Shown here one piece after another: positions 1-64,000 of a DNA stretch of 64,000 nt (the stretch's first letter is position 1; every line of letters starts with the position of its first letter). The position numbers and the translations under genes were made by a program. The notes under the pieces are model-generated. The model saw nothing but the letters and a program-made list of their open reading frames with translations. It ran no database searches and had not been told where the DNA came from. The stretch spans positions 64,001 to 128,000 of the forward strand of contig CAVRJY010000001.1 of NCBI GenBank assembly GCA_963721805.1, in the 5' to 3' direction. Source of the stretch: Nitrospirota bacterium (GTDB lineage Bacteria; Nitrospirota; Thermodesulfovibrionia; Thermodesulfovibrionales; JdFR-86).

Positions 1-1388
1 ATCTTCCGGCTGAACAGCAGCAGCCTGTTGGTGAGCCTCGCCGCCCTCTCCCCGGCGGCGAGCACCTCTCTTAGCTGCTCTTGCGCGGTCTGGTCGCCGC
101 CCAGATGGTCCATCACCATCGAGCCGTAGCCCAGGATCACGTTGAGCATGTTGTTGAAGTCGTGCGCGATGCCGCCCGCCAGCGTGCCGACGGCCTCCAT
201 CTTCTGGGAGTGGCGGAGCTGGGCCTCGAGCTTTTTGCTCTCTGTGATGTCATTGATGACCTCGATGATGGCCGTCACCTTCCCCGAGGCGTCCTTGAGC
301 GGAAATGACCTTATCTCCAGATAGACGGGGTTGCCCTTCCCGTCGCGATGGACGTGCAGGGCCGTAAGCGGCTCGGCAGTCTCGAAGACCGCTTCCAGCG
401 GGCATTTCATCCCCAGCTCTTTGCATGGCTTGTCAATATGGTGGGAACAGATATAGCACGGCCTGCCGAGGAGCTCCTCAAGCGGGGTCCCGGCCTGCTC
501 GCAAAAAGCGCGGTTCGCGGCGATTATGCGGTAGTCCCGGCCGATAACGATGATCCCCTCCCCGACGCTCTCCAGGATGCTGCGGTTAAACTCCTCGCTC
601 TTCCTGAGCGCCTCCTGCGTGCGCTTGCGTTCGGTGATATTGTCGAAGACCGCGACGAAATACCCCCTCTTGGGGCTGTATACGGTGATGTCAAACCATA
701 TGCTCAGCGCTTCGACGTAGATCTCAAACCGCTCCGGTTTGCCTGAGATCGCGACCCTGCCGTAGGTCTCGAACAGCTCGGGGCTCGACTGCCGGATGCC
801 GGGGATCAGCTCGCAGACGGTCTTGCCGCAGACCTCGTACAGCCCGGTCAGGGTCTCGAACGCGGGGTTTACGTCCAGGTAGACGAAGTCCACAGGCACG
901 CCTTCTTCGTATACCATCCGGCAGTAAGCGTAACCGTTGAGCATGTTTTCAAACAGCGAGCGGTAATGCTCCCGGCTCTCCCTCAGCTCCTCCTCGGCCC
1001 GCTTGCGCCCGGTGATGTCTCTTACGACCTCGATGCCCGCTATGATATTGCCCTCAGGGTCTTTTAAGGCCGAGGCGGTATTCTCTAGCACGACCGCGCC
1101 GCCTGGGGTGAGCACGGACCGCTCGGAGGTGTGGGTCTCCCCGTCCTCGAAAGATAGCGCTACGGGGCAGCCCTCGCAGATATGCTCGCGGCCTTCATAG
1201 GCCTTGTAGCAGCACTCTCCGACGTGGTTGCCGATAATGTCTATCGCGGCCTGGTTTTGGTAGAGGATCCTGTAATCCCTGCCCTGGATCGTGATGGCGT
1301 CGCCGATAGCGGCAAGGATGGCTGTCAGCCCTGCGTTGTTTAACGCGCTTTTTAAGTCCTCTTCCGCCTTGTTCCGTCTGGAATCCAT
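1..1388 (-). CDS. Multi-PAS sensor histidine kinase (3' end runs off the window)
   Basis: Translated by eye from ATG at 1388 (SD GGAGG upstream). Three PAS/PAC units end in DITGRKRAEE, DNITERKRTQE and DITESKKLE, followed by the H-box QKMEAVGTLAGGIAHDFNN. Not in the ORF track because it lacks a stop. Confidence 0.9.
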   Translation of the reverse strand, partial: MDSRRNKAEEDLKSALNNAGLTAILAAIGDAITIQGRDYRILYQNQAAIDIIGNHVGECCYKAYEGREHICEGCPVALSFEDGETHTSERSVLTPGGAVVLENTASALKDPEGNIIAGIEVVRDITGRKRAEEELRESREHYRSLFENMLNGYAYCRMVYEEGVPVDFVYLDVNPAFETLTGLYEVCGKTVCELIPGIRQSSPELFETYGRVAISGKPERFEIYVEALSIWFDITVYSPKRGYFVAVFDNITERKRTQEALRKSEEFNRSILESVGEGIIVIGRDYRIIAANRAFCEQAGTPLEELLGRPCYICSHHIDKPCKELGMKCPLEAVFETAEPLTALHVHRDGKGNPVYLEIRSFPLKDASGKVTAIIEVINDITESKKLEAQLRHSQKMEAVGTLAGGIAHDFNNMLNVILGYGSMVMDHLGGDQTAQEQLREVLAAGERAARLTNRLLLFSRK

Positions 1389-1510
1389 CTTCCTCCCCGT
1401 GGTCTGCCCTACCATAATCCTAGGCCGCCCGCATCGCCATGTCAATAATTATCCTGTCAGGGGAGACGGGACGGGTATCCGCCGGCCAAAAACAGTGATA
1501 CAATCTGAGA

Positions 1511-2260
1511 ATGACTCCGGCAGCGCAGAAAAACGGCTCGATCTTCCCGCTGGCATGCCTGCTGACGGCGGTCGCGATGGCGGTGGTGCTGACGGCCTCC
1601 GGCCTCGGCAACAGGTGGGGCTGGTGGGGGTTCCTGATCGGGCTTAAGATACTCACGTTCGCGGCGTTTGCCGAGGCCGCCGTGGCGGTCGTCTCGCTCG
1701 GGGGCTGCTTTATAGGCGCGAGATCGAGCAAGGGGCTGGTCATGCTGATCGCGGCTGTAGTCATCGCGGTCGCGGTCCTGAGCGTCCCGCTTCGGATGGC
1801 ATCGGCCGCAAAACGCCTTCCGTATATCCATGACATCACGACCGACACCGTAAACCCCCCGAGCTTCGACGATGCGATCCGGAAGTTGAGGGCAGGCTCC
1901 CCGAACTCGCTGGACTACGCAGGACCCTCCGTGGCCGAGCAGCAGCTGAAGGCCTACCCCTACGTCAAGCCGCTCCTGCTCGCCCTCCCGCCGGGGCGGG
2001 CTTATGAGGCCGCGCTTGCGGCCGCGCGGGCGCTCAAATGGGATATCGTGGGCACCGACCCATCCCTCGGGATGATCGAGGCCACGGACACTACGTTGTG
2101 GTTCGGGTTCAAGGACGACATCGCGGTCAGGATCACTGCGGCCGACGGGGGCAGCAGGATAGACGTGCGCTCGGTATCCAGGGTCGGCAAGAGCGACATC
2201 GGCAAAAACGCAGAGAGGATCCGGCGCTATCTCAAGGAGCTCCAGGCGCTTGCATCTTAG
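1511..2260 (+). CDS. DUF1499 membrane protein
   Basis: Three N-terminal TM helices, then IHDITTD, WFGFKDDIAVRI and DVRSVSRVGKSDIGKNAERI motifs. Confidence 0.85.
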   Translation: MTPAAQKNGSIFPLACLLTAVAMAVVLTASGLGNRWGWWGFLIGLKILTFAAFAEAAVAVVSLGGCFIGARSSKGLVMLIAAVVIAVAVLSVPLRMASAAKRLPYIHDITTDTVNPPSFDDAIRKLRAGSPNSLDYAGPSVAEQQLKAYPYVKPLLLALPPGRAYEAALAAARALKWDIVGTDPSLGMIEATDTTLWFGFKDDIAVRITAADGGSRIDVRSVSRVGKSDIGKNAERIRRYLKELQALAS

Positions 2261-2367
2261 CGAAGCCATTTAACCGCAGCCCCCCTGATCCCAGGGGCCG
2301 GATGGCCCCCTTGCTTTAAAGAAAGGCTGCCCGTGGTGCCGAGAAGGGGGCCGGTTGGCCCCTTGCT

Positions 2368-3150
2368 TTAAGGAGAAGGGGTCTGTGACCCCCATCTGGC
2401 GAGGTTGTGCGCCAGCTTGAGATTGTCCCCTGTGATAAACGCGTTTTGAAATACCGCATCGTCGCCGAATACGAGGTAGCGCCCCTTGCCCATATGCCCC
2501 TCCGCGACCAGCCCGATCGGGCCATGCGGTTCGCCGGCGTCAGGCTTGCCGTTATTGTTTTCGTCCACGAACGCCCCCGCGCTGGTGTTGGCGATGATCA
2601 CGGCGTCCGGCCGCGCCGGGGTAAGCCCCCATACGCCATAGAGCCCGAAGCCGCCTATGCCCTTAAACAGCGGGTGGCCCGCGGCGAGGCTTACCGCGCG
2701 GAAGTTCCGGGCATCGCCGCCGAGCGCGGCCGGGCCGGTCTCGGTGATCGGGGCCCGCGTGGCCTTGACGCCCAGGTGCTCGAGCAGCCCGCTTACGGAG
2801 GGCGCTACGTGCAGCATCACCACGAGCGTGCCCCCTCGGTTTAAAAACGCGTCGACGTTGGCGGTCTCGGCCTCGCTTGGGGTGTTCATCGGCCCCGACA
2901 TCACAAGGACGTCAGGCTCGGCGAGGCGCTCTGCGGTGAGCGCGCCGTACGTGCCCCTGACGGTGTAGCCCTCCGAGACGAAGACCCCGGCCAGGGTCCC
3001 CAGGTCGAGCCTCTCGTTGCGCTCTATGCGGAAGAGCTCCCCGTGGCTCTGGTCGAAGAGCACGACAGGGCGGCGTCCGTCATGCGGGGCGGTGGCGCAG
3101 GCTGCCAGCATGATCAGGGCCGCCATGGCCGCTATCAGTGTCCCTCTCAT
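2368..3150 (-). CDS. Lipoprotein with GATase-like/DUF4350-type fold
   Basis: Lipobox LAAC; VLFDQSHGE start and GRYLVFGDDAVFQN...NL end. Confidence 0.65.
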   Translation of the reverse strand: MRGTLIAAMAALIMLAACATAPHDGRRPVVLFDQSHGELFRIERNERLDLGTLAGVFVSEGYTVRGTYGALTAERLAEPDVLVMSGPMNTPSEAETANVDAFLNRGGTLVVMLHVAPSVSGLLEHLGVKATRAPITETGPAALGGDARNFRAVSLAAGHPLFKGIGGFGLYGVWGLTPARPDAVIIANTSAGAFVDENNNGKPDAGEPHGPIGLVAEGHMGKGRYLVFGDDAVFQNAFITGDNLKLAHNLARWGSQTPSP

Positions 3151-3902
3151 TTTCCCTCGCTATCGCCCTTCGTGGCAGGAGCCGTTGTCAGCTTCCCGAT
3201 GTATTTGTTGAGCGGGTTTGACCGCTTCAGAAACGGGATCGGCGGCTGGCGCCTCTTGCCCATCGCGCTGATCTCGGCGATAAGGTCCGGGTTCTCGGGC
3301 TCGTACCGCAGGCCCTTGTTGAAATACGCTGCCGCCTCGCTCCTCTTTCCGGCCGCCAGGTGCGCGCGGCCCAGGTTGAGGTAAAACGTGGGGTAGAGGT
3401 ACTCAAGCCCGAACGGCACCCTGCGCTTGAGTTCGGTGATCGCGCGCTTGCACATCTCTATGCCGGCCGAATGCTTGCGGTCCACCATCGAGAGCATGAC
3501 GCCGTAGTATGAAAGCAGGAACGGGTCGTCGGGGTGCACGGCCATCGCCTCCTTGAGCATCTGGACAGCGGCCGAGGTCCGGCGGGCCCGCAGGTGCGCA
3601 TTGAGCTCAGATATGTACTCGGCCTGGGACATCCCGCCCGTGCCGAGGGCCGCCCTGAAGACCTGCACCGCTACCGCGTCCTGCCTCCGGATGAACTCCT
3701 CGAGCTTCGCGGTCTCGCCGGGGTCGATGTTGCACGCCACGCGGTGCTCCTGCAGGATCTCGCCCTGCCGGTACAGCCTGCTGACGACGACCGAGTGGGC
3801 TGGCTCGTATTCGGTCACGACCATCAGGTCCTGGTCGAGCTTGCTGTTGATGACGCCCCCCATTCCCCTGGACTTTATGTCTATCCTGTCACGCTCTGTC
3901 AT
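3147..3902 (-). CDS. TPR-containing protein
   Basis: TPR helices (FYLNLGRAHLAAGKRSEAAAYFNKGLRYEPEN); 4-bp overlap with the downstream gene. Start at 3902 is inferred. Confidence 0.7.
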   Translation of the reverse strand: MTERDRIDIKSRGMGGVINSKLDQDLMVVTEYEPAHSVVVSRLYRQGEILQEHRVACNIDPGETAKLEEFIRRQDAVAVQVFRAALGTGGMSQAEYISELNAHLRARRTSAAVQMLKEAMAVHPDDPFLLSYYGVMLSMVDRKHSAGIEMCKRAITELKRRVPFGLEYLYPTFYLNLGRAHLAAGKRSEAAAYFNKGLRYEPENPDLIAEISAMGKRRQPPIPFLKRSNPLNKYIGKLTTAPATKGDSEGK

Positions 3903-3991
3903 GGTTTTGTTATAATTATATATGACTCGGGGGGAAATCATAACTTTTTTAATACGGCCGGCCAGTTTTCCGGCATTTTCATGGGGGTTAG

Positions 3992-5404
3992 ATGCGGCTT
4001 CGTAGCATCCTCGTACTGCTGGCGTTAATCGTCTCGGCCGCCTGCACCCCGCAAGTGAAACCGCCGGCCGTGGCCGGCGCGTTCTACCCGGCAGACCCGG
4101 CGGAACTCCGAAGCACCGTCAAAGATTTCCTCGACCATGCCGGCCCGAGACAGCCCGACGAGGGCAGGATGCTGGCCCTGATCACGCCGCACGCCGGATA
4201 CGCCTACTCCGGGCAGGTCGCCGCCTACGGGTATAAAAACCTGCCGCCGGACATCGACACCGTGGTCCTTATCGGCCCGAGCCACCACGAGGCGTTCACT
4301 GGCGCCTCCGTCTACACCGAGGGCGCGTTTCAGACCCCCCTTGGCGACGTCCCGATAGACGAGACCCTGGCCAGCTCGCTCATAGACCCATACAGCGACG
4401 TGGCATTCCTGCCCGGTGCGTACGCAAAGGAGCACTCCCTCGAGGTCCAGCTCCCGTTTCTGCAAAGCGTGCTCGGCAAGTTCAAGATCGTCCCGGTGCT
4501 CGTCGGCCGCCCGACGCGCAACATGTTCGACCACCTGGCCACCGCGATAGCCCGCATACTCGCCGAAAACCCCAGGGCCATCGCCATCGCAAGCTCCGAC
4601 ATGTCGCACTACCACCCCTATGACAGCGCGCTTAAAAAAGACGCCTTTATGATCGAGTCCATCGAGTCTCTCGCTCCCAACCAGTGCGAACAGACCGCTT
4701 TCTCCGGCAACGGCGAGCTCTGCGGGCTCTATCCCGTAATGATCACGCTTGAGGCCGCACGCCGCATGGGCGCCAACGAGACCGTCAAGTTCATGTACGC
4801 CAACTCCGGCGACACGACCGGGAAACTCGACAGCGTCGTCGGATACCTCTCGATGGGCATCTATAAATCCCCGCTTACCGCGGACGAAAAACAGCAGATC
4901 CTCTCGCTGGCCAGAAGCGCTATAAGCGAGGGCGTGCTCAAGGGCGACGAGCTGGAGTTCCAGACCGCGCTGCCCCGCCTGCGCGCCGACGCGGCCGTCT
5001 TCGTGACGATCAACCGGCAGGGACGCCTCAGGGGATGCATAGGCACCGTATTCCCTACCATGCCGCTCTATAAGTCGATCATCAAAAACTCGATAGCAGC
5101 CGCCCTGCACGACAATCGCTTCAAGCCCATGACCCCGCCTGAGCTCAATGACATGCAGATCGAGGTCTCGATCCTTTCGCCGATGATCCCGGTGAGCAAC
5201 CCCCAGGATATCGTCGTCGGCCGCGACGGCCTCTACATCGTCAAGGACAAGCATAACGGCATCCTCCTGCCACAGGTGCCGGTCGAGTTCGGCTGGAGCC
5301 GCGAGGAGTACCTCCAGCACCTGGCCGAGAAGGCCGGCCTCCCCCCTGACGCCTGGCGCGAACATGCCCAGATCTACCGCTTCGAGGCCGAAGTCCTCCA
5401 GTAG
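3992..5404 (+). CDS. amrB: AmmeMemoRadiSam protein B (Memo) fused to protein A (AMMECR1)
   Basis: Memo motifs PAVAGAFYP, PHAGYAYSG, EHSLEVQLPFLQ and SSDMSHY; AMMECR1 motifs VFVTI..LRGCIG, DNRF and GILLPQVP. Confidence 0.9.
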   Translation: MRLRSILVLLALIVSAACTPQVKPPAVAGAFYPADPAELRSTVKDFLDHAGPRQPDEGRMLALITPHAGYAYSGQVAAYGYKNLPPDIDTVVLIGPSHHEAFTGASVYTEGAFQTPLGDVPIDETLASSLIDPYSDVAFLPGAYAKEHSLEVQLPFLQSVLGKFKIVPVLVGRPTRNMFDHLATAIARILAENPRAIAIASSDMSHYHPYDSALKKDAFMIESIESLAPNQCEQTAFSGNGELCGLYPVMITLEAARRMGANETVKFMYANSGDTTGKLDSVVGYLSMGIYKSPLTADEKQQILSLARSAISEGVLKGDELEFQTALPRLRADAAVFVTINRQGRLRGCIGTVFPTMPLYKSIIKNSIAAALHDNRFKPMTPPELNDMQIEVSILSPMIPVSNPQDIVVGRDGLYIVKDKHNGILLPQVPVEFGWSREEYLQHLAEKAGLPPDAWREHAQIYRFEAEVLQ

Positions 5405-5469
5405 GGGGCAGCGCCCCCTGGCAAATATTCACGGGGAGAATCCCCGCTCACCTATTCGCGCTGCTCACT

Positions 5470-5897
5470 TTGAATCTATATCCAATTCCGTAAGACTTTC
5501 CGTAGGACATGTAAGTATAAAAAGATAGTAGCTGTAGTAGGGGGAAGATTTATGTTGGTAACCTTGTAACCACCTGTTATTTATAAAGAGATAGGCTTCC
5601 TGATAATGTTCAGTTAACGGCCGGGTTATCCACAAAATTCCACATATGAGGTTATCAAGGTATTATTGACACTCCTGCTTCGGGGTTTCTTCAGTGGATG
5701 TTAACAGGGCGGAGATCAGCTTGTTTTTATATGAGTGGGGCAGGGGCCCCGCTCATAAGTGAGGGGTGCCATCGGCAACCCGAATATTTGCAGGGGGACG
5801 CTGTCCCCGGACGGTGGTTTTATCGCCGCGAATATTCTATAATACGGCACTTCATCAATCCTGACTTATTAACAATTGTTTATAAGGTGTCAACAAC
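5470..5897. promoter_or_regulatory. Probable oriC region upstream of dnaA
   Basis: AT-rich intergenic region with a perfect DnaA box TTATCCACA at 5626-5634 and relaxed boxes near 5636, 5662, 5866 and 5877. Confidence 0.75.
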
Positions 5898-7231
5898 ATG
5901 AACACCCAAGAGATATGGGACAGCTTTCTCCAAACGGCCCGGACCGAGCTTGGCGACGCGGTATGCGAGCTATGGTTTTCGAGCATGAAGCTCACGGCGC
6001 TCAAAGACGGCAGGGCCACGGTAGAGGTCCCGAACCACTTCTTCAAGGAATGGGTGCAGGACAACCATAGCCAGTTCCTGCCGCGGGTCCTGAGCGAGCT
6101 CACGGGCATTCCGGTTGAGGTCAGGCTCCATATATCTGACAAAGAGGACAAGGACCTCAGGAAGTCGGACGAGAAGATCGAGCGAAGGCAGCAGTCGCTT
6201 GCGAAGAAGGGAATATTCCTCAATCCGAAGTACACGTTTGCGAACTTCGTTCGCGGTGCGAGCAACGAGTTTGCGCGCGGCGCGTCCCTGAAGGCGGCCG
6301 AGGCCCCGGGCCGGGTATATAACCCGCTGTTCATATATGGCGGGGTCGGCCTCGGCAAGACCCACCTGATCACCGCGATCGGCAACAAGATACTCGCCAA
6401 GCACCCCTCCTACAGGGTCCATTACGTCCCGGTCGAGCAGTTCACGAACGAGGTCGTCTCGGCGATACGCCATGCGCGCACCGAGGAGCTGAAGGAGAAG
6501 TACCGGGAGCTCGACGTCCTGCTGATAGACGACGTGCAGATGCTCGAGGGCAAGCAGGCGACCGAGAACGAGCTCTTCCATACCTTCAACGTGCTCTACG
6601 AGAGCCAGAAGCAGATCGTGATCTCGAGCGACCGGCCGCCGGTGGAGATAACGTCCATCACGGACCGCCTGCGCTCGCGCTTCGGGATGGGCCTGGTCGC
6701 TGACATCCAGCCGCCCGGAGATGGAGACGAAGCTCGCGATCATTCAAAGGCGCGTCGAGGCCGACCGCCTGCACCTGCCCGACGAGGTCGCCTATTACAT
6801 CGCCTCGCGGATAAAGAGCAACGTCCGCGACCTCGAGGGCTGCATCATCCGGCTGGGGGCTTATTCGTCGCTGAGCGGCCACGCGATAGATTTACATATC
6901 GCAAAGACCGTGTTAAAGGATATAATCAGGGACGACGACCGGCCGCTCACGGTCGAGGAGGTCGTAAAGGAAGTGGCCGAGTTCTACGGCGTGAAGCTCG
7001 TGGACATCAAGGCCAAGAGGCGGACGCGCGACATAGCGCTGCCGAGGCAGGTCGCGATGTACCTCAGCGCGCGAGCTCACCGGGGCCTCGCTTGGCGAGA
7101 TCGGCAAGGCGCTCGGGGGCAAGGACCACGCCACCGTGATTTACGCCTGCAAGCAGATGGAGAAGAAGCGGACCGAGGACGAATCCTTCGGCCGCATGAT
7201 CGATAAACTCAAGGGGAAGATAGCCCCGTAA
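5898..7231 (+). CDS. dnaA: Chromosomal replication initiator DnaA (two apparent +1 frameshifts, ~6715 and ~7067)
   Basis: [24 protein letters not shown] and DRLRSRF in frame 1; SNVRDLEG and PRQVAMYL in frame 2; [21 protein letters not shown] in frame 3, stop TAA 7229-7231. Confidence 0.93.
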
Positions 7232-7261
7232 TGACCGCGCTCAGAGGAGGACTCGGGGGAG

Positions 7262-8360
7262 ATGAAGCTTAAAATCGCAAGGCAGGAGCTGGTCGACCGG
7301 CTCGCCAACATCCAGAACATTGTCGAGAAGCGCAACACGATGCCCATACTGAGCCACTTCCTCCTCGACGTAAAAAAGAAGGGCTCCTCTATCACGGCCA
7401 CTGACATCGAGACCGCTATACGCGAGCCCATAGAGGCCGCAGCGGACCAGGAGGGGCGCCTATGCATCCCGGCGCGGAAGCTCTATGAGATCGTAAAGGA
7501 GATCGACGCGGACCTCGTGCTTCAGTCCGACGACTCGCAGTGGCTGCGCGTCGCGGCCGGCCGGAGCACGTTCAGGCTTGCGTGTCTCGCGCCCAGAGGA
7601 GTTCCCGGCATGGCCGGCGATGGACAAGTCCGTCGATTTCGAGCTCGACGGCGCGGTGCTGCTTCAGATAATAGAAAAGACGCTGTATTCGGCCGGCGAG
7701 AGCGACACGCGCTACACGCTTAACGGCCTGCTGATGCACATAGAGGGCGCGAAGCTCACGGTCGTAGGAACGGACGGCCACCGCATGGCCGTGATCGAAC
7801 GAACGCTGCCCTCCGCGCCCTCGGCCGAGGAGAAGAAGGTCATCGTCCCTAGGAAGACCGCCTCTGAGCTCAGGAAATTCCTCGGCAAGGACGGCAAGGT
7901 CCGCATCGTGCTTGGGAGCAACCATATCATGTTCCAGATAGGCGACGTCGAGTTCCTCGCGCGCATGATCGACGGGACTTACCCCAACTACCTGCAGGTC
8001 ATCCCGGCCGAGACGCCGCGCACGATAGTGGCCAACCGCGAGGCCGTGCTGCGCGCGCTCCGCAGGGTCTCGGTGATGAGCAAGGAGCGCTCCAATGCGG
8101 TGAAGGCCGATATAGAGAGCGGCGTGCTTAGGCTCGCGTCCTCGAACCCGGATTTGGGCGAGGCCAGCGACGAGGTGCCGGTGGAGTACGAGGGCGAGGC
8201 GATGTCGGTAGGCTATAACGCCCGCTACCTGATGGACGTGCTTGGGGCAATGAGTTCCGAGAAAATCACGATAGGGCTCAAAGACCAGCTCAGCCCGTCG
8301 CTGGTGACGGAAGAGGGCGACACGGGGTATCGCTGCGTAGTCATGCCCATGAGAATTTAG
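7262..8360 (+). CDS. dnaN: DNA polymerase III beta clamp (one apparent +1 frameshift ~7593)
   Basis: KRNTMPILSH at the N-terminus; continues in the next frame with EEFP, VGTDGHRM, GTYPNY and VVMPMRI. Confidence 0.93.
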
Positions 8361-8381
8361 TCACTATTTGCTGTAACCATC

Positions 8382-8411
8382 GGGGGGCCGCTTGGCCCCC
8401 CTTTCTTTTTT
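8382..8411 (+). terminator. Intrinsic terminator after dnaN (GGGGCC-N4-GGCCCC mini-hairpin family)
   Basis: GGGGGGCC-GCTT-GGCCCCCC followed by a T-tract. Confidence 0.7.
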
Positions 8412-8412
8412 C

Positions 8413-8592
8413 AAAGCGCTCCAAATCGCTTGATACTGCGTTGGGCTTCAAAGACTCGCCCTCTATGTACGTCACAGTACACCATCGGGCGGTCTTCTCG
8501 CCCTGCCTTGTCTGAAGCCGATTTGGCCGCGCTTTCGGGGGTTGGTCGCGGCTCCGCCGCTGGACCCCCGCGCCCCCAAGGTCAAAGGCATT
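8413..8592 (-). repeat. Dispersed long-hairpin element, copy 1 (core 8413-8535 plus TTGACC leader)
   Basis: Reverse complement of the AAAGCGC..CCAAATCGGCTTCAGACAAGG..TGTAC-N6-GTACA..GTATCAAGCGATTTGGAGCGCTTT consensus. Confidence 0.92.
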
Positions 8593-8667
8593 ACTGAAAA
8601 ACTTCTTGGAATGCACAGGGCAGTTGCGGTATGATTTGCGCATGACCTTGCGTGGAGAAAGATTATT

Positions 8668-9426
8668 ATGAACGACCCTAACGGAGTATCTGCTCCTATC
8701 ATCCATCGCATAAAGCGACCTCGGGGTTTTACAATCTTGGCTTTCCTTCAAGCATTTTTGGCTGTTGGTGGAATCGGTAACGGTATTTTTCTCGATTCAT
8801 CATATGGTAGCGTCCCCAAACTCTTAGCCCTTGTTTATGGTCTAGCTGCGCTGGCATCTGCGATAGGTCTTTGGACAGTTCGACCTTGGGCATTGCAGTC
8901 CACAATAATTTTGTCCATGGCGACATTAATACGAATATTCAATCTGCAATTTGGAGCGAATGAAAGCCAGAGCATTCCTTTGAGTGTATTTGTTCCATAT
9001 GTATTGGTAGTTGGTTTTTTATTAGTGCTGATGCTTTATTATGTCAAAAAAGAACTTTCGAGAAGCCTAACCAATAGCTTAGTTTCAGAAGGACTTATCC
9101 CTAACCCAAATAGCAAGCAAAGTGTTTCTGTGGTCAGATCAGTTTTATATTCCTGCATATTATTTTTGATCGTCTCGTTTATCAATTTTGTCATAACAAT
9201 AGTTTTCATAAGCAAGGATCTTGTCACAGGTGCCATCTTTAATGCATTATTAAACTTGCTGCCTATTTATCTTCTTGCAAAATATTTTATTGCGCCCTTA
9301 AAGAGCAAGACAATTTATATTGCGTTCTTCATAGGCTCAATCATCGCATCAGTTATTTTAGTGATACCGTATGGTGATTATGTTTGGGATTTTATTTTTG
9401 ATTTACTTAGACACCATTTTAATTAA
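8668..9426 (+). CDS. Hypothetical AT-rich multi-pass membrane protein
   Basis: 252-aa ORF with about 7 hydrophobic segments and SD GGAG; clearly lower GC than its flanks. Confidence 0.75.
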   Translation: MNDPNGVSAPIIHRIKRPRGFTILAFLQAFLAVGGIGNGIFLDSSYGSVPKLLALVYGLAALASAIGLWTVRPWALQSTIILSMATLIRIFNLQFGANESQSIPLSVFVPYVLVVGFLLVLMLYYVKKELSRSLTNSLVSEGLIPNPNSKQSVSVVRSVLYSCILFLIVSFINFVITIVFISKDLVTGAIFNALLNLLPIYLLAKYFIAPLKSKTIYIAFFIGSIIASVILVIPYGDYVWDFIFDLLRHHFN

Positions 9427-9507
9427 TAGTGACGGGACACGATAGTGACCGACGCATAAGAAGTCGCGGCAGCAGCAACGGCCCAAACAGTAACGCTGTT
9501 TACTCCG

Positions 9508-9650
9508 AAATCTTACATTTGGATTCGTCACATGTAAGATTAGCGCCCAAACTTTACATATGAGCTTGTCTTATGTAAGTTTAGACCTCCAATCTTACAT
9601 ATGGGTTCGTCATACGCAGGCCTAGTGTCCAAATCTTATACATGTCAGAC
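9508..9650. repeat. 41-bp-period degenerate palindromic tandem repeat (~3.5 units)
   Basis: TTACAT at 9513, 9554, 9595 and TTATAC at 9636; unit 1 is AATCTTACAT-N13-ATGTAAGATT. Confidence 0.75.
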
Positions 9651-9684
9651 CACGGAGGCCGAGCTGCACCGCTCACTTTTAATC

Positions 9685-9859
9685 AAAGCCATTGACCTTG
9701 TGGGGTGCGGGGGGCTCCTTTATTCTCTCCCCCGAAAGCGCGCCCAAATCGGCTTCAGACAAGGCAGGGCGAGAAGACCGCCCGATGGTGTACTTGGGCG
9801 TACATAGAGGGCGAGTCTTTGAAGCCCCCAACGACGTATCAAGCGATTTGGCGCGCTTT
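9685..9859 (+). repeat. Long-hairpin element, copy 2 (core 9735-9859)
   Basis: Near-identical to copy 3; TTGACC leader at 9692. Confidence 0.92.
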
Positions 9860-9867
9860 AGAGAGGA

Positions 9868-11214
9868 TCAGCGCTTGGCGAGGGGCGGTACTGGCTTGTT
9901 GATCTTGACCGACGAGTAGAATGAAGGCCTGATGATCCTACCCTGTATGAGTTCCTCGATGCGGTGCGCGCTCCATCCCGCCACGCGCGCCATCGCGAAG
10001 ATCGGCGTGAAGAGGTCCACCGGGATGCCCATGCACTCGTAGACGAACCCCGAGTAGAAGTCCACATTGGTGCAGACGATCTTGTTCTTCTTTTCCTTCA
10101 CCACGCTCGGCGCGAGCCGGGCTATCATCCGGTACAGCGCGAACTCCTTCTCGCGGTTTGCGGCGCTCGCGAGCTCCCCGGCGCGCTTCTCTAAAAATAC
10201 CGCCCTGGGGTCCGTGCAGGTATAGACCGCGTGGCCCATGCCGTAGAGCTTCCCGGTGCGGTCCCCGGCCTTCTTGTCCATGATCGAGACGAGGTATGCG
10301 CGCGCCTCGTCCTCGTCCTCCCAGTCCCTGACCTTCTTCTTGATCTCGGTCATCATCCGCACTACCGCCTCGTTCGCCCCTCCGTGCAGGTGGCCCGAAA
10401 GCGAGCCGATCCCGGCGCATATGGCCATGTAGGTGTTGGCCCCCGAGGAGGTGACGCAGCGTGTTGAGAACGTGGAGTTGTTGCCCCCGCCGTGCTCGGC
10501 GTGGAAGATCAGCATCGTGTCGAACATCTCGGCCGTCGCGCGGTCGGGCACCTTGCCGGTGAGCATATAGAGGAAGCTCTCGGCCGTGCTCATGCCTGCC
10601 TCGGGCTCGATGATCTTGCCGCACCGCTCGCCCTGGTCGAGGTTGCGCGTGAGGTAGTTATATGCGATGATCGAGCCGAACTTGGCTATGAGGTCGATGC
10701 ACTGCCGGACGACGTCTTTGAGGTCCGTCGAGTTCGGGTTTTTGTCAAAGAGGTGCATAGCCGAGACTATCGTGTGCAGCGAGCCCATCTGGTCGTCGTG
10801 CTGCGGGCGGCAGTATACGATGCCCTTGGCCTCCTTGGGCAGAGCGCGGCGCTTGCCCAGCTCGCGCGAGAAGCTCTTGAGGTCATCCTTCGTGGGCAGC
10901 TCTCCGGTCAGGAGCAGGTATACCGTCTCCTCGTAGCCGAAACGGGCCTCCTCCTCCTTCGTCCGCACGAGCTCCTCGACGTCGAAACCGCAGTAGTAGA
11001 GCTTGCCGGGGATCGCGCGGATGCTCTCGCTGCCGTCCCCGCCGATCACGCGCTCGTAGCCGATCACCTGGCCCTTGCTCGTGATGCCGACGAACACCCC
11101 CGTGCCGTCATCGTTGCGCAGGCCGAGCTTGATGTTCTTTTCCCTGAGCAGCTTGGCATCGAGCTTGTCGTGCATCAGGGCAAGGTTTTCGACTTTTTTC
11201 AGTACGCTCTCCAT
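9868..11214 (-). CDS. gltA: Citrate (or 2-methylcitrate) synthase
   Basis: HAEHGGGNNST, GHLHGGAN, GMGHAVY..DPR and NVDFYSG catalytic motifs. Confidence 0.9.
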   Translation of the reverse strand: MESVLKKVENLALMHDKLDAKLLREKNIKLGLRNDDGTGVFVGITSKGQVIGYERVIGGDGSESIRAIPGKLYYCGFDVEELVRTKEEEARFGYEETVYLLLTGELPTKDDLKSFSRELGKRRALPKEAKGIVYCRPQHDDQMGSLHTIVSAMHLFDKNPNSTDLKDVVRQCIDLIAKFGSIIAYNYLTRNLDQGERCGKIIEPEAGMSTAESFLYMLTGKVPDRATAEMFDTMLIFHAEHGGGNNSTFSTRCVTSSGANTYMAICAGIGSLSGHLHGGANEAVVRMMTEIKKKVRDWEDEDEARAYLVSIMDKKAGDRTGKLYGMGHAVYTCTDPRAVFLEKRAGELASAANREKEFALYRMIARLAPSVVKEKKNKIVCTNVDFYSGFVYECMGIPVDLFTPIFAMARVAGWSAHRIEELIQGRIIRPSFYSSVKINKPVPPLAKR

Positions 11215-11339
11215 GAACCGTTATTTTAACGGTTTTCCCATTCTCGGCGCAACGGGGTGCCACGGGCACCTCTCCCTATTCGCGGGCAGATCCCCGCTCA
11301 CTTAGGGCCGTCCCGGCCCCGAGCACAATAACTATTAAT

Positions 11340-11516
11340 AATGCCGTTGACCTTGGGGGGCCCGGGGGGCGTCAGTTGGCTTCCACACCCCCGAAAGCGC
11401 GCCCAAATCGGCTTCAGACAAGGCAGGGCGAGAAGACCGCCCGATGGTGTACTTGGGCGTACATAGAGGGCGAGTCTTTGAAGCCCAACGCAGTATCAAG
11501 CGATTTGGAGCGCTTT
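11340..11516 (+). repeat. Long-hairpin element, copy 3 (core 11394-11516)
   Basis: ATGCCGTTGACC leader and full core, ending 1 bp from the stop codon of the TPR glycosyltransferase. Confidence 0.92.
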
Positions 11517-11517
11517 C

Positions 11518-13347
11518 CTACTGGGGATGAGAGAGTTGAGCCTCTGCCTTCTGCCTAAGTTCTCTGGTCTGGGTAAGTGTCGGGTCTATTGCCAGCGCCG
11601 CGTCGAATTCGCGGATCGCGGCCTCTGTCTGCCCGGTCTCCATATAGCATATCCCCAAGTTGTTGTGCGCCTCGGCCAGCCGCGGGTCAAGGCGTATAGC
11701 CTCCCTAAGCTCGGTGATCGCCTCTGAGGTCAGCCCCCCGGCGTAGAGCGCCGCGGCGAGGTCCGCGTGGCCCTGGGCATACCCCGGCTTCGCGGCCACG
11801 GCCTTGCGGTACATCGCTATGGCCTTGTATGTCTCGCCCTTGGCCTCGTGCGCCCGGCCGAGCTTGTCGTACACCTCCGAGAGGTCGGCGTTGATCCCGA
11901 GCACCGCCTTGAAGTGCTCGACGATCTCATCGTCATTGTCTGTAGCCTGCTCCGGCTGCGCGGCCGCCGGGCCCGTATCGAGCGTGTCGTGCGGCAGGGC
12001 GGATGCGGCCCGGTATTGCTCATCCGCGCGCGCGTTATCCCCGGCGGCACGGTACGCGATGCTCAGGTTGAAGTGAGGCCTTCGTTTCAGGGGCGACTTG
12101 CTGACGGCGTCGGACCAAAGCGAGATCTCGTCGTGCCAGACCGCGTTTCGCTCGTATGCCGCCACGCCGAGCGCGGCAACGAGCGCCGCAGAGACGACCA
12201 TAACGGCCCGCGGCCGGACGAACTCGAACCCGAGCGCGACCACGGCGATTATGATACCGGCCGAGGGCAGGTATGCCCGGTGCTCGAAGATCATGTCATT
12301 AAGCGGAAACACGCTCGACTCGACCGAGAGCGTGACGAAGAACCACCATACCCCGTATGCCGCGACCCGCAGCCCCGGCCTCCGGGTGCGGTATGCCCAT
12401 ACCGATGCGGCCAGCAGGAGTACCAGGAAGGCCGCGGATGCGAGCACCCTCGTATCGAGCAGGCTGCGGTAGACCGGCCAGTCGTAGTCGATGTTCTGGC
12501 CGGCCGGGAGGAAGATGAGCCGCAGGTACTCGGGGACGACCGTGATCTGGGTTATAAGGTAGTCGGCCCTCGTGAGGCCGGAGGCCGCACGGCCGGTAGC
12601 CGCGCTGATCGAGCCCCCGGAGGCCGCGATGGTCCAAAACGGTATGATGAGCATCGTGGCCAGGATCGGCGCAAGCGGCCTGAGCCTCTCGCGCCAGCCG
12701 CCCTCGAAGAATGCCGCCTCATAGAGCACGACCGCCACCGGCAGCGTAAAGGCGATCTCCTTGGTCATCATCGCACAGACCGCGCAGATTAAGGCAAGCG
12801 CGTAGCGCGCCAAACCGCCGCGGAGTCTCCATCCGGCATATGCCACGAGCGAGCCAAGATAGAACGCCGCACATAGCGAGGTGAAGCGCTGCGAGATGTA
12901 CGTCACGGCCTGCGTCTCGATCGGGTGCGCCGCGAAGAGCGCGGCCGCGATCAGGGCCGCGGCGGCGCGATGCGCCGAGAGCGTCGAGCCCCTCATGCGC
13001 GGCGTGGCGAGCATCAGCAGCACGAGCAGGTATACGAGCACCGAGTTGATGAAATGTATCGCGATGTTTACGAGGTGAAACCCGCGAAGCCCGTCCGCGA
13101 GCACATTGGCATAGAGCGTGAGGTACGCGACGTACCGCGTGCGGAGCGTATCGGTCACGTTGGAGTTCGTCATCATGCCGCGGTCGAACTTTGCAGGGTC
13201 CGGCCATAGCGTGAAGGACTTAAACCACGGGTTGCCCGGGATGTAGTCGCGGTCGTCGAGGTGGAACGATGCGTCGAGGGTGTTGGAATAGGCCGCGGCG
13301 CAGATCAGCAGCAGCAAGAGGATGCGGGGCCAGTGGCGGGTACTCAC
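11518..13347 (-). CDS. TMTC-like GT-C glycosyltransferase with C-terminal TPRs
   Basis: FHLDD, FHLVNIAIH, FAAHPIETQAVTYISQR, TKE, EHRAYLPS and RNAVW..SLW motifs, then TPRs. Confidence 0.85.
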   Translation of the reverse strand: MSTRHWPRILLLLLICAAAYSNTLDASFHLDDRDYIPGNPWFKSFTLWPDPAKFDRGMMTNSNVTDTLRTRYVAYLTLYANVLADGLRGFHLVNIAIHFINSVLVYLLVLLMLATPRMRGSTLSAHRAAAALIAAALFAAHPIETQAVTYISQRFTSLCAAFYLGSLVAYAGWRLRGGLARYALALICAVCAMMTKEIAFTLPVAVVLYEAAFFEGGWRERLRPLAPILATMLIIPFWTIAASGGSISAATGRAASGLTRADYLITQITVVPEYLRLIFLPAGQNIDYDWPVYRSLLDTRVLASAAFLVLLLAASVWAYRTRRPGLRVAAYGVWWFFVTLSVESSVFPLNDMIFEHRAYLPSAGIIIAVVALGFEFVRPRAVMVVSAALVAALGVAAYERNAVWHDEISLWSDAVSKSPLKRRPHFNLSIAYRAAGDNARADEQYRAASALPHDTLDTGPAAAQPEQATDNDDEIVEHFKAVLGINADLSEVYDKLGRAHEAKGETYKAIAMYRKAVAAKPGYAQGHADLAAALYAGGLTSEAITELREAIRLDPRLAEAHNNLGICYMETGQTEAAIREFDAALAIDPTLTQTRELRQKAEAQLSHPQ

Positions 13348-14757
13348 CTACCCGATCCTGTGGAGCTTAAGCAGGTTGGTCTTGCCCGTGCCGCCTATCG
13401 GCGCGCTGCCGGTGATGACTATAGAGTCCCCGCGCCTCACGAGCCGGGCGCGCAGGAGCGTCCGCTCGATCTCGCGGAAGCGTTCGTCGGTCGAACGCTG
13501 GTGCTTCATGAGCATCGGCACCACGCCCCAATATAGCGCCATCCTCCGCACCACGGCCTCAAACGGGGAGAACGCGATGACCGGCACTCCGGGGCGGAAC
13601 TTGCTTAAAAGCCTCGCGGTATACCCCGAGTGCGTAAACGCGACGACGTACCGCGCCCTGATATCGCGCGCCGCTGTGACCGCGGCCTCCGCGACCGCGT
13701 CGGAGTATGAGCCCTGCCCGCTGTAGCAGGAGGCCCCGCCATCGCCCTGCCCCTCGGTGGCCAGTATGATCCTGTCCATCATCGAGGCGGCCTTCACCGG
13801 GTAGCGGCCGGTCGAGGTCTCGGCCGAGAGCATCACCGCGTCGGAACCGTCGAGCACCGCGTTAGCGACGTCATTGGCCTCGGCCCTAGTGGGCGTGGTG
13901 TGCACGGTCATCGACTCGAGCATCTGTGTGGCGGTGATCACCGGTACCCCGGCCTCGTTGGCCCGCCGGATCAGCATCTTCTGTATGACCGGGACGCGCT
14001 CTGGCGAGAGCTCCACGCCCAGGTCCCCGCGCGCGACCATCAGGCAGTCCGAGGCCGCGATGATCTCGTCTATGTGCTCGAGCGCCTCGGGCTTCTCTAT
14101 CTTCGCGATCAGCGGGATGTCCGCCTTCTTCGCCCTGAGCGCCGCGCGGACGAGCTCTATGTCAGCCGCGCGCCGGACGAACGAAACCGCGACGTAATCC
14201 ATGCCGAGCTTGATGCCCAGGCTGAGGTCCCGCTGGTCCTTCTCCGTAAACGCGTGCAGGCGCACCGCGATGTCCGGGAGGTTCACGCCCTTGCGGTCTC
14301 GTAGCGGGCCGCCCTCGACCACGCGGGCCGTGAGGCAGCCCCGGCCCTTGCCGGTCACGACGAGCCTGAGCAGGCCGTCGTCTATAAGGATGCGGCAGCC
14401 CTCGCGGCCGTCGCGGACTATGCCCGGATAGGTGATGTATATCGTCTTGCCGTCGGAGGGTTCCGCGCCGGGCTTGATCGTGACCTCGTCGCCGCGGCGG
14501 AGCATGACCTCGCCGCCTATAACCGTGCCGGTGCGGATCTTGATCCCTTGGAGGTCCTGGAGCACGGCGATGGGCCGCTTGAGCTTGGCCGCGATGCGGC
14601 GGATGGTGTTGAAGGTCTCCGTATGCGTTGAGTGGTCGCCGTGCGAGAAGTTAAGCCGCGCCACGTCCATCCCGGCCCGGATCAGCCGCTCGATCATGGC
14701 GGCAGAAGAGCTTGCGGGCCCGATGGTGCAGATGATCTTGGTCTTACCGCTATGCAT
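13348..14757 (-). CDS. pyk: Pyruvate kinase
   Basis: TKIICTIGPAS, RLNFSHG, IAKIEK, MVARGDLGVE and TATQMLESM. ATG at 14757 preferred over GTG at 14772. Confidence 0.97.
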   Translation of the reverse strand: MHSGKTKIICTIGPASSSAAMIERLIRAGMDVARLNFSHGDHSTHTETFNTIRRIAAKLKRPIAVLQDLQGIKIRTGTVIGGEVMLRRGDEVTIKPGAEPSDGKTIYITYPGIVRDGREGCRILIDDGLLRLVVTGKGRGCLTARVVEGGPLRDRKGVNLPDIAVRLHAFTEKDQRDLSLGIKLGMDYVAVSFVRRAADIELVRAALRAKKADIPLIAKIEKPEALEHIDEIIAASDCLMVARGDLGVELSPERVPVIQKMLIRRANEAGVPVITATQMLESMTVHTTPTRAEANDVANAVLDGSDAVMLSAETSTGRYPVKAASMMDRIILATEGQGDGGASCYSGQGSYSDAVAEAAVTAARDIRARYVVAFTHSGYTARLLSKFRPGVPVIAFSPFEAVVRRMALYWGVVPMLMKHQRSTDERFREIERTLLRARLVRRGDSIVITGSAPIGGTGKTNLLKLHRIG

Positions 14758-14788
14758 ATACGAGTATATCACTTTCCCACATGCTGTT

Positions 14789-14853
14789 AAAGCGCACCAA
14801 ATCGCTTGATACGTCGTTAGGCATCGAAGACTCGCCCTCTATGTACGCCCAAG
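14789..14853 (-). repeat. Long-hairpin element, half copy
   Basis: AAAGCGCACCAAATCGCTTGATAC...TATGTACGCCCAAG, truncated at the apical loop. Confidence 0.85.
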
Positions 14854-14870
14854 CATGATTAGAGTTATGC

Positions 14871-14966
14871 GGTGAGCGGGGTTACACTCCGCGAATAGGA
14901 GAAGGTGCCCGTGGCACCTGAGCGGGTCCTCATCCCGCGAATAGAGAAAGGGGCCAGCCGGCCCCC
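14871..14966. repeat. Mosaic of short REP-like modules
   Basis: GAGCGGG..CCGCGAATAG twice, GGTGCCCGTGGCACC and GGGGCCAGCCGGCCCC; the same modules recur near 2326, 5405, 11257, 39973, 53270 and 54350. Confidence 0.7.
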
Positions 14967-14972
14967 ACCCCC

Positions 14973-15001
14973 TTGACATGGGGGATTAGATAGGGTATCT
15001 T
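14973..15001 (+). promoter_or_regulatory. Putative sigma70 promoter for rho
   Basis: TTGACA-17 bp-TATCTT. Confidence 0.55.
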
Positions 15002-15202
15002 AAATATAGTTGTAGATGGCAGCCTTCAGTTTAATAGGGGAATCCCAGAGCCGATTGTAATCCCGAAAGCGCGCACCCTCAGCGGAAAATTTGATAGCCG
15101 CGCTGAGCGCGATATAAATAGGGATACGGCACAAACAAGCCAGCATTAAAACCCACACTCGTTGATAGCCGGGCGAAATGCACTAAAAGGAGCAGACCAC
15201 AA

Positions 15203-16471
15203 ATGGCCGTCGTAGCAAACATATCCATAGCAGACCTCATCAAGATGACGATCGCCGAACTCACGCAGCTCGCAACCGACCTCAACGTCGAGGGCGCCTC
15301 CGGCCTCCGCAAGCAGGACCTCATATTCGCGGTCATGCAGGCGCAGGTCGAAAAGAGCGGCAACGTGTTCGGGGCCGGGGTGCTCGAAATCCTCCCCGAC
15401 GGGTTCGGGTTCATGCGCTCGCCGGACTACAGCTACCTGCCCGGGCCGGACGACATCTACGTCTCGCCCTCGCAGATCAGGCGCTTCAGCCTCCGCACCG
15501 GGGACTTCGTGACCGGTCAGGTCAGGCCCCCGAAGGAGAACGAGCGGTACTTCGCGCTCCTCAAGGTCGAGTCGATCAACCACTCGTCGCCCGAGGAGGC
15601 CGTGGGCCGCGCGCTGTTTGATAACCTCACGCCTTATTACCCGACCGAGAAGTGGAACCTCGAAACCGAGGCGGACGAGTTCTCATGCCGCGTCATGGAG
15701 CTCATCACCCCCGTCGGCATGGGCCAGCGCGGCCTGATCGTCGCCGCACCGCGCACCGGCAAGACCGTGCTCCTGCAGTCCATCGCCAAGGCCATAAAGA
15801 AGAACCACGTCGACGCGCACCTGATCATACTCCTGATCGACGAGCGGCCCGAGGAGGTCACCGACTGGAAGCGCCAGGTGCCGGGGGCCGAGATCATCAG
15901 CTCGACGTTCGACGAGCCGCCACATCGCCACACGCAGGTCGCCGAGATTGTCATCGAGCGCGCCAAGCGCCTGACCGAGACCGGCCGCGACGTCTGCATC
16001 CTGCTTGACTCGATTACGCGCCTCGCCCGCGCATACAACGCCGTGATGCCCGCATCGGGCAAGATCCTCTCGGGCGGCCTCGATAGCAACGCCCTGCAGA
16101 GGCCCAAGCGCTTCTTCGGCACCGCGCGCAACATCGAGGGCGGCGGCAGCCTGACGATCCTCGCCACCGCGCTCGTCGATACCGGCTCGCGCATGGATGA
16201 CGTCATATTCGAGGAGTTCAAGGGCACCGGCAACATGGAGCTCCACCTCGACCGCAAGCTCATCGACAAGCGCATATTCCCGTCCATCGACATCAACGGC
16301 TCGGGCACGCGCAAGGAAGAGCTCCTCGTGGATAAGGACACGCTGAATAAGATGTGGATCCTGCGCAAGGTCCTCAACCCCCTGAGCACCGTCGAGAGCA
16401 TGGAGTTCCTGCTGGGCAAGCTCAAGAGCACCAAGACTAACAAAGAATTCATCGAGAAGATGAACAAGTAA
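15203..16471 (+). CDS. rho: Transcription termination factor Rho
   Basis: [46 protein letters not shown] and [12 protein letters not shown]. Confidence 0.98.
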
Positions 16472-16504
16472 CTAGCGCGATTTCGCTCGTATAACGAAAC
16501 CACA

Positions 16505-16527
16505 GGGGGGCCGATAGGCCCCCCTTT
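16505..16527 (+). terminator. Terminator-like mini-hairpin after rho
   Basis: GGGGGGCC-GATA-GGCCCCCC-TTT. Confidence 0.6.
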
Positions 16528-16563
16528 CATTTGGTCACTCATCACCGCTCTCGCCCATTTTCC

Positions 16564-16905
16564 AAAGCGCTCCAAATCGCTTGATACTGCGTTGGGCATC
16601 GAAGACTCGCCCTCTATGTACGTCACAGTACACCATCGGGGTGCCACGGGCACCTCTCCTGAAGAAAGGGCCAGTCGGCCCCTTGTCTGAAGCCGATTTG
16701 GGCGCGCTTTCGGGGGGCACGGATGAAGGACGCCCCCCGCGCCCCACGTGGTCAAAAGCATGTTCTGATGTCCGCGCTTAGGCATACATACGCATACCGC
16801 GCGCGCGTTTTATTTTAGAGTGTTCGGATATTGGGGGCAAAAGCGAGCCTAATCCGGCGGATTTAAAGGGATTTATGCGATCTCCCGCGTTCGGATGTTC
16901 GGATG
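16564..16905 (-). repeat. Long-hairpin element, copy 4 (core 16564-16710 with internal mini-hairpin cassette) plus partial ATCCGAACA arm
   Basis: The core matches the consensus; 16750-16905 is the reverse complement of the arm seen at 43180-43340 and 60827-60988. Confidence 0.9.
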
Positions 16906-17042
16906 TTTTGGCCGAAAATCGGGCAATCATAAGCCGCTCAATCAAACGCATTTTCCCTACTGAGCGCCTAGCCCGCCCAACCACTCCCCTCGCTAATATG
17001 GCCTGTGTATATCCCATACGCGCGATGATAAACCAAGCGGTC

Positions 17043-17100
17043 GGAACTGCGCCATGGGAACTGGTTCCATGGAACCAGTTCCTAGGAGTTGGTTCCGGTG
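17043..17100. repeat. 14-bp-period palindromic tandem repeat
   Basis: Units start at 17043, 17057, 17071 and 17085; perfect 26-bp palindrome GGAACTGGTTCCATGGAACCAGTTCC at 17057-17082. Confidence 0.7.
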
Positions 17101-18300
17101 TGTAAAGGTTACGCTCTTACCGGACAGTATCAGGCTGGAAAAAGCAGGCGGCAGCCAGCCCTTCCATCGGTTAGAATGTTTCACCACAAAACACAGACCG
17201 AAGGAGGAAGGGCATGACTGCCAAAGAAAAGATATCACAAGGGAGGCTTTCAATGCTTCAGCTGGCCGAGAGGCTCAGGAACGTGTCGGAGGCCTGTCGC
17301 CGCCGGGGGGTGAGCCGCAGCCAGTTTTACGAGTACAAGCGGGCGTTTCAGGAGCAGGGGTTTGCGGGGCTCGCGGACCTTCCGCCGATAGCGCGTAGCT
17401 GTCCCCACAAGACGCCTGAGGAGGCCCGCAAGCGAGTGATCGAGATGAGCCTTGCTCACCCCCGGTGGGGGAAGCAGCGCATCTTCGAGCACCTGCTTCT
17501 GGAGGGCATATTGGTGCGTCCCTCAACTGTGTATCGCATCCAGGTTCGCGAGGGGCTGGAGTCGAAGGCCAAGCGCATCCTCCGGCTTGAGCAGGAGGCT
17601 AACGGCAAGGAGATCGAGCTAACGGAGGAGCAGGTCAAGCTCATCGAGCGGGCCAATCCGTGCTTCAGGGAAAGGCATGTGGAGAGCGCATATCCGGGCT
17701 ATCTGCTCAGCCAGGACACCTTCACGGTGGGCAAGCTCAAGGGCATCGGGACCGTGTATCTGCAGGCCGTGGTGGACACGTACGGCTCTTATGCCTTCGG
17801 CAAGCTGTACACGTCGAAGAGGCCCGAGACGGCGGCCGACGTGCTCTACGACCGCGTGCTGCCGTTTTACGAGGACCATGGCATCAGGGTCCAGCATGTC
17901 CTGACGGACAACGGCTCGGAGTACTGCGGCAAGCTGCTGCGGCATCCGTACGAGCTGTTTCTGGCGCTTCACGACATCGCGCATCGAAGGACGAAGGTGG
18001 CGACACCGAGGACAAACGGATTCGTGGAGCGGTTTAATCGCACCATCCTGGACGAGTTCTTCTCGGAGACGTTCAGGTACCGGTTCTACGCATCGCTCGA
18101 TGAGCTGCAGTATGACCTCGACCGGTGGCTGCACCACTACAACAACGAGCGCCCTCACAAGGGCTATCGCAACATGGGCAGACGGCCAATAGAAACTATC
18201 GAGCTGGGCAAAAAGCTAAGACAGAAAGCTGAGGAGGAGGCCGCCTGATCAGTGCGACCGATGAGATGGAAAACTGTCCGGAGAGCACTGGACTTTTACA
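17101..18300 (+). mobile_element. IS481-family insertion sequence (1200 bp)
   Basis: TGT...ACA ends with imperfect ~28-bp TIRs (TGTAAA..CCGGACAGT); 8-bp direct repeat TTCCGGTG at 17093-17100 and 18301-18308. Confidence 0.92.
17214..18248 (+). CDS. IS481-family DDE transposase
   Basis: N-terminal HTH (NVSEACRRRGVSRSQFY) and rve core QDTF, TDNGSEY, TNGFVERFNRT, YNNERPH. Confidence 0.95.
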   Translation: MTAKEKISQGRLSMLQLAERLRNVSEACRRRGVSRSQFYEYKRAFQEQGFAGLADLPPIARSCPHKTPEEARKRVIEMSLAHPRWGKQRIFEHLLLEGILVRPSTVYRIQVREGLESKAKRILRLEQEANGKEIELTEEQVKLIERANPCFRERHVESAYPGYLLSQDTFTVGKLKGIGTVYLQAVVDTYGSYAFGKLYTSKRPETAADVLYDRVLPFYEDHGIRVQHVLTDNGSEYCGKLLRHPYELFLALHDIAHRRTKVATPRTNGFVERFNRTILDEFFSETFRYRFYASLDELQYDLDRWLHHYNNERPHKGYRNMGRRPIETIELGKKLRQKAEEEAA

Positions 18301-18350
18301 TTCCGGTGGAGTCTTTGACAAAAAATCTTTTAGTCTTTTCTGGCATTCAA

Positions 18351-19154
18351 TTATTTATCAAAAGGGCTATTGCGGTAATTCACAAGATCCTCGGCGGTCA
18401 TTTCCTTCGGTGGAACAAGACGATAATGTTTTTCAGTCGCTATGCCGATACCATTGCTGCCTTCCTCGAAAGCGAATAGTGCGATCAAGTTGTCCTCCAT
18501 GAATTGCGTCGCAATGGGTCGACATACAAGAGCGGGGAACTTCGCAGCACACATAGCGAAGTCCTGTTCTATCTGCACGATTCCTAGCTGATCCTTTCCA
18601 CCTTTGGCCTGCACAGGGAAGACATATTGAGCCCCGCGCCGATCAACTCCTATATAAAGTTCGTCGGTCTCAATCTGGCCCATTCCTGCAACAGTCGTTC
18701 TCAAATGGCTCTGCAAGGCGTAACAAGTTACGCCGGTAAAGATGTCTATGAGCCTGTTATAGCGCACCTTTGCAAGCAGAGCCTGCTCATCGCTCAAGGC
18801 ATACATCATGATGATTCCTGGAGTGGCGTCCGGTATTTTTGTCTCTGTCAACAATTCATTGGGGTTTATCCGTGGCAACGAGGTAAGCGAGAATTCATAA
18901 CGGGCGGTACCTACTGGCCGTATGACCCATTCCAAACCCTCCGGAGCAAGTTTACGGATGGAATCCGGCAGGGCCGCCCTGTACCGAAAAGTGTAAACAA
19001 TATCGCCAAGATTTTTCGGTAGAACGATACCCAGTTCCTGAGCGGTTCTTACGATCTCTTCTCTTTCGAAAGAGACTTCCGTGGCCATTGCGGTGTAGTG
19101 GCGTTCAAATATCTTTTCGATAAGCTGAGTGTATCTATTTTTACCCTTAGCCAT
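18351..19154 (-). CDS. Putative type II restriction endonuclease (PD-(D/E)xK-like)
   Basis: QIETDELYIG...PVQAKG nuclease-like motif; overlaps the MTase stop; AT-rich. Specificity not identifiable by eye. Confidence 0.7.
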   Translation of the reverse strand: MAKGKNRYTQLIEKIFERHYTAMATEVSFEREEIVRTAQELGIVLPKNLGDIVYTFRYRAALPDSIRKLAPEGLEWVIRPVGTARYEFSLTSLPRINPNELLTETKIPDATPGIIMMYALSDEQALLAKVRYNRLIDIFTGVTCYALQSHLRTTVAGMGQIETDELYIGVDRRGAQYVFPVQAKGGKDQLGIVQIEQDFAMCAAKFPALVCRPIATQFMEDNLIALFAFEEGSNGIGIATEKHYRLVPPKEMTAEDLVNYRNSPFDK

Positions 19155-20493
19155 AGGTTCCTCCGGTTCGTTTTCCATTTCGTCGGCCAGTCAGCTTACT
19201 CGGTCCTGGCCATCTTAAAATAACGACTTCCTCGCGCATTTGCTTCTTTGTAGATGTGGCAATTCGTGTGCGAAACAAGTCGATACCGATAAGTTCATAA
19301 CCCTGAGAAACCGCTATGTCAGCCAATAACTGGCCCGTTCGTATCATCACCTGAAGATATGATGCCTGATCCCCTACGACATATCCGAGGTGTGCGCCGG
19401 GCTTCAAGAAAGGGCGGAGTTCGTCAAGGTGACGCGCCATGCCGCCGAAATACAGTTTTGTAACTTTTCCGTATAATTTTTCAAAGCCAGATGTTTTCCC
19501 AAGTTCGATTCTTTTATTTTCTATTTCTTTAGCGATAGCCTGTATATCCTTATTTTTTTCGACCCATTTATCATCATCGTCTCCTTTGTAAACATTCCGG
19601 GTATTGGAGCGGAGAAGTCCTTTTTTGAGTGCTTGAAGTTCAGCCTTGTTATTGATGAATCCAAGCAGAACGGATTCTAGTCTTGTGGTGCGAGTATAGT
19701 CTTTCTCGTTCGGATATGGTGGGGATGTGAAAACGGCATCGATGGAATTAGGTTGCAGTACCTCACCAAAGTGTCTGGAATCGGCATGGAAGACGGTTGC
19801 CGGAACCTGTGCCCTCTTCACAGAACGAAGGTCATCGGCCATGATCCGGACTTCATCAAGCCATGATTCTATAACAGGAGCGTCTAGTTTCTTCTTGGGA
19901 TGAACCCCGACTTCGGGACCGAAGTGAAGGTTGCTTATAGAGAAGACCAGTGCTTTTGCGAGAGCAAGGGACGCATGTCTGTTATATCTTTCGTCTTGGA
20001 GTTTGTGCATTTGCTCCAAAAGAATAATGGTCTTGTGCAGTGGGTGAGGACTGATGGAGTCCTTTAAAAGTAGCTTTATGGTCTCTTGAGATAGAGACCG
20101 CAATTTTCTTCTGCCCCAAGAAGCTATAAGCCTGTTGGCCTCTTCTGCTATCGTTTCCGCATATGCGATAAGATCATCAGGATTAATTCCCCAGTCCAGC
20201 TTAACACCACTAGCAAAGAAGGGCATATGATTGGCTTCGATGCCTATACTAGGTATTCCGTTCAACTTGGCTTCGATAATTGTTGTCCCTGTTCCACAGA
20301 AAGGATCAAGAATTGTGCTTTTATGATTGAGATTAAATTTATTTATGTATTCACGAACAAGATGGGGTGGAAAGGAAAGGACAAAGCGATACCAGTCATG
20401 AAATGCTCGGTCTGTCACTTGAAGTTTATTTGCAGTTCCGTTTGTTCTTTTCGGAGCGATTTCCGTTATTGTTGTAACTGGATTAGTTTGCAC
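19147..20493 (-). CDS. Amino-DNA methyltransferase (SPPY; motif I before motif IV; likely m4C)
   Basis: LDPFCGTGTT followed by FTSPPY. Confidence 0.88.
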   Translation of the reverse strand: MQTNPVTTITEIAPKRTNGTANKLQVTDRAFHDWYRFVLSFPPHLVREYINKFNLNHKSTILDPFCGTGTTIIEAKLNGIPSIGIEANHMPFFASGVKLDWGINPDDLIAYAETIAEEANRLIASWGRRKLRSLSQETIKLLLKDSISPHPLHKTIILLEQMHKLQDERYNRHASLALAKALVFSISNLHFGPEVGVHPKKKLDAPVIESWLDEVRIMADDLRSVKRAQVPATVFHADSRHFGEVLQPNSIDAVFTSPPYPNEKDYTRTTRLESVLLGFINNKAELQALKKGLLRSNTRNVYKGDDDDKWVEKNKDIQAIAKEIENKRIELGKTSGFEKLYGKVTKLYFGGMARHLDELRPFLKPGAHLGYVVGDQASYLQVMIRTGQLLADIAVSQGYELIGIDLFRTRIATSTKKQMREEVVILRWPGPSKLTGRRNGKRTGGTYG

Positions 20494-20585
20494 TTCACTA
20501 ATGCTATCAAATCGATGGTAGGTATTTCAATGATGAACGGCGCTTTGCTCATAGCGGATACAAATCTAATCAGCTCCATCCCACG

Positions 20586-20632
20586 AAAGCGCGCGAAATC
20601 GTATCAGACAAGGAAGGGGCCAGTCGGCCCCC
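20586..20632 (+). repeat. Long-hairpin element, 5' fragment capped by a mini-hairpin
   Basis: AAAGCGCGCGAAATCGTATCAGACAAGG followed by GGGGCCAGTCGGCCCC. Confidence 0.7.
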
Positions 20633-20661
20633 TATGGTATATTAAGTATTGGTGTAAAAGG

Positions 20662-21240
20662 ATGCGAAACCTTGCTTATAAGCTGGCGGCGATCTGCGCG
20701 TTTTTGAGCGTATTGCTGTTTTGCGCGTCGTTTGCGTATGCCGCCAATATTACAGGCCCCGAGGTGCGACTCGACCAGCAGGGCATATACGTCGCGGCCG
20801 GCGTGAGGCTCGAGCCCCAGGAGCAGCAGGACATCCGCGAGGGCATCCAGAAGGACATCGACATATTCATCGACCTCTTCCGCGTCTGGCGCTTCTGGCC
20901 GGACGAGTTCGTGCTCGGCACGAAGTATACCCAGACGCTGCGCTGCGACCCTGTGAAGAAAGAATATGTCGCGACCTCCCTTACCGGCACGCGCGAGCGC
21001 GTGCACCGCTTCGAGGACTGCGACGCCCTGATGAACTGGGCCCTGAACATCCCGGAGATCATGCTCACGCACGTGGGCGAGCTCGAGCCGGGGGAGTATT
21101 TCGTCAAGGTCACGGCCGAGTCGCGCCTGCGGCGCCTGCCTCCGTTTATAGACCAGCTGTTTTTCTTCGTCCCGCAGAAGGAATACCACATAGAGGGCCG
21201 CTCGCAACCGTTCCCGATAGGCGGGGGTGCCGCGAAATGA
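20662..21240 (+). CDS. DUF4390-like periplasmic protein
   Basis: Signal peptide and FRVWRFWPDE; typical position upstream of ntrY; ATGA overlap with ntrY. Confidence 0.7.
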   Translation: MRNLAYKLAAICAFLSVLLFCASFAYAANITGPEVRLDQQGIYVAAGVRLEPQEQQDIREGIQKDIDIFIDLFRVWRFWPDEFVLGTKYTQTLRCDPVKKEYVATSLTGTRERVHRFEDCDALMNWALNIPEIMLTHVGELEPGEYFVKVTAESRLRRLPPFIDQLFFFVPQKEYHIEGRSQPFPIGGGAAK

Positions 21241-23270
21241 GGCTGAACGCCAAAAAGAGCGCGCTCCTGGCTGTCTGCGTCCTCGGCTTGTTCGCAATCG
21301 CGCTCGGGCTGGAGGTCGCCTTCGTGCACACTGCCGTGGAAACGCTTGCCGGCCGCGCGGTGTTTTTCTTCACGCTGGACCTGATGGTGCTGGTACTGGT
21401 CGCGATCCTGATCGCGGTCGTCAAGCCGTTTATCGCCCTGCTGCGCGAGCGGCGCGAGCGCGTGCTCGGCTACAAGTTCAAGACGAAGATGACGGTCTTC
21501 TTCGTCGTGACCGCCGCGATCCCGGCCGCGCTGCTTTTCCTGATATCGACCCAGCTCGGGACGCGCTACATAGAGCGCATCTATACGCCGCAAGTCCGGC
21601 AGTCCTTCGCCGGATCCATAGAGCTTGCGAAGCACTACTACGCCGAGGAGCGCAGGCTGGCGCGGTATTTCGCCTCCGTAGCGCTCAAGGGCGAGCCGGT
21701 GCCCGGAGAGTACGCCATAGAGCGGCTCGTCCGGCCCCCCGATGACGCATCCGGCGTGATCGCCGCCGCGTTCGAGCGCCGCGAGCAGGGGGCCGAGATA
21801 GTCTCCTCCCCGGACGGCGACATGGTGATCGGGGCCGCCCCGGACCCGGCCGGCGGCGTGGTCTTCGTGGTCAGGAAGCTCATCCCCAGGGCCGCGAGCG
21901 AGTACGTCCGCATGATCATGGACGCGCACGAGGACTACACGAAGACCGACGCCTGGAAATCTCAGGTGAAGCTCAACTACCTGCTCCTGATGGGGTTCTT
22001 CGCGCTCACGATCATCTTCATGTCGCTGTGGCTCTCGCTTAAGATCTCGGGCTGGATAGCCGAGCCGGTGCGCGACCTCGCCTCGGCCACGAACGAGGTA
22101 GCCTCCGGTAACCTCTCGGTCTCCGTGACCTCGCGCCGCAATGACGAGATGGGCCAGCTCACCGAGTCGTTCAACCGCATGGTGCGCCAGATGCGGCAGG
22201 ACAAGGAATCCCTCAACAGCGCGTACACGCGCCTGAGCACCGCATTTTTAAACCTCGAAAGCATAGTCACTAATATCCACAGCGGCGTCATCTCGCTTGA
22301 CGAGGCCGGAAACGTCGTTGCGATCAACGCGGCCGCATGCCGCATATTCGGCATCCCGGAGGCCGGGGACGTGATGGGCAAGTTCTACCCAGCGTTTCTG
22401 GCCAACGTCCGCTCGGAAGAGCTCCAGGAGATGATAAAATCCATAAATATCAAGACGTTACAATCAATCGAGAAAGAGGTCAACGCCGACATCTCAGGCC
22501 GTCAGGCCCTGCTGCGGGTTTCGGTTACCGGGCTTAAAAACGTCGGCGCCGAGCACCTCGGCATCCTCGTCGTCATCGACGACATCACGGACGTAGTCCG
22601 CGCCCAGCGCGCCCTGATGTGGCAGGAGGTCGCGCAGGTTATGGCCCACGAGATCAAAAACCCGCTGACCCCGATCCTGCTCTCGACCGAGCGCATGCTC
22701 AAGAAGTGGGAGAGGAAGGACGAAGACTTCCCGGTCGCGTTCGAGCGGGCCACCAGGGCGATCATCAAGGAGGTCCATTCCCTAAAGAGGCTGGTCGACC
22801 AGTTCTCTAAGTTCGGTAAACTGCCGGAAATAAAGAAGATTTTAACTAGCCTGCGCCCTATCGTCGATGAGGTGCGCTCGCTGTATCAAGACACGGACGG
22901 CCTCGTGCTGAGCGTCGAACTCCCGGACGATATGCCGGACGTCGCGCTCGACCCCGAGCAGTTCAAGCGCGTCTTGATCAACCTTATAGAGAACGCCGCG
23001 CAGGCGATGAAGGGGCGGGGCTCGGTCGTGCTCCGCTTCAGGACCGACGCCGAGCGCAGCACCATGATAACCGAGGTCGCGGATACCGGCCCGGGCATCC
23101 GGGATGAGGACAAGGAGCGGGTGTTTCAGCCCTATAAGTCCGGCAAGAAGGAAGGCACCGGGCTTGGGCTTGCGATCTCGCACCGCATCATCGAGGAGCA
23201 CGGGGGCCGCATCTGGGTGCACGACAACCAGCCGAAAGGCTGCGTATTTACAATAGAATTACCGATCTAA
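21237..23270 (+). CDS. ntrY: NtrY-like HAMP-PAS sensor histidine kinase
   Basis: TM segments, HAMP (DEMGQLTESFNRM), PAS, WQEVAQVMAHEIKNPLTPI and GTGLGL. Confidence 0.9.
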   Translation: MRLNAKKSALLAVCVLGLFAIALGLEVAFVHTAVETLAGRAVFFFTLDLMVLVLVAILIAVVKPFIALLRERRERVLGYKFKTKMTVFFVVTAAIPAALLFLISTQLGTRYIERIYTPQVRQSFAGSIELAKHYYAEERRLARYFASVALKGEPVPGEYAIERLVRPPDDASGVIAAAFERREQGAEIVSSPDGDMVIGAAPDPAGGVVFVVRKLIPRAASEYVRMIMDAHEDYTKTDAWKSQVKLNYLLLMGFFALTIIFMSLWLSLKISGWIAEPVRDLASATNEVASGNLSVSVTSRRNDEMGQLTESFNRMVRQMRQDKESLNSAYTRLSTAFLNLESIVTNIHSGVISLDEAGNVVAINAAACRIFGIPEAGDVMGKFYPAFLANVRSEELQEMIKSINIKTLQSIEKEVNADISGRQALLRVSVTGLKNVGAEHLGILVVIDDITDVVRAQRALMWQEVAQVMAHEIKNPLTPILLSTERMLKKWERKDEDFPVAFERATRAIIKEVHSLKRLVDQFSKFGKLPEIKKILTSLRPIVDEVRSLYQDTDGLVLSVELPDDMPDVALDPEQFKRVLINLIENAAQAMKGRGSVVLRFRTDAERSTMITEVADTGPGIRDEDKERVFQPYKSGKKEGTGLGLAISHRIIEEHGGRIWVHDNQPKGCVFTIELPI

Positions 23271-23296
23271 GCCATGCAAGAAGGGGGCTCATAGCG

Positions 23297-24658
23297 ATGT
23301 CGACGGTGCTCATAATTGACGACGAAGAGGGCATAAGGGAGAGTCTCTCTGACATCCTCTCGGACGAGGGCTTCCGCACCGTGCTCGCCGGGAGCGCCGA
23401 GGAGGGCCTGAAGCTGATCGAGGATGAGCAGCCCGACCTCGTATTCCTCGACGTCTGGCTCCCCGGGATGGACGGCATCGAGGCCTTAGGCAGGATCAAG
23501 GAGATAAAACCCGACCTCCCGGTCATACTGATCTCCGGCCACGGGAATATAGAGATAGCCGTGAAGGCCACGAAGATCGGTGCGCATGACTTCATAGAAA
23601 AGCCGCTTTCGCTGGAGCGCGTCGTGCTTGCGGCCAAGCACGCGCTCGCGCTTCAGAGCCTCGCGCGCGAGAACCTCACGCTTCGTGCGACAATCTCCCG
23701 CGGGATGAAGCTCGTTGGGACCTCGGCCCCCATCCGCTCGATCCGGCAGCAGATCGAGATGGCCGCCAGAAGCTCCGCGCGCGTGCTCATAACGGGCGAG
23801 AGCGGCACCGGCAAGGAGATCGTGGCCCGGATGCTCCATGACATGAGCGCCAGGGCCTCCGGCCCATATATCGAGGTAAACTGCGCCGCGATACCCGAGG
23901 AGCTGATCGAGAGCGAGCTGTTCGGCCATGAGAAGGGCTCTTTTACCGGCGCGTTCGAGACGAAGAAGGGCAAGTTCGAGCTTGCTGACGGCGGGACGCT
24001 CTTTCTGGACGAGATCGGCGACATGTCAATGCAGACCCAGGCCAAGCTCCTGCGCGTGCTCGAGACCCAGGAGTTCCAGCGCGTCGGCGGATCGAAGAAC
24101 ATCAAGGTCGACGTCCGCGTCCTTTCGGCCACGAATAAGGACCTCGTCGAGCTTATCCGCAAGGGCAGGTTCAGGGAGGACCTCTACTACAGGATCAACG
24201 TGATCCCCATACACCTGCCCCCGCTGCGCGAGCGCAAGGAGGACATCCCGGAGCTGGTCGAGCACTTCCTCGATCTGACCGCAGCGGAATGCGGCCAGGC
24301 CCGGAAGAAGGTCGGGGAGGGGCTGCTCAAGGCGCTCGAAACCCAGGACTGGCCTGGCAATATCCGGGAGCTCAAGAACGCTATCGAGCGGCTCGCGATC
24401 ATGACCCGCACCGAACGGCTCGGCCCGGAGGGGCTCAGGCCCGGTGGGCCTGTCATATCTGCCGAGGAGCCGGGATTTTTCAGCATACGCACGCTCAAGG
24501 ACGCGCGCGACGCCTTCGAGCGCGAGTTCATCGGGCGGAAGCTCGCGGAGAACGGCTGGAACGTTACCAAGACCGCCGAGGCGCTCGATATCGAGCGCAG
24601 CAACCTCCACCGCAAGATCAAGGGCTACGAGATCAAGCTCCCCGGCGGACAGGGCTAG
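23297..24658 (+). CDS. ntrX: NtrX-like sigma54-type response regulator
   Basis: REC domain (LDVWLP), GESGTGKE, ESELFGHEKGSFTGA, WPGNIRELKN and a Fis-type HTH. Confidence 0.9.
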   Translation: MSTVLIIDDEEGIRESLSDILSDEGFRTVLAGSAEEGLKLIEDEQPDLVFLDVWLPGMDGIEALGRIKEIKPDLPVILISGHGNIEIAVKATKIGAHDFIEKPLSLERVVLAAKHALALQSLARENLTLRATISRGMKLVGTSAPIRSIRQQIEMAARSSARVLITGESGTGKEIVARMLHDMSARASGPYIEVNCAAIPEELIESELFGHEKGSFTGAFETKKGKFELADGGTLFLDEIGDMSMQTQAKLLRVLETQEFQRVGGSKNIKVDVRVLSATNKDLVELIRKGRFREDLYYRINVIPIHLPPLRERKEDIPELVEHFLDLTAAECGQARKKVGEGLLKALETQDWPGNIRELKNAIERLAIMTRTERLGPEGLRPGGPVISAEEPGFFSIRTLKDARDAFEREFIGRKLAENGWNVTKTAEALDIERSNLHRKIKGYEIKLPGGQG

Positions 24659-24720
24659 ACATAGGGGGCGACCGCCCCTTTGCTCAGATCGCGCACCTTC
24701 AACAAGTCGTTCGTCTGGAT

Positions 24721-24736
24721 TGTTCCACGTGGAACA
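24721..24736. promoter_or_regulatory. parS centromere site 1
   Basis: TGTTCCACGTGGAACA, the canonical 16-bp parS palindrome. Confidence 0.9.
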
Positions 24737-24782
24737 ATCCGTCCTCTCTCGCCAGCCTTTAGCCTGTCTGTTGTGTCCTCAT

Positions 24783-24798
24783 TGTTCCACGTGGAACA
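24783..24798. promoter_or_regulatory. parS centromere site 2
   Basis: TGTTCCACGTGGAACA. Confidence 0.9.
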
Positions 24799-24967
24799 TC
24801 GCGCGGTCTATTAACTATAGTTACTGACAAGCATCCGGCTAATAGGCGTAACATATTGAAATATATAGTTATTTAGCCCGTCTCTCTGTCGGCTATATGT
24901 TGGGTTTTGTTGCCCGCGCATGTCAGAATCGTGTTGGTGGATGAGCGGATAAGCTGTTGAGGGAGGG

Positions 24968-26635
24968 TCAGTAATCGAGTTTCAGGTTGCGGGTGGTGTC
25001 GGCCGCCTCGGCGCGCTTGAAGGCCGCCACGCGGTATGGCAGGTTCGGGCGGTCTCCGGCGAGGAGCTTCTCTATCGTGAGTATCTGGAGGCGCGGGAAG
25101 TCCCAGTTGAGTATGTCCGAGTGATAGAAGCCCTTTGTCGCGGCCTCGGTGGTCATATCGCGCGTCGGGGGCTCCAAGGTGATGAGGATGCCGAACTCGG
25201 CCTTCTCGCGGTCGGCCACATGGCCCAAATCGCGCATGTCCTTTACCGAGACCTTGCCGCTTTTGACCGAGACTATGCCGCGCGATATCTGGTCCTTGGC
25301 CTCATGGAAGTAGACATAGCCGTCGATCCCGGTGTCCGAGCCCTTCTTCCTGTCCCCGTAGGGCCGCGCGTCTATCAGCGAGAGCGCCCACCACTGGAAC
25401 TGGTAGCGGTCCTGAAGCGCAAGCTCCCGCGCGCCCGTAAGGTCCTCCGGCTCGCCTATGACCTTATAGTCCTTGCCCGGCTCTATCGAGAACATGTGCT
25501 TTAGCCGCCACTTGATGAGGTTCACCGAGAGGTGCGTGACGTCTATCCCTATCCAGCGGCGGTTTAGCCGTTGCGCGGCGGTGATAGTGGTGCCGCAGCC
25601 GCAGAACGGGTCGAGCACCACATCGCCCTCATTCGATGAGGCCTTAATGATGCGCTCCAGAAGCGCCTCCGGCTTCTGCGTCGGATAGCCGAGGCGTTCC
25701 TGTGCATGTGCGGATATTGGATTGATGTCATTTATGACATCTCTAATCGGTACGCCTGCATCTTCATTTATATATCTTTTCAATCCGGGTATTCCGCCGT
25801 CTTTTGCTGGCCAGTAGACCAAACCTTTTTTATCCAGAAGATCTAACTTTTCTTGTGTTGACATTTTATCTAAATCAATTTTCCCCTTTACTTCATTAAG
25901 GATTTTCATGGGGACTGCCCAGTGGCGTCCTTTGGATGTCGGGTCTATATCCCTCCAAGGCTTTCCTGAGTCACCTGTCCTCGTTCCCGCACCAGTTAAA
26001 TCGCCAACACGATAAACTCCGCCTTTGTCTTTATATCTGTAAAAATTCTCAATGTATGTTTCGTCATACTGTTCAAATACAGGATTCCAGACAGGCTCTC
26101 TGTCCTTGCCGTAGAAAAGTATTACATCATGGACTGGCCCCCATCTCTTTGATCCACTATGGCTGCTTGTCCTTTTCCACACTATCTCATTCCTGAAATT
26201 CTTCTTCCCGAATATCGTATCCATTACAACCTTTAGATAGTGTGACGCGGTGGGGTCACAATGCAGATAGATGCTCCCTGTGTCCTTGAGCACGCGCCTG
26301 AGTTCCAAAAGCCGCACGCACATCATCGTGAGATATGCCATCATGTCGTTTACCCCGATGAACGATCTAAACGCGCGCATCATCTCTACCACGTTGGCGG
26401 GCGCGGCCTCGACTATCGCCTGAAACGTCCGCTCCGCGTCCTCGTTCCAGTGCCAGGTGTCCTCAAACGCGGTGATCTGCGCGTCCGAGGACTTGCCGGT
26501 CGGTTCCTTGAAGAGTATGTTGTAGTCGGCCTTTGAGTTAAACGGCGGGTCGAGGTATATCAGGTCTGCCGATGCGTCCGGGACGTAGCGCCTCAGGATG
26601 TCGAGGTTGTCGCCGAAGTAGAGGGTGTTGTCCAT
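24968..26635 (-). CDS. Beta-class adenine DNA methyltransferase fused to a C-terminal Mrr-like nuclease domain
   Basis: [29 protein letters not shown]-terminal DTGIDG...VSVKSG. Confidence 0.87.
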
Positions 26636-26682
26636 CGCATCCGATTATAACAAAAGCGCAAAACTCTCACAAAGAAATTTAA

Positions 26683-26864
26683 TCAATGCCGTTGACCGCT
26701 CGCGCTTGACCCACGGGCATAACCAAAGCGCGATAAATCGGGGGCGGCTGCCCCTTTACTTCAGACAAGGAACCGGACGAAAAATAACCGGAGGCGTATA
26801 TGGACATACGTCGAGGATTATTTTTCGGGCGGTGACACAGTATGAAGCGATTTAGCGCGGCTTT
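26683..26864 (+). repeat. Long-hairpin element, copy 5 (divergent; core 26725-26864)
   Basis: ATGCCGTTGACC leader, ACTTCAGACAAGG, apex CGTAT-ATGGAC-ATACG and GTATGAAGCGATTTAGCGCGGCTTT end. Confidence 0.85.
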
Positions 26865-26876
26865 AGAACTGCGACC

Positions 26877-28133
26877 TTACTCGTACCTTAGCATCTCCGC
26901 CGGATTCAGCTTCGCGGCCTGCCACGAGGGGTATACGGTTGCGAGGAAGCTTATCACGAGCGCCGAGACCGTAACCGCCGTGAAGTCGCCAACGTTGATC
27001 TTGGCCGGCAGGTAGCTCAGGTAATAGACGTCCGGCGGGAGCTTGATGAGGTGGTACTTGTTCATCAGCACACAGACCGTAAGCCCTGCGCCAAGCCCGA
27101 TCAGCGTCCCAACGAGCCCGATCAGGAAGCCCTGTATCATGAAGATCGCCATTATCCCGCGCCGCGTGGCGCCCATGGCCTTCAGTATCGCTATCTCGCG
27201 CTGCTTTTCCATCACGTTCATGATCTGGGTGCTGACGATGTTAAACGCGGCCACGAGCACTATGAGCGTGAGTATCACGAACATCGCGAGCTTCTCGAGC
27301 TTGAGCGCCGCAAAGAGGTTGCGGTTCATCTGTATCCAGTTTTTGGTGTAGTACGGGTATCCGAGCTTCTTGTTGATCGCCTCGCCGGTGGCCACTACGT
27401 CGTAGATGTCGCGCACCTTAAGCTCTATGCCGGTCACAGCGCCCGAAAGTTCGAAGAACTCCTGCGCCTCGGGCATACCGGTGAGCACGAGGTTCGAGTC
27501 GTACTCGAACATCCCGACCTCGAATATCCCCGCAACCTTGAACCGCCGAGCCTTCGGCAGCGTGCCCATCGGCCCCTCTCCCCCGAACGGTGAGATCACC
27601 TTCACGCTGTCGCCAAGCGTTACGCCGAGCCGCTCCGCAAGCTCCGAGCCTATCACGATGCCGGGCAGGGGCCCGGCCCCATTGGCTATCGGGGCAGATG
27701 GTTTTGAGGTGAGGTCAGCGAGCGACCCGAGCTTCATGTGAGATTCCAGCTCGGTCGTCTTCATCTCGGCCGCGGGCTCGATGCCCCGGACGTATACGCC
27801 CTGCGCGCGGCCCTCGGCAGCGATCATCGCCTGCCCGAGCACGAACGGCGAGGCCGATATGACGTTCGGCTCGGTCGATGCGGTCTTTATAGCCTTATCG
27901 TAGTCCGGGATATCGCCCGAGAAGCTCATGACCACCAGGTGGGTCGTGACGCCGAGGATCTTCTTTTGGAGGTCTTCCTGAAACCCGCTCATCACGGCCA
28001 GCACGATCAGGAGCGCCATCACGCCTACGGTCACGCCGCCCATGGATATCGCGGTGCTCAGCGAGATGGCCTTGTGGATCTTCTTGGACTTGAGGTATCT
28101 GAATGCGACTATCGCCTGATAGGGCAGCGCCAT
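26877..28133 (-). CDS. lolE: Lipoprotein-releasing ABC transporter permease LolC/E
   Basis: VLAVMSGF, LEKLAMF..VAAFNI, EIAILKAMGA and PSWQAAKLNPAEMLRYE. Confidence 0.92.
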   Translation of the reverse strand: MALPYQAIVAFRYLKSKKIHKAISLSTAISMGGVTVGVMALLIVLAVMSGFQEDLQKKILGVTTHLVVMSFSGDIPDYDKAIKTASTEPNVISASPFVLGQAMIAAEGRAQGVYVRGIEPAAEMKTTELESHMKLGSLADLTSKPSAPIANGAGPLPGIVIGSELAERLGVTLGDSVKVISPFGGEGPMGTLPKARRFKVAGIFEVGMFEYDSNLVLTGMPEAQEFFELSGAVTGIELKVRDIYDVVATGEAINKKLGYPYYTKNWIQMNRNLFAALKLEKLAMFVILTLIVLVAAFNIVSTQIMNVMEKQREIAILKAMGATRRGIMAIFMIQGFLIGLVGTLIGLGAGLTVCVLMNKYHLIKLPPDVYYLSYLPAKINVGDFTAVTVSALVISFLATVYPSWQAAKLNPAEMLRYE

Positions 28134-28147
28134 TGGGTCACGGGGGG

Positions 28148-29698
28148 TCAGAGACCCCTTTCCTCTTCAGGCTTCGAAGCGTCAGTGTCCGCCGGTGCGC
28201 CTGTAGGCACGGTCTGGCCGTGCATCTCGGGCTTGAGCTGCGGGAAGAGTATGACGTCCTTGATCGTATGGGAGTTGGTGAGTATCATCACGAGCCGGTC
28301 GATCCCGATGCCCTCGCCCGCTGCGGGGGGCATCGCGTACTCAAGCGCGCGGACGAAGTCGTCGTCCATGCGCAGGGCCTCGTCGTCGCCCTGCTCGCGC
28401 GCAAGCGCCTGCTCGCGAAACCGCCCGAACTGGTCGATTGGATCATTAAGCTCGCTAAACGCGTTTGCGACCTCCCAGCCCGCTACGAAGAGCTCGAACC
28501 GCTCTACTAGATGCGGCTGCTCGGCCTTGCGCTTCGCAAGCGGCGAGAGCCCGACCGGGTAGTCCGTGACGAACGTGGGCTGTATGAGCTTCGGCTCGAC
28601 GAACTTCGAGAATATCTCGTCGAGCACCTTGGCGTGCGAAGCGCCCTTCGGCACGTCGAGCTCCTGCTGGATCGCCCACTCTAGCGCGAACCTCTCGTCA
28701 GTGATCGCCATGGCAGGCACGCCGTTGTCGAGCATGGCCTTCTCAAAAGGCAGCCGCGGCCAGGGCGAGGTGAAGTCTATCGTGTGCTCGCCGAAAGTGA
28801 CTATATGAGTCCCGATGGCCTTGTCCATGATCGTGACGAAAAGCTCCTCGGTGAAGTCCATAAGGAAGTTGTAGTCCTTGTAAGCGGCGTAAAACTCGAT
28901 CATCGTAAACTCGGGGTTATGCTTCTTTGAGAGCCCTTCGTTTCTAAAGTTGCGGTTGAGCTCGAACACGCGCTCAAATCCACCAACCAGCAGGCGTTTC
29001 AAGTAAAGCTCCGGCGCGATGCGCAGGTAGAGGTCTATCCCTAGCGCGTTATGGTGGGTCTTAAACGGCTTCGCCGTAGCGCCTCCGGGCACCGCCTGCA
29101 TCATCGGCGTCTCGACCTCGATGAAGCCGTGCTCCTCGAGGTGGTCGCGGATAGCCTTGATGATCGCGGAACGGCGGCGGAAGGTCTCCTTGACGTCGGG
29201 GTTGACGATGAGGTCGAGGTAGCGCTGGCGGTAGCGGGTCTCTGTGTCCGTGAGGCCGTGGAACTTCTCCGGCAGCGGGCGCAGGGCCTTCGCGAGGAAG
29301 CTCATCGCGCTGACCTCTAATGTCAGCTCGTTCGTGCGGGTCCTAAACAGCCTACCGGTGACGCCTATGAGGTCTCCGAGGTCCAGGAGCTTGACGATCT
29401 TGAATGCGTCCTCGCCCATGATGTCGCGCTTGAGGTAGATCTGCAGGCGGCCGGTGGCGTCCTGCAGGTGCGCGAAGACGGCCTTGCCGAAGCTCCGGAC
29501 CATGATGAGCCGCCCGGCGAGCGTGAAGCGGCCGCTCTCGGCCTCGAGGGCCTCGTGAGAGAGCCCGGCGTAGCGCACGTTGATGTCGCGCGCGCTGTCG
29601 GGGTTCTCAAACGGCTGGCCGAACGGCTTGACGCCGAGGGCTTCGAGTTCCCGCATCTTGATCATGCGGCTTTCCGTATGTTCGTTTTGCTCCAGCAT
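28148..29698 (-). CDS. lysS: Lysine--tRNA ligase (class II)
   Basis: RYRQRYLDL, YLRIAPELYLKRL, FRNEG..HNPEF and GEGIGIDRL. Confidence 0.98.
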   Translation of the reverse strand: MLEQNEHTESRMIKMRELEALGVKPFGQPFENPDSARDINVRYAGLSHEALEAESGRFTLAGRLIMVRSFGKAVFAHLQDATGRLQIYLKRDIMGEDAFKIVKLLDLGDLIGVTGRLFRTRTNELTLEVSAMSFLAKALRPLPEKFHGLTDTETRYRQRYLDLIVNPDVKETFRRRSAIIKAIRDHLEEHGFIEVETPMMQAVPGGATAKPFKTHHNALGIDLYLRIAPELYLKRLLVGGFERVFELNRNFRNEGLSKKHNPEFTMIEFYAAYKDYNFLMDFTEELFVTIMDKAIGTHIVTFGEHTIDFTSPWPRLPFEKAMLDNGVPAMAITDERFALEWAIQQELDVPKGASHAKVLDEIFSKFVEPKLIQPTFVTDYPVGLSPLAKRKAEQPHLVERFELFVAGWEVANAFSELNDPIDQFGRFREQALAREQGDDEALRMDDDFVRALEYAMPPAAGEGIGIDRLVMILTNSHTIKDVILFPQLKPEMHGQTVPTGAPADTDASKPEEERGL

Positions 29699-29838
29699 AA
29701 CAGTAACCCGAATTATATAGCCGTAGCGCGTTAAGAGTCAATTAAGCGGTGTCCTCAACAGGGCGCGCCGTGCGCCTGATATGGTAAAATAAAAGGTATT
29801 TTTGAACCCGCATCTTGCATAAGGAGCCAATAGACCCA

Positions 29839-32259
29839 ATGTCTCAGAATATGACCAGCATAGAAGAGGAGATGAAGGTCTCCTATCTCGACTACGCGAT
29901 GAGCGTAATCATCGGCCGTGCGCTTCCGGTCGTGACCGACGGGCTCAAGCCGGTGCAGCGCCGCATACTGTACGCGATGTTTAGAGAGGGGCTGACGCCG
30001 GGCAAGAAGCACTCCAAGAGCGCCGGCGTCGTCGGCGAGGTCTTAAAGAAATACCACCCGCACGGCGACACCGCCGTCTATGACGCGATGGTGCGCCTCG
30101 CTCAGGACTTCAACATGCGCGCCCCGCTCGTAGACGGGCAGGGCAACTTCGGCTCGATAGACGGAGACCGCGCGGCGGCATATCGTTATACCGAGGCCAG
30201 GCTTACGAAGATCGCCGAGGAGCTGCTCGCCGACATCGACAAGGACACGGTGGACTTCATCCCGAACTTCGACGAGACCACGAGCGAGCCCGCGGTGCTG
30301 CCTTCGAAGGTCCCGAATCTGCTTTTAAACGGAGCCGCGGGCATCGCCGTAGGCATGGCCACGAACATCCCGCCGCACAACCTCGGCGAGCTGATTGATG
30401 GATTAGTGATGCTGCTGGACGACCCCAAGGTTACATTAGAAAAGCTAATGACAGCCATAAAGGGCCCTGACTTCCCGACCGGCGGGATCATATGCGGCAC
30501 GGCCGGCCTGCGCGACGGGTACGAGACCGGCCGCGGGCTCGTGCGGATGCGCGCGCGCACAGTGATAGAGCGCGACCACAAGGGCCAGGAGACGATCATC
30601 GTCACCGAGATCCCCTACCAGGTCAACAAGTCCTCGATGATAAAGAAGATGGCCGAGCTCGTGCGCGCCAAGAAGATCGAGGGCATCTCGGAAATTCGGG
30701 ATGAATCCGACCGCGACGCGTCGGTGCGCGTGGTCATAGAGCTCAAGCGCGGCGAGATCGCGCAGGTCGTCCTCAACAACCTGTTCAAGCACACGCAGAT
30801 GAGCGAGACGTTCGGCATGAACATGCTCTCGCTCGTCGGCAAGCAGCCGAAGCTCCTGGGGCTCCGCCCGATACTCGTGCTGTTCATCGAGCACCGCAGA
30901 GACGTCGTCACCCGCCGCACGCGCTTCGACCTCAGGCGAGCCGAGGAGCGCGCGCATATCTTAGAGGGCCTCAAGATCGCGATAGACAACCTAGACGAGA
31001 TCATCACGATGATCAAGGCCTCGCCCGACCCCGAGACAGCGCGTAACGGGCTGATGACGCGCTTCAAGCTCTCGCAGCCGCAGGCCCAGGCGATCCTGGA
31101 CATGAGGCTCCAGCGCCTGACCGGGCTCGAGCGCGACAAGATCATTACCGAGTACACCGAGATCATAAAGGCGATCTCGCTACTGAAGGCGATCCTCGCA
31201 AACGACGAGCTGAAGGACAAGATCATCCGCGACGAGCTTGTCGAGATCAAGCAGAAATACGCAAACCCGCGCCGCACCGAGATCACCGGCGAGGCCCAGG
31301 ACATCAACATCGAGGATATGATCAAGGAAGAAGAGATGGTCGTCACGATGTCCTATACCGGGTATATAAAGCGCAACCCGCTCTCGCTGTACCGCAGCCA
31401 GCGCCGCGGCGGCAAGGGGCTCACAGGCATGGAGACGCGCGAGGAGGACTTCGTCGAGCAGATGTACATAGGCTCGACGCACGACTACATGATGTTCTTC
31501 ACGAACAAGGGCCGCCTGCACTGGCTCAAGACATACCAGATCCCGGAGTTCGGCCGCGCCACGAAGGGCAAGGCGATCATCAACCTCCTGCAGCTTACAG
31601 AGGGCGAACGCGTGGCGACCGCGATACAGGTCAAGGACTTCACCGAGGGCGGCAACCTCGTGATGTTCACCAAAAAGGGCATCGTGAAGAAGACCCCCCT
31701 TATCGACTATTCAAACGTGCGCACCAAGGGCATCATCGCCCTGAACATAGACGAGGACGACGAGCTGATCGCGGTGCGCCGCACGACCGGGCAGAGCGAC
31801 CTCATCATGGGCACGCGCAACGGGCTCTCGATCCGGTTCCATGAGGACGACGTGCGCACGATGGGCCGCGTGGCCAGGGGCGTCATCGGCATCCGCCTGA
31901 TGAAGGGCGACGAGGTCGTCTCGGCCGACGTGGTCGAGGACCGCACCACCCTGCTTACGATCACCGAGCGCGGCATGGGCAAGCGCTCGCGCGCCGAGGA
32001 CTACCCGGTGCAGGGCCGCGGCGGCAAGGGCGTGATCTCGATCAAGACGACCGAGAAGGGCGGCAAGGCCTTAGGGCTCATAAAGGTTATCGACGACGAC
32101 GAGATCGTCCTGATCTCGAACGCCGGGAAGCTCATACGTATGCGCGCCGGGGATATCACGACGCTCGGCCGCAACACGCAGGGCGTCAAGCTCATGTCGA
32201 TCTCGGAAGACGAGCGCGTGATGGGCCTGAGCCGCGTGGCCGAACGCATGACCGACTAG
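29839..32259 (+). CDS. gyrA: DNA gyrase subunit A
   Basis: [22 protein letters not shown] and GyrA-box QRRGGKG; SD AAGGAG before ATG 29839. Confidence 0.97.
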
Positions 32260-32284
32260 GGGGGCCACTGGCCCCCTTTATTTT
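32259..32284 (+). terminator. Terminator-like mini-hairpin after gyrA
   Basis: GGGGGCCA-C-TGGCCCCC followed by TTTATTTT. Confidence 0.55.
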
Positions 32285-32337
32285 CTGCATTTGTAACCGG
32301 GGTGCGATTAGCACCCCCTTCCACATAGGAGGTTTTT

Positions 32338-32880
32338 ATGCTGCCGATAGGCCCCCTGATGATAGAGCACAGGCTGATCGAGCGGGCCATCGCCCTGATG
32401 GTCTCGGAACTCGGGCGCATAGAGGCCACCGGCACGGTCGATACCGGCCGCATCGGCATGATAGTGGATTTCATCAAGACGTACGCGGACCGCTGCCACC
32501 ACGGCAAAGAGGAAAACATCCTCTTTAAGGAGCTTGCCACAAAGCCCCTGACCGCCGAGCACAGGGGGATGATGGACGCGCTGACCGCCGAGCACGAGCT
32601 CGGCAGGACCGCGACTCGGAGGCTCGTCGCCGCGACCGCGAGCTACGCCGGGGGCGATCCCGAGGCGCTCGCTCAGATCGTCGAGGCGATGGGGCTGATC
32701 GTGGAGTTCTACCCGCGCCACATCGAGAAGGAGGACAAGCATTTCTTCATGCCGGTTATGCAGTATTTTTCCGAACAGGAAAAGGCGGATATGCTGAAAC
32801 AAGGCTATGCGTTCGACCAGACGCTCATCCACGAAAAGTATAAGAACTTAGTCGAGGTTGCCGAACGAGAGGTTTCCTGA
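32338..32880 (+). CDS. Hemerythrin/HHE cation-binding protein
   Basis: EHRLI, HHGKEENILF, EHELGR and HIEKED. Confidence 0.88.
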   Translation: MLPIGPLMIEHRLIERAIALMVSELGRIEATGTVDTGRIGMIVDFIKTYADRCHHGKEENILFKELATKPLTAEHRGMMDALTAEHELGRTATRRLVAATASYAGGDPEALAQIVEAMGLIVEFYPRHIEKEDKHFFMPVMQYFSEQEKADMLKQGYAFDQTLIHEKYKNLVEVAEREVS

Positions 32881-32964
32881 CAGTTGCGCGAAATACGCGG
32901 GGGCGACTGCCTCTCTCCAATATACGTTGACAAGGAAAGGGGCTGACTGGCCCCCCCTTCTTTT

Positions 32965-35370
32965 TTAGAGCTTTGCCAACTCCTCTATATTTTTGATTAC
33001 CTCTTCTGTGGTCTCTCTGAGTTCCTCGCCCATGCGCTTGTACTCGTTTGGGTATTCGTCCTCCATGAAGTGCATCAGCGCGTAGTATACCGGCCTCATC
33101 CTGTCCTTCAGGCCCAGCGCCTCATCATCGAATAAGCCCTTTACATAGTGGTACTGTCCTTTTGCTATCAGGAACTGAATAATTATAGGTGTTTGACTAT
33201 CCTCCAGCGCTTCTTTGTCCCTGAGGTGCTCCTTCAATAATTCGAAAGCTTCTTCAAGCCTGTTGTTCCATATGAATGCAAGAATAAGCGGTATCCTAGA
33301 CATATAGCTAGCCACTGCCGCATACTCCATAAGCGCATACTCAAGCGCCTTTTCTTTTTCCTTTTTCTGTGCCCAGTAAGCGTAAGATAACAGTGAATAT
33401 GCTTTTGGGCTGCCTTTTTCTATAGCCTTGAGGTAATATGGCTCAGCTTCAGCAAACCGGCCCTGCTTAGAGTAGAGGATACCGAGTCTGTTAAAAGCCT
33501 TATCATCTCCTTTTTCTATAGCCTTGAGATAAAAAGTTTCGGCCTCATCAAACCGGCCCTGCACAGAGTAAAGGACTCCGAGGTTGAGAAATGTCTTGTC
33601 AGTCCCCTTTTCTATAGCCTTGAGGTAATAGAACTCGGCCTCATCAAGCCGGCCCTGTTTATGGTAAAGGGCTCCTAGGTTGTTCAACGCCTCATTAACT
33701 CCTGCTTCTATGGCCCTGAGATAATATGTCTCGGCCTTATCAAACCGGCCCTGATCATAGTAAAGAACTGCGAGGGCGTAAGAAGCCTTATCGTTTCCTT
33801 TTTCAATGGACTTGAGGTAGAGTGTTTCTGCCTTTTCAAGATCCCCGAGATTGCTGTACGCAATTCCAAGCCCAGATAAAACAATAGGGAGTTCGTTTAA
33901 CCGGGCATTGTTTTCAAGCAGGCCTATGAATCCCTGAACATCTTTGGCCTCAAGGAGGTCTACTGATTTGTTTAATATCTCAATATCAGATTGCATAAGC
34001 TCTTTGGCAAGGGCCTCATCCTTACTTTTAAGGAACTCCCTTGTTGCGGTGATGAGTTCATGCTGTTCTTTCATGGGAAGTCCCGCGAGCGCAAGGGCTT
34101 CGGTGAAATAATACGCATGCCCGGCATAGAACCCATCGTTTGAAAGCGCCGATATATGGCGGTTGGCTCTCTCTACAAGCTCGTCCTTGCTACACCACTC
34201 TGAGAGGAACTTCACTAGCCACTTCACCCTCTGGTTCTCTACCCCACCCCTCCTCCCAAAACGCATCAAATACCAGATATTAAAAAACCGTTCAGTGATC
34301 ATGTAAAGGTGGTTCTTGGTAGTGGTCTTTATCCTTGTAACCAGACCGCTTCGTAATAACTGATTTAGCTGGGCAGAGACTGCCTTGCTGTCGAGGCGTA
34401 CTTTCTTTGCGATCTCTCCGGTGCTTATGCCGTCCCAGTGCATGGCCATCGCATCGACTATCCTCTGCTGCTGCACCGGTAGGTCGTCCATGCGGTGCTT
34501 GTAAAGAGGGGTGACCCTGTCGAGTACGACTTCAAGATCACGAAACGAGTCGCCGGATGCGTCGTCCGCGAGTATCTCAAAAAGCAGTATCACCGTCCGG
34601 GGGATTCCTCCGGTAAGCCTTCGGAGGGTCTCGATGCGTTCGGGCTGGCGCTCCACTATCTCTTTGACCGCTTCGTTCTTGTAGTTCTCGGCAAGCTTAA
34701 GGAGAAGTTCTGTGGTCTCGGTGCGATTCAGCCCCCTAAGCTGCACCATCTTGAAAAACTCGAAAAACGGCTTTCCGTAGTCATAGGTATGCTCAAGCAT
34801 CCCGGCAGAGGCCCCGACAACGCGGAAGTCCGGCGAGGTAAGCAGTATCTCACGGAACCTGTGCTGCTCGGTCTCGTCTATCCTGTCAAGGACGTCCCCG
34901 ATGTTGTCAATGAACAGCACGAGTTTTTTGCCGTTTGCCCTGAGCGCGGCTTCAAGGATGCCGAAGCACTCCTCGTCATACCGTTCATGCCCGCGTGCTT
35001 CCTCAAAGCGTGCGCCAAGCCCCGCGAATCCATCTGTCTGCGCGAGCTTTTCCGCCGCGCCCTCCCACAGGTCGCAGAGCGAGCCCATGTTATAGTGCTC
35101 CTCAGGGAACATCACCGGGATGAGCCAAGCTTGAAGGCCGGGGCCTCTTTTGATCTCGTGGTAAATGCGCAGGAGGAGCGTGGTCTTTCCGGTGCCCCTC
35201 GCGCCCTGGATAATATAATGCTGCTCTGGGTTTTCCATCTTCGAGCTTTTTATGTCATCGAATATCTGGCGGAATTCTTTCAACCTTATGACAAAGCTGT
35301 TTATCAGTTCCTCTGGCGTCTGGTTGTCGGGGTTGTAGATATGCGCGATCTTAGTTTGCGCAGTTTTCAT
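32965..35370 (-). CDS. P-loop (STAND/AAA-like) ATPase with wHTH and 32-aa TPR/Sel1 repeats
   Basis: Walker A GARGTGKTT, Walker B LVLFIDN, TGGIPR (GxP), HTH (ISTGEIAKKVRLDSKAVSAQLNQL), and about 5 tandem 32-aa repeats at ~33390-33870. Confidence 0.85.
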   Translation of the reverse strand: MKTAQTKIAHIYNPDNQTPEELINSFVIRLKEFRQIFDDIKSSKMENPEQHYIIQGARGTGKTTLLLRIYHEIKRGPGLQAWLIPVMFPEEHYNMGSLCDLWEGAAEKLAQTDGFAGLGARFEEARGHERYDEECFGILEAALRANGKKLVLFIDNIGDVLDRIDETEQHRFREILLTSPDFRVVGASAGMLEHTYDYGKPFFEFFKMVQLRGLNRTETTELLLKLAENYKNEAVKEIVERQPERIETLRRLTGGIPRTVILLFEILADDASGDSFRDLEVVLDRVTPLYKHRMDDLPVQQQRIVDAMAMHWDGISTGEIAKKVRLDSKAVSAQLNQLLRSGLVTRIKTTTKNHLYMITERFFNIWYLMRFGRRGGVENQRVKWLVKFLSEWCSKDELVERANRHISALSNDGFYAGHAYYFTEALALAGLPMKEQHELITATREFLKSKDEALAKELMQSDIEILNKSVDLLEAKDVQGFIGLLENNARLNELPIVLSGLGIAYSNLGDLEKAETLYLKSIEKGNDKASYALAVLYYDQGRFDKAETYYLRAIEAGVNEALNNLGALYHKQGRLDEAEFYYLKAIEKGTDKTFLNLGVLYSVQGRFDEAETFYLKAIEKGDDKAFNRLGILYSKQGRFAEAEPYYLKAIEKGSPKAYSLLSYAYWAQKKEKEKALEYALMEYAAVASYMSRIPLILAFIWNNRLEEAFELLKEHLRDKEALEDSQTPIIIQFLIAKGQYHYVKGLFDDEALGLKDRMRPVYYALMHFMEDEYPNEYKRMGEELRETTEEVIKNIEELAKL

Positions 35371-36520
35371 ACCACCACCTCCTAAGGACCGGGGAGTTGA
35401 AGCGATAGACCTCCGGGCGGTCGTTGTTGTTTATGTATCCGTCGTGGATGAGCACACGCATGACCTGTTTATAATCGTCCCTCAAGTCGTGCTTCACGGC
35501 AAGGTCGAGCACCTCATTAGTAGACAGCGAGTGTTTGCGGGAGATGATGTCAAGAACCTCCTCAGCGAACTTGTATTCAGGGCGGCTCAGGGATTTCTTG
35601 AGCCTGTTCTGCCAGAGGTCGAAGTGATTGCGGTGCTGAAGCATGCCATCGAAGGCCAGATCGACCATCTTTTTGGTGACCTTTGTCGATCTGTCCTCTG
35701 CAGCCAAATCGCCGATCTCCTGCACAAGGGCCTGTAGGTGGAATGGTATCAGCCATTCTATCTTTTTGATCGCATAGCTGATGCTTGGGGCTTCGGCACG
35801 GAGGCCAAGCCCCTCAAGCAGAAGACCAAGCAGAATGGATGCTTCCTTATCTTTTAACGGCGCAACCTTTATGGACGTGAGGTCGGATATAAGGTCGGAG
35901 GCCTCAATGCGGCCTGCGACGTTTTCAAGGCCAACTGAGCCTGTGAACACGAAGAGCAGGTTATCCCTTAGCGCTTCGTCATGCCTGAGTTCCCTGAGCG
36001 CCTGAAGAAAACTCAGCGCCTGCTCTTTTCCGCCGGACCTTACGATATTCTCAACGGTCTGAGTGAATTCGTCAACGAGGATTACAATTTTTCGGCCTTC
36101 AAGAGGCAGTGTGCGCATGGTATTGAAAAATCGTTCCCTGTAGTCAGTGCCTTTGCCCTCTCGAATCTCGACGCCTTTGACGCCTTTTATCCTGTTTAAG
36201 GCCGCGCTTACAAAGTCCCTCGTCTTATGCCCAATCCTTGTGGTTCTAGAGGCAACCGCGTCGTCATCTATGATGGTTTCGTAAAGCCGTCTGTAGAAAT
36301 CGTCTTCGGTCTTGATCGATTGAGTGATGATATATAAGAAATGGAATCCCTCGATATCAGAGTCCACGAGCTTGAAGAGGATAGAGGTCTTGCCTATCCT
36401 TCTTGGCGAAGATATCAGCACATTCGCATCATTCCTTAGTGCTCTTATGATTTTATTCTGCTCTGACGGCCTGTCAAAGTAGTCCTCTCCGCTTACCGCT
36501 TGCCCCACCTTGTTTTTCAT
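35351..36520 (-). CDS. Archaeal-ATPase-like P-loop NTPase
   Basis: YFDR, SPRRIGKTS, VILVDEF, FTGS and IPFHLQ; overlaps the downstream ATPase-TPR gene by 20 bp. Confidence 0.85.
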   Translation of the reverse strand: MKNKVGQAVSGEDYFDRPSEQNKIIRALRNDANVLISSPRRIGKTSILFKLVDSDIEGFHFLYIITQSIKTEDDFYRRLYETIIDDDAVASRTTRIGHKTRDFVSAALNRIKGVKGVEIREGKGTDYRERFFNTMRTLPLEGRKIVILVDEFTQTVENIVRSGGKEQALSFLQALRELRHDEALRDNLLFVFTGSVGLENVAGRIEASDLISDLTSIKVAPLKDKEASILLGLLLEGLGLRAEAPSISYAIKKIEWLIPFHLQALVQEIGDLAAEDRSTKVTKKMVDLAFDGMLQHRNHFDLWQNRLKKSLSRPEYKFAEEVLDIISRKHSLSTNEVLDLAVKHDLRDDYKQVMRVLIHDGYINNNDRPEVYRFNSPVLRRWWYENCAN

Positions 36521-36714
36521 CTCCTTAGCCTCCTGACAATGAATATATTGTGATCATATCATGGCTATATTATTTTTGTCAACACTAATGACAAGATTTA
36601 TTTTGTTATTTAAGTGGGCTCGTGGATGCTATTGATGGGGATGGGGAAGCTATCCCTCAAAAAGAAAGAGGGGCCTGTCGGCCCCTCGGAATGATCGTGC
36701 GCTATAACCGACAA

Positions 36715-38307
36715 CTAAGTCTTTATGTTCGCCGTGGTCTGCGACAGCTCTTCCGCGATCTCCGCCAGCTTTTCAACTTCCTGCGCCACGTTGCCGGACA
36801 GCCCTTCCAGCTCGCGCGATATGTTAGATGTGGACTCGATGTTAGAGGCGACCTCAGAGGCGGTGGCCGACTGCTCCTCGACCGCGACCGCGATCTGGTT
36901 GATCTGGTCCTTAACCCTGCTGATCGACTCGACGATTGTATCGAGGACGTTTTTGAGGTTCAGTATATGCCCGGTGGACTTCGTGACGCCCTTTGAGGCC
37001 TCGGCCATCGACTCGGCCGTGCGTGCGGACTCGGACTGCACAGTGCCGATCTCGGCCGAGATCTCGGCCGTGGCCTTGATCGTGCGCTCGGCGAGTTTCC
37101 TGACCTCGTCGGCCACGACCGCGAAGCCGCGGCCCTGGTCCCCGGCGCGCGCGGCCTCGATCGCGGCGTTGAGCGCCAGCAGGTTCGTCTGGTCCGCGAT
37201 GTCCTTGATAACGGTGACGATCTTGCCGATCTCCTGCGCACGTTGGCTCTGCTTCTGGATCATATCGGCGAGCGATACGGTCGAGGCGTTGACCTCCTTG
37301 ATCGTCTCGGCCGAGATGTCCGTGATGTGCTTGCCGCCCTCGGCTATTTCCATGGCCTCGGTCGAGGTCTCGGCGGACTCTGCCGCGTTTCTGGCGATGT
37401 CGATGATCGTCTGGGTCATCTCCTCGGCCGCGGTCGCGATCATGTGCGCCTGGCCGGACTGCTTGCGCGCGCCTTCCAATGTCGCGTCGGCGTGCTCCTT
37501 GACGTTCCTGACCGCGGGCAGTATCCCGGAGGACGCCTCGATGATGCTGTGGAGCATGCGCGAGAAGTGCTTGACGACCAGGTCGACGCTCTGCGACATC
37601 TGCGCGATCTCGTCTTTGCCCTCGATGTGCAGCGAGGTGTCGGTATACCCCTCGCCCACGCGCCTGACCTTCGCGATCAGGGTCTTGATCGGCGCGTGTA
37701 CCAGATGTATGAGCACGGGGACGATCACGGCCATCGCGACCACGCCGAGCAGCCCCAGCAGGGCGAAGAGGTACTGCATCGAGCGTATCCGGGCGAACGA
37801 CTCGCGCAGCGGCAGGCGTATGCTCACCGCGCCGAGCACCGTGCCCTCGCTGACGCTGTGGCACGAGAGGCAGTTCTTGCCCATGAACTTTTCCTTCGCG
37901 ATGTAAGGGTATACGCCGCGTATGGCCTCGCCCTCGATCACGACCTTCTCCTTGCCGCTCTGGATGACGTCCTTCTCTATATCGTCGGAGGCGTAGTCGG
38001 AGGCCTCGCCCCTGCCGAAGTCCTTGTCGAGCACCTCGCTCCTTATCACGCGAAGGTCGACCAGCGTGCGCATCTGATCGACGAACGGGCCCTTGGACTG
38101 CTTCATGTTGCCCGCGATCATCATGGTCGTAAGCGCGTTGAGCACGGTGTCGCGGTATCCGGGGAGCGTGGAGTGCTCGGCCTCGTGCAGGACGATGGCC
38201 TCGGTCTGATATCCGGTGACGAGCGTGGTGACCGTGACGCCGAGCGTGACGAGGATGATGATGGGCACGGCGAGCTTCCACTTGATCGAGATGTCTCTAA
38301 GCCTCAT
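36715..38307 (-). CDS. Methyl-accepting chemotaxis protein with periplasmic c-type heme motif
   Basis: Two TM helices flanking [40 protein letters not shown]. Confidence 0.93.
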
Positions 38308-38408
38308 GGGACAACCTCTGGCATGACATGTCGAGCCCTCCCCGTGCACTTAGTCTATGCGGGGCGGGGATGCGAAGTCAATGTAAATTTACAGATAGAG
38401 GGTGCGTG

Positions 38409-39533
38409 TTAGTAGAGCGCGTATTCGAGCAGGCGGCACTCTATCGGGCCGTTGTACATCGCGAGCCGCCGCGAGGTGCGCAGCCCCACGCGCTTGCCGA
38501 GTGTTGGATTGCCCGTGAAGACGTAGCCGCGATACCCCGTGCAGCGCTGCTTGAAGAAGTCCCCGATGCGCTTGTACACCGGGCCGAGGGCCTCGGCATC
38601 GCCCATCCGGTGGCCGTATTCCGGGTTCAGGACGACCACCCCTCCGCCTTCGGGGACCGTGGTCTGGTCGAACTCCGAAACGCCGAACTCGATCAGGTGC
38701 TCGACGCCCGCGGTGCGCGCGTTCTGGCGAGCGGCCTCTATCGCGGCCGGGTCGCGGTCGGTCGCGATTATGCGGCCTGTTAGCGTCTTTAAGCTCGCGC
38801 CGCGCGCCTCGTCGCGCATCGTGCGCCATGCGCTGAGGTCGAAGCCCTTGAGGTGCATGAACGCGAAGTTGTCGCGCAGGAGGCCGGAGGGGCGATTCAA
38901 TGCGATCAGCGCGGCCTCGATCGCGAGCGTCCCGCTGCCGGTCATTGGATTGACGAACGCGCCCTCGCCATGCCAGCCGGTGGCCATCACGACGGCCGCC
39001 GCGAGCGTCTCGATCATCGGGGCCTTGAACGGCATCTTCCTATACCCGCGCTTGCTCAGAGGCTCGCCGGAGGTGTCGAGGTATATCGCACAGCCCTCGT
39101 CGCGCCAGTATACGTGCACGACCGCGCCGCGTGAAAGCTCGGGGCCGGAGTCCGGCCGCCTTCCGGTGAGTTCGCGGAACCGGTCGGCGATCGCGTCCTT
39201 GGCCCGCACGTTTACGAACCTTGAATCGCGGATCGAGGGGTGCTCGACCGTGGAGGTAACGCTCACGTACCCGTCAGGGGACATGTGGTCCTCCCACCTG
39301 ATCCCGTGTACGAGGCTGTATAGCTCGTCCGGGCTGTTTATCTCGGCGCGCTTAAGCAGGACGAGCACGCGGTGGCCGGTGCGGAGGGTCAGGTTCAGGC
39401 GCATCACGTCGAGCGCGCCGCCCTGGAGCGTGACCGTGGTCTCGGTCTCGGAGACGACCTCGAGGCCGAGCGAGCGAACCTCGGCCGCTACGTATGGGAC
39501 GAGCCCGCGCGCCGCCGTGATCAGGATGTCCAC
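38409..39533 (-). CDS. THUMP-domain rRNA methyltransferase (RlmL N-terminal-like)
   Basis: [37 protein letters not shown] and NPEYG. Confidence 0.88.
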
Positions 39534-39611
39534 TATGCCCTTGCCCCGCCTTCCGCAGTTTTGCTAGAGTTACGTGGATATCATAGCGCATTTCCGAAGG
39601 GGGAAACTCAG

Positions 39612-39932
39612 ATGGCTGACGAATTTAGCGGCGTAACGGTGATAAAGAAGGCCAACGTGTATTTTGAGGGCAGGGTGACGAGCCGGACGGTTTTATTCCC
39701 TGACGGGTCGAAAAAGACGCTGGGCATAATGCTGCCGGGCGAGTATGAGTTCGGCACCGCTGACCCGGAGATCATGGAAATCATCTCAGGCGAGCTAGAG
39801 GTGATGTTGCCCGGAGCGATCGCATGGCGCGGGATCAAGGGCGGCGAAACCTTCAACGTCGCGGGGAACTCGAAGTTCCAGCTGCGCGTGAGCGTCGTAA
39901 CGGACTACTGCTGCTCGTTCATCAAGAAATAG
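39612..39932 (+). CDS. ppnP: Pyrimidine/purine nucleoside phosphorylase (DUF1255)
   Basis: [30 protein letters not shown] and DYCCSF. Confidence 0.9.
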
Positions 39933-39951
39933 CTTTATCGTACGCCGGTGG

Positions 39952-40069
39952 AAAGCCGCGCGAAACTCGCGTGGGGCCGACTGGCCCTTTCCCTATTCGC
40001 GGTGACGGGCACCGCTCACTCCGGGCGGTCTTCTCGCCCTTCCTTGTCTGACACGATTTCTCGTGCTTT
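39952..40069 (-). repeat. Long-hairpin element, degenerate copy filled with mini-modules
   Basis: 40022-40069 is the reverse complement of AAAGCACGAGAAATCGTGTCAGACAAGGAAGGGCGAGAAGACCGCCCG. Confidence 0.75.
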
Positions 40070-40116
40070 AATGTGGCCCCTGCCTAATCGTGCGAGCGGT
40101 CAACGGCATTGATGAG

Positions 40117-42867
40117 CTAACGCGACTGACGCTTCTTGCCCTTTTTGGGTTTATCCTCGGGCAGAAGCGAGGTGAGCTTTTGATACAACGAAAACAGAAA
40201 TGCTACGCGCTCGGCCTCTGACGCGAATGAGGTCTTGCCATATGCCTTGTCCACCTCGCGGTCGAGCGCCTGATGAGCCTTGCGGAGTTCAGGCGGCATG
40301 GCGATTGGGTCATAGAGGTCAGCTAGTGTCGAGTCAGGGAACTTTAGCCGGGCATCCAAGACTCCTTGCGCGGCCTTTTCTATCGCCTCGCGCTGCTTGT
40401 CCGTAACCTCCGGCCACGGAAAGTTGTTGTAGACTATCCCAGCGGAGTATTGATAGTCGCTCTTAAGCCTCCCGCATACCGAACGAACCCATGCCATATG
40501 CATGGTAGAGGACAAGACGCCAAAGTGAAACGCTTTAGCCCCAGCAATTGTGTATAGTTTGTTTGAGGCAATTGTTGCAGAAGACAAAAAGCCTATGGGG
40601 ATGAATGGGCGATTCACGGATGAGACTTCTGGAACCGCAAGATAATCTGATAAAGGTTGCCGAATTTCTCCAAACAATGTTGGGTTATTCGAAAGCGCTT
40701 GTGTTGTAGCTCTTGTGCTTCTGAGCCTAGCGCGGTTAACAGCTTCAACTCGTTCAACAATAGCGGGCATGGAGCGTAACACATCCGGGGAAATCCCTAT
40801 TAGCCATAAACACCAACGCTCTTTGCTGTTGATAAATTCCTCGCTACCCAAAAGAGGCCGTATCCAGCGCTTAGCATCAGGGTACGCTGAAAGTAATTCA
40901 TCTTTTTCTTGTGTAGAAAGTAAAAGATGCCCTCCATCGTTAGGCATCGAACCGAAAGCCATTCTAAGTTCATTACCACAAATTGGAGCTCGCCTTTTGT
41001 TAAGAAAAACTGATGGAGCATCAACAAGATAGGGATTGATGTTGATTGCATTGATAGCGTGGGGTTCAGATTTTAAAGTCTCGTACTCGAATATCCATTT
41101 TTCGGGCTCATCCTCAAGCGCAAATCCAATAATCACACAATGGACAGCGGCCTTGCCGCGCGCCTCGCTCTGCCACTGAAACGTCCTGTGAGCAAAGTTT
41201 ATCTTTACCCCTGATGCAAAGAGCACTGGCCACAAAATGCCTACCTGTTCACCCTGAGTAATGGAGTTCGTCGATACGAAAGCCGCGCGTATGGCGTGAT
41301 TTCCTCCCATATGAGCAGCGGCCTTCCGATACCAGCATGATACATAATCAAGAACCCCGGCACCTCTCACAGTCCTAAAAATATCATCCATATCCGCCCG
41401 TTGTTCATCAGTCCTATACTGTCTGCCCACAAACGGCGGGTTGCCAACGATATAACTAAGCGCCTCAGGCTTCACGACCTCGCGCCAGTCGATGCGGAGG
41501 GCGTTTCCATTAACGATAGTCGCGGCCTTCTTAAGCGGGAGCCGGACGAAGTACTGCCCGAACTCCTCCGATACGCGCAGGTTCATCTGATGGTCCATGA
41601 GCCACATCGCTACCTGCGCTATCTGGGCCGGGAACTCCTCTAGCTCGATGCCATAGAACTGGTCCACGTCCACGCGGATCATCTCGCCCACGCTCAGGAA
41701 ATCGGCCTTGTCCTTGTGAAGCGCCCTAAGCACCTCAAGCTCAAGCAGGCGGAGTTCCCGGTATGCGATGACGAGGAAGTTTCCGCATCCACATGCGGGG
41801 TCGAGGATGCGGATCGATGCGAGTTTTTTGTGGAACTCAAGGAGGAGCTTTTGGTTCCTTTTTATCCGCTCGAACTCGGCCCGCAAGGAATCAATAAACA
41901 GGGGGTGGAGGGCCTTTAGGATATTCGTCTCGGTCGTGTAGTGAGCGCCGAGGTTGCGGCGGGCCTTCGCGTCCATGATCGACTGAAACAGCGAGCCGAA
42001 GATGGCGGGGCTTATGCGGCTCCAGTCGAGCGCGCAGCACTCAAGCAGGCTATCGCGCATCTTGCTGTCAAATGACGCGAGCGGCAGGGCCTCCTCAAAC
42101 AGCCTGCCGTTGACATATGGGAAAGCGGCGAGCTGCTCGTCGAGGTTCCGCTGGCGCTTCTCGGCCGGCGTGTTTAATACCTGAAAGAACTGGGCCATGT
42201 GCATGCCCAGGTCTGAGCCGTCTTCGGAGGTGCGCTGCTCTATATAGTCCTGAAACTGGCTGCGCTCGAATATCGAGGTGTCATCTGAAAACAGGCAAAA
42301 CAGGAGGCGCACGAGCAGGATCTCAAGGGGGTGGCCCTCGTAGCCCGTGGCCTTGAGGAGGTCGTGCAGGCGGCCAAGCCGCTCGGCGGCCTTTATGTTC
42401 ACGGGGTCTTCCTGCCCGAACGAGCGCGTCTGGTATCCGGCGATAAAACCGAACAGCCGGACGTTCTTGTAAAACTCGGTCAGCGGGAAATTGTGTGTCT
42501 TGTCTTCGTCCAGGTCATATAGCCTAATACGCGCGAAGTCCGAGACGACCACATAACGCGGCAGGTCGCGCTCCTTTAGACCGGAAAAGTAATCAAACGC
42601 CTGACGCTTTGCGCGGTCGAGGTCCTTGTCGCGAGATTTGTGCTCTACCAGCAAAACACCCTTCCAGAGCAGGTCGATAAAACCACCTGCGCCGTCGTCC
42701 TTTTTGACCGGCTTCTCGAAGCTCGCGACCTTTCGGCGGTTGATACCGAAGACATTGAAAAATTCGTTCCAGAAGGTCTGGGCCTCGGCCCCCTCGGATG
42801 TCTCGTCTTCCCATTCCTTCGAGAACGCGAGCGCGCGGCCCTTTATCTCGTTCCAGCTAAGCGGCAT
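40117..42867 (-). CDS. MmeI-like type IIL restriction-modification enzyme
   Basis: MPLSWNEIK..., FIDLLWKG.LLVEHKS nuclease, LGAHYT, LDPACGCGNFL, GNPPF and STLADLYDP. Confidence 0.92.
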   Translation of the reverse strand: MPLSWNEIKGRALAFSKEWEDETSEGAEAQTFWNEFFNVFGINRRKVASFEKPVKKDDGAGGFIDLLWKGVLLVEHKSRDKDLDRAKRQAFDYFSGLKERDLPRYVVVSDFARIRLYDLDEDKTHNFPLTEFYKNVRLFGFIAGYQTRSFGQEDPVNIKAAERLGRLHDLLKATGYEGHPLEILLVRLLFCLFSDDTSIFERSQFQDYIEQRTSEDGSDLGMHMAQFFQVLNTPAEKRQRNLDEQLAAFPYVNGRLFEEALPLASFDSKMRDSLLECCALDWSRISPAIFGSLFQSIMDAKARRNLGAHYTTETNILKALHPLFIDSLRAEFERIKRNQKLLLEFHKKLASIRILDPACGCGNFLVIAYRELRLLELEVLRALHKDKADFLSVGEMIRVDVDQFYGIELEEFPAQIAQVAMWLMDHQMNLRVSEEFGQYFVRLPLKKAATIVNGNALRIDWREVVKPEALSYIVGNPPFVGRQYRTDEQRADMDDIFRTVRGAGVLDYVSCWYRKAAAHMGGNHAIRAAFVSTNSITQGEQVGILWPVLFASGVKINFAHRTFQWQSEARGKAAVHCVIIGFALEDEPEKWIFEYETLKSEPHAINAININPYLVDAPSVFLNKRRAPICGNELRMAFGSMPNDGGHLLLSTQEKDELLSAYPDAKRWIRPLLGSEEFINSKERWCLWLIGISPDVLRSMPAIVERVEAVNRARLRSTRATTQALSNNPTLFGEIRQPLSDYLAVPEVSSVNRPFIPIGFLSSATIASNKLYTIAGAKAFHFGVLSSTMHMAWVRSVCGRLKSDYQYSAGIVYNNFPWPEVTDKQREAIEKAAQGVLDARLKFPDSTLADLYDPIAMPPELRKAHQALDREVDKAYGKTSFASEAERVAFLFSLYQKLTSLLPEDKPKKGKKRQSR

Positions 42868-42970
42868 GGGTGGATACCACGGGTTGCGTTGTCATGTCGG
42901 GACAGTTTAACACTCATAGGCGGATGGTTGGAAGACCCCCGGAACCCCCTCCCCGGAACTGTTTCCCCTT

Positions 42971-43491
42971 TTCACTAACCATAGTTAATCGTAAGTTAAT
43001 AGAAAACGCACGAACCTCAATTTTTCCTATCAACTTCGGTTTATATATAAACCAAAGTTTGGTATTCTTTGTTGTATAGTGGTGCAATGAGTAAGATATG
43101 GTCATATTGGATGGGCTGGGCGGGGGAGGTTGGAGGGTTCCGCGCGTGTTCGGATAAATCGGCAAATACCGCGTTTTTTATCCGAACATCCGAACAAGGG
43201 AAAAACAGAAAAGCCAAATTATCCGGCGTGTTATGCCCGATTTTGCGCCCAACATCCGAACAAAAAAGGCAAAAACGCGCGCGCACGCGCGCGAAATGCG
43301 TAACTATGCCTAAGCGCGGACATCAGAACATGCCGTTGACCGCTCGCGCGATTATGCTGGGGAAGCTTAAAGCGCGAGAAATCGACTTCAGACAAGGAAC
43401 GGTGAGGAAAACGTCCGACGGTGTACTTGAGCGTACTCCGAGGACGGATTTCCGAAGCCGTGACGCAGTATCAAGCGATTTGGCGCGCTTT
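42971..43491 (+). repeat. Full-length composite element: ~370-bp ATCCGAACA arm, leader and hairpin copy 6 (core 43369-43491)
   Basis: Arm is colinear with 60619-60988; the core shows compensatory changes relative to other copies. Confidence 0.88.
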
Positions 43492-43508
43492 CACCCTTTG
43501 GAGCGCTT

Positions 43509-44447
43509 TCACCCCGCCGCTCCTCCCATCAGCCCTGTTATGATGAGGTCGACCGCCTGTTCCGGCTTAAGCCCGTGCGCCATCAGCGTCTCCATCTGCC
43601 GCTTGTCCACGCTGCCGATCGCGGCCTCGTGCGTGACTTTGGCCTCGGGGTGGGTGACCGCGACTATCGGCACCGCGCGCGCGACCGCCGAGTCGCGCAC
43701 GATCTCGATGCAATCGACGTGGCCCCGGCTCCCGGCCGCGTTGCCTACGGCGCCGCCCGTGACCTCGGCCCGCGCGTTGCCCGAGACCGCTACGCGGGAC
43801 TTCACGATCCCCCGCGCCCCCGCGCCGTCGAGCGATACGAACTCCCTGATCTTTATCTCGTCCGTGGCGCTGCCCATCACGCGCGTGAGCAGCTCGACTA
43901 CCGCGCCCTTCGCCGCATGCACCTCGTAGTCGATATCGAGCCTTCCGACCCGTCCTTTCAGGAGCGAGAACTCCGCGGTGTACCGCGAGTCCTCATCCAT
44001 CGTGACGACCGCCTTCGGGATCACCTCCGCCCCGCCGTACGGGCCGTGGAAGTGGTGCTCGGCGTAGTTTAGCATGGCCCCTCGCCCCACGTGCACGCGG
44101 GCGTCCATCGCGTGCAGCACCTTGCGCGCGGTAGGGAATATGCAGTGCGCCACGAGCGATGCGGATGAGCCCGCCCCGGCCTCGACCTCGATGTCCAGCC
44201 GCTGCACACCGTCCTCGCGGAGCATGCCGATGCAGAGCCTTACGGGACGCTCGATCCGAGCGCCGGGGGCTATCGTGATGCGGGCATAGTATTTATCCCC
44301 GGCCTGCCAGCTTTTGAGGCTCAGGCCCTCGACCTCGGTCGCGTCGAGCAGTTGCATGCCCTCGAGCACGAACCGGCCGCCCTCTGCCCCGAGCTCCTCG
44401 GCCCCGGAGTCGCGGAGCGCGCAGTTGATAAGCGCAATGTCAGACAT
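43509..44447 (-). CDS. sufB: SufB/SufD-family Fe-S scaffold (SmsB-like)
   Basis: SRGHVDCIEI, AVPIVAVTHPEAKVTHEAAIGSVD and LMAHGL; short 312-aa form. Confidence 0.88.
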   Translation of the reverse strand: MSDIALINCALRDSGAEELGAEGGRFVLEGMQLLDATEVEGLSLKSWQAGDKYYARITIAPGARIERPVRLCIGMLREDGVQRLDIEVEAGAGSSASLVAHCIFPTARKVLHAMDARVHVGRGAMLNYAEHHFHGPYGGAEVIPKAVVTMDEDSRYTAEFSLLKGRVGRLDIDYEVHAAKGAVVELLTRVMGSATDEIKIREFVSLDGAGARGIVKSRVAVSGNARAEVTGGAVGNAAGSRGHVDCIEIVRDSAVARAVPIVAVTHPEAKVTHEAAIGSVDKRQMETLMAHGLKPEQAVDLIITGLMGGAAG

Positions 44448-45171
44448 GGACGCAGACCGGTTCGGTGCAGGATACGCAGCGCTTCTCGCGGTAGAACTCC
44501 GCGACGTTTGCGGGGCTGCCGGTGCAGACTATGCGGCCGAAGCACAGCAGCGATGCCGCATCCGCCATGAGCGCGACCTCGACGCGGTGAGTGATCAGGA
44601 GCACCGCCGCGCCGGAGCGCTTGAAGGCGCGTATCACGCCCTCGACGCGCTCGAGCGAGAGCATGTCGATGCCGGAGTCCGGCTCGTCGAGCACCGCGAC
44701 GGACGGCCCGAGCGCCAGCACCGATGCGAGCTCGATGCGCTTGCGCTCCCCTCCGCTTAAGCAGCCGTCGACCATGCGGTCGAGGTACAGCGCCGGGTCG
44801 AGCCCCGCAAGCGAGAGGCAGTCCGAGGGGTCCAGCGCGCTATCCGCGCGGGGGCCGAGCTTTCCGAGCGAGAGGTACTGGCCCACGGTGATGCCCTCGA
44901 ACCTGACCGGCTCCTGCCATGCGAGCGTTATGCCGAGAGCCGCGCGCTCGTGTATCGCGAGGGCCGTGATGTCAGTGCCGCCGAGCGTGATGCTGCCTGC
45001 GGTCGGCGCGTGGGTGCCGATCACGAGGGCCGAGAGCGTGCTCTTGCCGGTGCCGTTGGCGCCGAGCAGGGCGTGGACCTCGCCGGGGCGGACATCGAGG
45101 TCGAGGCCGTCGAGGATTATCCGGCCCGTAGCCTCGAATTTGAGACCGCGTATCTGGAGCGCGCCGTCCAT
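44440..45171 (-). CDS. sufC: SufC-like ABC ATPase (SmsC-like)
   Basis: GANGTGKST, LSGGERKRIE, LDEPDSGID; C-terminal CVSC..C; overlaps sufB. Confidence 0.88.
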   Translation of the reverse strand: MDGALQIRGLKFEATGRIILDGLDLDVRPGEVHALLGANGTGKSTLSALVIGTHAPTAGSITLGGTDITALAIHERAALGITLAWQEPVRFEGITVGQYLSLGKLGPRADSALDPSDCLSLAGLDPALYLDRMVDGCLSGGERKRIELASVLALGPSVAVLDEPDSGIDMLSLERVEGVIRAFKRSGAAVLLITHRVEVALMADAASLLCFGRIVCTGSPANVAEFYREKRCVSCTEPVCVHV

Positions 45172-45254
45172 GGCCTAATCATAGTCCGATGCGGGGCCGG
45201 GCGCAACGCGCAGAAATCTTGACTTCGGGGCGCGGGGCCGTGTTAAGCTTTCTG

Positions 45255-45605
45255 ATGGGGGCCATCGCAAGAAAGCTTATCCTCTGCCTGCTCGCGGGGT
45301 TCTATCTCGTGGGCATCTCCGGCCTCGCTGTCTCGGGCCGCTCGTGCTGCTGCGGCAAGTCAGGCGGGCTGCTCCACTACTGCTGCGTGACGCACGCGGC
45401 GGCCTCCTGCTGCGACGGCAGGCCCGGCATCGGCAGATGCAACTCCACCGAGACCGCAAAGGAGTTCACAGGCCCGCTGGCCGCTCTTCAGGCGATGCCG
45501 CGCAGTGCCCCAATAGTGCGGCCCGCGGTATCGCATATCCAGACCGATCCCCTTCCCTCGGAGGGGTTCACCAATCTCCCCGAGCGCCCTCCGATACCGG
45601 CCTAG
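45255..45605 (+). CDS. Small Cys-rich exported protein with C-terminal RPP (DUF2946-like leader)
   Basis: Hydrophobic N-terminus, CCC..CC..CC..C, Pro-rich tail ending PERPPIPA; directly upstream of a metal-transporter-like gene. Confidence 0.6.
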   Translation: MGAIARKLILCLLAGFYLVGISGLAVSGRSCCCGKSGGLLHYCCVTHAAASCCDGRPGIGRCNSTETAKEFTGPLAALQAMPRSAPIVRPAVSHIQTDPLPSEGFTNLPERPPIPA

Positions 45606-45652
45606 CCCTCACGCCGCCCCGGACTTACCCTAAAAATTAATCGGAGGGACTA

Positions 45653-47074
45653 ATGAAGAGACCTTTTTTCGCGCTCGTCTGCGCGCTCGTATTTATACTC
45701 GCGTTATGTGGCATCGCGCTTGCCGCCGGGGACTGCATGCACTGCGGGATGGACCTCGCTTCCTACCAAAAGAGCCGCATGACCGTGACGTTCGATGACG
45801 GCAGGGTGCTCGAGCTATGCAGCATCCACTGCGCCGCGCTCGAGCTGCGCGCCAACTCCGGCCATTCCGTCCGCTCGGTCACGGTCGCTGACTACGATAC
45901 CGGCCGGATGACCGACGCCCGCGCGGCCTCATGGGTGATCGGCGGCAACCTGCGCGGCGTGATGAGCCCTGTAGGCAAGTGGGCCTTTGCCAGCGCCGAT
46001 GACGCTAAGAAGTTCGCCACGGAGCACGGGGGCCGCGTCGCGACATATGACGAGGCGCTCGTGGCTTCGTTAGCAGAGGTTGAGGAGGGAGGGGGCCCTG
46101 CCCCCATGCGCCACGGCCCGCCGATGCCCGCGTTCGGCGACGACATATACCACCCGCACCCGGCCGGGATGTGGATGGTGGGGTACCAGTTCATGCACAT
46201 GGAGATGTCCGGGTTCATGGACGGAGATTCGTATGTCGGCCGCCACCGCCTCGGGTTCAAGCGGGGCTCCGACTACGAAGAGATGATGATCCCTACCAAC
46301 ATGGACATGGACATGCACATGGCGATGGTGATGTACGGCGTGACAGACCGCCTGACGCTCATGGCGATGGCCCAGTACGTCGGCAACAGGATGGACATGC
46401 TGATGGACATGGGCCCGATGATGACGCCGACGCCGGTGCGCCAGGACCCGATGTCCACCAACGGGATGGGCGACACCGAGCTGCGCGGCATAGTGAAGAT
46501 CACGGATGCCTTCACCGGGAGCCTCGGCGTGAGCATCCCCACCGGGAGCATCGACCGCAAGGTCGAGATGATGGGCATGTACATGCGGGCCCCGTATGAC
46601 ATGCAGCTTGGCACCGGCACCTATGACCTCTCGCCCTCGCTCACGTACGCCGGCGGTACGGCCGACGGCAAGTGGGGCTGGGGCGGGCAGGCCTCGTACA
46701 AATACCACATCGGCAAGAACGAAAACGGCTGGGCCTATGGCGACAGCCTGAAGCTGCAAGGCTGGCTCGCGCGCGTCTTCGGGCCTTTCTCCTCGTGGGC
46801 GCGCCTTGCCTATACCGACACGGACCGCATCCGGGGCCATGACCGTCAGGTCGACCGCATGCTGGACCCCGCGTCGATGGCCTACATGCCGGAGCCGGAC
46901 GCCGACCCGGGCCATTACGGAGGCCAGAGCGTGGACGGCGCGCTCGGGCTGAGCTATTCGGTCGGGAAGTTCACGGTAGGGCTCGAGGCCGGGGCGCCGC
47001 TTTACCAGTACGTCAACGACCTTCAGATGAAGCAGGTCTGGCGCCTGAGCACCGGGGTCTCGATGATGTTCTAA
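45653..47074 (+). CDS. NosL-like copper-binding domain fused to a Met-rich outer-membrane beta-barrel
   Basis: Signal peptide; CMHCGM..CSIHC..GVM..AF..A.KF..HGG (NosL-like); HPHPAG.WMVGY, MDMDMHM, GDTEL, SIPTG, MQLGTG; C-terminal Phe. Confidence 0.75.
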   Translation: MKRPFFALVCALVFILALCGIALAAGDCMHCGMDLASYQKSRMTVTFDDGRVLELCSIHCAALELRANSGHSVRSVTVADYDTGRMTDARAASWVIGGNLRGVMSPVGKWAFASADDAKKFATEHGGRVATYDEALVASLAEVEEGGGPAPMRHGPPMPAFGDDIYHPHPAGMWMVGYQFMHMEMSGFMDGDSYVGRHRLGFKRGSDYEEMMIPTNMDMDMHMAMVMYGVTDRLTLMAMAQYVGNRMDMLMDMGPMMTPTPVRQDPMSTNGMGDTELRGIVKITDAFTGSLGVSIPTGSIDRKVEMMGMYMRAPYDMQLGTGTYDLSPSLTYAGGTADGKWGWGGQASYKYHIGKNENGWAYGDSLKLQGWLARVFGPFSSWARLAYTDTDRIRGHDRQVDRMLDPASMAYMPEPDADPGHYGGQSVDGALGLSYSVGKFTVGLEAGAPLYQYVNDLQMKQVWRLSTGVSMMF

Positions 47075-47228
47075 GAAAAAGCCTCGAGTTCATCCCGGCC
47101 TGCCGCGCGGGGGGATGCCGCCCCTCCCCCCGCGCGTCAGGGCCGGCATTGCCCGCCCTGCCTCCGTTGATTTCATATGCTGCTATAATATGCCGATAAG
47201 TTATATAGCCAATAAGGAGGCTTGTTCT

Positions 47229-48449
47229 ATGATGAATGTCGAGATTAAGCCGGGCATATTCTGGGTCGGGGCCGTGGACTGGGCCATCCGGGACTTTCAC
47301 GGGTACATCACCCCGCGCGGATCGACATACAACAACTACCTGATCATGGATAGGGACGTCACGCTCGTCGACACGGTGCACGCCGAGCACACCGGCGACA
47401 CGATCCGCAACATCAGGCGGCTGACCGAGTTCGGGAAGATCAAGAACATCGTCGTAAACCACATCGAGCCGGACCACGCCGGGGGGCTCGTGAGCATCAA
47501 GCTCCTCGCCCCGGATGCGGTCATATACTGCACCGACAAGGCCAAAAAGGGCCTCGCGCGCATGTTCGACATCTCGGGCTGGGACATCCGCATCGTCAAG
47601 ACCGGAGATACGCTCTCGACCGGGACCAAGACGCTTAGCTTCATCGAGACCCCGATGCTCCACTGGCCGGACTCGATGATGACCTACGTTGCCGAAGACA
47701 GGCTGCTTATAAGCCAGGACGTCTTCGGGCAGCACCTGGCCTCGGCCCAGCGGTTCGACGACGAGTTCGTCGGCTGCTCCTCGATGGAGGTGCTCGAAGA
47801 CGCGGTCTGGGACTACTACGCGAACATACTGATGCCGTTTGGCTCGCTGATCTTAAGCAAGCTTAACGAGGTCGAGAAGCTCGGGATCGAGATCGACATG
47901 ATCGCCCCTGACCACGGCGTCATCTGGCGCGCCCACCCCGGCAAGATCATGAAGACGTACGCAGATATCGCATCGGGGTACGCCGAGGAGCGCGTCGTCG
48001 TGATCTACGACACGATGTGGCACAGCACCGAGAAGATGGCCCGCCCGATATCGGACGGCGTGAAGGCCGAGGGGATGGACGTGCGCGTCTTCAAGCTCCG
48101 CTCGACCTCCGCGAGCGAGGCCGCCAAGGAGATGTGGCGCGCCCGCGGCTGCCTGATAGGCTCGCCGACGCTCAACAACACCGTATTCCCGGAGGTCGGC
48201 AAGTTCATGGACCTGCTGCGCGGCCTCAGGCCCAAAAACCGCATAATAGGGGCGTTTGGGAGCTGCGGCTGGGCCGGGGGCGCGATAAAGGAGATCCTCG
48301 ACGACGCAAAGACGCTCAAGCTCGAGGTCATGGAGCCGGGGCTTCAGATAATATCCGCCCCCTCGTCTTCGGACGAGGAGGCATGCTACGAGTTCGGCCG
48401 CGAGTTCGCGAGGCGCACCCGCGAATACCACAAGAAGTTCGCCCGGTGA
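47229..48449 (+). CDS. fprA: Flavodiiron protein (FprA/rubredoxin:oxygen oxidoreductase type)
   Basis: GSTYNNYLI, NHIEPDH, LHWPD, PDHG and flavodoxin motifs YDTMWHST, GSPT. Confidence 0.93.
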   Translation: MMNVEIKPGIFWVGAVDWAIRDFHGYITPRGSTYNNYLIMDRDVTLVDTVHAEHTGDTIRNIRRLTEFGKIKNIVVNHIEPDHAGGLVSIKLLAPDAVIYCTDKAKKGLARMFDISGWDIRIVKTGDTLSTGTKTLSFIETPMLHWPDSMMTYVAEDRLLISQDVFGQHLASAQRFDDEFVGCSSMEVLEDAVWDYYANILMPFGSLILSKLNEVEKLGIEIDMIAPDHGVIWRAHPGKIMKTYADIASGYAEERVVVIYDTMWHSTEKMARPISDGVKAEGMDVRVFKLRSTSASEAAKEMWRARGCLIGSPTLNNTVFPEVGKFMDLLRGLRPKNRIIGAFGSCGWAGGAIKEILDDAKTLKLEVMEPGLQIISAPSSSDEEACYEFGREFARRTREYHKKFAR

Positions 48450-48532
48450 GACGGCTCTTTGGCTGACCGCGCGCGGGGAGGGGCTAGGGCCAGTCTCGAA
48501 GGCAATGCCGGGACGGGCCCCGCGAAAGGGAG

Positions 48533-49570
48533 ATGCTCAAGGTCCGCACAGAAAAGTTAAGGTCCGGGATGGTCACGGCCGCCCCGGTGATGGACCCCAA
48601 GGCGCATGACGGCCTGCCTCTGCTGAGCGAGGGCGTCGAGCTCGTCGAGGGCTATATCCTGCGCCTGCTGAAGCACGGCGTCGAGTTCGTGTACGTCGAG
48701 ATCCCGGAGGGCTACACCGGCAAGTCCGGCGAGAACATAGAGGTCGAGCGCCTGAAGCGGGACATCGTATTCAAGGGCAGGCTCTCGGTGGTCGGCAACG
48801 TCCCGGCGGGCATTAACGTCGAGGCGGGCGAGAGGCTCGCCATCATGGGCGACATCGAGAAGGGCTCGACGATAGCGTGCCGCGAGGGCTCTATAGTCAT
48901 AAGGGGCTCGGCCTTCGGCACGGCCGACGAGCCGACCACAATCAGCATCGCCCAGAACGTCATCTTCCAAAACGCGCGGTACCTCGACGTAAAGGCCGGA
49001 GGGGTCATAAGGGCCACCGGCACGGTCAGCAACTCCACGCTCACGACCGGGAGCTCGGTGCGCATAGAGGGCCCGGTCTCCTCGACCCGGATAAATGCGC
49101 AGGGCCTCGTACACCTCAGCGCCGCGCACTCTCAGGGCGGCCCGGTGCATGCAACCGTAAGGCCCCGCGAGGTCCAGGCCCTGCTTCAGGAGATCATACG
49201 CACCGATGCGCGGCTTGGCGAGATCGCCACCGAGAAGGAGCGGCTCACGACCGGCATCGAGGCCGTCCGCAAGCTCACGGGCTCGCTCACCGATCTGCCG
49301 CCTGAGAAGCGCGCCGCGATAGCCGAGGACGTCAAGCGCTACAAGGCGCTCGACCAGGAGGCCGCAGCGCTCTCGGCGCGCAAAGACGCGGTCGTGGACG
49401 AAAACAGGCGCATACTCTCGCGGACCTGGGTCGCGGTGCCGGGCTTCATCGCCAAGGGCACGCGCATCACTATCCTCAACAGCACCTACGAGGTCCCGAT
49501 CGACACGAGGCACAAGGCCTTCTCCGTCAGGGACTTCAATATATTCATGTCCGAGTACTCGGCCGCCTAG
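48533..49570 (+). CDS. FapA/DUF342-like beta-solenoid protein
   Basis: N-terminal LRSGM..A..V (DUF3391-like), repeated G.V.I.G.V strands and a C-terminal coiled coil. Confidence 0.6.
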   Translation: MLKVRTEKLRSGMVTAAPVMDPKAHDGLPLLSEGVELVEGYILRLLKHGVEFVYVEIPEGYTGKSGENIEVERLKRDIVFKGRLSVVGNVPAGINVEAGERLAIMGDIEKGSTIACREGSIVIRGSAFGTADEPTTISIAQNVIFQNARYLDVKAGGVIRATGTVSNSTLTTGSSVRIEGPVSSTRINAQGLVHLSAAHSQGGPVHATVRPREVQALLQEIIRTDARLGEIATEKERLTTGIEAVRKLTGSLTDLPPEKRAAIAEDVKRYKALDQEAAALSARKDAVVDENRRILSRTWVAVPGFIAKGTRITILNSTYEVPIDTRHKAFSVRDFNIFMSEYSAA

Positions 49571-49680
49571 CGGTGCGGCCCCGTGAGGGGGCGCGGTCAA
49601 AAACCACCCAAAACTGATACAATAATGGACGCATACGCGCGCGCCGTATCTGATAAAGCACGCATCTGCGCATATAAAAA

Positions 49681-50433
49681 ATGGGAAAGATCATAGCCAT
49701 AGCAAACCAGAAGGGCGGCGTGGGCAAGACCACGACCGCGATAAACCTCGCGGCCTCCCTCGCGCTTGGCGGGCAGGAGATACTGATCGTCGATAGCGAC
49801 CCGCAGGGCAACGCATCGAGCGGGTTGGGCGTCATCGACGGCTCGCGCGGGCTCTATGACGTATACGCCCGGGGACTTACGATCGAAGATGCTATGGTCC
49901 GGACCGAGGTCGACGGCCTGTGGCTCGTGCCCTCGACCGTGGACCTGATCGCCTCGGAGCTGGAGCTCGTGGACCGCCCTGACAGGGAACTTATACTCAA
50001 AGACCGGCTGGCCGCTATCAGAGACAGGTTCCGGTTCATATTCATCGACTGCCCGCCGTCGCTCGGGCTCCTGACGCTGAACGCCCTGGTCGCGGCCGAC
50101 TCGCTGATGGTCCCGGTGCAGTGCGAATACTACGCGCTGGAGGGCCTGGGGCGGCTTACGCGCACTATATCGCTCGTCCGCGACTCTTACAACCCAGCGC
50201 TCGAACTCGAGGGCATCGTGCGCACGATGTACGACCCGCGCAATACGCTTTCGAGGCAGGTCGAGGAGGAGCTGAGAACACACTTCGGGGCGAAGCTCTA
50301 CAACACCGCTATACCGAGGAACGTGACGCTGGCCGAGGCCCCGAGCCACGGCAAGCCCGCGATCCTCTACGACGCCCGCGCCCGTGGGGCGCAGGCATAC
50401 CTGTCGCTTGCAAAGGAGATGCTTGGTGGCTAA
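49681..50433 (+). CDS. parA: Chromosome partitioning ATPase ParA/Soj
   Basis: ANQKGGVGKTTT, DPQGNAS, IDCPPSLG, QCEYYALEG and LAEAPSHG. Confidence 0.97.
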   Translation: MGKIIAIANQKGGVGKTTTAINLAASLALGGQEILIVDSDPQGNASSGLGVIDGSRGLYDVYARGLTIEDAMVRTEVDGLWLVPSTVDLIASELELVDRPDRELILKDRLAAIRDRFRFIFIDCPPSLGLLTLNALVAADSLMVPVQCEYYALEGLGRLTRTISLVRDSYNPALELEGIVRTMYDPRNTLSRQVEEELRTHFGAKLYNTAIPRNVTLAEAPSHGKPAILYDARARGAQAYLSLAKEMLGG

Positions 50434-51274
50434 GGCAGCGCTCGGACGGGGGCTTGACGCCCTGATCCCCGAAAAAAAGGGGCGCGAGATAGTAGAGATC
50501 GAGATCACTCGCATTGCGGCAGGCCGCGAGCAGCCCCGCAAGAGCTTCAACGACGAGCGGCTGAAGGACCTCTCGGAATCGATTCGGGAGCGCGGGGTGC
50601 TGCAGCCCGTGCTCGTCAGGCGCGAGCCTGACGGCTCGTTCAGCCTGATAGCGGGCGAGCGCCGGACGCGCGCCGCGATGATGGCCGGTCTCAAGAAGAT
50701 CCCGGCGATCATACGCGAGGACAACCCGGCCGACATACTGGAGATCGCGCTTATCGAGAACATCCAGCGCGAGGACCTGAACCCTATCGAGACCGCGTCC
50801 GCCTTCGACCGGCTTATCAAGGAGTTCGGGCTCACGCAGGAGGCCGCCGCATCGCGCGTCGGCAAGGAGCGCGCCACGGTGGCGAACTACCTCCGCCTGC
50901 TTTCTCTGCCCGAGGAGATCAAGGCGCTGGTGGCCGACGGCGCGCTCACGATGGGACACGCCCGCGCGATTTTAGCAATCGAGGGCAGGGCAAGCCAGAT
51001 CGAGGCTGCGCGCGTTATCATCAAAAAGGGCCTGAGCGTCCGCGAGGCCGAGCGCATGGCAAAGAATCCTCCGGTGGCCGGGGCGGCCCCCCGGGCGAAG
51101 AAGGCCGCGCCCACCGACCCGCACGCGGCCGAGGTCGAGCAGAAGCTCATACGCGCCCTAGGCACGAAGGTCAGACTCAAGCACAATACCAGGACGAAGC
51201 GCGGGGCTATCGAGATAGAATATTACTCCTTGGAGGAACTCGACAGGCTCCTCGATATAATGCTCGGATTGTAG
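50426..51274 (+). CDS. parB: Chromosome partitioning protein ParB/Spo0J
   Basis: ALGRGLDALI, QPR, AGERR, IENIQREDLN and HTH; GTG start overlaps parA. Confidence 0.97.
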   Translation: MAKAALGRGLDALIPEKKGREIVEIEITRIAAGREQPRKSFNDERLKDLSESIRERGVLQPVLVRREPDGSFSLIAGERRTRAAMMAGLKKIPAIIREDNPADILEIALIENIQREDLNPIETASAFDRLIKEFGLTQEAAASRVGKERATVANYLRLLSLPEEIKALVADGALTMGHARAILAIEGRASQIEAARVIIKKGLSVREAERMAKNPPVAGAAPRAKKAAPTDPHAAEVEQKLIRALGTKVRLKHNTRTKRGAIEIEYYSLEELDRLLDIMLGL

Positions 51275-51285
51275 GAGGCGCAGCC

Positions 51286-51420
51286 ATGGGTTCAGAGAAA
51301 AAATCGCTTGAAGTGAAAAAGGAAAACACCCCGGCGGTGCGGCCCTCTGGCACCCCCGCGGTGAAAAAGGATAACAAGCCGGCAGTGAAAAAAGACCACA
51401 AGGTCATGGTTAAAAAGTAG
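51286..51420 (+). CDS. 44-aa Lys-rich small protein (PAVKK repeats)
   Basis: MGSEKKSLEVKKENTPAVRPSGTPAVKKDNKPAVKKDHKVMVKK; SD AGGAGG 7 nt upstream; fills the gap between parB and the FmdE gene. Confidence 0.6.
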   Translation: MGSEKKSLEVKKENTPAVRPSGTPAVKKDNKPAVKKDHKVMVKK

Positions 51421-51428
51421 CCGCGATA

Positions 51429-52019
51429 ATGGATTCGTTCGAGGCATTGCTCGAGGAGTCCGTGGCGGCTCACGGCCACCTCTGTCCGGGGCAGATACTG
51501 GGCGTGCGGATGTCGATGCTGGGCCTCATCCGCATTGGCATAACCGACCCGCGCGGGGCACAGCGCAAAGACCTCATCGTTTATATCGAGACCGACCGCT
51601 GCGCGGCCGACGCTGTGCAGTCCGTGACCGGATGCCGCCTCGGCAAGCGCACATTGAAGTTCATGGACTACGGCAAGATGGCCGCGACGTTCGTCAACCT
51701 GAATACCGGCAAGGCCGTGCGCGTCCTCTGCCGCGAGGACGCCCGCGAGAAGGCCAAAGAGCTGTTTCCCTCCATGGAAGATAAATATAAAGCCCAGGCC
51801 GAGGCCTACAAGGTCATGCCCGACTCGGAGCTATTCGATATCATGCCGGTGCGCGTTAAGCTCCGCGACTGCGACATGCCCGGCCGTCCGCTGAGCCGCG
51901 TGGTATGCATTAAATGCGGCGAGCACGTGCAGGACTCGCGCGAGGTGCGCGGCGCGTATGGCGAGGCGCTATGCCGCGTGTGCGCGGGCGATGCGTATTA
52001 CGAGGTGCAGGATGTGTGA
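51429..52019 (+). CDS. FmdE-family protein with C-terminal zinc finger
   Basis: HGHLCPG, ETDRCAADAVQ, GCRLGKRTL and CIKCGE..CRVC. Confidence 0.88.
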   Translation: MDSFEALLEESVAAHGHLCPGQILGVRMSMLGLIRIGITDPRGAQRKDLIVYIETDRCAADAVQSVTGCRLGKRTLKFMDYGKMAATFVNLNTGKAVRVLCREDAREKAKELFPSMEDKYKAQAEAYKVMPDSELFDIMPVRVKLRDCDMPGRPLSRVVCIKCGEHVQDSREVRGAYGEALCRVCAGDAYYEVQDV

Positions 52020-53052
52020 TACAGATAAGGGCGTCCAGCGCACCGTCGCTGTGGGCGATGCGGTCGGGATGGTGCTCGGCCATGACATCACCGAGATCGT
52101 ACCCGGCGGGCGCAAGGGCCCGGCGTTCAAGAAGGGCCACGTTATTGCCGAGTCGGACGTCGAGAAGCTCAAGAGCCTCGGTAAGGAACGGATATACGTC
52201 CTCTCTATCCCGCCTGAGATGATGCACGAGGACGAGGCCGCCGCCGCGCTCGCGGCCGCGCTTTGCGGCGAGGGCGTAAGGCTCAGCGGCGAGCCCTCCG
52301 AGGGCAAGATTAACCTGATCGCGGCCCGCGACGGGCTATTGAAGGTGAATGTTCAGGCCCTTTATGAGTTCAACATGCAGGGCGAGGTGATGTGTGCCAC
52401 GCTCCATACTAATACCATAGTCAAAGAGGGCCGCACGGTCGCCGGGACGAGGGCGATCCCGCTCGTCGTCGAGCGCGCGCTCGTCGGACGCGCCGTGGCC
52501 GCGGCACAGGGCGGCGTGGTAAGCGTCATCCCGATACGCTCGCCGAAGGCCGGGCTCGTTGTAACCGGCACCGAGGTCTTCGAGGGCCGGATCAAGGACG
52601 CCTTCGCCCCGGTTATCACCCAGAAGGTAGCTGAGTTTCAGGGCTCGATGGTCGGGATCAGGTTCGCGCCCGACGACGCCGAGAGGATAGCCGCCGAGAT
52701 AAGGGGCCTTATAGCTGCCGGGGCGGACCTGATAATCACGACCGGCGGGATGTCCGTGGACCCGGACGACGTGACGCGCCATGCCGTGAGGCTCGCCGGG
52801 GCGACCGATATGACATATGGCTCGCCGGTGCTGCCGGGCGCGATGCTGCTCGTGGCATACATAGGCGAGATACCCGTGATCGGCATACCGGCCTGCGGGA
52901 TGTACAGCAAGCGGACGGTGCTGGACCTCGTCCTGCCCCGCGTACTTTCAGGCGAACATATCACTCGCGCCGAGATAGCGGCCATGGGACATGGCGGTTT
53001 ATGCCTCCATTGCACCGACTGTAAGTACCCTATTTGCCCATTCGGGAAGTAA
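52012..53052 (+). CDS. Molybdopterin-binding (MoeA/CinA-like) protein
   Basis: LGHDITEI, TGTEV, TGGMSVDPDDVT, PVLPG and GGLCLHC..C.YPICPFGK. Confidence 0.85.
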   Translation: MCDTDKGVQRTVAVGDAVGMVLGHDITEIVPGGRKGPAFKKGHVIAESDVEKLKSLGKERIYVLSIPPEMMHEDEAAAALAAALCGEGVRLSGEPSEGKINLIAARDGLLKVNVQALYEFNMQGEVMCATLHTNTIVKEGRTVAGTRAIPLVVERALVGRAVAAAQGGVVSVIPIRSPKAGLVVTGTEVFEGRIKDAFAPVITQKVAEFQGSMVGIRFAPDDAERIAAEIRGLIAAGADLIITTGGMSVDPDDVTRHAVRLAGATDMTYGSPVLPGAMLLVAYIGEIPVIGIPACGMYSKRTVLDLVLPRVLSGEHITRAEIAAMGHGGLCLHCTDCKYPICPFGK

Positions 53053-53060
53053 CCTCTTTC

Positions 53061-53250
53061 AAAGCGCTCCAAATCGCTTGATACGTCGTCACCATTTGAA
53101 AATCGCCCTCCAGAGTACATCTCAGTACACTTGCGGGCTATTTTCAAACGATTCCTAGTCTGAAGACGATTTGGGCGCGCTTTCGGGGGTGGGGAAAAAG
53201 GATGGGGCCAGTCGGCCCGCCCCCCGCGCCCCCAAGGTCAACGGCTTAAT
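53061..53250 (-). repeat. Long-hairpin element, copy 7 (core 53061-53183)
   Basis: Consensus termini with a variant inner stem TTTGAAAAT/ATTTTCAAA; GGTCAA leader near 53236. Confidence 0.9.
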
Positions 53251-53432
53251 TAGAAATGAGCGCTAAGGCGCGAATAGTGAGAGGGGTCCGCGACCCCGCG
53301 AATATGAGCCTGGGGGCGCTGCCCCCCTGCCCGTGGCATCCCGCTTAATGAATATTTTACTAATAGTGTAAACTATTGCCCTATTCAGCCATATGGAGTG
53401 CTCGCAAAAATATTGACTCACTGGGGGAACGG

Positions 53433-54266
53433 ATGGGACAGGGAATTCGCAGGCCGGGGATCATAACCGCCATAATCTTATTGATTTCGGTATTTTGTTT
53501 ATATGCGCCCGCCTTTGCCGAGTCCGAGCCGTCTATCTACATAGCGGACGTGGACGTCTCAGCTAAGACCATCGCCATCTACGGCACTCACTTCGCACCG
53601 AACGGCTCAAATCACCCCGCCTTTCCCAAGGCGTTCCTCGGCGGCGAGCAGCTTACTATTGATTCGTATGATGACGGCCTGATAAACGCCACGCTGCCCG
53701 ATGACATCACGGACGGGAGCTATCTGCTTGAGGTCCTAAGGACAAGGGACAAGCATGGCACGTTTATGGTGACCATCGGCGCGACCGGACTGCAGGGGCC
53801 AAAGGGCGACAAGGGCGACACGGGGGATACAGGGGCTAAGGGCGACAAGGGTGATAAGGGTGACACCGGAGCTACCGGCGCAACAGGCGCAACAGGCGCA
53901 ACAGGCGCGACAGGTGCCACCGGGACTAACGCAACGTCCATAACCGTGGGCCGCTTTGTGACCGCTACCAGTGGGAATGTTACCTGGGGAATGACGAGCG
54001 CGGATGCAACGTGCACTTGTCCGTCGGGCTACACATTGTACGGGCAGACAATAAATAATTGGTATGCTGACGATGGCGTGAGCGTAACATCCACAACTGT
54101 ATCCATAGGCAGTTACTTATGGTATACGTCGGGTGCACAGCATGCCGCGGTGCCAAATACCGCGACGTGCACTATCCAACGTGGCGCGGACGTGGCTTTC
54201 TCTGGCGTTGCCAATATCGAGTGCATGTGCTTCTGCATGGGAGGCCCAACAATTGAGTATCAATAG
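53433..54266 (+). CDS. Secreted protein: IPT-like N-domain, collagen G-X-Y repeats and Cys-containing C-domain
   Basis: Signal peptide (PAFA/E); [16 protein letters not shown]..(GAT)n; paralogous to the next gene. Confidence 0.8.
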
Positions 54267-54318
54267 CCTGGACTGCCCCATCTGATCAGCCAAAGCTTAA
54301 CACGCAACCCAGCATAGA

Positions 54319-54344
54319 GGGGGGCCGATTGGCCCCCTTTTTTT
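54319..54344 (+). terminator. Intrinsic terminator (mini-hairpin family)
   Basis: GGGGGCC-GATT-GGCCCCC followed by T7. Confidence 0.7.
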
Positions 54345-54527
54345 GCCAGCGAATAACCCCGCGAAGAAGTGAGCGAAGCGAATAGATGAGCGCGTAGCGC
54401 GAACATTTGCCGGGGGGCGCTGCCCCCGGCACCCCCTAGCCGGACGGGTTAAAAAGGTGTAAGCTTCGACTATACGGAAGGTCGAGACTCATCTAACCAA
54501 CAAATTCCGACTGAAAAGGGGGAACAG

Positions 54528-55154
54528 ATGGGACATGGTATTCGCAAAACGGGGATCATAACCGCGGCCTTAGTATTGTTCTCGGTGTTCTGCTTTTGCA
54601 TGCCCGCCTTTGCCGAGAAGGCCCCTGCGATAGCCGTTGTGGCTGTAGATTTAACCAACCACAGCATGCTCATCAACGGCGCGCGGTTCGAGCCGGGTTC
54701 AGATCACATTGCTTTCCCCAAGGTCTTTCTCGGTGGCGAGAAGCTGACTATTGTCTCACATTCAGACGGCCTGATAAACGCCACGCTGCCTGACGACATC
54801 ACTAATGGGAGCTATCTGCTTAAGGTCTTCAGGACTTCGGACAAGTCTGCCGCCTTCGAGGTGACTATCGGCACCGCAAGCTTCGGCACCGACACGAACC
54901 AAGCGGCCACCGGTGCCGGGGCAGAGTGTACGGTGGGTGAGATCCTGCTGACTGCCGGCGCTGTGGCAAACGGGATGCCGGCCAGCGGGCAGATCCTTCT
55001 TATCAATGATTACGATGTCCTCTTTTCCCTGTTGGGCACAACATACGGCGGAGATGGCGATACCACATTCGCCCTGCCCGACATGCGGGCTATAGCGCCC
55101 AATCACATGACGTACTCGATTTGCATTTTTGGGGTCTATCCCAGTCAGAATTGA
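54528..55154 (+). CDS. Secreted protein: same IPT-like N-domain plus phage tail-collar domain
   Basis: N-terminal ~115 aa homologous to the 53433 gene; VGEI..GQIL.I..LFSLLGTTYGGDG.TTFALPDMR tail-collar motif. Confidence 0.82.
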   Translation: MGHGIRKTGIITAALVLFSVFCFCMPAFAEKAPAIAVVAVDLTNHSMLINGARFEPGSDHIAFPKVFLGGEKLTIVSHSDGLINATLPDDITNGSYLLKVFRTSDKSAAFEVTIGTASFGTDTNQAATGAGAECTVGEILLTAGAVANGMPASGQILLINDYDVLFSLLGTTYGGDGDTTFALPDMRAIAPNHMTYSICIFGVYPSQN

Positions 55155-55201
55155 ACCAGTGGCGCCATGGGCCTCTTTTCTAGTGAAAGGTGCCTGTGGC
55201 G

Positions 55202-55894
55202 CTATTTTAACAGCGGAGTTTCCTTTTCGAAGACATGCTTGAAGATCTCAAACAGCTCCTTGCCTTCCTGAGTATTTAAGTACAAGGCAGTCGAGATGCT
55301 GATCAGGCTCGATAGCGCGACCCCGCGCCAATCGAACCGGTTGAGCCTCTCGGCCGCATCTGACAGGTATGACAGCCTCTCGTCGATTACCGACAGCGCA
55401 TCCGCCGAGGGCCCGAATCTCTCTGCGACTAGCGACCGGAACTCTTCCATGGAGAGTTTCATCTGCTGCTTTTCCGCGGCCGAGAACTGCCGGGGCTCTG
55501 GATCGCCGATCAACAGATGGCCCGCTGGCTGAAGGCTGCCGCCGATCTGGCTCCAGAGGTCGGGCTCCGATAAATCGCTTATGTATGGCAGCGCGTAATC
55601 CGTAAGCCATTTCCTGAAATAACCGTAGATGATCTTGATCGGCCTGGTACCTTGAGTATAGCTCGATTCGGTCTCGGGGTTACGCGCGGATGGCGACCGG
55701 TTGAACCTGCAGTCGAAGCCATCGGGATTGTCAGGCAGGTTCCTCGTCTCGAAGGTAAGCTCAGTGCCCGCGACCCTGATGATGAACACGCTGTCGAGGT
55801 TCGCGTGCTGCACTTCCTCCCCGATGAAGACACTGGGATCGAGGCCATATTCTTTAATTATATCGATGAAGCCGTTTTTGTATTTCTTGAGCAT
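55202..55894 (-). CDS. Hypothetical protein
   Basis: 230-aa ORF with SD GAAGG; no recognisable motif. Confidence 0.65.
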   Translation of the reverse strand: MLKKYKNGFIDIIKEYGLDPSVFIGEEVQHANLDSVFIIRVAGTELTFETRNLPDNPDGFDCRFNRSPSARNPETESSYTQGTRPIKIIYGYFRKWLTDYALPYISDLSEPDLWSQIGGSLQPAGHLLIGDPEPRQFSAAEKQQMKLSMEEFRSLVAERFGPSADALSVIDERLSYLSDAAERLNRFDWRGVALSSLISISTALYLNTQEGKELFEIFKHVFEKETPLLK

Positions 55895-55996
55895 AATCAG
55901 CCTTCATCTTGTCCATATGGCTGCTTTATCTCATAGATGCGCCCCATGGCCTAAATATATCACATAATATAGGGGACCGCTCCCCCGCTTACATTA

Positions 55997-56200
55997 ATCA
56001 ATGCCTTTGACCACGGGGGTGCGGGGGGCTGTCAGTTGTCGTGCCCCCCGAAAGCGCGCCCAAATCGTCTTCAGACAAGGGGGCCGGTTGGCCCCTGTCT
56101 TTTAGGAGAAGTGCCCGTGGCACCCCGATGGTGTACTGTGACGTACATAGAGGGCGAGTCTTTGATGCCCAACGACGTATCAAGCGATTTGGCGCGCTTT
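55997..56200 (+). repeat. Long-hairpin element, copy 8 (core 56051-56200 with the same internal cassette as copy 4)
   Basis: ATGCCTTTGACC leader; GGGGCCGGTTGGCCCC..GTGCCCGTGGCAC replaces the 5' inner stem. Confidence 0.92.
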
Positions 56201-56221
56201 AAAAAGAGGGGCTGATTGCTG

Positions 56222-57388
56222 TTATGGTTGTGAAGGCAGCTCAATCGTAAACGTCGTCCCCTCCTGGGGGTTGGACGTGAAGTAAACCTTCCCGCCAAGC
56301 AGCTTCTCGCCGATGTACTTCATCGAGTGCGTGCCTATGCCCCTGCCGCCGCCGGGCTTGGTCGAGTAGAACCTCTGGAACATGCGCTGCGCCACCGGAG
56401 GCGGGATCAGGGCTCGGTTCCAGACGCTGATCCTGAGCGTCCCGTCCGCCTCCCGGCCAGCCCGGAGCCTGACGGTATCGTCGTCCTCCGAGGCCTCCAG
56501 TGCGTTTAGGAGCATGTTCATCAGGACGCGGTAGAGGAGGTTCGGGTCGGTCCTCAGGCTGATCGAATCAAACGGCCCCTCGGCGAGCAGTTCGATGCCG
56601 CGCCGCCCGGCCTTGACCGCGAAGTAATCCTGCATGTCCGCAAACACGCTGCGGAGCTCGACGGCGCGGACCTCCAGCAGCGGGCTGCCGGAGCCGCCCG
56701 TGCCGGACAGGACGCGCTGGACCTTCATGTCCTTGACGAGCTGCGTGGAGAGGAGGTTGATCATCTCCAGCAGCCGCTCGCGCTTCTCCTCGTCCGAGGC
56801 CCTCTTGATCATCTTGTAAGAGGAGATGATCCCGGTCAGGGTGTTTAAGGCGTCGTGGTAGAAGATCGACTCGACCATGGTCTTGTTCTCGGCGTCGGTG
56901 ATGTCGCTGATGTACAGGAGGGTGAACTCGTAGCCCTCGATCCGAAGCGGGCAGGCGCGGACGTTCAATATGATGTCTGAGGTCGCGCCTCCCCCGTCCG
57001 ATGCGCTAATGCGTATCGGGCATTTGTGCTCGACCGCGGCGCCCGAGTCCTGGCTCTCGGCTATCGCGTTGGCCGCCCCGCAGGTCGCGCAGTAGCTGCT
57101 CGTGCCGCAGCCCCCGGCGCAGACCGAGGCGTATACGCAGTGCACGGCCTCGCCGGGCCTGATCCCCAGCAGCTCCGAGGGCTCGGCGATGCCTACGTAT
57201 CTCTGGAACTCGCGGCTGTAGGCCACGATCTGGCGCTGGTGGTTTAACACCGCGACCGGCGCGCCCAGCAGCTCGAGCAGCTCGTGGACGAGAGCGCTTT
57301 GGAGCGCGAGCGCGATCTGGCGCTCCACCTCATCCGGAGCGGCGAGTTCGGCGGGGAGGAATTCAGTATGCAAGGAGGCGTCGGGCAT
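56222..57388 (-). CDS. Sensor histidine kinase with Cys-rich PAS-like domain
   Basis: RPGEAVHC..GCGTSSYCATC, FYHDALN, NMLLNALEAS and FQRFYSTK..GRGIGT. Confidence 0.88.
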   Translation of the reverse strand: MPDASLHTEFLPAELAAPDEVERQIALALQSALVHELLELLGAPVAVLNHQRQIVAYSREFQRYVGIAEPSELLGIRPGEAVHCVYASVCAGGCGTSSYCATCGAANAIAESQDSGAAVEHKCPIRISASDGGGATSDIILNVRACPLRIEGYEFTLLYISDITDAENKTMVESIFYHDALNTLTGIISSYKMIKRASDEEKRERLLEMINLLSTQLVKDMKVQRVLSGTGGSGSPLLEVRAVELRSVFADMQDYFAVKAGRRGIELLAEGPFDSISLRTDPNLLYRVLMNMLLNALEASEDDDTVRLRAGREADGTLRISVWNRALIPPPVAQRMFQRFYSTKPGGGRGIGTHSMKYIGEKLLGGKVYFTSNPQEGTTFTIELPSQP

Positions 57389-57419
57389 GATTAATTTTAA
57401 CAGAATCCGCGGCGCGTTT

Positions 57420-58583
57420 TTAATGTTTCGTGAAAAACGGCGACATGGCCTGGAGCCTCTGCACCGCGGGCACGAGCAGCCCGAGGCAGTAGTCGACCTC
57501 CTCCTCGGTGTTGCCGGGGCCGAGGCTGAACCGCACCGCGCCACGCGAGCATACCGCGGGGAGCCCCATCGCGGTGAGCACGCGTGAGGGCTCGCTCGAG
57601 CCGGACGAGCAGGCCGAGCCGGAAGATACCGCTATGCCGAACATATCGAGGACAGTGAGCAGGGCCTCGGCCTCGATGAAGTTGAAGCTGATGTTGCAGG
57701 TGTTATATGCGCGCCGCGAGGGGTGGCCGTTGAGCTGCACCTCTTTAAGCTGCCTGAGTATGCCGCGCTCGAGCCTCTCCCGGAGCGCGCCTATGCGTTC
57801 GGCCTTCTGTCCGATCTCGCGGGCCGCGACCTCGCAGGCCGTTCCGAGCCCTACGACTCCGGGGAGGTTTTCCGTGCCCGCCCTCTGGCCGCGCTCCTGC
57901 GAGCCGCCATAAAGCAGAGGCGGTAACTCAAGCCCATCGCGGATAAATTGAAACCCTATGCCCTTGGGGCCGCCGAACTTGTGGCCGGAGGCGCTCAGGA
58001 TGTCGACGCCGAGCGCATGGGCGTCTATGGGCAGCTTGCCCACTGCCTGCACCGCGTCGGTGTGCACGAGCACTCCCCGCTTGCGGCCCATAGCGGCTAT
58101 CTCGGCTATGGGCATGACGTTGCCGGTCTCGTTGTTTGCGTACATGATGCTTATAAGAGCGGTGTCCGGCCTGATAGAGCGCCGCACGTCCTCGGGGTCG
58201 ACCATGCCGCTTGAGTCCACGCCCACGACCGTCAGCTCGCAGAGCCCCTCGGCCTCCATCGTGCGCAGGGTCTTGTATACGGCCGGGTGCTCGACCGAGC
58301 AGGTGATTGCGTGGCGGGCTCCGGGGCGGGCCTTGAGCGCCCCGCGCAGCGCCATGTTGTCGGCCTCCGTGCCCCCGCTCGTAAATACGATCTCGCCGGG
58401 TGCGGCGCCTATCAGCGAGGCGCACCTGGCGCGGCCGGCCTCGAGCGCGGAGGCGGCCTCTCTTCCCGCCCAGTGCGAGGACGAGGGGTTGCCGAACAGC
58501 CCGCCCAGGGGCTGGAGCATCGCCTCGCGCACCTCCGGGTGCACAGGGGTCGTCGCGTTATAGTCGAAATAAATGCGCCTCAT
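57420..58583 (-). CDS. iscS: IscS/NifS-type cysteine desulfurase
   Basis: IYFDYNATTP, GNPSS, FTSGGTEADN, HTDAVQ, SGHKFGGPKG and SSGSACSS. Confidence 0.95.
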   Translation of the reverse strand: MRRIYFDYNATTPVHPEVREAMLQPLGGLFGNPSSSHWAGREAASALEAGRARCASLIGAAPGEIVFTSGGTEADNMALRGALKARPGARHAITCSVEHPAVYKTLRTMEAEGLCELTVVGVDSSGMVDPEDVRRSIRPDTALISIMYANNETGNVMPIAEIAAMGRKRGVLVHTDAVQAVGKLPIDAHALGVDILSASGHKFGGPKGIGFQFIRDGLELPPLLYGGSQERGQRAGTENLPGVVGLGTACEVAAREIGQKAERIGALRERLERGILRQLKEVQLNGHPSRRAYNTCNISFNFIEAEALLTVLDMFGIAVSSGSACSSGSSEPSRVLTAMGLPAVCSRGAVRFSLGPGNTEEEVDYCLGLLVPAVQRLQAMSPFFTKH

Positions 58584-58693
58584 ACCCATAAGATATTCCC
58601 CCGGCCCTTGAAAATGCAAGGCCCGCGGGCGCGGGATTTATTTTCAGCGCATGGTTATGTTATAAAGAAAGACTATCTTCGCAACTAAGGAGA

Positions 58694-59374
58694 ATGCTGA
58701 TGAAAAAGGCGTTTTTATTTCTGCTGGTATTTGTGGCGCTCGTGGCGTGCAACAAGGCCGCGGTGCCCGGCGCTTCCGGCCCCAAGGATGCGGGCAAGGT
58801 GCTCGCGAACATTAACGGCATGCCGATCACCGAGGGTGACCTCAAGCGCGAGATCGGCTACCTGCAGCCCGAGGCCCGCGAGATGTTCGCGGAGGAAGGC
58901 GGCCTGAAGGCCGTGCTCGAAGAGGTAATCAAGAAGGATATGCTCTACCAGGAGGCCAAGAAGCTCGGCCTGCAGGACTCCCAGGACATAAAGGACCGGC
59001 TCGAGGAGTACAAGAAGCGCGCGACCATCGAGCTGCTGCTTGAAAAGAATATCATGGATACCGTGAAGGTCGACGACAAGGAAGTCCGCGACTTCTATGA
59101 CAAGAACATCGACAGTTTCGTGATGCAGTCCCCGGACGGCAAGGGCAAGCCCCGCACGATAGAGTTCGACAAGGTCAAGGGCCTCATCAAGGAGCGCCTG
59201 ACGCAGGACAAGCAGAAAGAGGCGTTCGACAAGTACATGGACTCCCTGAAGTCGAAGTACAAGGTCGAGGTCAACCAGGCAGCGCTCGACCAGCTCCCGC
59301 CGATCAAGGGTGGCGGCGCCGTTACAAACGCTCCCTCAGGGATGAACGAGCCCGCGATGCCGGCAGGCAAGTAG
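58694..59374 (+). CDS. SurA-N/PrsA-like lipoprotein chaperone
   Basis: Lipobox LVAC, VLANING..IT, LYQEAKKLGL, EVRDFYDKN and LKSKYKVEVN. Confidence 0.78.
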   Translation: MLMKKAFLFLLVFVALVACNKAAVPGASGPKDAGKVLANINGMPITEGDLKREIGYLQPEAREMFAEEGGLKAVLEEVIKKDMLYQEAKKLGLQDSQDIKDRLEEYKKRATIELLLEKNIMDTVKVDDKEVRDFYDKNIDSFVMQSPDGKGKPRTIEFDKVKGLIKERLTQDKQKEAFDKYMDSLKSKYKVEVNQAALDQLPPIKGGGAVTNAPSGMNEPAMPAGK

Positions 59375-59380
59375 GGGCGC

Positions 59381-59599
59381 ATGCCGATGAATTGCTGGGA
59401 GTTCAAGAAATGCGGGCGAGAGAGGGGCGGCGCGCACGAGGCTGAATTCGGGCCATGCCCGGCGTTTCCGTCCGGCGGGCGCAAGTGCGCTAAGGTCGCG
59501 GGCACTATGTGCCACGGCAAGGTCGCGGGCACCTTCGCGATGAAGCTCGCAAGCTGCATGAGCTGTGATTTCTACAAGAGCAAGGACTACGACAGGTAG
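59381..59599 (+). CDS. Small Cys-rich two-CW-domain protein
   Basis: NCWEFKKCGRE..CPA..GRKC..VAGTMC..CMSCDFY. Confidence 0.75.
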   Translation: MPMNCWEFKKCGRERGGAHEAEFGPCPAFPSGGRKCAKVAGTMCHGKVAGTFAMKLASCMSCDFYKSKDYDR

Positions 59600-59679
59600 G
59601 GTTTCAATCATAACGCATACCGGCCGGGGCCGGGCTCGCACGCTGCGGGTCCGGCCCCGGTTTTTTGCTATAATCGCGG

Positions 59680-60399
59680 ATGGCGCTATGGAGCGTGAGG
59701 ATGAGGGCCGAGGGCCGCAAGGGCGAGCACGTCTCGGGGGCCGAGGGCATATATAAGGAGGCTGAGGTCGCGGCCGCCGCTGCGCGATACATCGAGCGCG
59801 CCCGCTCACACCCGCGCGGGGCCGCGCTGCACGTCACGGTCACGGTCGAGCCGATACCCGGCAGGCCGCGCAAACTGCCCCCGCTCAAGGTCAGCACGCT
59901 CGATACCCACACGCCCAAAGAGGCGCGCGCCTCGGCATCCGGGATGCTCCGCGACCTCGGCGTATCGGAGGCCGCGATATCGGCCGCGTTCGGGGTGCTC
60001 GGTGCGCCGGGCAGGATGCGCGGGGCGGCCCTGATCGACGCCGGGACAGGCCGCAGGCTCGAGCCGGATCAAGGGCGCGGCGTGCGCGCAAGCAGGATCG
60101 GGGCTGGCCCGTCGATAGGCCCCGCTCTCGGGGAGCTGGATACGCCGACCGTGCGTGAGGCGCTCGTGCTGGCCACGAAGGTGGCCTCCGCGCCCGGCGT
60201 GATCGCTGAACTCTGCGCCTCGGACGACCCTGACTACACGACCGGATACCTGGCGTCCCGGAGGTTCGGGTACGTGCGGCTGCTGAATATTAAACGTCTG
60301 CGGAGCAGGCGCGGCGGGCGGGTCGTCTTTGTCAGGCCGGGAGCGGACGTTGAAAAACTCATTGCATACCTCGAACTGAGGCCCGTGCTGGTCGGATAG
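59680..60399 (+). CDS. bioW: 6-carboxyhexanoate--CoA ligase
   Basis: SVRMRA..HVSGAE, RA.SHPRG, MRGA, RGVR, EALVLATKV and ELCASDDPDYTTGY. Confidence 0.92.
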   Translation: MALWSVRMRAEGRKGEHVSGAEGIYKEAEVAAAAARYIERARSHPRGAALHVTVTVEPIPGRPRKLPPLKVSTLDTHTPKEARASASGMLRDLGVSEAAISAAFGVLGAPGRMRGAALIDAGTGRRLEPDQGRGVRASRIGAGPSIGPALGELDTPTVREALVLATKVASAPGVIAELCASDDPDYTTGYLASRRFGYVRLLNIKRLRSRRGGRVVFVRPGADVEKLIAYLELRPVLVG

Positions 60400-60618
60400 G
60401 GGCAACCCGATAGAAGCAAAATGCGGTTTCAGGGATTGTCTTAAGATTGGGTTGCTGCTGCCCGTTAGGGGACGGGCAGCAGCTAGGGGAGGTAACGAAA
60501 AGCTGGATTAATGATATGCCGGTTTCCCGGCCTTGTCAAGCAAATATTTAGGTTGCATGATAATTATAGTTATAGGTTTAAAAAATATATGAATCCCTAG
60601 GAACCGCTGCTGGCCCGG

Positions 60619-61159
60619 TTCATTAACCGTAGTTGACCGGAAGTTAGTAGAAAACGCACGACCCTTAATTTTTTCTATAAGCTTCGGTTTATATATAAAC
60701 CAAAGTATATGGCTTTTTGGTGTATAGTGGTGCATGGGCATGATATGGTCATGTTTGGAGAGCGGAACCGAGGAGGCTGAAGGTCTAGCCGCATGTTCGG
60801 ATGATGGGCCGAAAATAGAGGTTTTTATCCGAACATCCGAACGGTGCGCAGACAAACAAATGAGCCTTTTCAAGATGTTAGCTCCTGTTTTGCGCCCGGC
60901 ATCCGAACAGAATCGGCAAAAACGCGCGCGCACGCGCGCGGAATGCGTAACTATACCTAAGCGCGAGCATCCGAACATGCCTTTGACCTTGTGGGGCGCG
61001 GGGGGCGGGGCCGACTGGCCCCCTTCTCTCCCCCCGAAAGCTCGGCCAAATCGGCTTCAGACTAGGCAGGGCGAGAAGACCGCCCGATGGTGTACTTGGA
61101 CGTACATAGAGGGCGAGTCTTTGAAGCCCAACGACGTATCAAACGATTTGGAGCGCTTT
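60619..61159 (+). repeat. Full-length composite element: ATCCGAACA arm, leader and hairpin copy 9 (core 61037-61159)
   Basis: Arm is colinear with 42971-43340; the core is nearly identical to copy 3. Confidence 0.9.
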
Positions 61160-61220
61160 GAAAAGAGGATGATTGACAACGGCGATATGGTAATATTACT
61201 CTATTGCGATAGAGCGATAT

Positions 61221-61562
61221 ATGGATAACTTTATAGTTCAGGCCAAGGCGGTCGCCGATCCCACGCGCTTGAGGATGCTCAAGCTCCTCGCTGGCGGCGA
61301 ACTCTGCGTCTGCGAGATCATGGCGGTCCTGGGCCTCGGACAATCGACCGCATCGAAGCACCTAAACATACTTAAGGCCGCGGGCCTTGTCGAGTCGCGC
61401 AAGCAGGGGACATGGACTTATTACCGCCTCGCGAGGCCGCGCGATACAGCGCGCGATTTCCTCAGGCTCGTCTCGGCAAGGCTCGATGGCGACGCGACCA
61501 TCGCCCATGACCGAAAGGTGCTCGCAAAGAGGTGCGCCGGTGGCTGCGGGGCGGCGCGATGA
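61221..61562 (+). CDS. arsR: ArsR/SmtB-family repressor
   Basis: KAVADPTRLRML, ELCVCE, QSTASKHL and GTWTYY; TTGACA at 61173. Confidence 0.93.
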   Translation: MDNFIVQAKAVADPTRLRMLKLLAGGELCVCEIMAVLGLGQSTASKHLNILKAAGLVESRKQGTWTYYRLARPRDTARDFLRLVSARLDGDATIAHDRKVLAKRCAGGCGAAR

Positions 61563-61969
61563 GCCGCGGGATCACTGGACGGCTCTCGTTTTATATGGCA
61601 GCGCTAACAGTCCTTCTGCTGATGCTGAGTATCTGCGGGTGTTCCAAGGCGGGCACTCCCCCCCTGGACAGTGCGCTAAAGACGGCAAGGCAGGAGGGCA
61701 AGCTCGTCATGCTTGAGCTCGGCTCTGTGGGATGCATTCCATGTGAGAACATGAAGCCCGTGATGGAGCGGTTGAGGCAGAGCTATGGCGGGCGGCTTGC
61801 GGTAATCTTTGTCGATGTGAAGCGGGATCAACAGGCCGCGAACCGCTATGGCGTGCGCATGATTCCGGTACAGGTCTTCCTTGACGGGCAGGGCAGGGAG
61901 TTTTACAGGCATCTGGGCTTCTTTCCCTATGAGGAGATCGTGCCTGTGATAGAGGGGCGCGTGAAATAG
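61559..61969 (+). CDS. Exported thioredoxin-like protein
   Basis: Signal/lipoprotein N-terminus, CIPC and cis-Pro motif MIPVQ. Confidence 0.85.
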   Translation: MSRGITGRLSFYMAALTVLLLMLSICGCSKAGTPPLDSALKTARQEGKLVMLELGSVGCIPCENMKPVMERLRQSYGGRLAVIFVDVKRDQQAANRYGVRMIPVQVFLDGQGREFYRHLGFFPYEEIVPVIEGRVK

Positions 61970-62022
61970 CCATGGCGCGAGTGATATCCTGCGGCCTTGA
62001 TACAGTGAAGGGTTAGGCCGGA

Positions 62023-62709
62023 ATGGAAGCCCTGCTCGGCGGTTTTCAGCAGACCATCCAGCACCAATATGCATTAAGCTATATCGTGGTTTTTGCCGCG
62101 GGGCTGGTCTCGGCGTTCAGCCCGTGCGTCCTCGCGGCGGTCCCTCTGATCATCGGCTATGTCGGCGGGTACTCCGGGGGCAACAGGAAGCGCGCCGCGC
62201 TCTATTCGTTCGTGTTCGTGCTGGGGCTGTCTATAACCTTCACGGCGTTGGGCATCGCGGCGTCATACCTGGGCAGATTCCTGGCGCTGATGGGCAACGC
62301 CCTCCCGGTCGCCATAGCAGCCATCGCGGTTCTGATGGGGCTTCAGCTGCTTGGGATACTCAACATACCGCTGCCGTTTCAGAGATCGCGCGAGGTCAAG
62401 GCCAAGGGGATCGCGGGAGCCCTCCTGCTCGGCCTGCTTACCGGGGCGGTCTCATCCCCATGCGCGACCCCGGTGCTTGTGGTGATACTTGCATATGTCT
62501 CGGCCAAGGGGAGCATGCTCTATGGGGGCACGCTTTTGTTTGCCTATGCCGTCGGACACTGCGCGCTGATCTTCATCGCGGGGCTGTCCATAGGGCTGAC
62601 CGAGAGTATAATCAACCTCAGGGGCATGAAGGGGTTATCGGTGTTTTTGAGGAAGACAAGCGGAGCGGTACTTGTTGGGGCGGGGGCTTACCTCGCCTTC
62701 AGCATTTAA
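62023..62709 (+). CDS. ccdA: CcdA/DsbD transmembrane electron transporter
   Basis: SAFSPCVL and SSPCATPVL. Confidence 0.88.
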
Positions 62710-62726
62710 CGTATCGGAGGGATAAT

Positions 62727-63800
62727 ATGGCCGTTTCGGCAAGGCTCTCATTCTTGGATCGCTACCTCACGCTCTGGATATTCCTGGCCATGGCGGCCGG
62801 GGTCTCGATAGGCTATCTCATGCCCGGCGCGGAGGCCTTCGTCGGCAGGTTTCAGGTGGGGACGACGAACGTGCCGATAGCGGCGGGCCTGATCCTGATG
62901 ATGTACCCGCCGCTTGCGAAGGTGCGCTACGAGGAGATGGGCGAGGTGCTCAGAGACCGCCGCGTGCTCGCGCTCTCGCTCATACAGAACTGGGTGATCG
63001 GCCCGGCGCTGATGTTCGCGCTCGCCGTGATATTCCTGCGCGGATACCCCGAGTACATGGCCGGGCTCATAATGATAGGCCTCGCGCGGTGCATAGCGAT
63101 GGTGATCGTATGGAACGACCTCGCCTGCGGCGACCGGCAATACGCGGCCGCGCTCGTCGCGCTCAACTCGATATTCCAGGTCCTGTTCTTCTCGGTCTAC
63201 GCCTGGTTTTTCATGACCGTTCTGCCGCCGATGCTCGGGCTCAAGGGCATGGCCGTAAGCGTGACGATGGCCGAGATAGCGAGGAGCGTGTTTGTATACC
63301 TCGGAGTCCCATTCATCGCCGGTGCGGCCACGCGCCTCGTCCTGCTGAGGCTCAAGGGCCGCGAGTGGTACGAAGGCGAGTTCATACCGCGCATCAGCCC
63401 GCTTACGCTTTGCGCCCTGCTGTTTACGATAGTCGTGATGTTCACGCTCAAGGGCAACTACATCGTCCGGTTGCCGCTTGACGTCCTGCGCATCGCGGTG
63501 CCGCTGCTGGTCTATTTCGTGGTAATGTTTGCCGTATCGTTCTGGCTTGGGCGGAGGGCCGGAGCGGGGTATGAGAAGACCGCGACGCTCTCGTTTACGG
63601 CCGCGAGCAACAACTTCGAGCTGGCTATTGCGGTTGCGGTCTCGGTCTTCGGGATCAACTCCGGCGAGGCCTTCGCGGCCGTGATAGGCCCGCTCGTCGA
63701 GGTCCCGGCCCTGATCGCGCTCGTAAACGTCGCGCTGTATGCGCAGAAGCGATGGTTCCCGAGCCCGTACTGCAAGATCACCGGAATCAGGACGCCATAG
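62727..63800 (+). CDS. acr3: Acr3-family arsenite efflux transporter
   Basis: [42 protein letters not shown] and GPLVEVP. Confidence 0.96.
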
Positions 63801-63810
63801 GGAGGCAGCC

Positions 63811-64000
63811 ATGAAGATAGCGGTGCTTGGCGACATACACGGAAACGTCGATGCTCTTAAGGCGGCGTACAAGGCCGCGCTCGCTCGCGGCGCCGAGAAG
63901 CTCTATCACCTCGGGGACATGGGCGGGTACGCCCCGTTCGTCGACGAGGTCGTGGAGTTCATAGTGGAGCACGGGATCGAGGGCGTGCAGGGCAATTACG
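63811..64000 (+). CDS. Metallophosphoesterase (partial, runs off the window)
   Basis: MKIAVLGDIHGN..HLGD.GGY..GNY; SD GGAGG. Confidence 0.85.
   Translation, partial: MKIAVLGDIHGNVDALKAAYKAALARGAEKLYHLGDMGGYAPFVDEVVEFIVEHGIEGVQGNY

Follow-up and report, generated by a model that had tools for sequence, protein, structure and literature searches.

About 50 foreign-gene islands bracketed by a hairpin repeat suggest a docking system for new genes in a Nitrospirota-like bacterium

Integron cassettes and the pdif modules of Acinetobacter are small units, rich in toxin-antitoxin and defence genes, that are bounded by structured or recombinase-type sites. In the pdif modules these sites are oppositely oriented. 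To our knowledge no bracketing of foreign cassettes by REP or BIME repeats has been described, and none of the papers listed in a literature search reports it. A further related system comes from Neisseria. According to the published account (PMC3898611), the dRS3/RS arrays and Correia elements are abundant short intergenic repeats, which have been suggested both to favour recombination with DNA entering the cell and to mark sites of gene insertion or deletion. The same account describes minimal mobile elements, whole-gene cassettes, often of restriction-modification genes, between conserved genes, and it states that the repeats are also targeted by mobile elements (PMC3898611).

Here we analysed a stretch of 64,000 nt, termed the window, and the 2.78-Mb genome of the uncultured Nitrospirota-like bacterium to which it belongs. 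The genome contains 233 copies (nhmmer) of a hairpin repeat, a ~135-nt imperfect palindrome with the conserved 5' leader motif GCCGTTGACC. This system has in common with that of Neisseria abundant intergenic repeats, cassettes between conserved genes that are often restriction-modification units, and targeting by mobile elements, a likeness that is read here from a single genome. However, the unit is a 135-nt hairpin with a leader rather than the 20-bp dRS3 of that account, the brackets consist of two inverted copies that follow a strict orientation rule, there is no linked phage integrase or DNA uptake sequence, and the host is Nitrospirota-like.

Copies in the window were placed by repeat searches and by the covariance model R1, run with filters off. 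The first-pass annotation had described four brackets of the form core(-)..cargo..core(+) with inward-facing leaders, and the covariance model recovers all four, the right arm of bracket 2 and the left arm of bracket 3 being degenerate. In bracket 1 the left arm (8409..8547, minus strand) is a full A-type core (R1 151.6 bits) whose leader (GGTCAAAGGCAT on the plus strand) extends to ~8592, toward the cargo; its 3' end is found just beyond the dnaN terminator hairpin, at a distance of 45 nt from the dnaN stop. The right arm (9723..9863, plus strand, leader from ~9680) is also a full A-type core (145.3 bits), with 8 nt between its 3' end and the citrate synthase stop (gene at 9868-11214, minus strand). 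Between them lies a low-GC orphan ORF of 252 aa (8668..9426, plus strand, GC3 0.34), which has no Pfam match and has its own promoter-like site at 8606-8635. The 41-bp array reported next to it (9440-9660) was not called by Tandem Repeats Finder at score 60; by eye it amounts to ~3.5 loose copies. The left arm of bracket 2 (16560..16717, minus strand, 75.5 bits), an A-type core with an internal ~25-nt insert, is found downstream of rho and its terminator, and the right arm (20574..20718, plus strand, 23 bits, E 8e-4) just upstream of the start of a histidine kinase gene (20721). Its cargo consists of an IS481-like element (17095..18300, plus strand), one of ten near-identical genome copies and inserted beside a GGAACYRGTTCC array at 17057-17082, and of two low-GC genes on the minus strand, a type II restriction endonuclease (18351-19178; PADLOC REase_II, E 3e-115) and a methyltransferase (19147-20493; PADLOC MTase_II, E 3e-37).

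Bracket 3 has a left arm at 39949..40081 (minus strand, 39.1 bits, E 6e-8) and a right arm with a B-type core at 43357..43495 (plus strand, 135.2 bits), whose end, together with the stop of a SufBD-like gene, is included in an 18-nt tandem duplication (43479-43514; Tandem Repeats Finder). It holds an MmeI-like type IIG restriction-modification enzyme (40117..42867, minus strand) with five MmeI Pfam domains (PADLOC REase_MTase_IIG, 1230 bits, E 0). Between this gene and the right-arm leader lies a ~400-nt non-coding segment, module X (42959..43341, plus strand), which is present a second time in the window (60619-61007) and in ~13 full and ~25 partial copies in the genome. Finally, the left arm of bracket 4 (53057..53195, minus strand, 126.1 bits) ends 3 nt from the stop of a MoCF-domain gene (51958-53052), and the right arm (56047..56204, plus strand, 72.7 bits), an A-type core with an internal insert, has ~20 nt between its 3' end and the stop of a kinase gene encoded on the minus strand (56222-57544). 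The cargo comprises two plus-strand ORFs with paralogous 5' ends, one with collagen repeats (53376-54266) and one with a tail-collar domain (54528-55154), and a hypothetical ORF on the minus strand (55202-55894). The cargo identities proposed earlier, an orphan gene in bracket 1 and, in brackets 2 to 4, an IS481 element with a restriction-modification pair, an MmeI-like enzyme, and two paralogous ORFs with a hypothetical one, were borne out by Pfam and PADLOC.

Other copies occur outside the brackets. An MTase-Mrr fusion gene (24968..26635, minus strand) is flanked, as had been noted, by a single copy (26713..26867, plus strand, 83.7 bits). This copy is of the B-type and has the gene on its leader side, and its 3' end adjoins an FtsX-like permease gene (26877-28133, minus strand) at the stop; R1 detected no left arm for the MTase-Mrr cargo. 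A solo copy at 11382..11520 (plus strand, 148.1 bits; fold -85 kcal/mol, z -3.05) sits between the citrate synthase start and a TPR gene, whose stop lies 1 nt from the 3' end of the copy. Another, at 61025..61163 (plus strand, 139 bits), has module X on its 5' side and is located between bioW and an ArsR-family gene; it lies beyond the range covered by the first-pass annotation and belongs to the same repeat family. A partial, degenerate copy (14785..14932, minus strand, 18.2 bits, E 0.012; 72% over 83 nt) adjoins the pyruvate kinase gene. The remnants suspected beside a dual-ATPase gene pair could not be recovered: R1 gave no match at E<=10 near 32890-32957 or 36669, and 32930-32964 is a terminator-like GC hairpin. 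In the relatives found, synteny at the window loci is not conserved.

The core repeat constitutes a structured family that has not been catalogued. A search of the 64-kb window against Rfam returned no match at the gathering score, and chance-level hits (E 0.9-9) around 60300-61250. Aligned hairpin copies have a mean identity of 78% per column and 37 invariant columns, and compensatory changes in 12 of 30 predicted pairs show that the fold, a long imperfect hairpin with conserved unpaired motifs, is conserved. The 12-nt leader motif, located in 151 of 185 copies, is invariant and lies at the cargo boundary; upstream of it conservation is lost after ~8-10 nt, which marks a sharp 5' boundary. 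Two core subfamilies are apparent in the alignment, GCCCAAC being restricted to the A-type and replaced by CCGTGAC in the B-type. As in REP/BIME repeats, we find abundant intergenic imperfect palindromes, located at gene ends and clustered in mosaics of alternating orientation (A/B head-to-head doublets and accessory modules), whose fold is maintained by compensatory change and which are hot spots for insertion sequences. The unit is, however, 4-5 times longer than a REP. Moreover, unlike in REPIN/RAYT systems, there is no single-copy RAYT flanked by repeats. The sole Y1 transposases (PF01797) are six identical copies, all within a 602-bp IS200-like element, which occupies varied positions in A+T-rich cargo and whose end hairpins (CCCCGTGGC..GCCACGGGG) are unrelated to the 135-nt repeat.

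Of 150 other genomes searched within the order, 14 also contain the core repeat, which occurs in Clostridia and Desulfovibrionaceae as well, and copies abutting stop codons are found in other phyla too. In two other genomes, termed G067 and G002, the related copies are classical MITEs with a 16-nt terminal inverted repeat (TIR, GAACCTRTCTCAAAAT) and mostly TA flanks. The copies of the genome studied here, in contrast, lack TIRs, their ends being dissimilar (5' ..AATCAWWGCCGTTGACC versus 3' GCGCTTTGAARAAGG), and show no target-site duplication of at least 8 nt: the longest words shared by the flanks equal those of a shuffled control, and a 16-nt repeat was seen in one of 151 units. This is the reach of the test, duplications of 2-4 nt being too short to judge. 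Neither an inverted partner within ~7 kb nor low-GC DNA on that side is seen at the 20 anchors in G067 and the 17 in G002. In the two genomes examined, the related repeat is an ordinary solo MITE without cargo. G067 additionally contains a 1.7-kb unit bounded by the family TIRs, which carries a secreted-protein ORF without a Pfam or NCBIfam match and no recognisable transposase.

Genome-wide, the core(-)..core(+) pattern exceeds chance. Adjacent (-)(+) pairs have a median gap of 1697 nt and 47 of 66 are within 3 kb, compared to a median of 9576 nt and 5 of 64 for (+)(-) pairs; the 80 adjacent pairs within 3 kb are made up of 47 (-)(+), 5 (+)(-), 17 (--) and 11 (++) pairs. The GC content between close pairs is 0.36-0.64, mostly 0.41-0.52, the genome having 0.60. 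Around low-GC islands of 1-4 kb, 83 arms have their 3' end outward and 2 do not. According to a crude codon model built for this analysis, which labels genes as native or atypical, the 3'-side neighbour is native in 181 of 187 copies and atypical in 6, and on the 5' side the neighbouring ORF is atypical for 101 of 186 copies, versus 345 of 2691 gene calls overall. Part of this geometry is trivial, since with the 3' end abutting a native gene anything else in the gap must lie on the leader side. Low-GC cargo was found in 36 of 1621 gaps between native genes without an element (2%), in 19 of 91 with one (21%) and in 30 of 49 with several (61%). The first-pass annotation had cautioned that convergent gaps may be neutral insertion sites; at 2% versus 21-61% this caveat fails, and convergent gaps by themselves have cargo in 5 of 173 cases without elements and in 17 of 49 with them (6/7, 7/33 and 4/9). 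The association of inward-facing copies with small accessory cassettes is strong, strictly oriented and genome-wide.

The same data bear on an explanation in which the copies have no causal role. A MITE-like repeat, which inserts or survives flush to gene ends, and foreign DNA would accumulate independently in a few tolerant gaps, and the bracket would be a by-product of geometry and selection. This fits the plain solo MITEs with family TIRs and mostly TA flanks in other genomes, the stop codons abutted in other phyla, and the 152 of 202 copies of this genome that have a convergent ORF stop no more than 120 nt from their 3' end. It also fits the 79 of 187 full copies that are solo, the gathering of insertion sequences at the same places, and the fact that no enzyme, duplication or repeated cassette was found. 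However, copies very rarely lie within low-GC cargo or face it (83 versus 2 arms; 6 of 187 3' neighbours atypical), although it contains many A+T-rich targets. In 29 of 98 bracket arms the gene that is faced presents its start instead of its stop, and these arms still point outward. Moreover, (-)(+) pairs no more than 6 kb apart account for 108 of 187 full copies, many more than expected from independent placement when ~8% of gaps contain an element. Irrespective of gene orientation, gaps with an element are 10- to 28-fold enriched in cargo. We consider independent accumulation possible, if somewhat unlikely.

Approximately 51 sites are occupied. Their cassettes are 0.6-6 kb in length and of low GC, total ~105 kb (~4% of the 2.8-Mb genome), and are dispersed over all large contigs. 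The cargo is unique and foreign-looking. It is rich in toxin-antitoxin pairs and in defence genes, among them restriction-modification systems, and also contains orphans and insertion sequences. Six head-to-head pairs 54-135 nt apart are candidate empty sites, one with its leader motifs 8 nt apart; most cargo-less doublets combine an A-type copy with a leaderless variant. The inverted ends and passenger resemble the layout of MITEs and mobile insertion cassettes, and each arm-cargo-arm unit might be a non-autonomous composite transposon that is moved in trans by a transposase acting on the outward 3' ends, the doublets being its cargo-less form. The TIRs and mostly TA flanks of the ancestral family, and the TIR-bounded unit with a passenger ORF in G067, point in the same direction. 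However, the arms are whole 200-nt elements without the family TIRs and with unlike ends, and within one bracket they are often of different subfamilies. Cassettes are single-copy, none of the 51 sharing at least 250 nt with another place in the genome (insertion sequences and modules excepted), and none of 54 brackets has outer-flank repeats of at least 8 nt above control. A DDE_3 transposase is absent from this genome according to our search. Composite transposition is an unlikely origin of the brackets.

Three insertion-sequence families pile up at the elements. All ten IS481-like copies are within ~630 nt of an element, all six IS200-like copies are near elements, four of them inside brackets, and an IS30-like element interrupts the repeat core at a constant position. 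We found no recombinase or transposase linked to the elements. Seven tyrosine recombinase genes (Phage_integrase matches) are by their coordinates not at brackets, five being in or near large low-GC islands, and two genes (C1 637283 and C2 585118) may encode Xer-like recombinases. This is relevant to a third explanation, a dispersed integron-like or dif-module-like system in which a dedicated site-specific recombinase recognises the hairpin or the leader motif and inserts circular cassettes. The attC-like size of the hairpin, its conserved unpaired motifs, the invariant motif at the cargo boundary and the doublet with inverted motifs 8 nt apart, which resembles a recombinase core site, would suit such a system. 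So would the small, toxin-antitoxin- and defence-rich cassettes, which recall those of chromosomal integrons. Oppositely oriented sites are also a feature of pdif modules. However, the sites are inverted and dispersed, with neither an integrase-attI platform nor a tandem array in one orientation, and a site-specific recombinase that inserts a circle leaves direct rather than inverted repeats. The copies are alike in sequence (78% column identity) and not merely in structure, and R''/R'-type boxes (RYYYAAC / GTTRRRY) are not kept between subfamilies. We regard this explanation as very improbable, and neither of the labels used in the first-pass annotation, integron and REPIN, is appropriate, the defining features of both being absent.

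The explanation we tentatively favour is that the brackets are repeat-bounded docking sites, in which the leader side is a hot spot for foreign cassettes and the arms would be used in recombination. The hairpins would derive from a widespread structured intergenic repeat of the MITE/REP/BIME style, in a form that carries a leader and is specific to this lineage. Each copy abuts a native gene with its 3' end, small foreign cassettes and insertion sequences would collect on its 5' side, and a head-to-head pair would therefore form a docking site. The repeat, its conserved fold, its orientation rule, the cargo enrichment and the gathering of insertion sequences are observations; as to mechanism, we infer that cassettes most likely enter or replace one another between the two arms, through recombination in which the arms are used. 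The arms might act as ~200-bp stretches of portable homology to donor DNA from kin, a role that has been proposed for the Neisseria repeat arrays and minimal mobile elements, or exchange might take place at the sharply bounded, invariant leader end. Some observations count against docking: ~6 empty doublets stand against ~51 occupied sites, many full copies are solo and those of G067 and G002 lack cargo, and neither a tied enzyme nor flank duplications of at least 8 nt were seen. The earlier proposal that the hairpins are recombination or mobilisation ends importing cassettes is partly supported: the oriented association holds, and no duplication of at least 8 nt, repeated cassette, DDE_3 transposase or adjacent recombinase was found. 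A stronger version of docking is a dispersed gene-capture system, with ~60 standard sockets of head-to-head repeats and the invariant 12-nt motif beside housekeeping genes, which take exchangeable defence, toxin-antitoxin and orphan cassettes via some recombination activity. We think it decidedly unlikely that the repeats are, functionally, such a genome-wide integron evolved from a MITE.

Much of what distinguishes bacterial strains from one another consists of small variable segments, and their entry without the signature of a mobile element is mostly unexplained. Here, 51 such segments have one strictly oriented boundary element in common. If the arms act in insertion, they would be natural landing pads and a new, chromosome-wide route for defence and toxin-antitoxin genes. 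If they play no part, the genome would be a clean example of a gene-end-seeking repeat and foreign DNA sorting into the same permissive gaps.

The hairpin noticed in the first-pass annotation is a true repeat: its core is an imperfect palindrome of ~135 nt, and the copies can be aligned end to end. Upstream of the core lies a leader, in which a near-invariant GCCGTTGACC precedes a G-run/C-run hairpin whose loop varies; conservation ends abruptly 8-10 nt upstream of GCCGTTGACC. TTGAC[CT] is found no more than about 50 nt from the core in most copies. It matches in 163 of 185 full copies when sought anywhere within 162 nt, and a stricter motif search recovers the leader motif in 151 of the 185. 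The TTGACC of the leader is part of no sigma-70-like site, and the leader does not qualify as a consensus promoter. The 3' end of the core reads GCGCTTT, often followed by GAARAAGG. One copy has a predicted fold of -85 kcal/mol (z -3.05), and 12 of the 30 consensus pairs in a 40-copy alignment carry compensatory changes. The consensus energy is -18.9 on the element strand and -14.2 on the opposite strand, figures that do not clearly favour one strand as the folding one. Coordinated stem changes set apart two subfamilies, A and B. Rfam has no match to the repeat, and the leader-core unit does not end in inverted repeats.

Run without filters, a covariance model trained on 40 copies calls nine strong and three weak copies in the window, the latter at 14785-14932, 20574-20718 and 39949-40081. 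The layout core(-)..cargo..core(+) is present in all four window brackets, and Pfam and PADLOC bear out the identities that had been given to their cargo. Remnants had also been proposed near 32890-32957 and 36669, but the same model, with filters off, gave them no support at E<=10. Thus, the low-GC dual-ATPase pair at 32965-36520 has no detectable arms. One of the two genes encodes a TPR-containing, AAA_16/STAND-like protein of 801 aa and has tandem repeats of 96 nt at 33413-33816; the product of the other is an ATPase_2 protein of 389 aa. PADLOC found no match for the pair. At 43479-43514 an 18-nt tandem duplication (two copies of TTTGGAGCGCTTTCACCC) covers the repeat's final 12 nt together with the stop codon of a SufBD-like gene; this gene seems to have had its end rebuilt at the junction. 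Two adjacent ORFs at 53376-55154 are ~77% identical in their 5' parts, upstream region included, after which one continues with collagen-like GXY repeats and the other with a phage tail-collar domain. Finally, dnaA and dnaN (5898-8360) and parA/parB (49681-51274) place the window probably near the replication origin; it holds four foreign cassettes despite this probable closeness.

Searching the whole assembly (2.78 Mb, 9 contigs, ~60% GC; the window is positions 64001-128000 of contig C1) with nhmmer gave 233 repeat matches. The number at full length is 186-187, according to the cut-off chosen. Pair statistics were taken from the 206 better copies, and in these the spacing of neighbours is very different by orientation. 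The 66 inward-facing (-)(+) pairs have a median gap of 1.7 kb and 47 of them lie within 3 kb, whereas for the 64 (+)(-) pairs the median is 9.6 kb and only 5 lie within 3 kb. Between paired copies there are 51 intervals of 300-6000 nt, together 105 kb, most with a GC content of 36-52% and a few native-like, such as that of the znuABC/fur operon; six pairs are only 54-135 nt apart and empty between. By the calls of a crude codon-usage model made for this analysis, 181 of 187 copies have a native gene on their 3' side, and 101 of 186 have an atypical ORF on the leader side, compared to 345 atypical among 2691 calls genome-wide. Low-GC islands of 1-4 kb number 81: 31 are flanked on both sides by copies in the correct orientation, 21 on one side and 29 on neither; only two wrong-way arms were seen at them.

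A serious, if rather unlikely, rival explanation is that repeats and foreign DNA accumulated independently in permissive gaps. The element's 3' end lies a median of 11-12 nt from the stop, or 32-49 nt from the start, of the gene it faces, so that anything further in the gap is necessarily on the leader side and the geometry is partly trivial. However, 29 of 98 bracket arms face the start of a gene rather than its stop and still point outward, so that the orientation rule is more than a stop-codon habit. The first-pass annotation had itself cautioned that gaps between convergent genes are neutral insertion sites. We therefore scored low-GC DNA of at least 600 nt in gaps between confident native genes. 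Such cargo is found in 36 of 1621 gaps without an element, in 19 of 91 with one element and in 30 of 49 with several. When only convergent gaps are considered, it is present in 5 of 173 without elements, compared to 6/7, 7/33 and 4/9 in those with elements. Cargo is thus unequally distributed between hairpin-free and element-bearing convergent gaps, and the equal frequency that would have refuted the gene-capture reading of the first-pass annotation was not seen.

The 108 ORFs of the 51 intervals were scanned against Pfam. The matches include MNT/HepT (three times), Gp49-HTH (twice), HicA/HicB, ParE/Phd, PemK, MazE and DUF4160/DUF2442; further matches are an MTase-Mrr fusion, Abi_C, HEPN, KAP NTPase, PLD, a Ser/Thr kinase, HNH and GNATs, as well as three kinds of transposase, and many of the ORFs have no Pfam match. 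At E<=1e-5 PADLOC gave a match for 21 of 89 cargo ORFs other than those of insertion sequences, and roughly a dozen of the 21 are convincingly defence-like; it also matched 4 of 6 added window proteins. Insertion sequences and accessory modules aside, no cargo stretch of at least 250 nt recurs elsewhere in the genome.

The leader side also carries recurrent non-coding DNA. A module of ~400 nt adjoins the leader in ~13 full and ~25 partial copies that are 72-86% identical to each other; those in the window (42959-43341 and 60619-61007) lie directly upstream of the leader. Rfam has no match to it, and it is not a gene by its reading frames: most of the 13 copies are open in both strands, with no consistent frame. 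The 12-nt palindrome GGAACYRGTTCC forms arrays, with 21 clusters genome-wide, one of them at 17057-17082 of the window; 14 of the 21 are on the leader side of an element, at a distance of 290-590 nt. Right by these arrays an IS481-like element (TIR TGTAAAGG) is inserted, and all ten of its copies are within ~630 nt of an element. An IS30-like element (~1.07 kb, at least six copies, encoding a 326-aa HTH_38 protein) is inserted at a fixed point in the repeat core, which it splits into model positions 4-48 and 24-138 (contig C1, 387210-388442, 649222-650453 and 759535-760766). Six identical IS200-like elements of 602 bp also occur on the leader side, in A+T-rich surroundings, and four of the six are within brackets. 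The IS200-like element was considered as the mobiliser of the repeat and rejected, because neither its own hairpins nor its insertion sites have any relation to the repeat.

We then looked for traces of a mechanism. Direct repeats of at least 8 nt do not flank the 151 leader-core units beyond a shuffled control, save for one unit with a 16-nt repeat and one with 10 nt at its exact ends, nor do they exceed the control at the outer flanks of 54 brackets. An IS630-type parent was not found, as the genome gave no match to a DDE_3 transposase. That a dedicated site-specific system is at work seems very improbable: the genome has seven tyrosine recombinase genes, five of them in or beside large low-GC islands, and by coordinates none is at a bracket.

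Rho places the organism among Thermodesulfovibrionales/Nitrospirota MAGs, with a best identity of 83%. Exact repeat patterns had no match in a genome contig collection (two patterns) or a metagenome contig collection, BLAST with 181 nt of the element had none in 30 relatives, and related copies came to light solely through the covariance model and a gapped pattern of looser design. The related loci examined do not preserve the window's gene order. At rho, its neighbours are kept in none of 9 loci (of 80 related loci listed), one being a partial exception (L071); citrate synthase was detected in just one of five element-bearing genomes, at 58% identity, and 31 metagenome citrate synthase loci (63-75% identity) have neither an element nor neighbours in common with the window.

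Of 150 other genomes in the order, at least 14, from four families, contain the repeat core by covariance model scores of the best candidates, at most 21 per genome. In two of these, G067 and G002, the copies are classical MITEs that end in the terminal repeat GAACCTRTCTCAAAAT and are mostly flanked by TA. They have no GCCGTTGACC leader, which is also missing from the one to three copies examined in each of nine further genomes. Neither the 20 anchors of G067, examined with 5.7-7 kb on the 5' side, nor the 17 of G002, some ending at contig ends, have an inverted partner there; the GC content is ordinary, and one extra copy, in the same orientation, was found in G067. The window's genome keeps about five such TIR-type copies with GAACCTRTCTCAAAAT ends (contig C1 at 633942, 898694 and ~176000; contig C2 at 75458 and 542603) in addition to ~220 leader-type copies. 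Repeat positions are not common to the two MITE-bearing genomes and this one: 4 of 28 MITE-adjacent genes have a homologue here with an element within 400 nt, which is about the background rate.

Composite units of arm, cargo and arm, mobilised in trans, are an improbable alternative, to which one locus of G067 is relevant. At 365-2080 of L270 (G067 contig C17, 17500-19900) a 1.7-kb unit lies between MITE terminal repeats with TA flanks and carries a 332-aa secreted-protein ORF with a signal-peptide-like start and no match in Pfam or NCBIfam. The repeat family is therefore able to bracket a passenger, and the unit is possibly a mobile insertion cassette built from the ancestral type of repeat. 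The direct repeats sought at the outer flanks of our brackets and the search for shared cargo speak for no such movement here.

Further afield, the gapped pattern and the covariance model detect the core also in MAGs that include Clostridia and Desulfovibrionaceae (at least 34 loci). Among the matches listed, these copies likewise abut gene stops, and 2 of 34 loci have (-)(+) pairs with non-coding repeat-rich DNA between. At L252 (1982-3147) and L253 (1983-2808), both from Clostridia MAGs and hence another phylum, related cores stand back to back at the stops of convergent genes, and the non-coding, repeat-rich DNA between them contains more partial copies.

Among the papers listed by literature searches, none links the repeat, or a MITE, to Nitrospirota, which is weak evidence that the repeat is undescribed. 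The closest described analogue is the combination of Neisseria repeat arrays and minimal mobile elements (PMC3898611); small variable segments in general are discussed in PMC2884548. The best single account, which we hold tentatively, is that inward-facing copies mark or create docking sites, where cassettes may enter or be exchanged by recombination involving the arms. Among the genomes examined, leader-bearing copies and cargo brackets in mass are seen only in the lineage of this Nitrospirota bacterium.

Follow-up and report, generated by a model that had tools for sequence, protein, structure and literature searches.

Copies of the repeat in the window

A 64-kb window from a Nitrospirota bacterium (GCA_963721805.1 CAVRJY010000001.1:64001-128000) was analysed, and all positions below are counted within it. 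Nine full and three partial copies of a hairpin repeat are present at the positions reported in an initial annotation, and each of the stem swaps quoted there was found in the sequence. The unit had been described as ~125 bp long; the full unit was instead found to span 160-200 bp, made up of a 12-bp leader, a linker and a 123-bp hairpin core. The copies and the features associated with them are as follows.

8413..8591, minus strand: full copy; leader 8591-8580, linker, core 8535-8413; 3' end immediately after the dnaN terminator
8592..9685, unstranded: islet within an inward pair, GC 0.40; holds 41-bp tandem repeats and a 252-aa ORF that matched no Pfam family
9686..9859, plus strand: full copy; core 9735-9859; citrate synthase stop 8 bases from the 3' end
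11341..11516, plus strand: full copy with no partner; core 11394-11516; TPR gene stop at the 3' end
14789..14853, minus strand: fragment; right half, apex and right arm only
16564..16761, minus strand: full copy behind rho; core 16564-16710; two short GC-rich hairpins in place of the left middle arm
16762..16904, minus strand: partial 360-bp iteron-like module attached to the leader of the 16564 copy
16905..20574, unstranded: islet; IS481-family transposase (17214-18248), 275-aa ORF and N6/N4 methyltransferase, GC 0.50
20575..20643, plus strand: fragment that closes the islet 16905..20574; left stem, with leader and right arm missing
24968..26635, minus strand: methyltransferase-Mrr gene on the leader side of the 26686 copy, without a partner copy
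26686..26864, plus strand: full divergent copy; core 26725-26864; other linker type, extra small hairpin within the basal stem
39952..40109, minus strand: partial copy; leader, linker and left arm, with the right arm replaced by small GC-rich hairpins
40117..42867, minus strand: cargo, an MmeI-type restriction-modification gene
42975..43329, plus strand: 360-bp non-coding module with repeated 9-mers, attached to the leader of the 43330 copy
43330..43491, plus strand: full copy; core 43369-43491; SufBD gene stop near the 3' end
53061..53247, minus strand: full copy; core 53061-53183; molybdopterin-binding gene stop 8 bases from the 3' end
53248..56000, unstranded: islet; collagen-repeat ORF, tail-collar-domain ORF and 230-aa ORF, GC 0.55
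56001..56200, plus strand: full copy; core 56051-56200; left middle arm replaced by short hairpins
60623..60976, plus strand: second 360-bp module, attached to the leader of the 60977 copy, without coding cargo
60977..61159, plus strand: full copy; core 61037-61159; 3' side toward a gene start (ArsR), the sole such case among the nine

Unit architecture and fold

A profile search of the 2.78-Mb genome gave 243 matches, 170 of them covering the whole model, while the same profile gave none against the reversed genome. The ~170 copies are 75-98% identical and scattered over the chromosome, without replichore bias (42 vs 45); 4 of 49 tRNA/tmRNA genes lie within 400 bp of a copy. The leader is sharply delimited, each of its 12 positions being conserved at 93-98%, and 156 of the 164 matches to a leader matrix were coupled to a hairpin, with no match in the reversed genome. 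Basal loop words were found in 146 of 148 cores on one arm and in 144 of 148 on the other. No two of 151 cores are identical, unlike the copies of IS200, IS30 and IS481, which are guests in or next to the repeat; IS30 occupies one fixed site within it in five of seven cases. The 5' (leader) and 3' ends are unrelated except for a short, weak likeness, and a few copies retain terminal inverted repeats that the main family lacks. A target duplication gave no signal for single copies (3.89 vs 3.93, n=155) or paired ones (3.88 vs 3.96, n=51). Two copies each contain a related core that has no leader, nested at the same place in the apex.

When both strands were folded, five copies gave z-scores of -4.5 to -7.5 against 200 shuffles. 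Covariation was assessed in an alignment of 32 rows, copies from Clostridia and one from a Desulfovibrionaceae genome among them. Changes on both sides were seen in 16 of 22 pairs, with 130 such cells against 42 +/- 5 in shuffles, and 89.8% of cells were paired, compared with 23-52% when the partners were slid, the structure having been derived from the same alignment. On the leader-to-hairpin strand, G-T outnumbered A-C by 98 to 19 among 2812 cells, and with DNA parameters one strand folded better in 142 of 148 copies. The proposal that structure is under selection is thus supported, and the strand preference to be sought via G-U pairs is present. The fold is not kept everywhere, since in two of the nine full copies of the window (16564 and 56051) the hairpins that replace the left middle arm fail to pair with the right arm. 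This replacement was seen in 18 of 148 classified copies genome-wide. Much of the covariation within the genome is the reshuffling of a few subtypes as blocks and not a series of independent compensations: the two arms of a tier agree closely (normalised mutual information 0.80, 0.80 and 0.67; 0.40 for the middle tier), and the outer and middle tiers assort nearly freely (0.12-0.16). Rfam gave no match in the window at the gathering threshold, and over a copy at seven loci (E <= 5) only sX9 at a Pseudomonas locus, with 23.6 bits against a cut-off of 44, so that the Rfam comparison suggested earlier returned no family.

Polarity of the copies around low-GC islets

GC content differed between the two sides of 155 copies, at 0.49-0.52 on the leader side and 0.62-0.63 on the opposite side. 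The leader end points toward low-GC foreign genes, and the opposite end mostly abuts the stop codon of a core gene. Islet borders were counted by a window-based procedure, which was preferred because the gene caller misses low-GC genes. Inward-facing copies were found at 95 of the 218 borders of 109 low-GC segments, where 9.95 were expected and the maximum over 200 random placements was 21. Neighbouring copies in -/+ order lie a median of 1.5 kb apart (55 of 73 within 3 kb), against 8.7 kb for those in +/- order (8 of 71 within 3 kb), and seven head-to-head pairs are empty. The large integrase-bearing islands (~100 kb of low-GC DNA) contain no copies.

The cargo is heterogeneous and includes toxin-antitoxin, restriction-modification, Abi, KAP NTPase, HEPN and GNAT genes together with many unknowns. 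At two loci an FMN-reductase gene lies between two same-direction copies, and homology stops 2-9 bases from the repeats. TAG and TAA are enriched among the stops at the 3' end (103 of 130, vs 1258 of 2064 in core genes). Partner copies within a pair are no more alike than random ones (0.652 vs 0.651, n=36), partners do not carry complementary cassette ends (3.41 vs 3.70 matches, n=44), and no rule of one linker type per end was seen (AA 12, BA 11, BB 8, AB 5). The initial annotation mentions neither the polarity nor the inward-facing pairs that surround foreign genes, nor the likeness to ERIC described below.

Content and cores at the same address

Duplicate contigs allowed repeat-bordered content to be compared in two cases (n = 2). 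Contig C9, which matches C1:844-858 kb at 80-87% identity, has the same two borders with different genes between them. The left flank of contig C6 is 98% identical to C1; in C6 a copy follows the stop codon and the islet is a different one, and C1 is without the left copy at the matching site, so that in this filled-versus-empty comparison the neighbouring islet differs too. C9 and C6 may be contigs from sister populations or old duplications. Content also differs between C1:807.5-809.6 kb and contigs C7 and C8 without any repeat, and turnover is therefore not confined to repeat addresses. Four contig sets from sequencing runs yielded only short pieces, none of them joining the two sides of an islet.

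Of the six flanks at three orthologous positions, five ranked 1-2 of 150 and the other, an upstream flank, ranked 14, while the cores ranked 127, 121 and 19 and matched other copies at 98, 92 and 89%. Hairpin cores have thus been replaced by non-orthologous copies with the flanks retained, and at one orthologous site the replaced body begins exactly after the leader. The repeats mark fixed addresses at which small packets of foreign genes are exchanged, as are the repeats themselves.

Occurrence in other genomes and likeness to ERIC

BLASTN found the repeat in none of 40 relatives; a covariance model then recovered the core in 9 of the 40, and the inner hairpin is multicopy in these, in Clostridia and in a Desulfovibrionaceae genome. 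The inner ~95 bp of the core was found in several phyla, often inside terminal inverted repeats. Among 40 loci from other genomes, 25 follow the rule that the 3' end lies at a stop codon, and GC polarity is absent (mean difference -0.004). The leader-plus-stem pattern gave 105 matches in the present genome, none in 10 other genomes of the family and six single matches from 5 of the 316 further genomes searched in the order, with no core behind any of them. A phage origin was rejected, as the pattern matched viral contigs 9, 109 and 0 times, never with a core. Two scans of metagenome contigs, a set from which near relatives may be missing, gave no match. Among at least 64 matches in a genome collection, 12 loci scored with the profile, two more folded alike and the rest were chance-like.

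ERIC (or IRU) repeats of enterobacteria, ~127 bp long, form one long irregular hairpin (PMC2229807, PMC3184786 and PMC10969869), and the family is described in PMC10969869 from enterobacteria and Vibrionaceae. PMC2229807 reports that ERIC is co-transcribed and alters upstream mRNA stability, and states that experimental support for its mobility by transposase is lacking.

The present core resembles ERIC copies from a Serratia genome (G055) in its size (123 vs ~127 bp), its single long irregular hairpin, its basal loop words (shared by 16 and 17 of 18 ERIC rows), a short apical stem over a small purine-rich loop, an intergenic position near gene ends and insertions into the arms. ERIC has a TA-ended terminal inverted repeat and a target duplication, both missing here, whereas the present repeat has an added leader and linker, an extra loop tier and polarity toward foreign DNA. 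A model built without ERIC (R1), run on 67 kb with 25 ERIC cores, recovered 20 of them at E 0.002-1.5 (three at E <= 0.01), placing these 20 copies first and in the right strand and register, and gave no match at E 0.01 against the whole Serratia genome. An ERIC-only model (R2) found one of the nine window copies, at E 3.1. The one-way test is thus positive but weak and the reciprocal one negative, and the core can be said to resemble ERIC. This likeness lowers the novelty of the hairpin itself. A search of the main text of openly available papers found no description of the hairpin family or of ERIC-like cores outside Gammaproteobacteria.

Candidate enzymes and known systems

The initial annotation had pointed to an HUH (REP/RAYT or IS200/605-like) or integrase-type enzyme, a proposal that the gene content of the genome does not support. 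All Y1 genes proved to belong to IS200, in six identical copies that have their own hairpins (154.9 bits with the IS200/IS605 model; 40.4 with the RAYT model, cut-off 80), and no RAYT gene that copies could flank was found. The best IntI score was 126.5 bits against a cut-off of 265, and none of the seven PF00589 proteins reached the cut-off of the integron integrase model TIGR02249. The IS91 Y2 transposase gave no match at E <= 1 in this 94% complete genome, and no IS110, IS630 or PF01609 gene was found. XerC, XerD and ComEC are encoded. Resident IS200 was rejected as the source of the ends, having different, short terminal hairpins, and IS200, IS30 and IS481 as the mover, having ends of their own; five non-Xer integrases and one resolvase lie in large islands, none beside a copy. 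In four other carrier genomes the Y1 genes have no flanking hairpin, and in genome G003 the 49 end-word matches belong to short elements, the sole PF01609 element having other ends.

REP/REPIN sequences are abundant extragenic palindromes at gene ends that form inverted pairs and serve as insertion-sequence targets. The present repeat shares each of these traits; a REPIN/RAYT system was rejected on its much longer unit, the missing RAYT gene and the kilobase cargo between a pair. Integron attC sites are strand-biased imperfect hairpins in direct arrays, with ends of the form RYYYAAC...GTTRRRY and no target duplication. The strand-biased imperfect hairpin, cassette-like cargo and lack of target duplication recur here, but by these tests the repeat is not part of an integron: attC ends were found in 0 of 155 copies, the pairs are inverted and dispersed in contrast to direct arrays, and IntI is missing. 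In pdif modules of Acinetobacter plasmids, inversely oriented sites bound accessory modules with toxin-antitoxin-rich cargo, as in the present islets; the present repeat differs in being chromosomal and in having a long fold under selection, and XerCD/pdif was rejected, the best leader-zone match to the dif-like site of the genome (C1:1448156) being 17/28.

For Neisseria, PMC1797815 proposes that dispersed syntenic repeats (NIME/dRS3) help neighbouring genes to be exchanged with incoming DNA, through either homologous or site-specific recombination, with alternative small gene sets per address; the dRS3 unit is a palindrome of 20 bp that occurs in arrays, and a phage recombinase is its candidate enzyme (PMC1797815). 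Alternative gene sets at a syntenic bounded site are shared with these minimal mobile elements (n = 2). The present repeat differs from dRS3 in being a 160-200-bp polar hairpin in single inward pairs, with no IS110-type gene.

Interpretation

Integrons, transposons or phage integrases are the usual explanation for small accessory islets with defence, toxin-antitoxin or restriction genes. Most small islets here are bounded by one repeat and none of those enzymes, and the same address holds different cargo. The swapping probably proceeds by recombination between copies, and the reading we favour, at a probability of about 0.5, is that an ERIC-like repeat has been turned into dispersed exchange points acting via homologous recombination. 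In this reading the core is a non-autonomous ERIC-like hairpin repeat that would descend from a transposase-moved element, leader and linker standing in the present lineage in place of the left terminal repeat. The repeat stays at fixed gene borders, facing small foreign islets, and two crossovers inside repeats would move the DNA between inward copies into or out of other addresses; as the similar copies are spread chromosome-wide, any address could receive it. Crossovers in the conserved loop blocks would exchange whole hairpin tiers. They may be of RecA type, with incoming DNA and no dedicated enzyme, with which the ComEC gene is consistent. Against this, homologous recombination needs neither a conserved 12-bp leader nor a strand-specific fold, repeated independent insertion at a hot spot would also give different subtypes per address, and the one gene pointing to competence is ComEC. 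Were the exchange-point reading true, a selfish repeat would have become a genome-wide exchange scaffold, which for Neisseria arrays was proposed but not shown.

About half as probable, in our estimate, is that a dedicated recombinase or HUH nuclease uses leader and folded top strand as its site and works on single-stranded DNA, with chemistry like that of integrons or REP but at sites that are dispersed and inverted, the enzyme being supplied in trans, encoded in the unassembled 6% of the genome or an unrecognised host protein. The bounded, hairpin-tied leader, the strand that folds better, the lack of target duplication, the body replaced exactly after the leader at one site, the leaderless core nested twice at the same apex position and a cargo similar to that of integron cassettes would all suit such an enzyme. 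The missing IntI, RAYT, IS91, IS110, PF01609 and IS630 genes, the lack of attC-type ends, the poor dif match, the unflanked Y1 genes of the four other carriers and the lack of a phage copy argue against it. Slightly more doubtful still is a new type of dispersed gene capture, in which an unrecognised enzyme would recombine, as folded single strands, ~50-60 chromosomal landing pads of two inward-facing leader-hairpin sites each, the core being the ancient module found in ERIC; a factor reading the core would then account for the recognition and movement of ERIC-type repeats as well.

It is unlikely that the repeat is simply a selfish MITE-like element with a double target preference (stop codon and AT-rich DNA), the islets arriving otherwise and the pairs being a by-product. 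The cores of relatives lie inside terminal inverted repeats, as do a few here, the TAG/TAA excess at the 3' end is expected with a TA target, and content changes at a repeat-free site as well. Such an element does not fit the lack of copies inside the large low-GC islands (~100 kb in all), the retention of copies at orthologous positions over 15-20% divergence, the lack of identical copies and target duplications, the missing GC polarity in other genomes or the seven empty head-to-head pairs. Least likely of all is a hairpin kept mainly as an RNA structure or transcription barrier that shields core genes against transcripts coming from foreign DNA, or for mRNA stability as reported for ERIC in PMC2229807: the G-T excess lies on the strand read outward from the islet and the 3' end lies at a stop in other genomes too, but the strand transcribed from the convergent core gene would be the less stable one, a consensus scan of 8200-12000 found no terminator at the core or promoter at the leader, no Rfam family matched, and core replacement and cargo exchange are left unaccounted for.

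ERIC-like cores in Clostridia, Desulfovibrionaceae, Pseudomonas and the present lineage would widen the ERIC family. The conserved loop words are candidates for protein binding, which bears on how such repeats move.

Copies and anatomy of the hairpin repeat

The window, C1:64001-128000, belongs to a 2.78-Mb bacterial assembly of nine contigs (C1 to C9), 94% complete, and encodes dnaA, dnaN, gyrA and rho. Inspection of its sequence located all nine hairpin cores and three fragments at the coordinates claimed by the initial annotation, together with every stem swap it had quoted, and the Rfam search that it had suggested returned no match to the repeat. A profile built from copies gave 243 matches in the genome, 170 of them full length, and none in the reversed genome.

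Parts of the full unit, 5' to 3'
AT-rich degenerate zone
12-bp leader, AWGCCKTTGACC
linker, of two or three types among copies
123-bp hairpin core, bounded by AAAGCGC and GCGCTTT

Among 174 leader rows, picked using the TGAC part of the leader, conservation reached 168 at position -6, 170 at -4, 167 at -3 and 162 at -2, and the hairpin was absent from only 8 of 164 matches to a leader matrix. At two places (C4:138125-138434 and C1:1546413-1546726) a leaderless related core is nested in a host copy at the same apex position. Short, GC-rich, REP-like hairpins cluster at window positions 2289-2378, 14900-14970, 32930-32964 and 54312-54450; 61 of 103 strand matches to their words lie within 250 bp of a hairpin-repeat copy, and the same words also substitute for arms of the main hairpin.

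A 360-bp module with repeated 9-mers is present in 27 copies in the genome, 23 of which immediately precede a leader.

The 360-bp module in the window
42975-43329, module copy
60623-60976, module copy

The module is non-coding and exists as two subtypes. Its left end is palindromic, and an AT-rich palindrome and the repeated 9-mers make up its other features. It stands without a hairpin at C1:624276 and C4:96272, and its left palindrome is twice interrupted by IS200. A lone left end at about 24813 in the window follows two identical 16-bp palindromes (24721-24736 and 24783-24798), which fit the parS motif, lie 19 kb from dnaA and have no further match in the genome.

Selection on the fold and shuffling of its tiers

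The hairpin fold is under selection. Five folded copies gave z-scores of -4.5 to -7.5 on both strands, and an alignment of 18 rows from this genome and 14 from other genomes displayed both-sided change at 16 of 22 pairs, clearly exceeding controls; since this alignment also supplied the structure and the foreign rows had been found through the conserved internal-loop words, this covariation is supportive rather than a probability. G-T pairs outnumbered A-C pairs by 98 to 19 in 148 standard cores. The leader-to-hairpin strand was the more stable in 130 of these cores with RNA parameters and in 142 with DNA parameters. The arms match within one tier of the stem, whereas tiers assort between copies, and each of 151 cores differs from all the others, indicating a hairpin family shuffled in blocks.

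Polarity and cargo of the copies

Neighbouring copies whose leaders face each other have a median spacing of 1.5 kb, against 8.7 kb in the opposite arrangement, and 96 of 155 full copies belong to leader-facing pairs of no more than 6.5 kb. Paired addresses number 50-60 in the genome. Copies are polar with respect to base composition, with a GC content of 0.49-0.52 on the leader side and 0.62-0.63 on the opposite side. Low-GC segments have an inward copy at 95 of their 218 borders, where about 10 were expected; none was found at the large islands with phage-type integrases in this genome. The short foreign islets so enclosed carry toxin-antitoxin, restriction-modification, Abi, HEPN, KAP NTPase, GNAT and unknown genes.

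By our own gene calls, 130 of 203 copies have their 3' end turned towards the stop codon of a convergently oriented gene, usually no more than 25 bases away, and TAG and TAA are enriched. This stop-codon rule is insufficient to account for the GC polarity, because the leader side is low in GC for 45% of the stop-facing copies and 63% of those facing a start, compared with 46 of 1904 and 68 of 1967 gene ends free of repeats. The partner copies of a pair were not more alike than expected by chance. In the window, the islet between 8591 and 9686 ends in three 41-bp tandem repeats (9509-9644), and another islet holds two related ORFs in tandem (53376-55154; 71-77% DNA identity), one with a collagen repeat and the other with a tail-collar domain.

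Replacement at fixed positions

The assembly includes homologous duplicate contigs. C3, C6, C7, C8 and C9 share 80-98% identity with parts of C1, in matching stretches of many frameshifts, and represent mixed populations or duplications despite a low contamination figure; C9 and C6 may be either sister populations or duplications. C4:32-18743 is self-inverted.

C9, at 80-87% identity to C1:844-858 kb, retains the 360-bp module and the copies at either border; between those borders C9 carries a DUF4019 gene and two unknown genes, and C1 carries DUF5677 and a HepT pair. C6, with a left flank 98% identical to C1, has a copy behind a stop codon and a different islet, whereas C1 lacks the left copy. 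At three orthologous positions, five of six flanks ranked first or second among 150 and the remaining one 14th, while the cores ranked 127, 121 and 19. Cargo and core are replaced at fixed sites. A third content difference between contigs has no repeat. At two loci, a pair of copies in the same direction encloses a reductase gene.

Mechanism of exchange

We favour homologous exchange between dispersed copies, with a probability of about 0.5, in which recombination between copies would be the route; the strongest point against it is the conserved leader. The closest parallel in working is the exchange proposed for the NIME arrays and minimal mobile elements of Neisseria (PMC1797815). A search of openly available literature found no description of the hairpin repeat family.

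A dedicated single-strand recombinase or nuclease is a possible agent to which we give appreciably less weight. The genome encodes XerC, XerD, five other tyrosine integrases, one resolvase and ComEC, besides six IS200, seven IS30 and ten IS481 elements. The initial annotation had suggested an HUH enzyme (RAYT or IS200/605-like) or an integrase, a guess that the gene content does not support: none of the five other integrases or the resolvase adjoins a copy, and no gene for IntI, RAYT, IS91, IS110, PF01609 or IS630 was found, which at 94% completeness of the assembly is suggestive rather than conclusive. The repeat ends lack attC and dif motifs. By the features examined, the repeat is not an integron, REPIN, pdif system or IS200/IS605 derivative. 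C1 bears a single dif-like site (1448129-1448156), and its GC skew is almost flat.

That the copies are a passive by-product of target choice seems unlikely, and no target duplication was found at them. A mainly RNA-level role is the least probable reading.

The core in other genomes and its likeness to ERIC

The exact two-loop-word pattern matched at least 64 stretches in the genome collection; among the matches listed, the 12 scored by the profile were 11 of Clostridia type and one from Desulfovibrionaceae, and two further loci, one a Pseudomonas, folded alike. A covariance model of the core, built without ERIC, found it in 16 of 27 such genomes, 12 of which had given training rows (up to 92 matches), and in 9 of 40 relatives. 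The core of relatives, of the Pseudomonas genome and of two deltaproteobacterial genomes is enclosed by terminal inverted repeats, which vary from genome to genome, and a few such copies persist here; the core may descend from a terminal-repeat element. The leader-plus-stem form occurs only in this genome among 317 of the order. Forty loci of other genomes followed the stop-codon rule in 25 cases and displayed no GC polarity.

Two loci of one genome (L223 and L224, G003) are 82-bp terminal-repeat elements without the inner hairpin, apparently clean deletions. In Clostridia (L236 at G041:C34, L056 and L071) the core forms head-to-tail arrays of 123-129 bp period behind stop codons, and one terminal-repeat copy (L129, G061:C33) begins 11 bases from a tRNA gene.

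In appearance the repeat most resembles ERIC (PMC2229807, PMC10969869, PMC2267715, PMC3184786), and the basal loop words are common to both, the left word having partly served to select the rows from this genome. ERIC copies were taken from a Serratia genome through a core pattern agreeing with the ERIC primers printed in PMC6328724. On 67 kb containing 25 ERIC cores, the 20 best matches of the covariance model were all ERIC cores, with strand and register in agreement (E 0.002-1.5; the following match scored 9.3 bits), and the five missed bear arm insertions. On the whole Serratia genome the model gave no match at E 0.01, the ERIC copies compared are closely related to one another, and an ERIC-only model matched one of the nine window copies (E 3.1). 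We therefore term the core ERIC-like rather than ERIC; it is probably a remote relative.

Insertion sequences at the repeat

The IS30-family element of this genome is apparently target-specific, as five of its seven copies lie at one fixed base of the hairpin left arm in the same orientation.

IS30 in the hairpin left arm
C1:387255
C1:650408
C1:760721
C2:367111
C2:397059

Each of the ten IS481 copies has a hairpin-repeat copy no further than 565 bp away. The flanks of these IS481 copies (window 17050-17090 and nine other sites) carry a small repeat of tandem 14-16-bp palindromic words, which in some cases adjoins a weak hairpin core.
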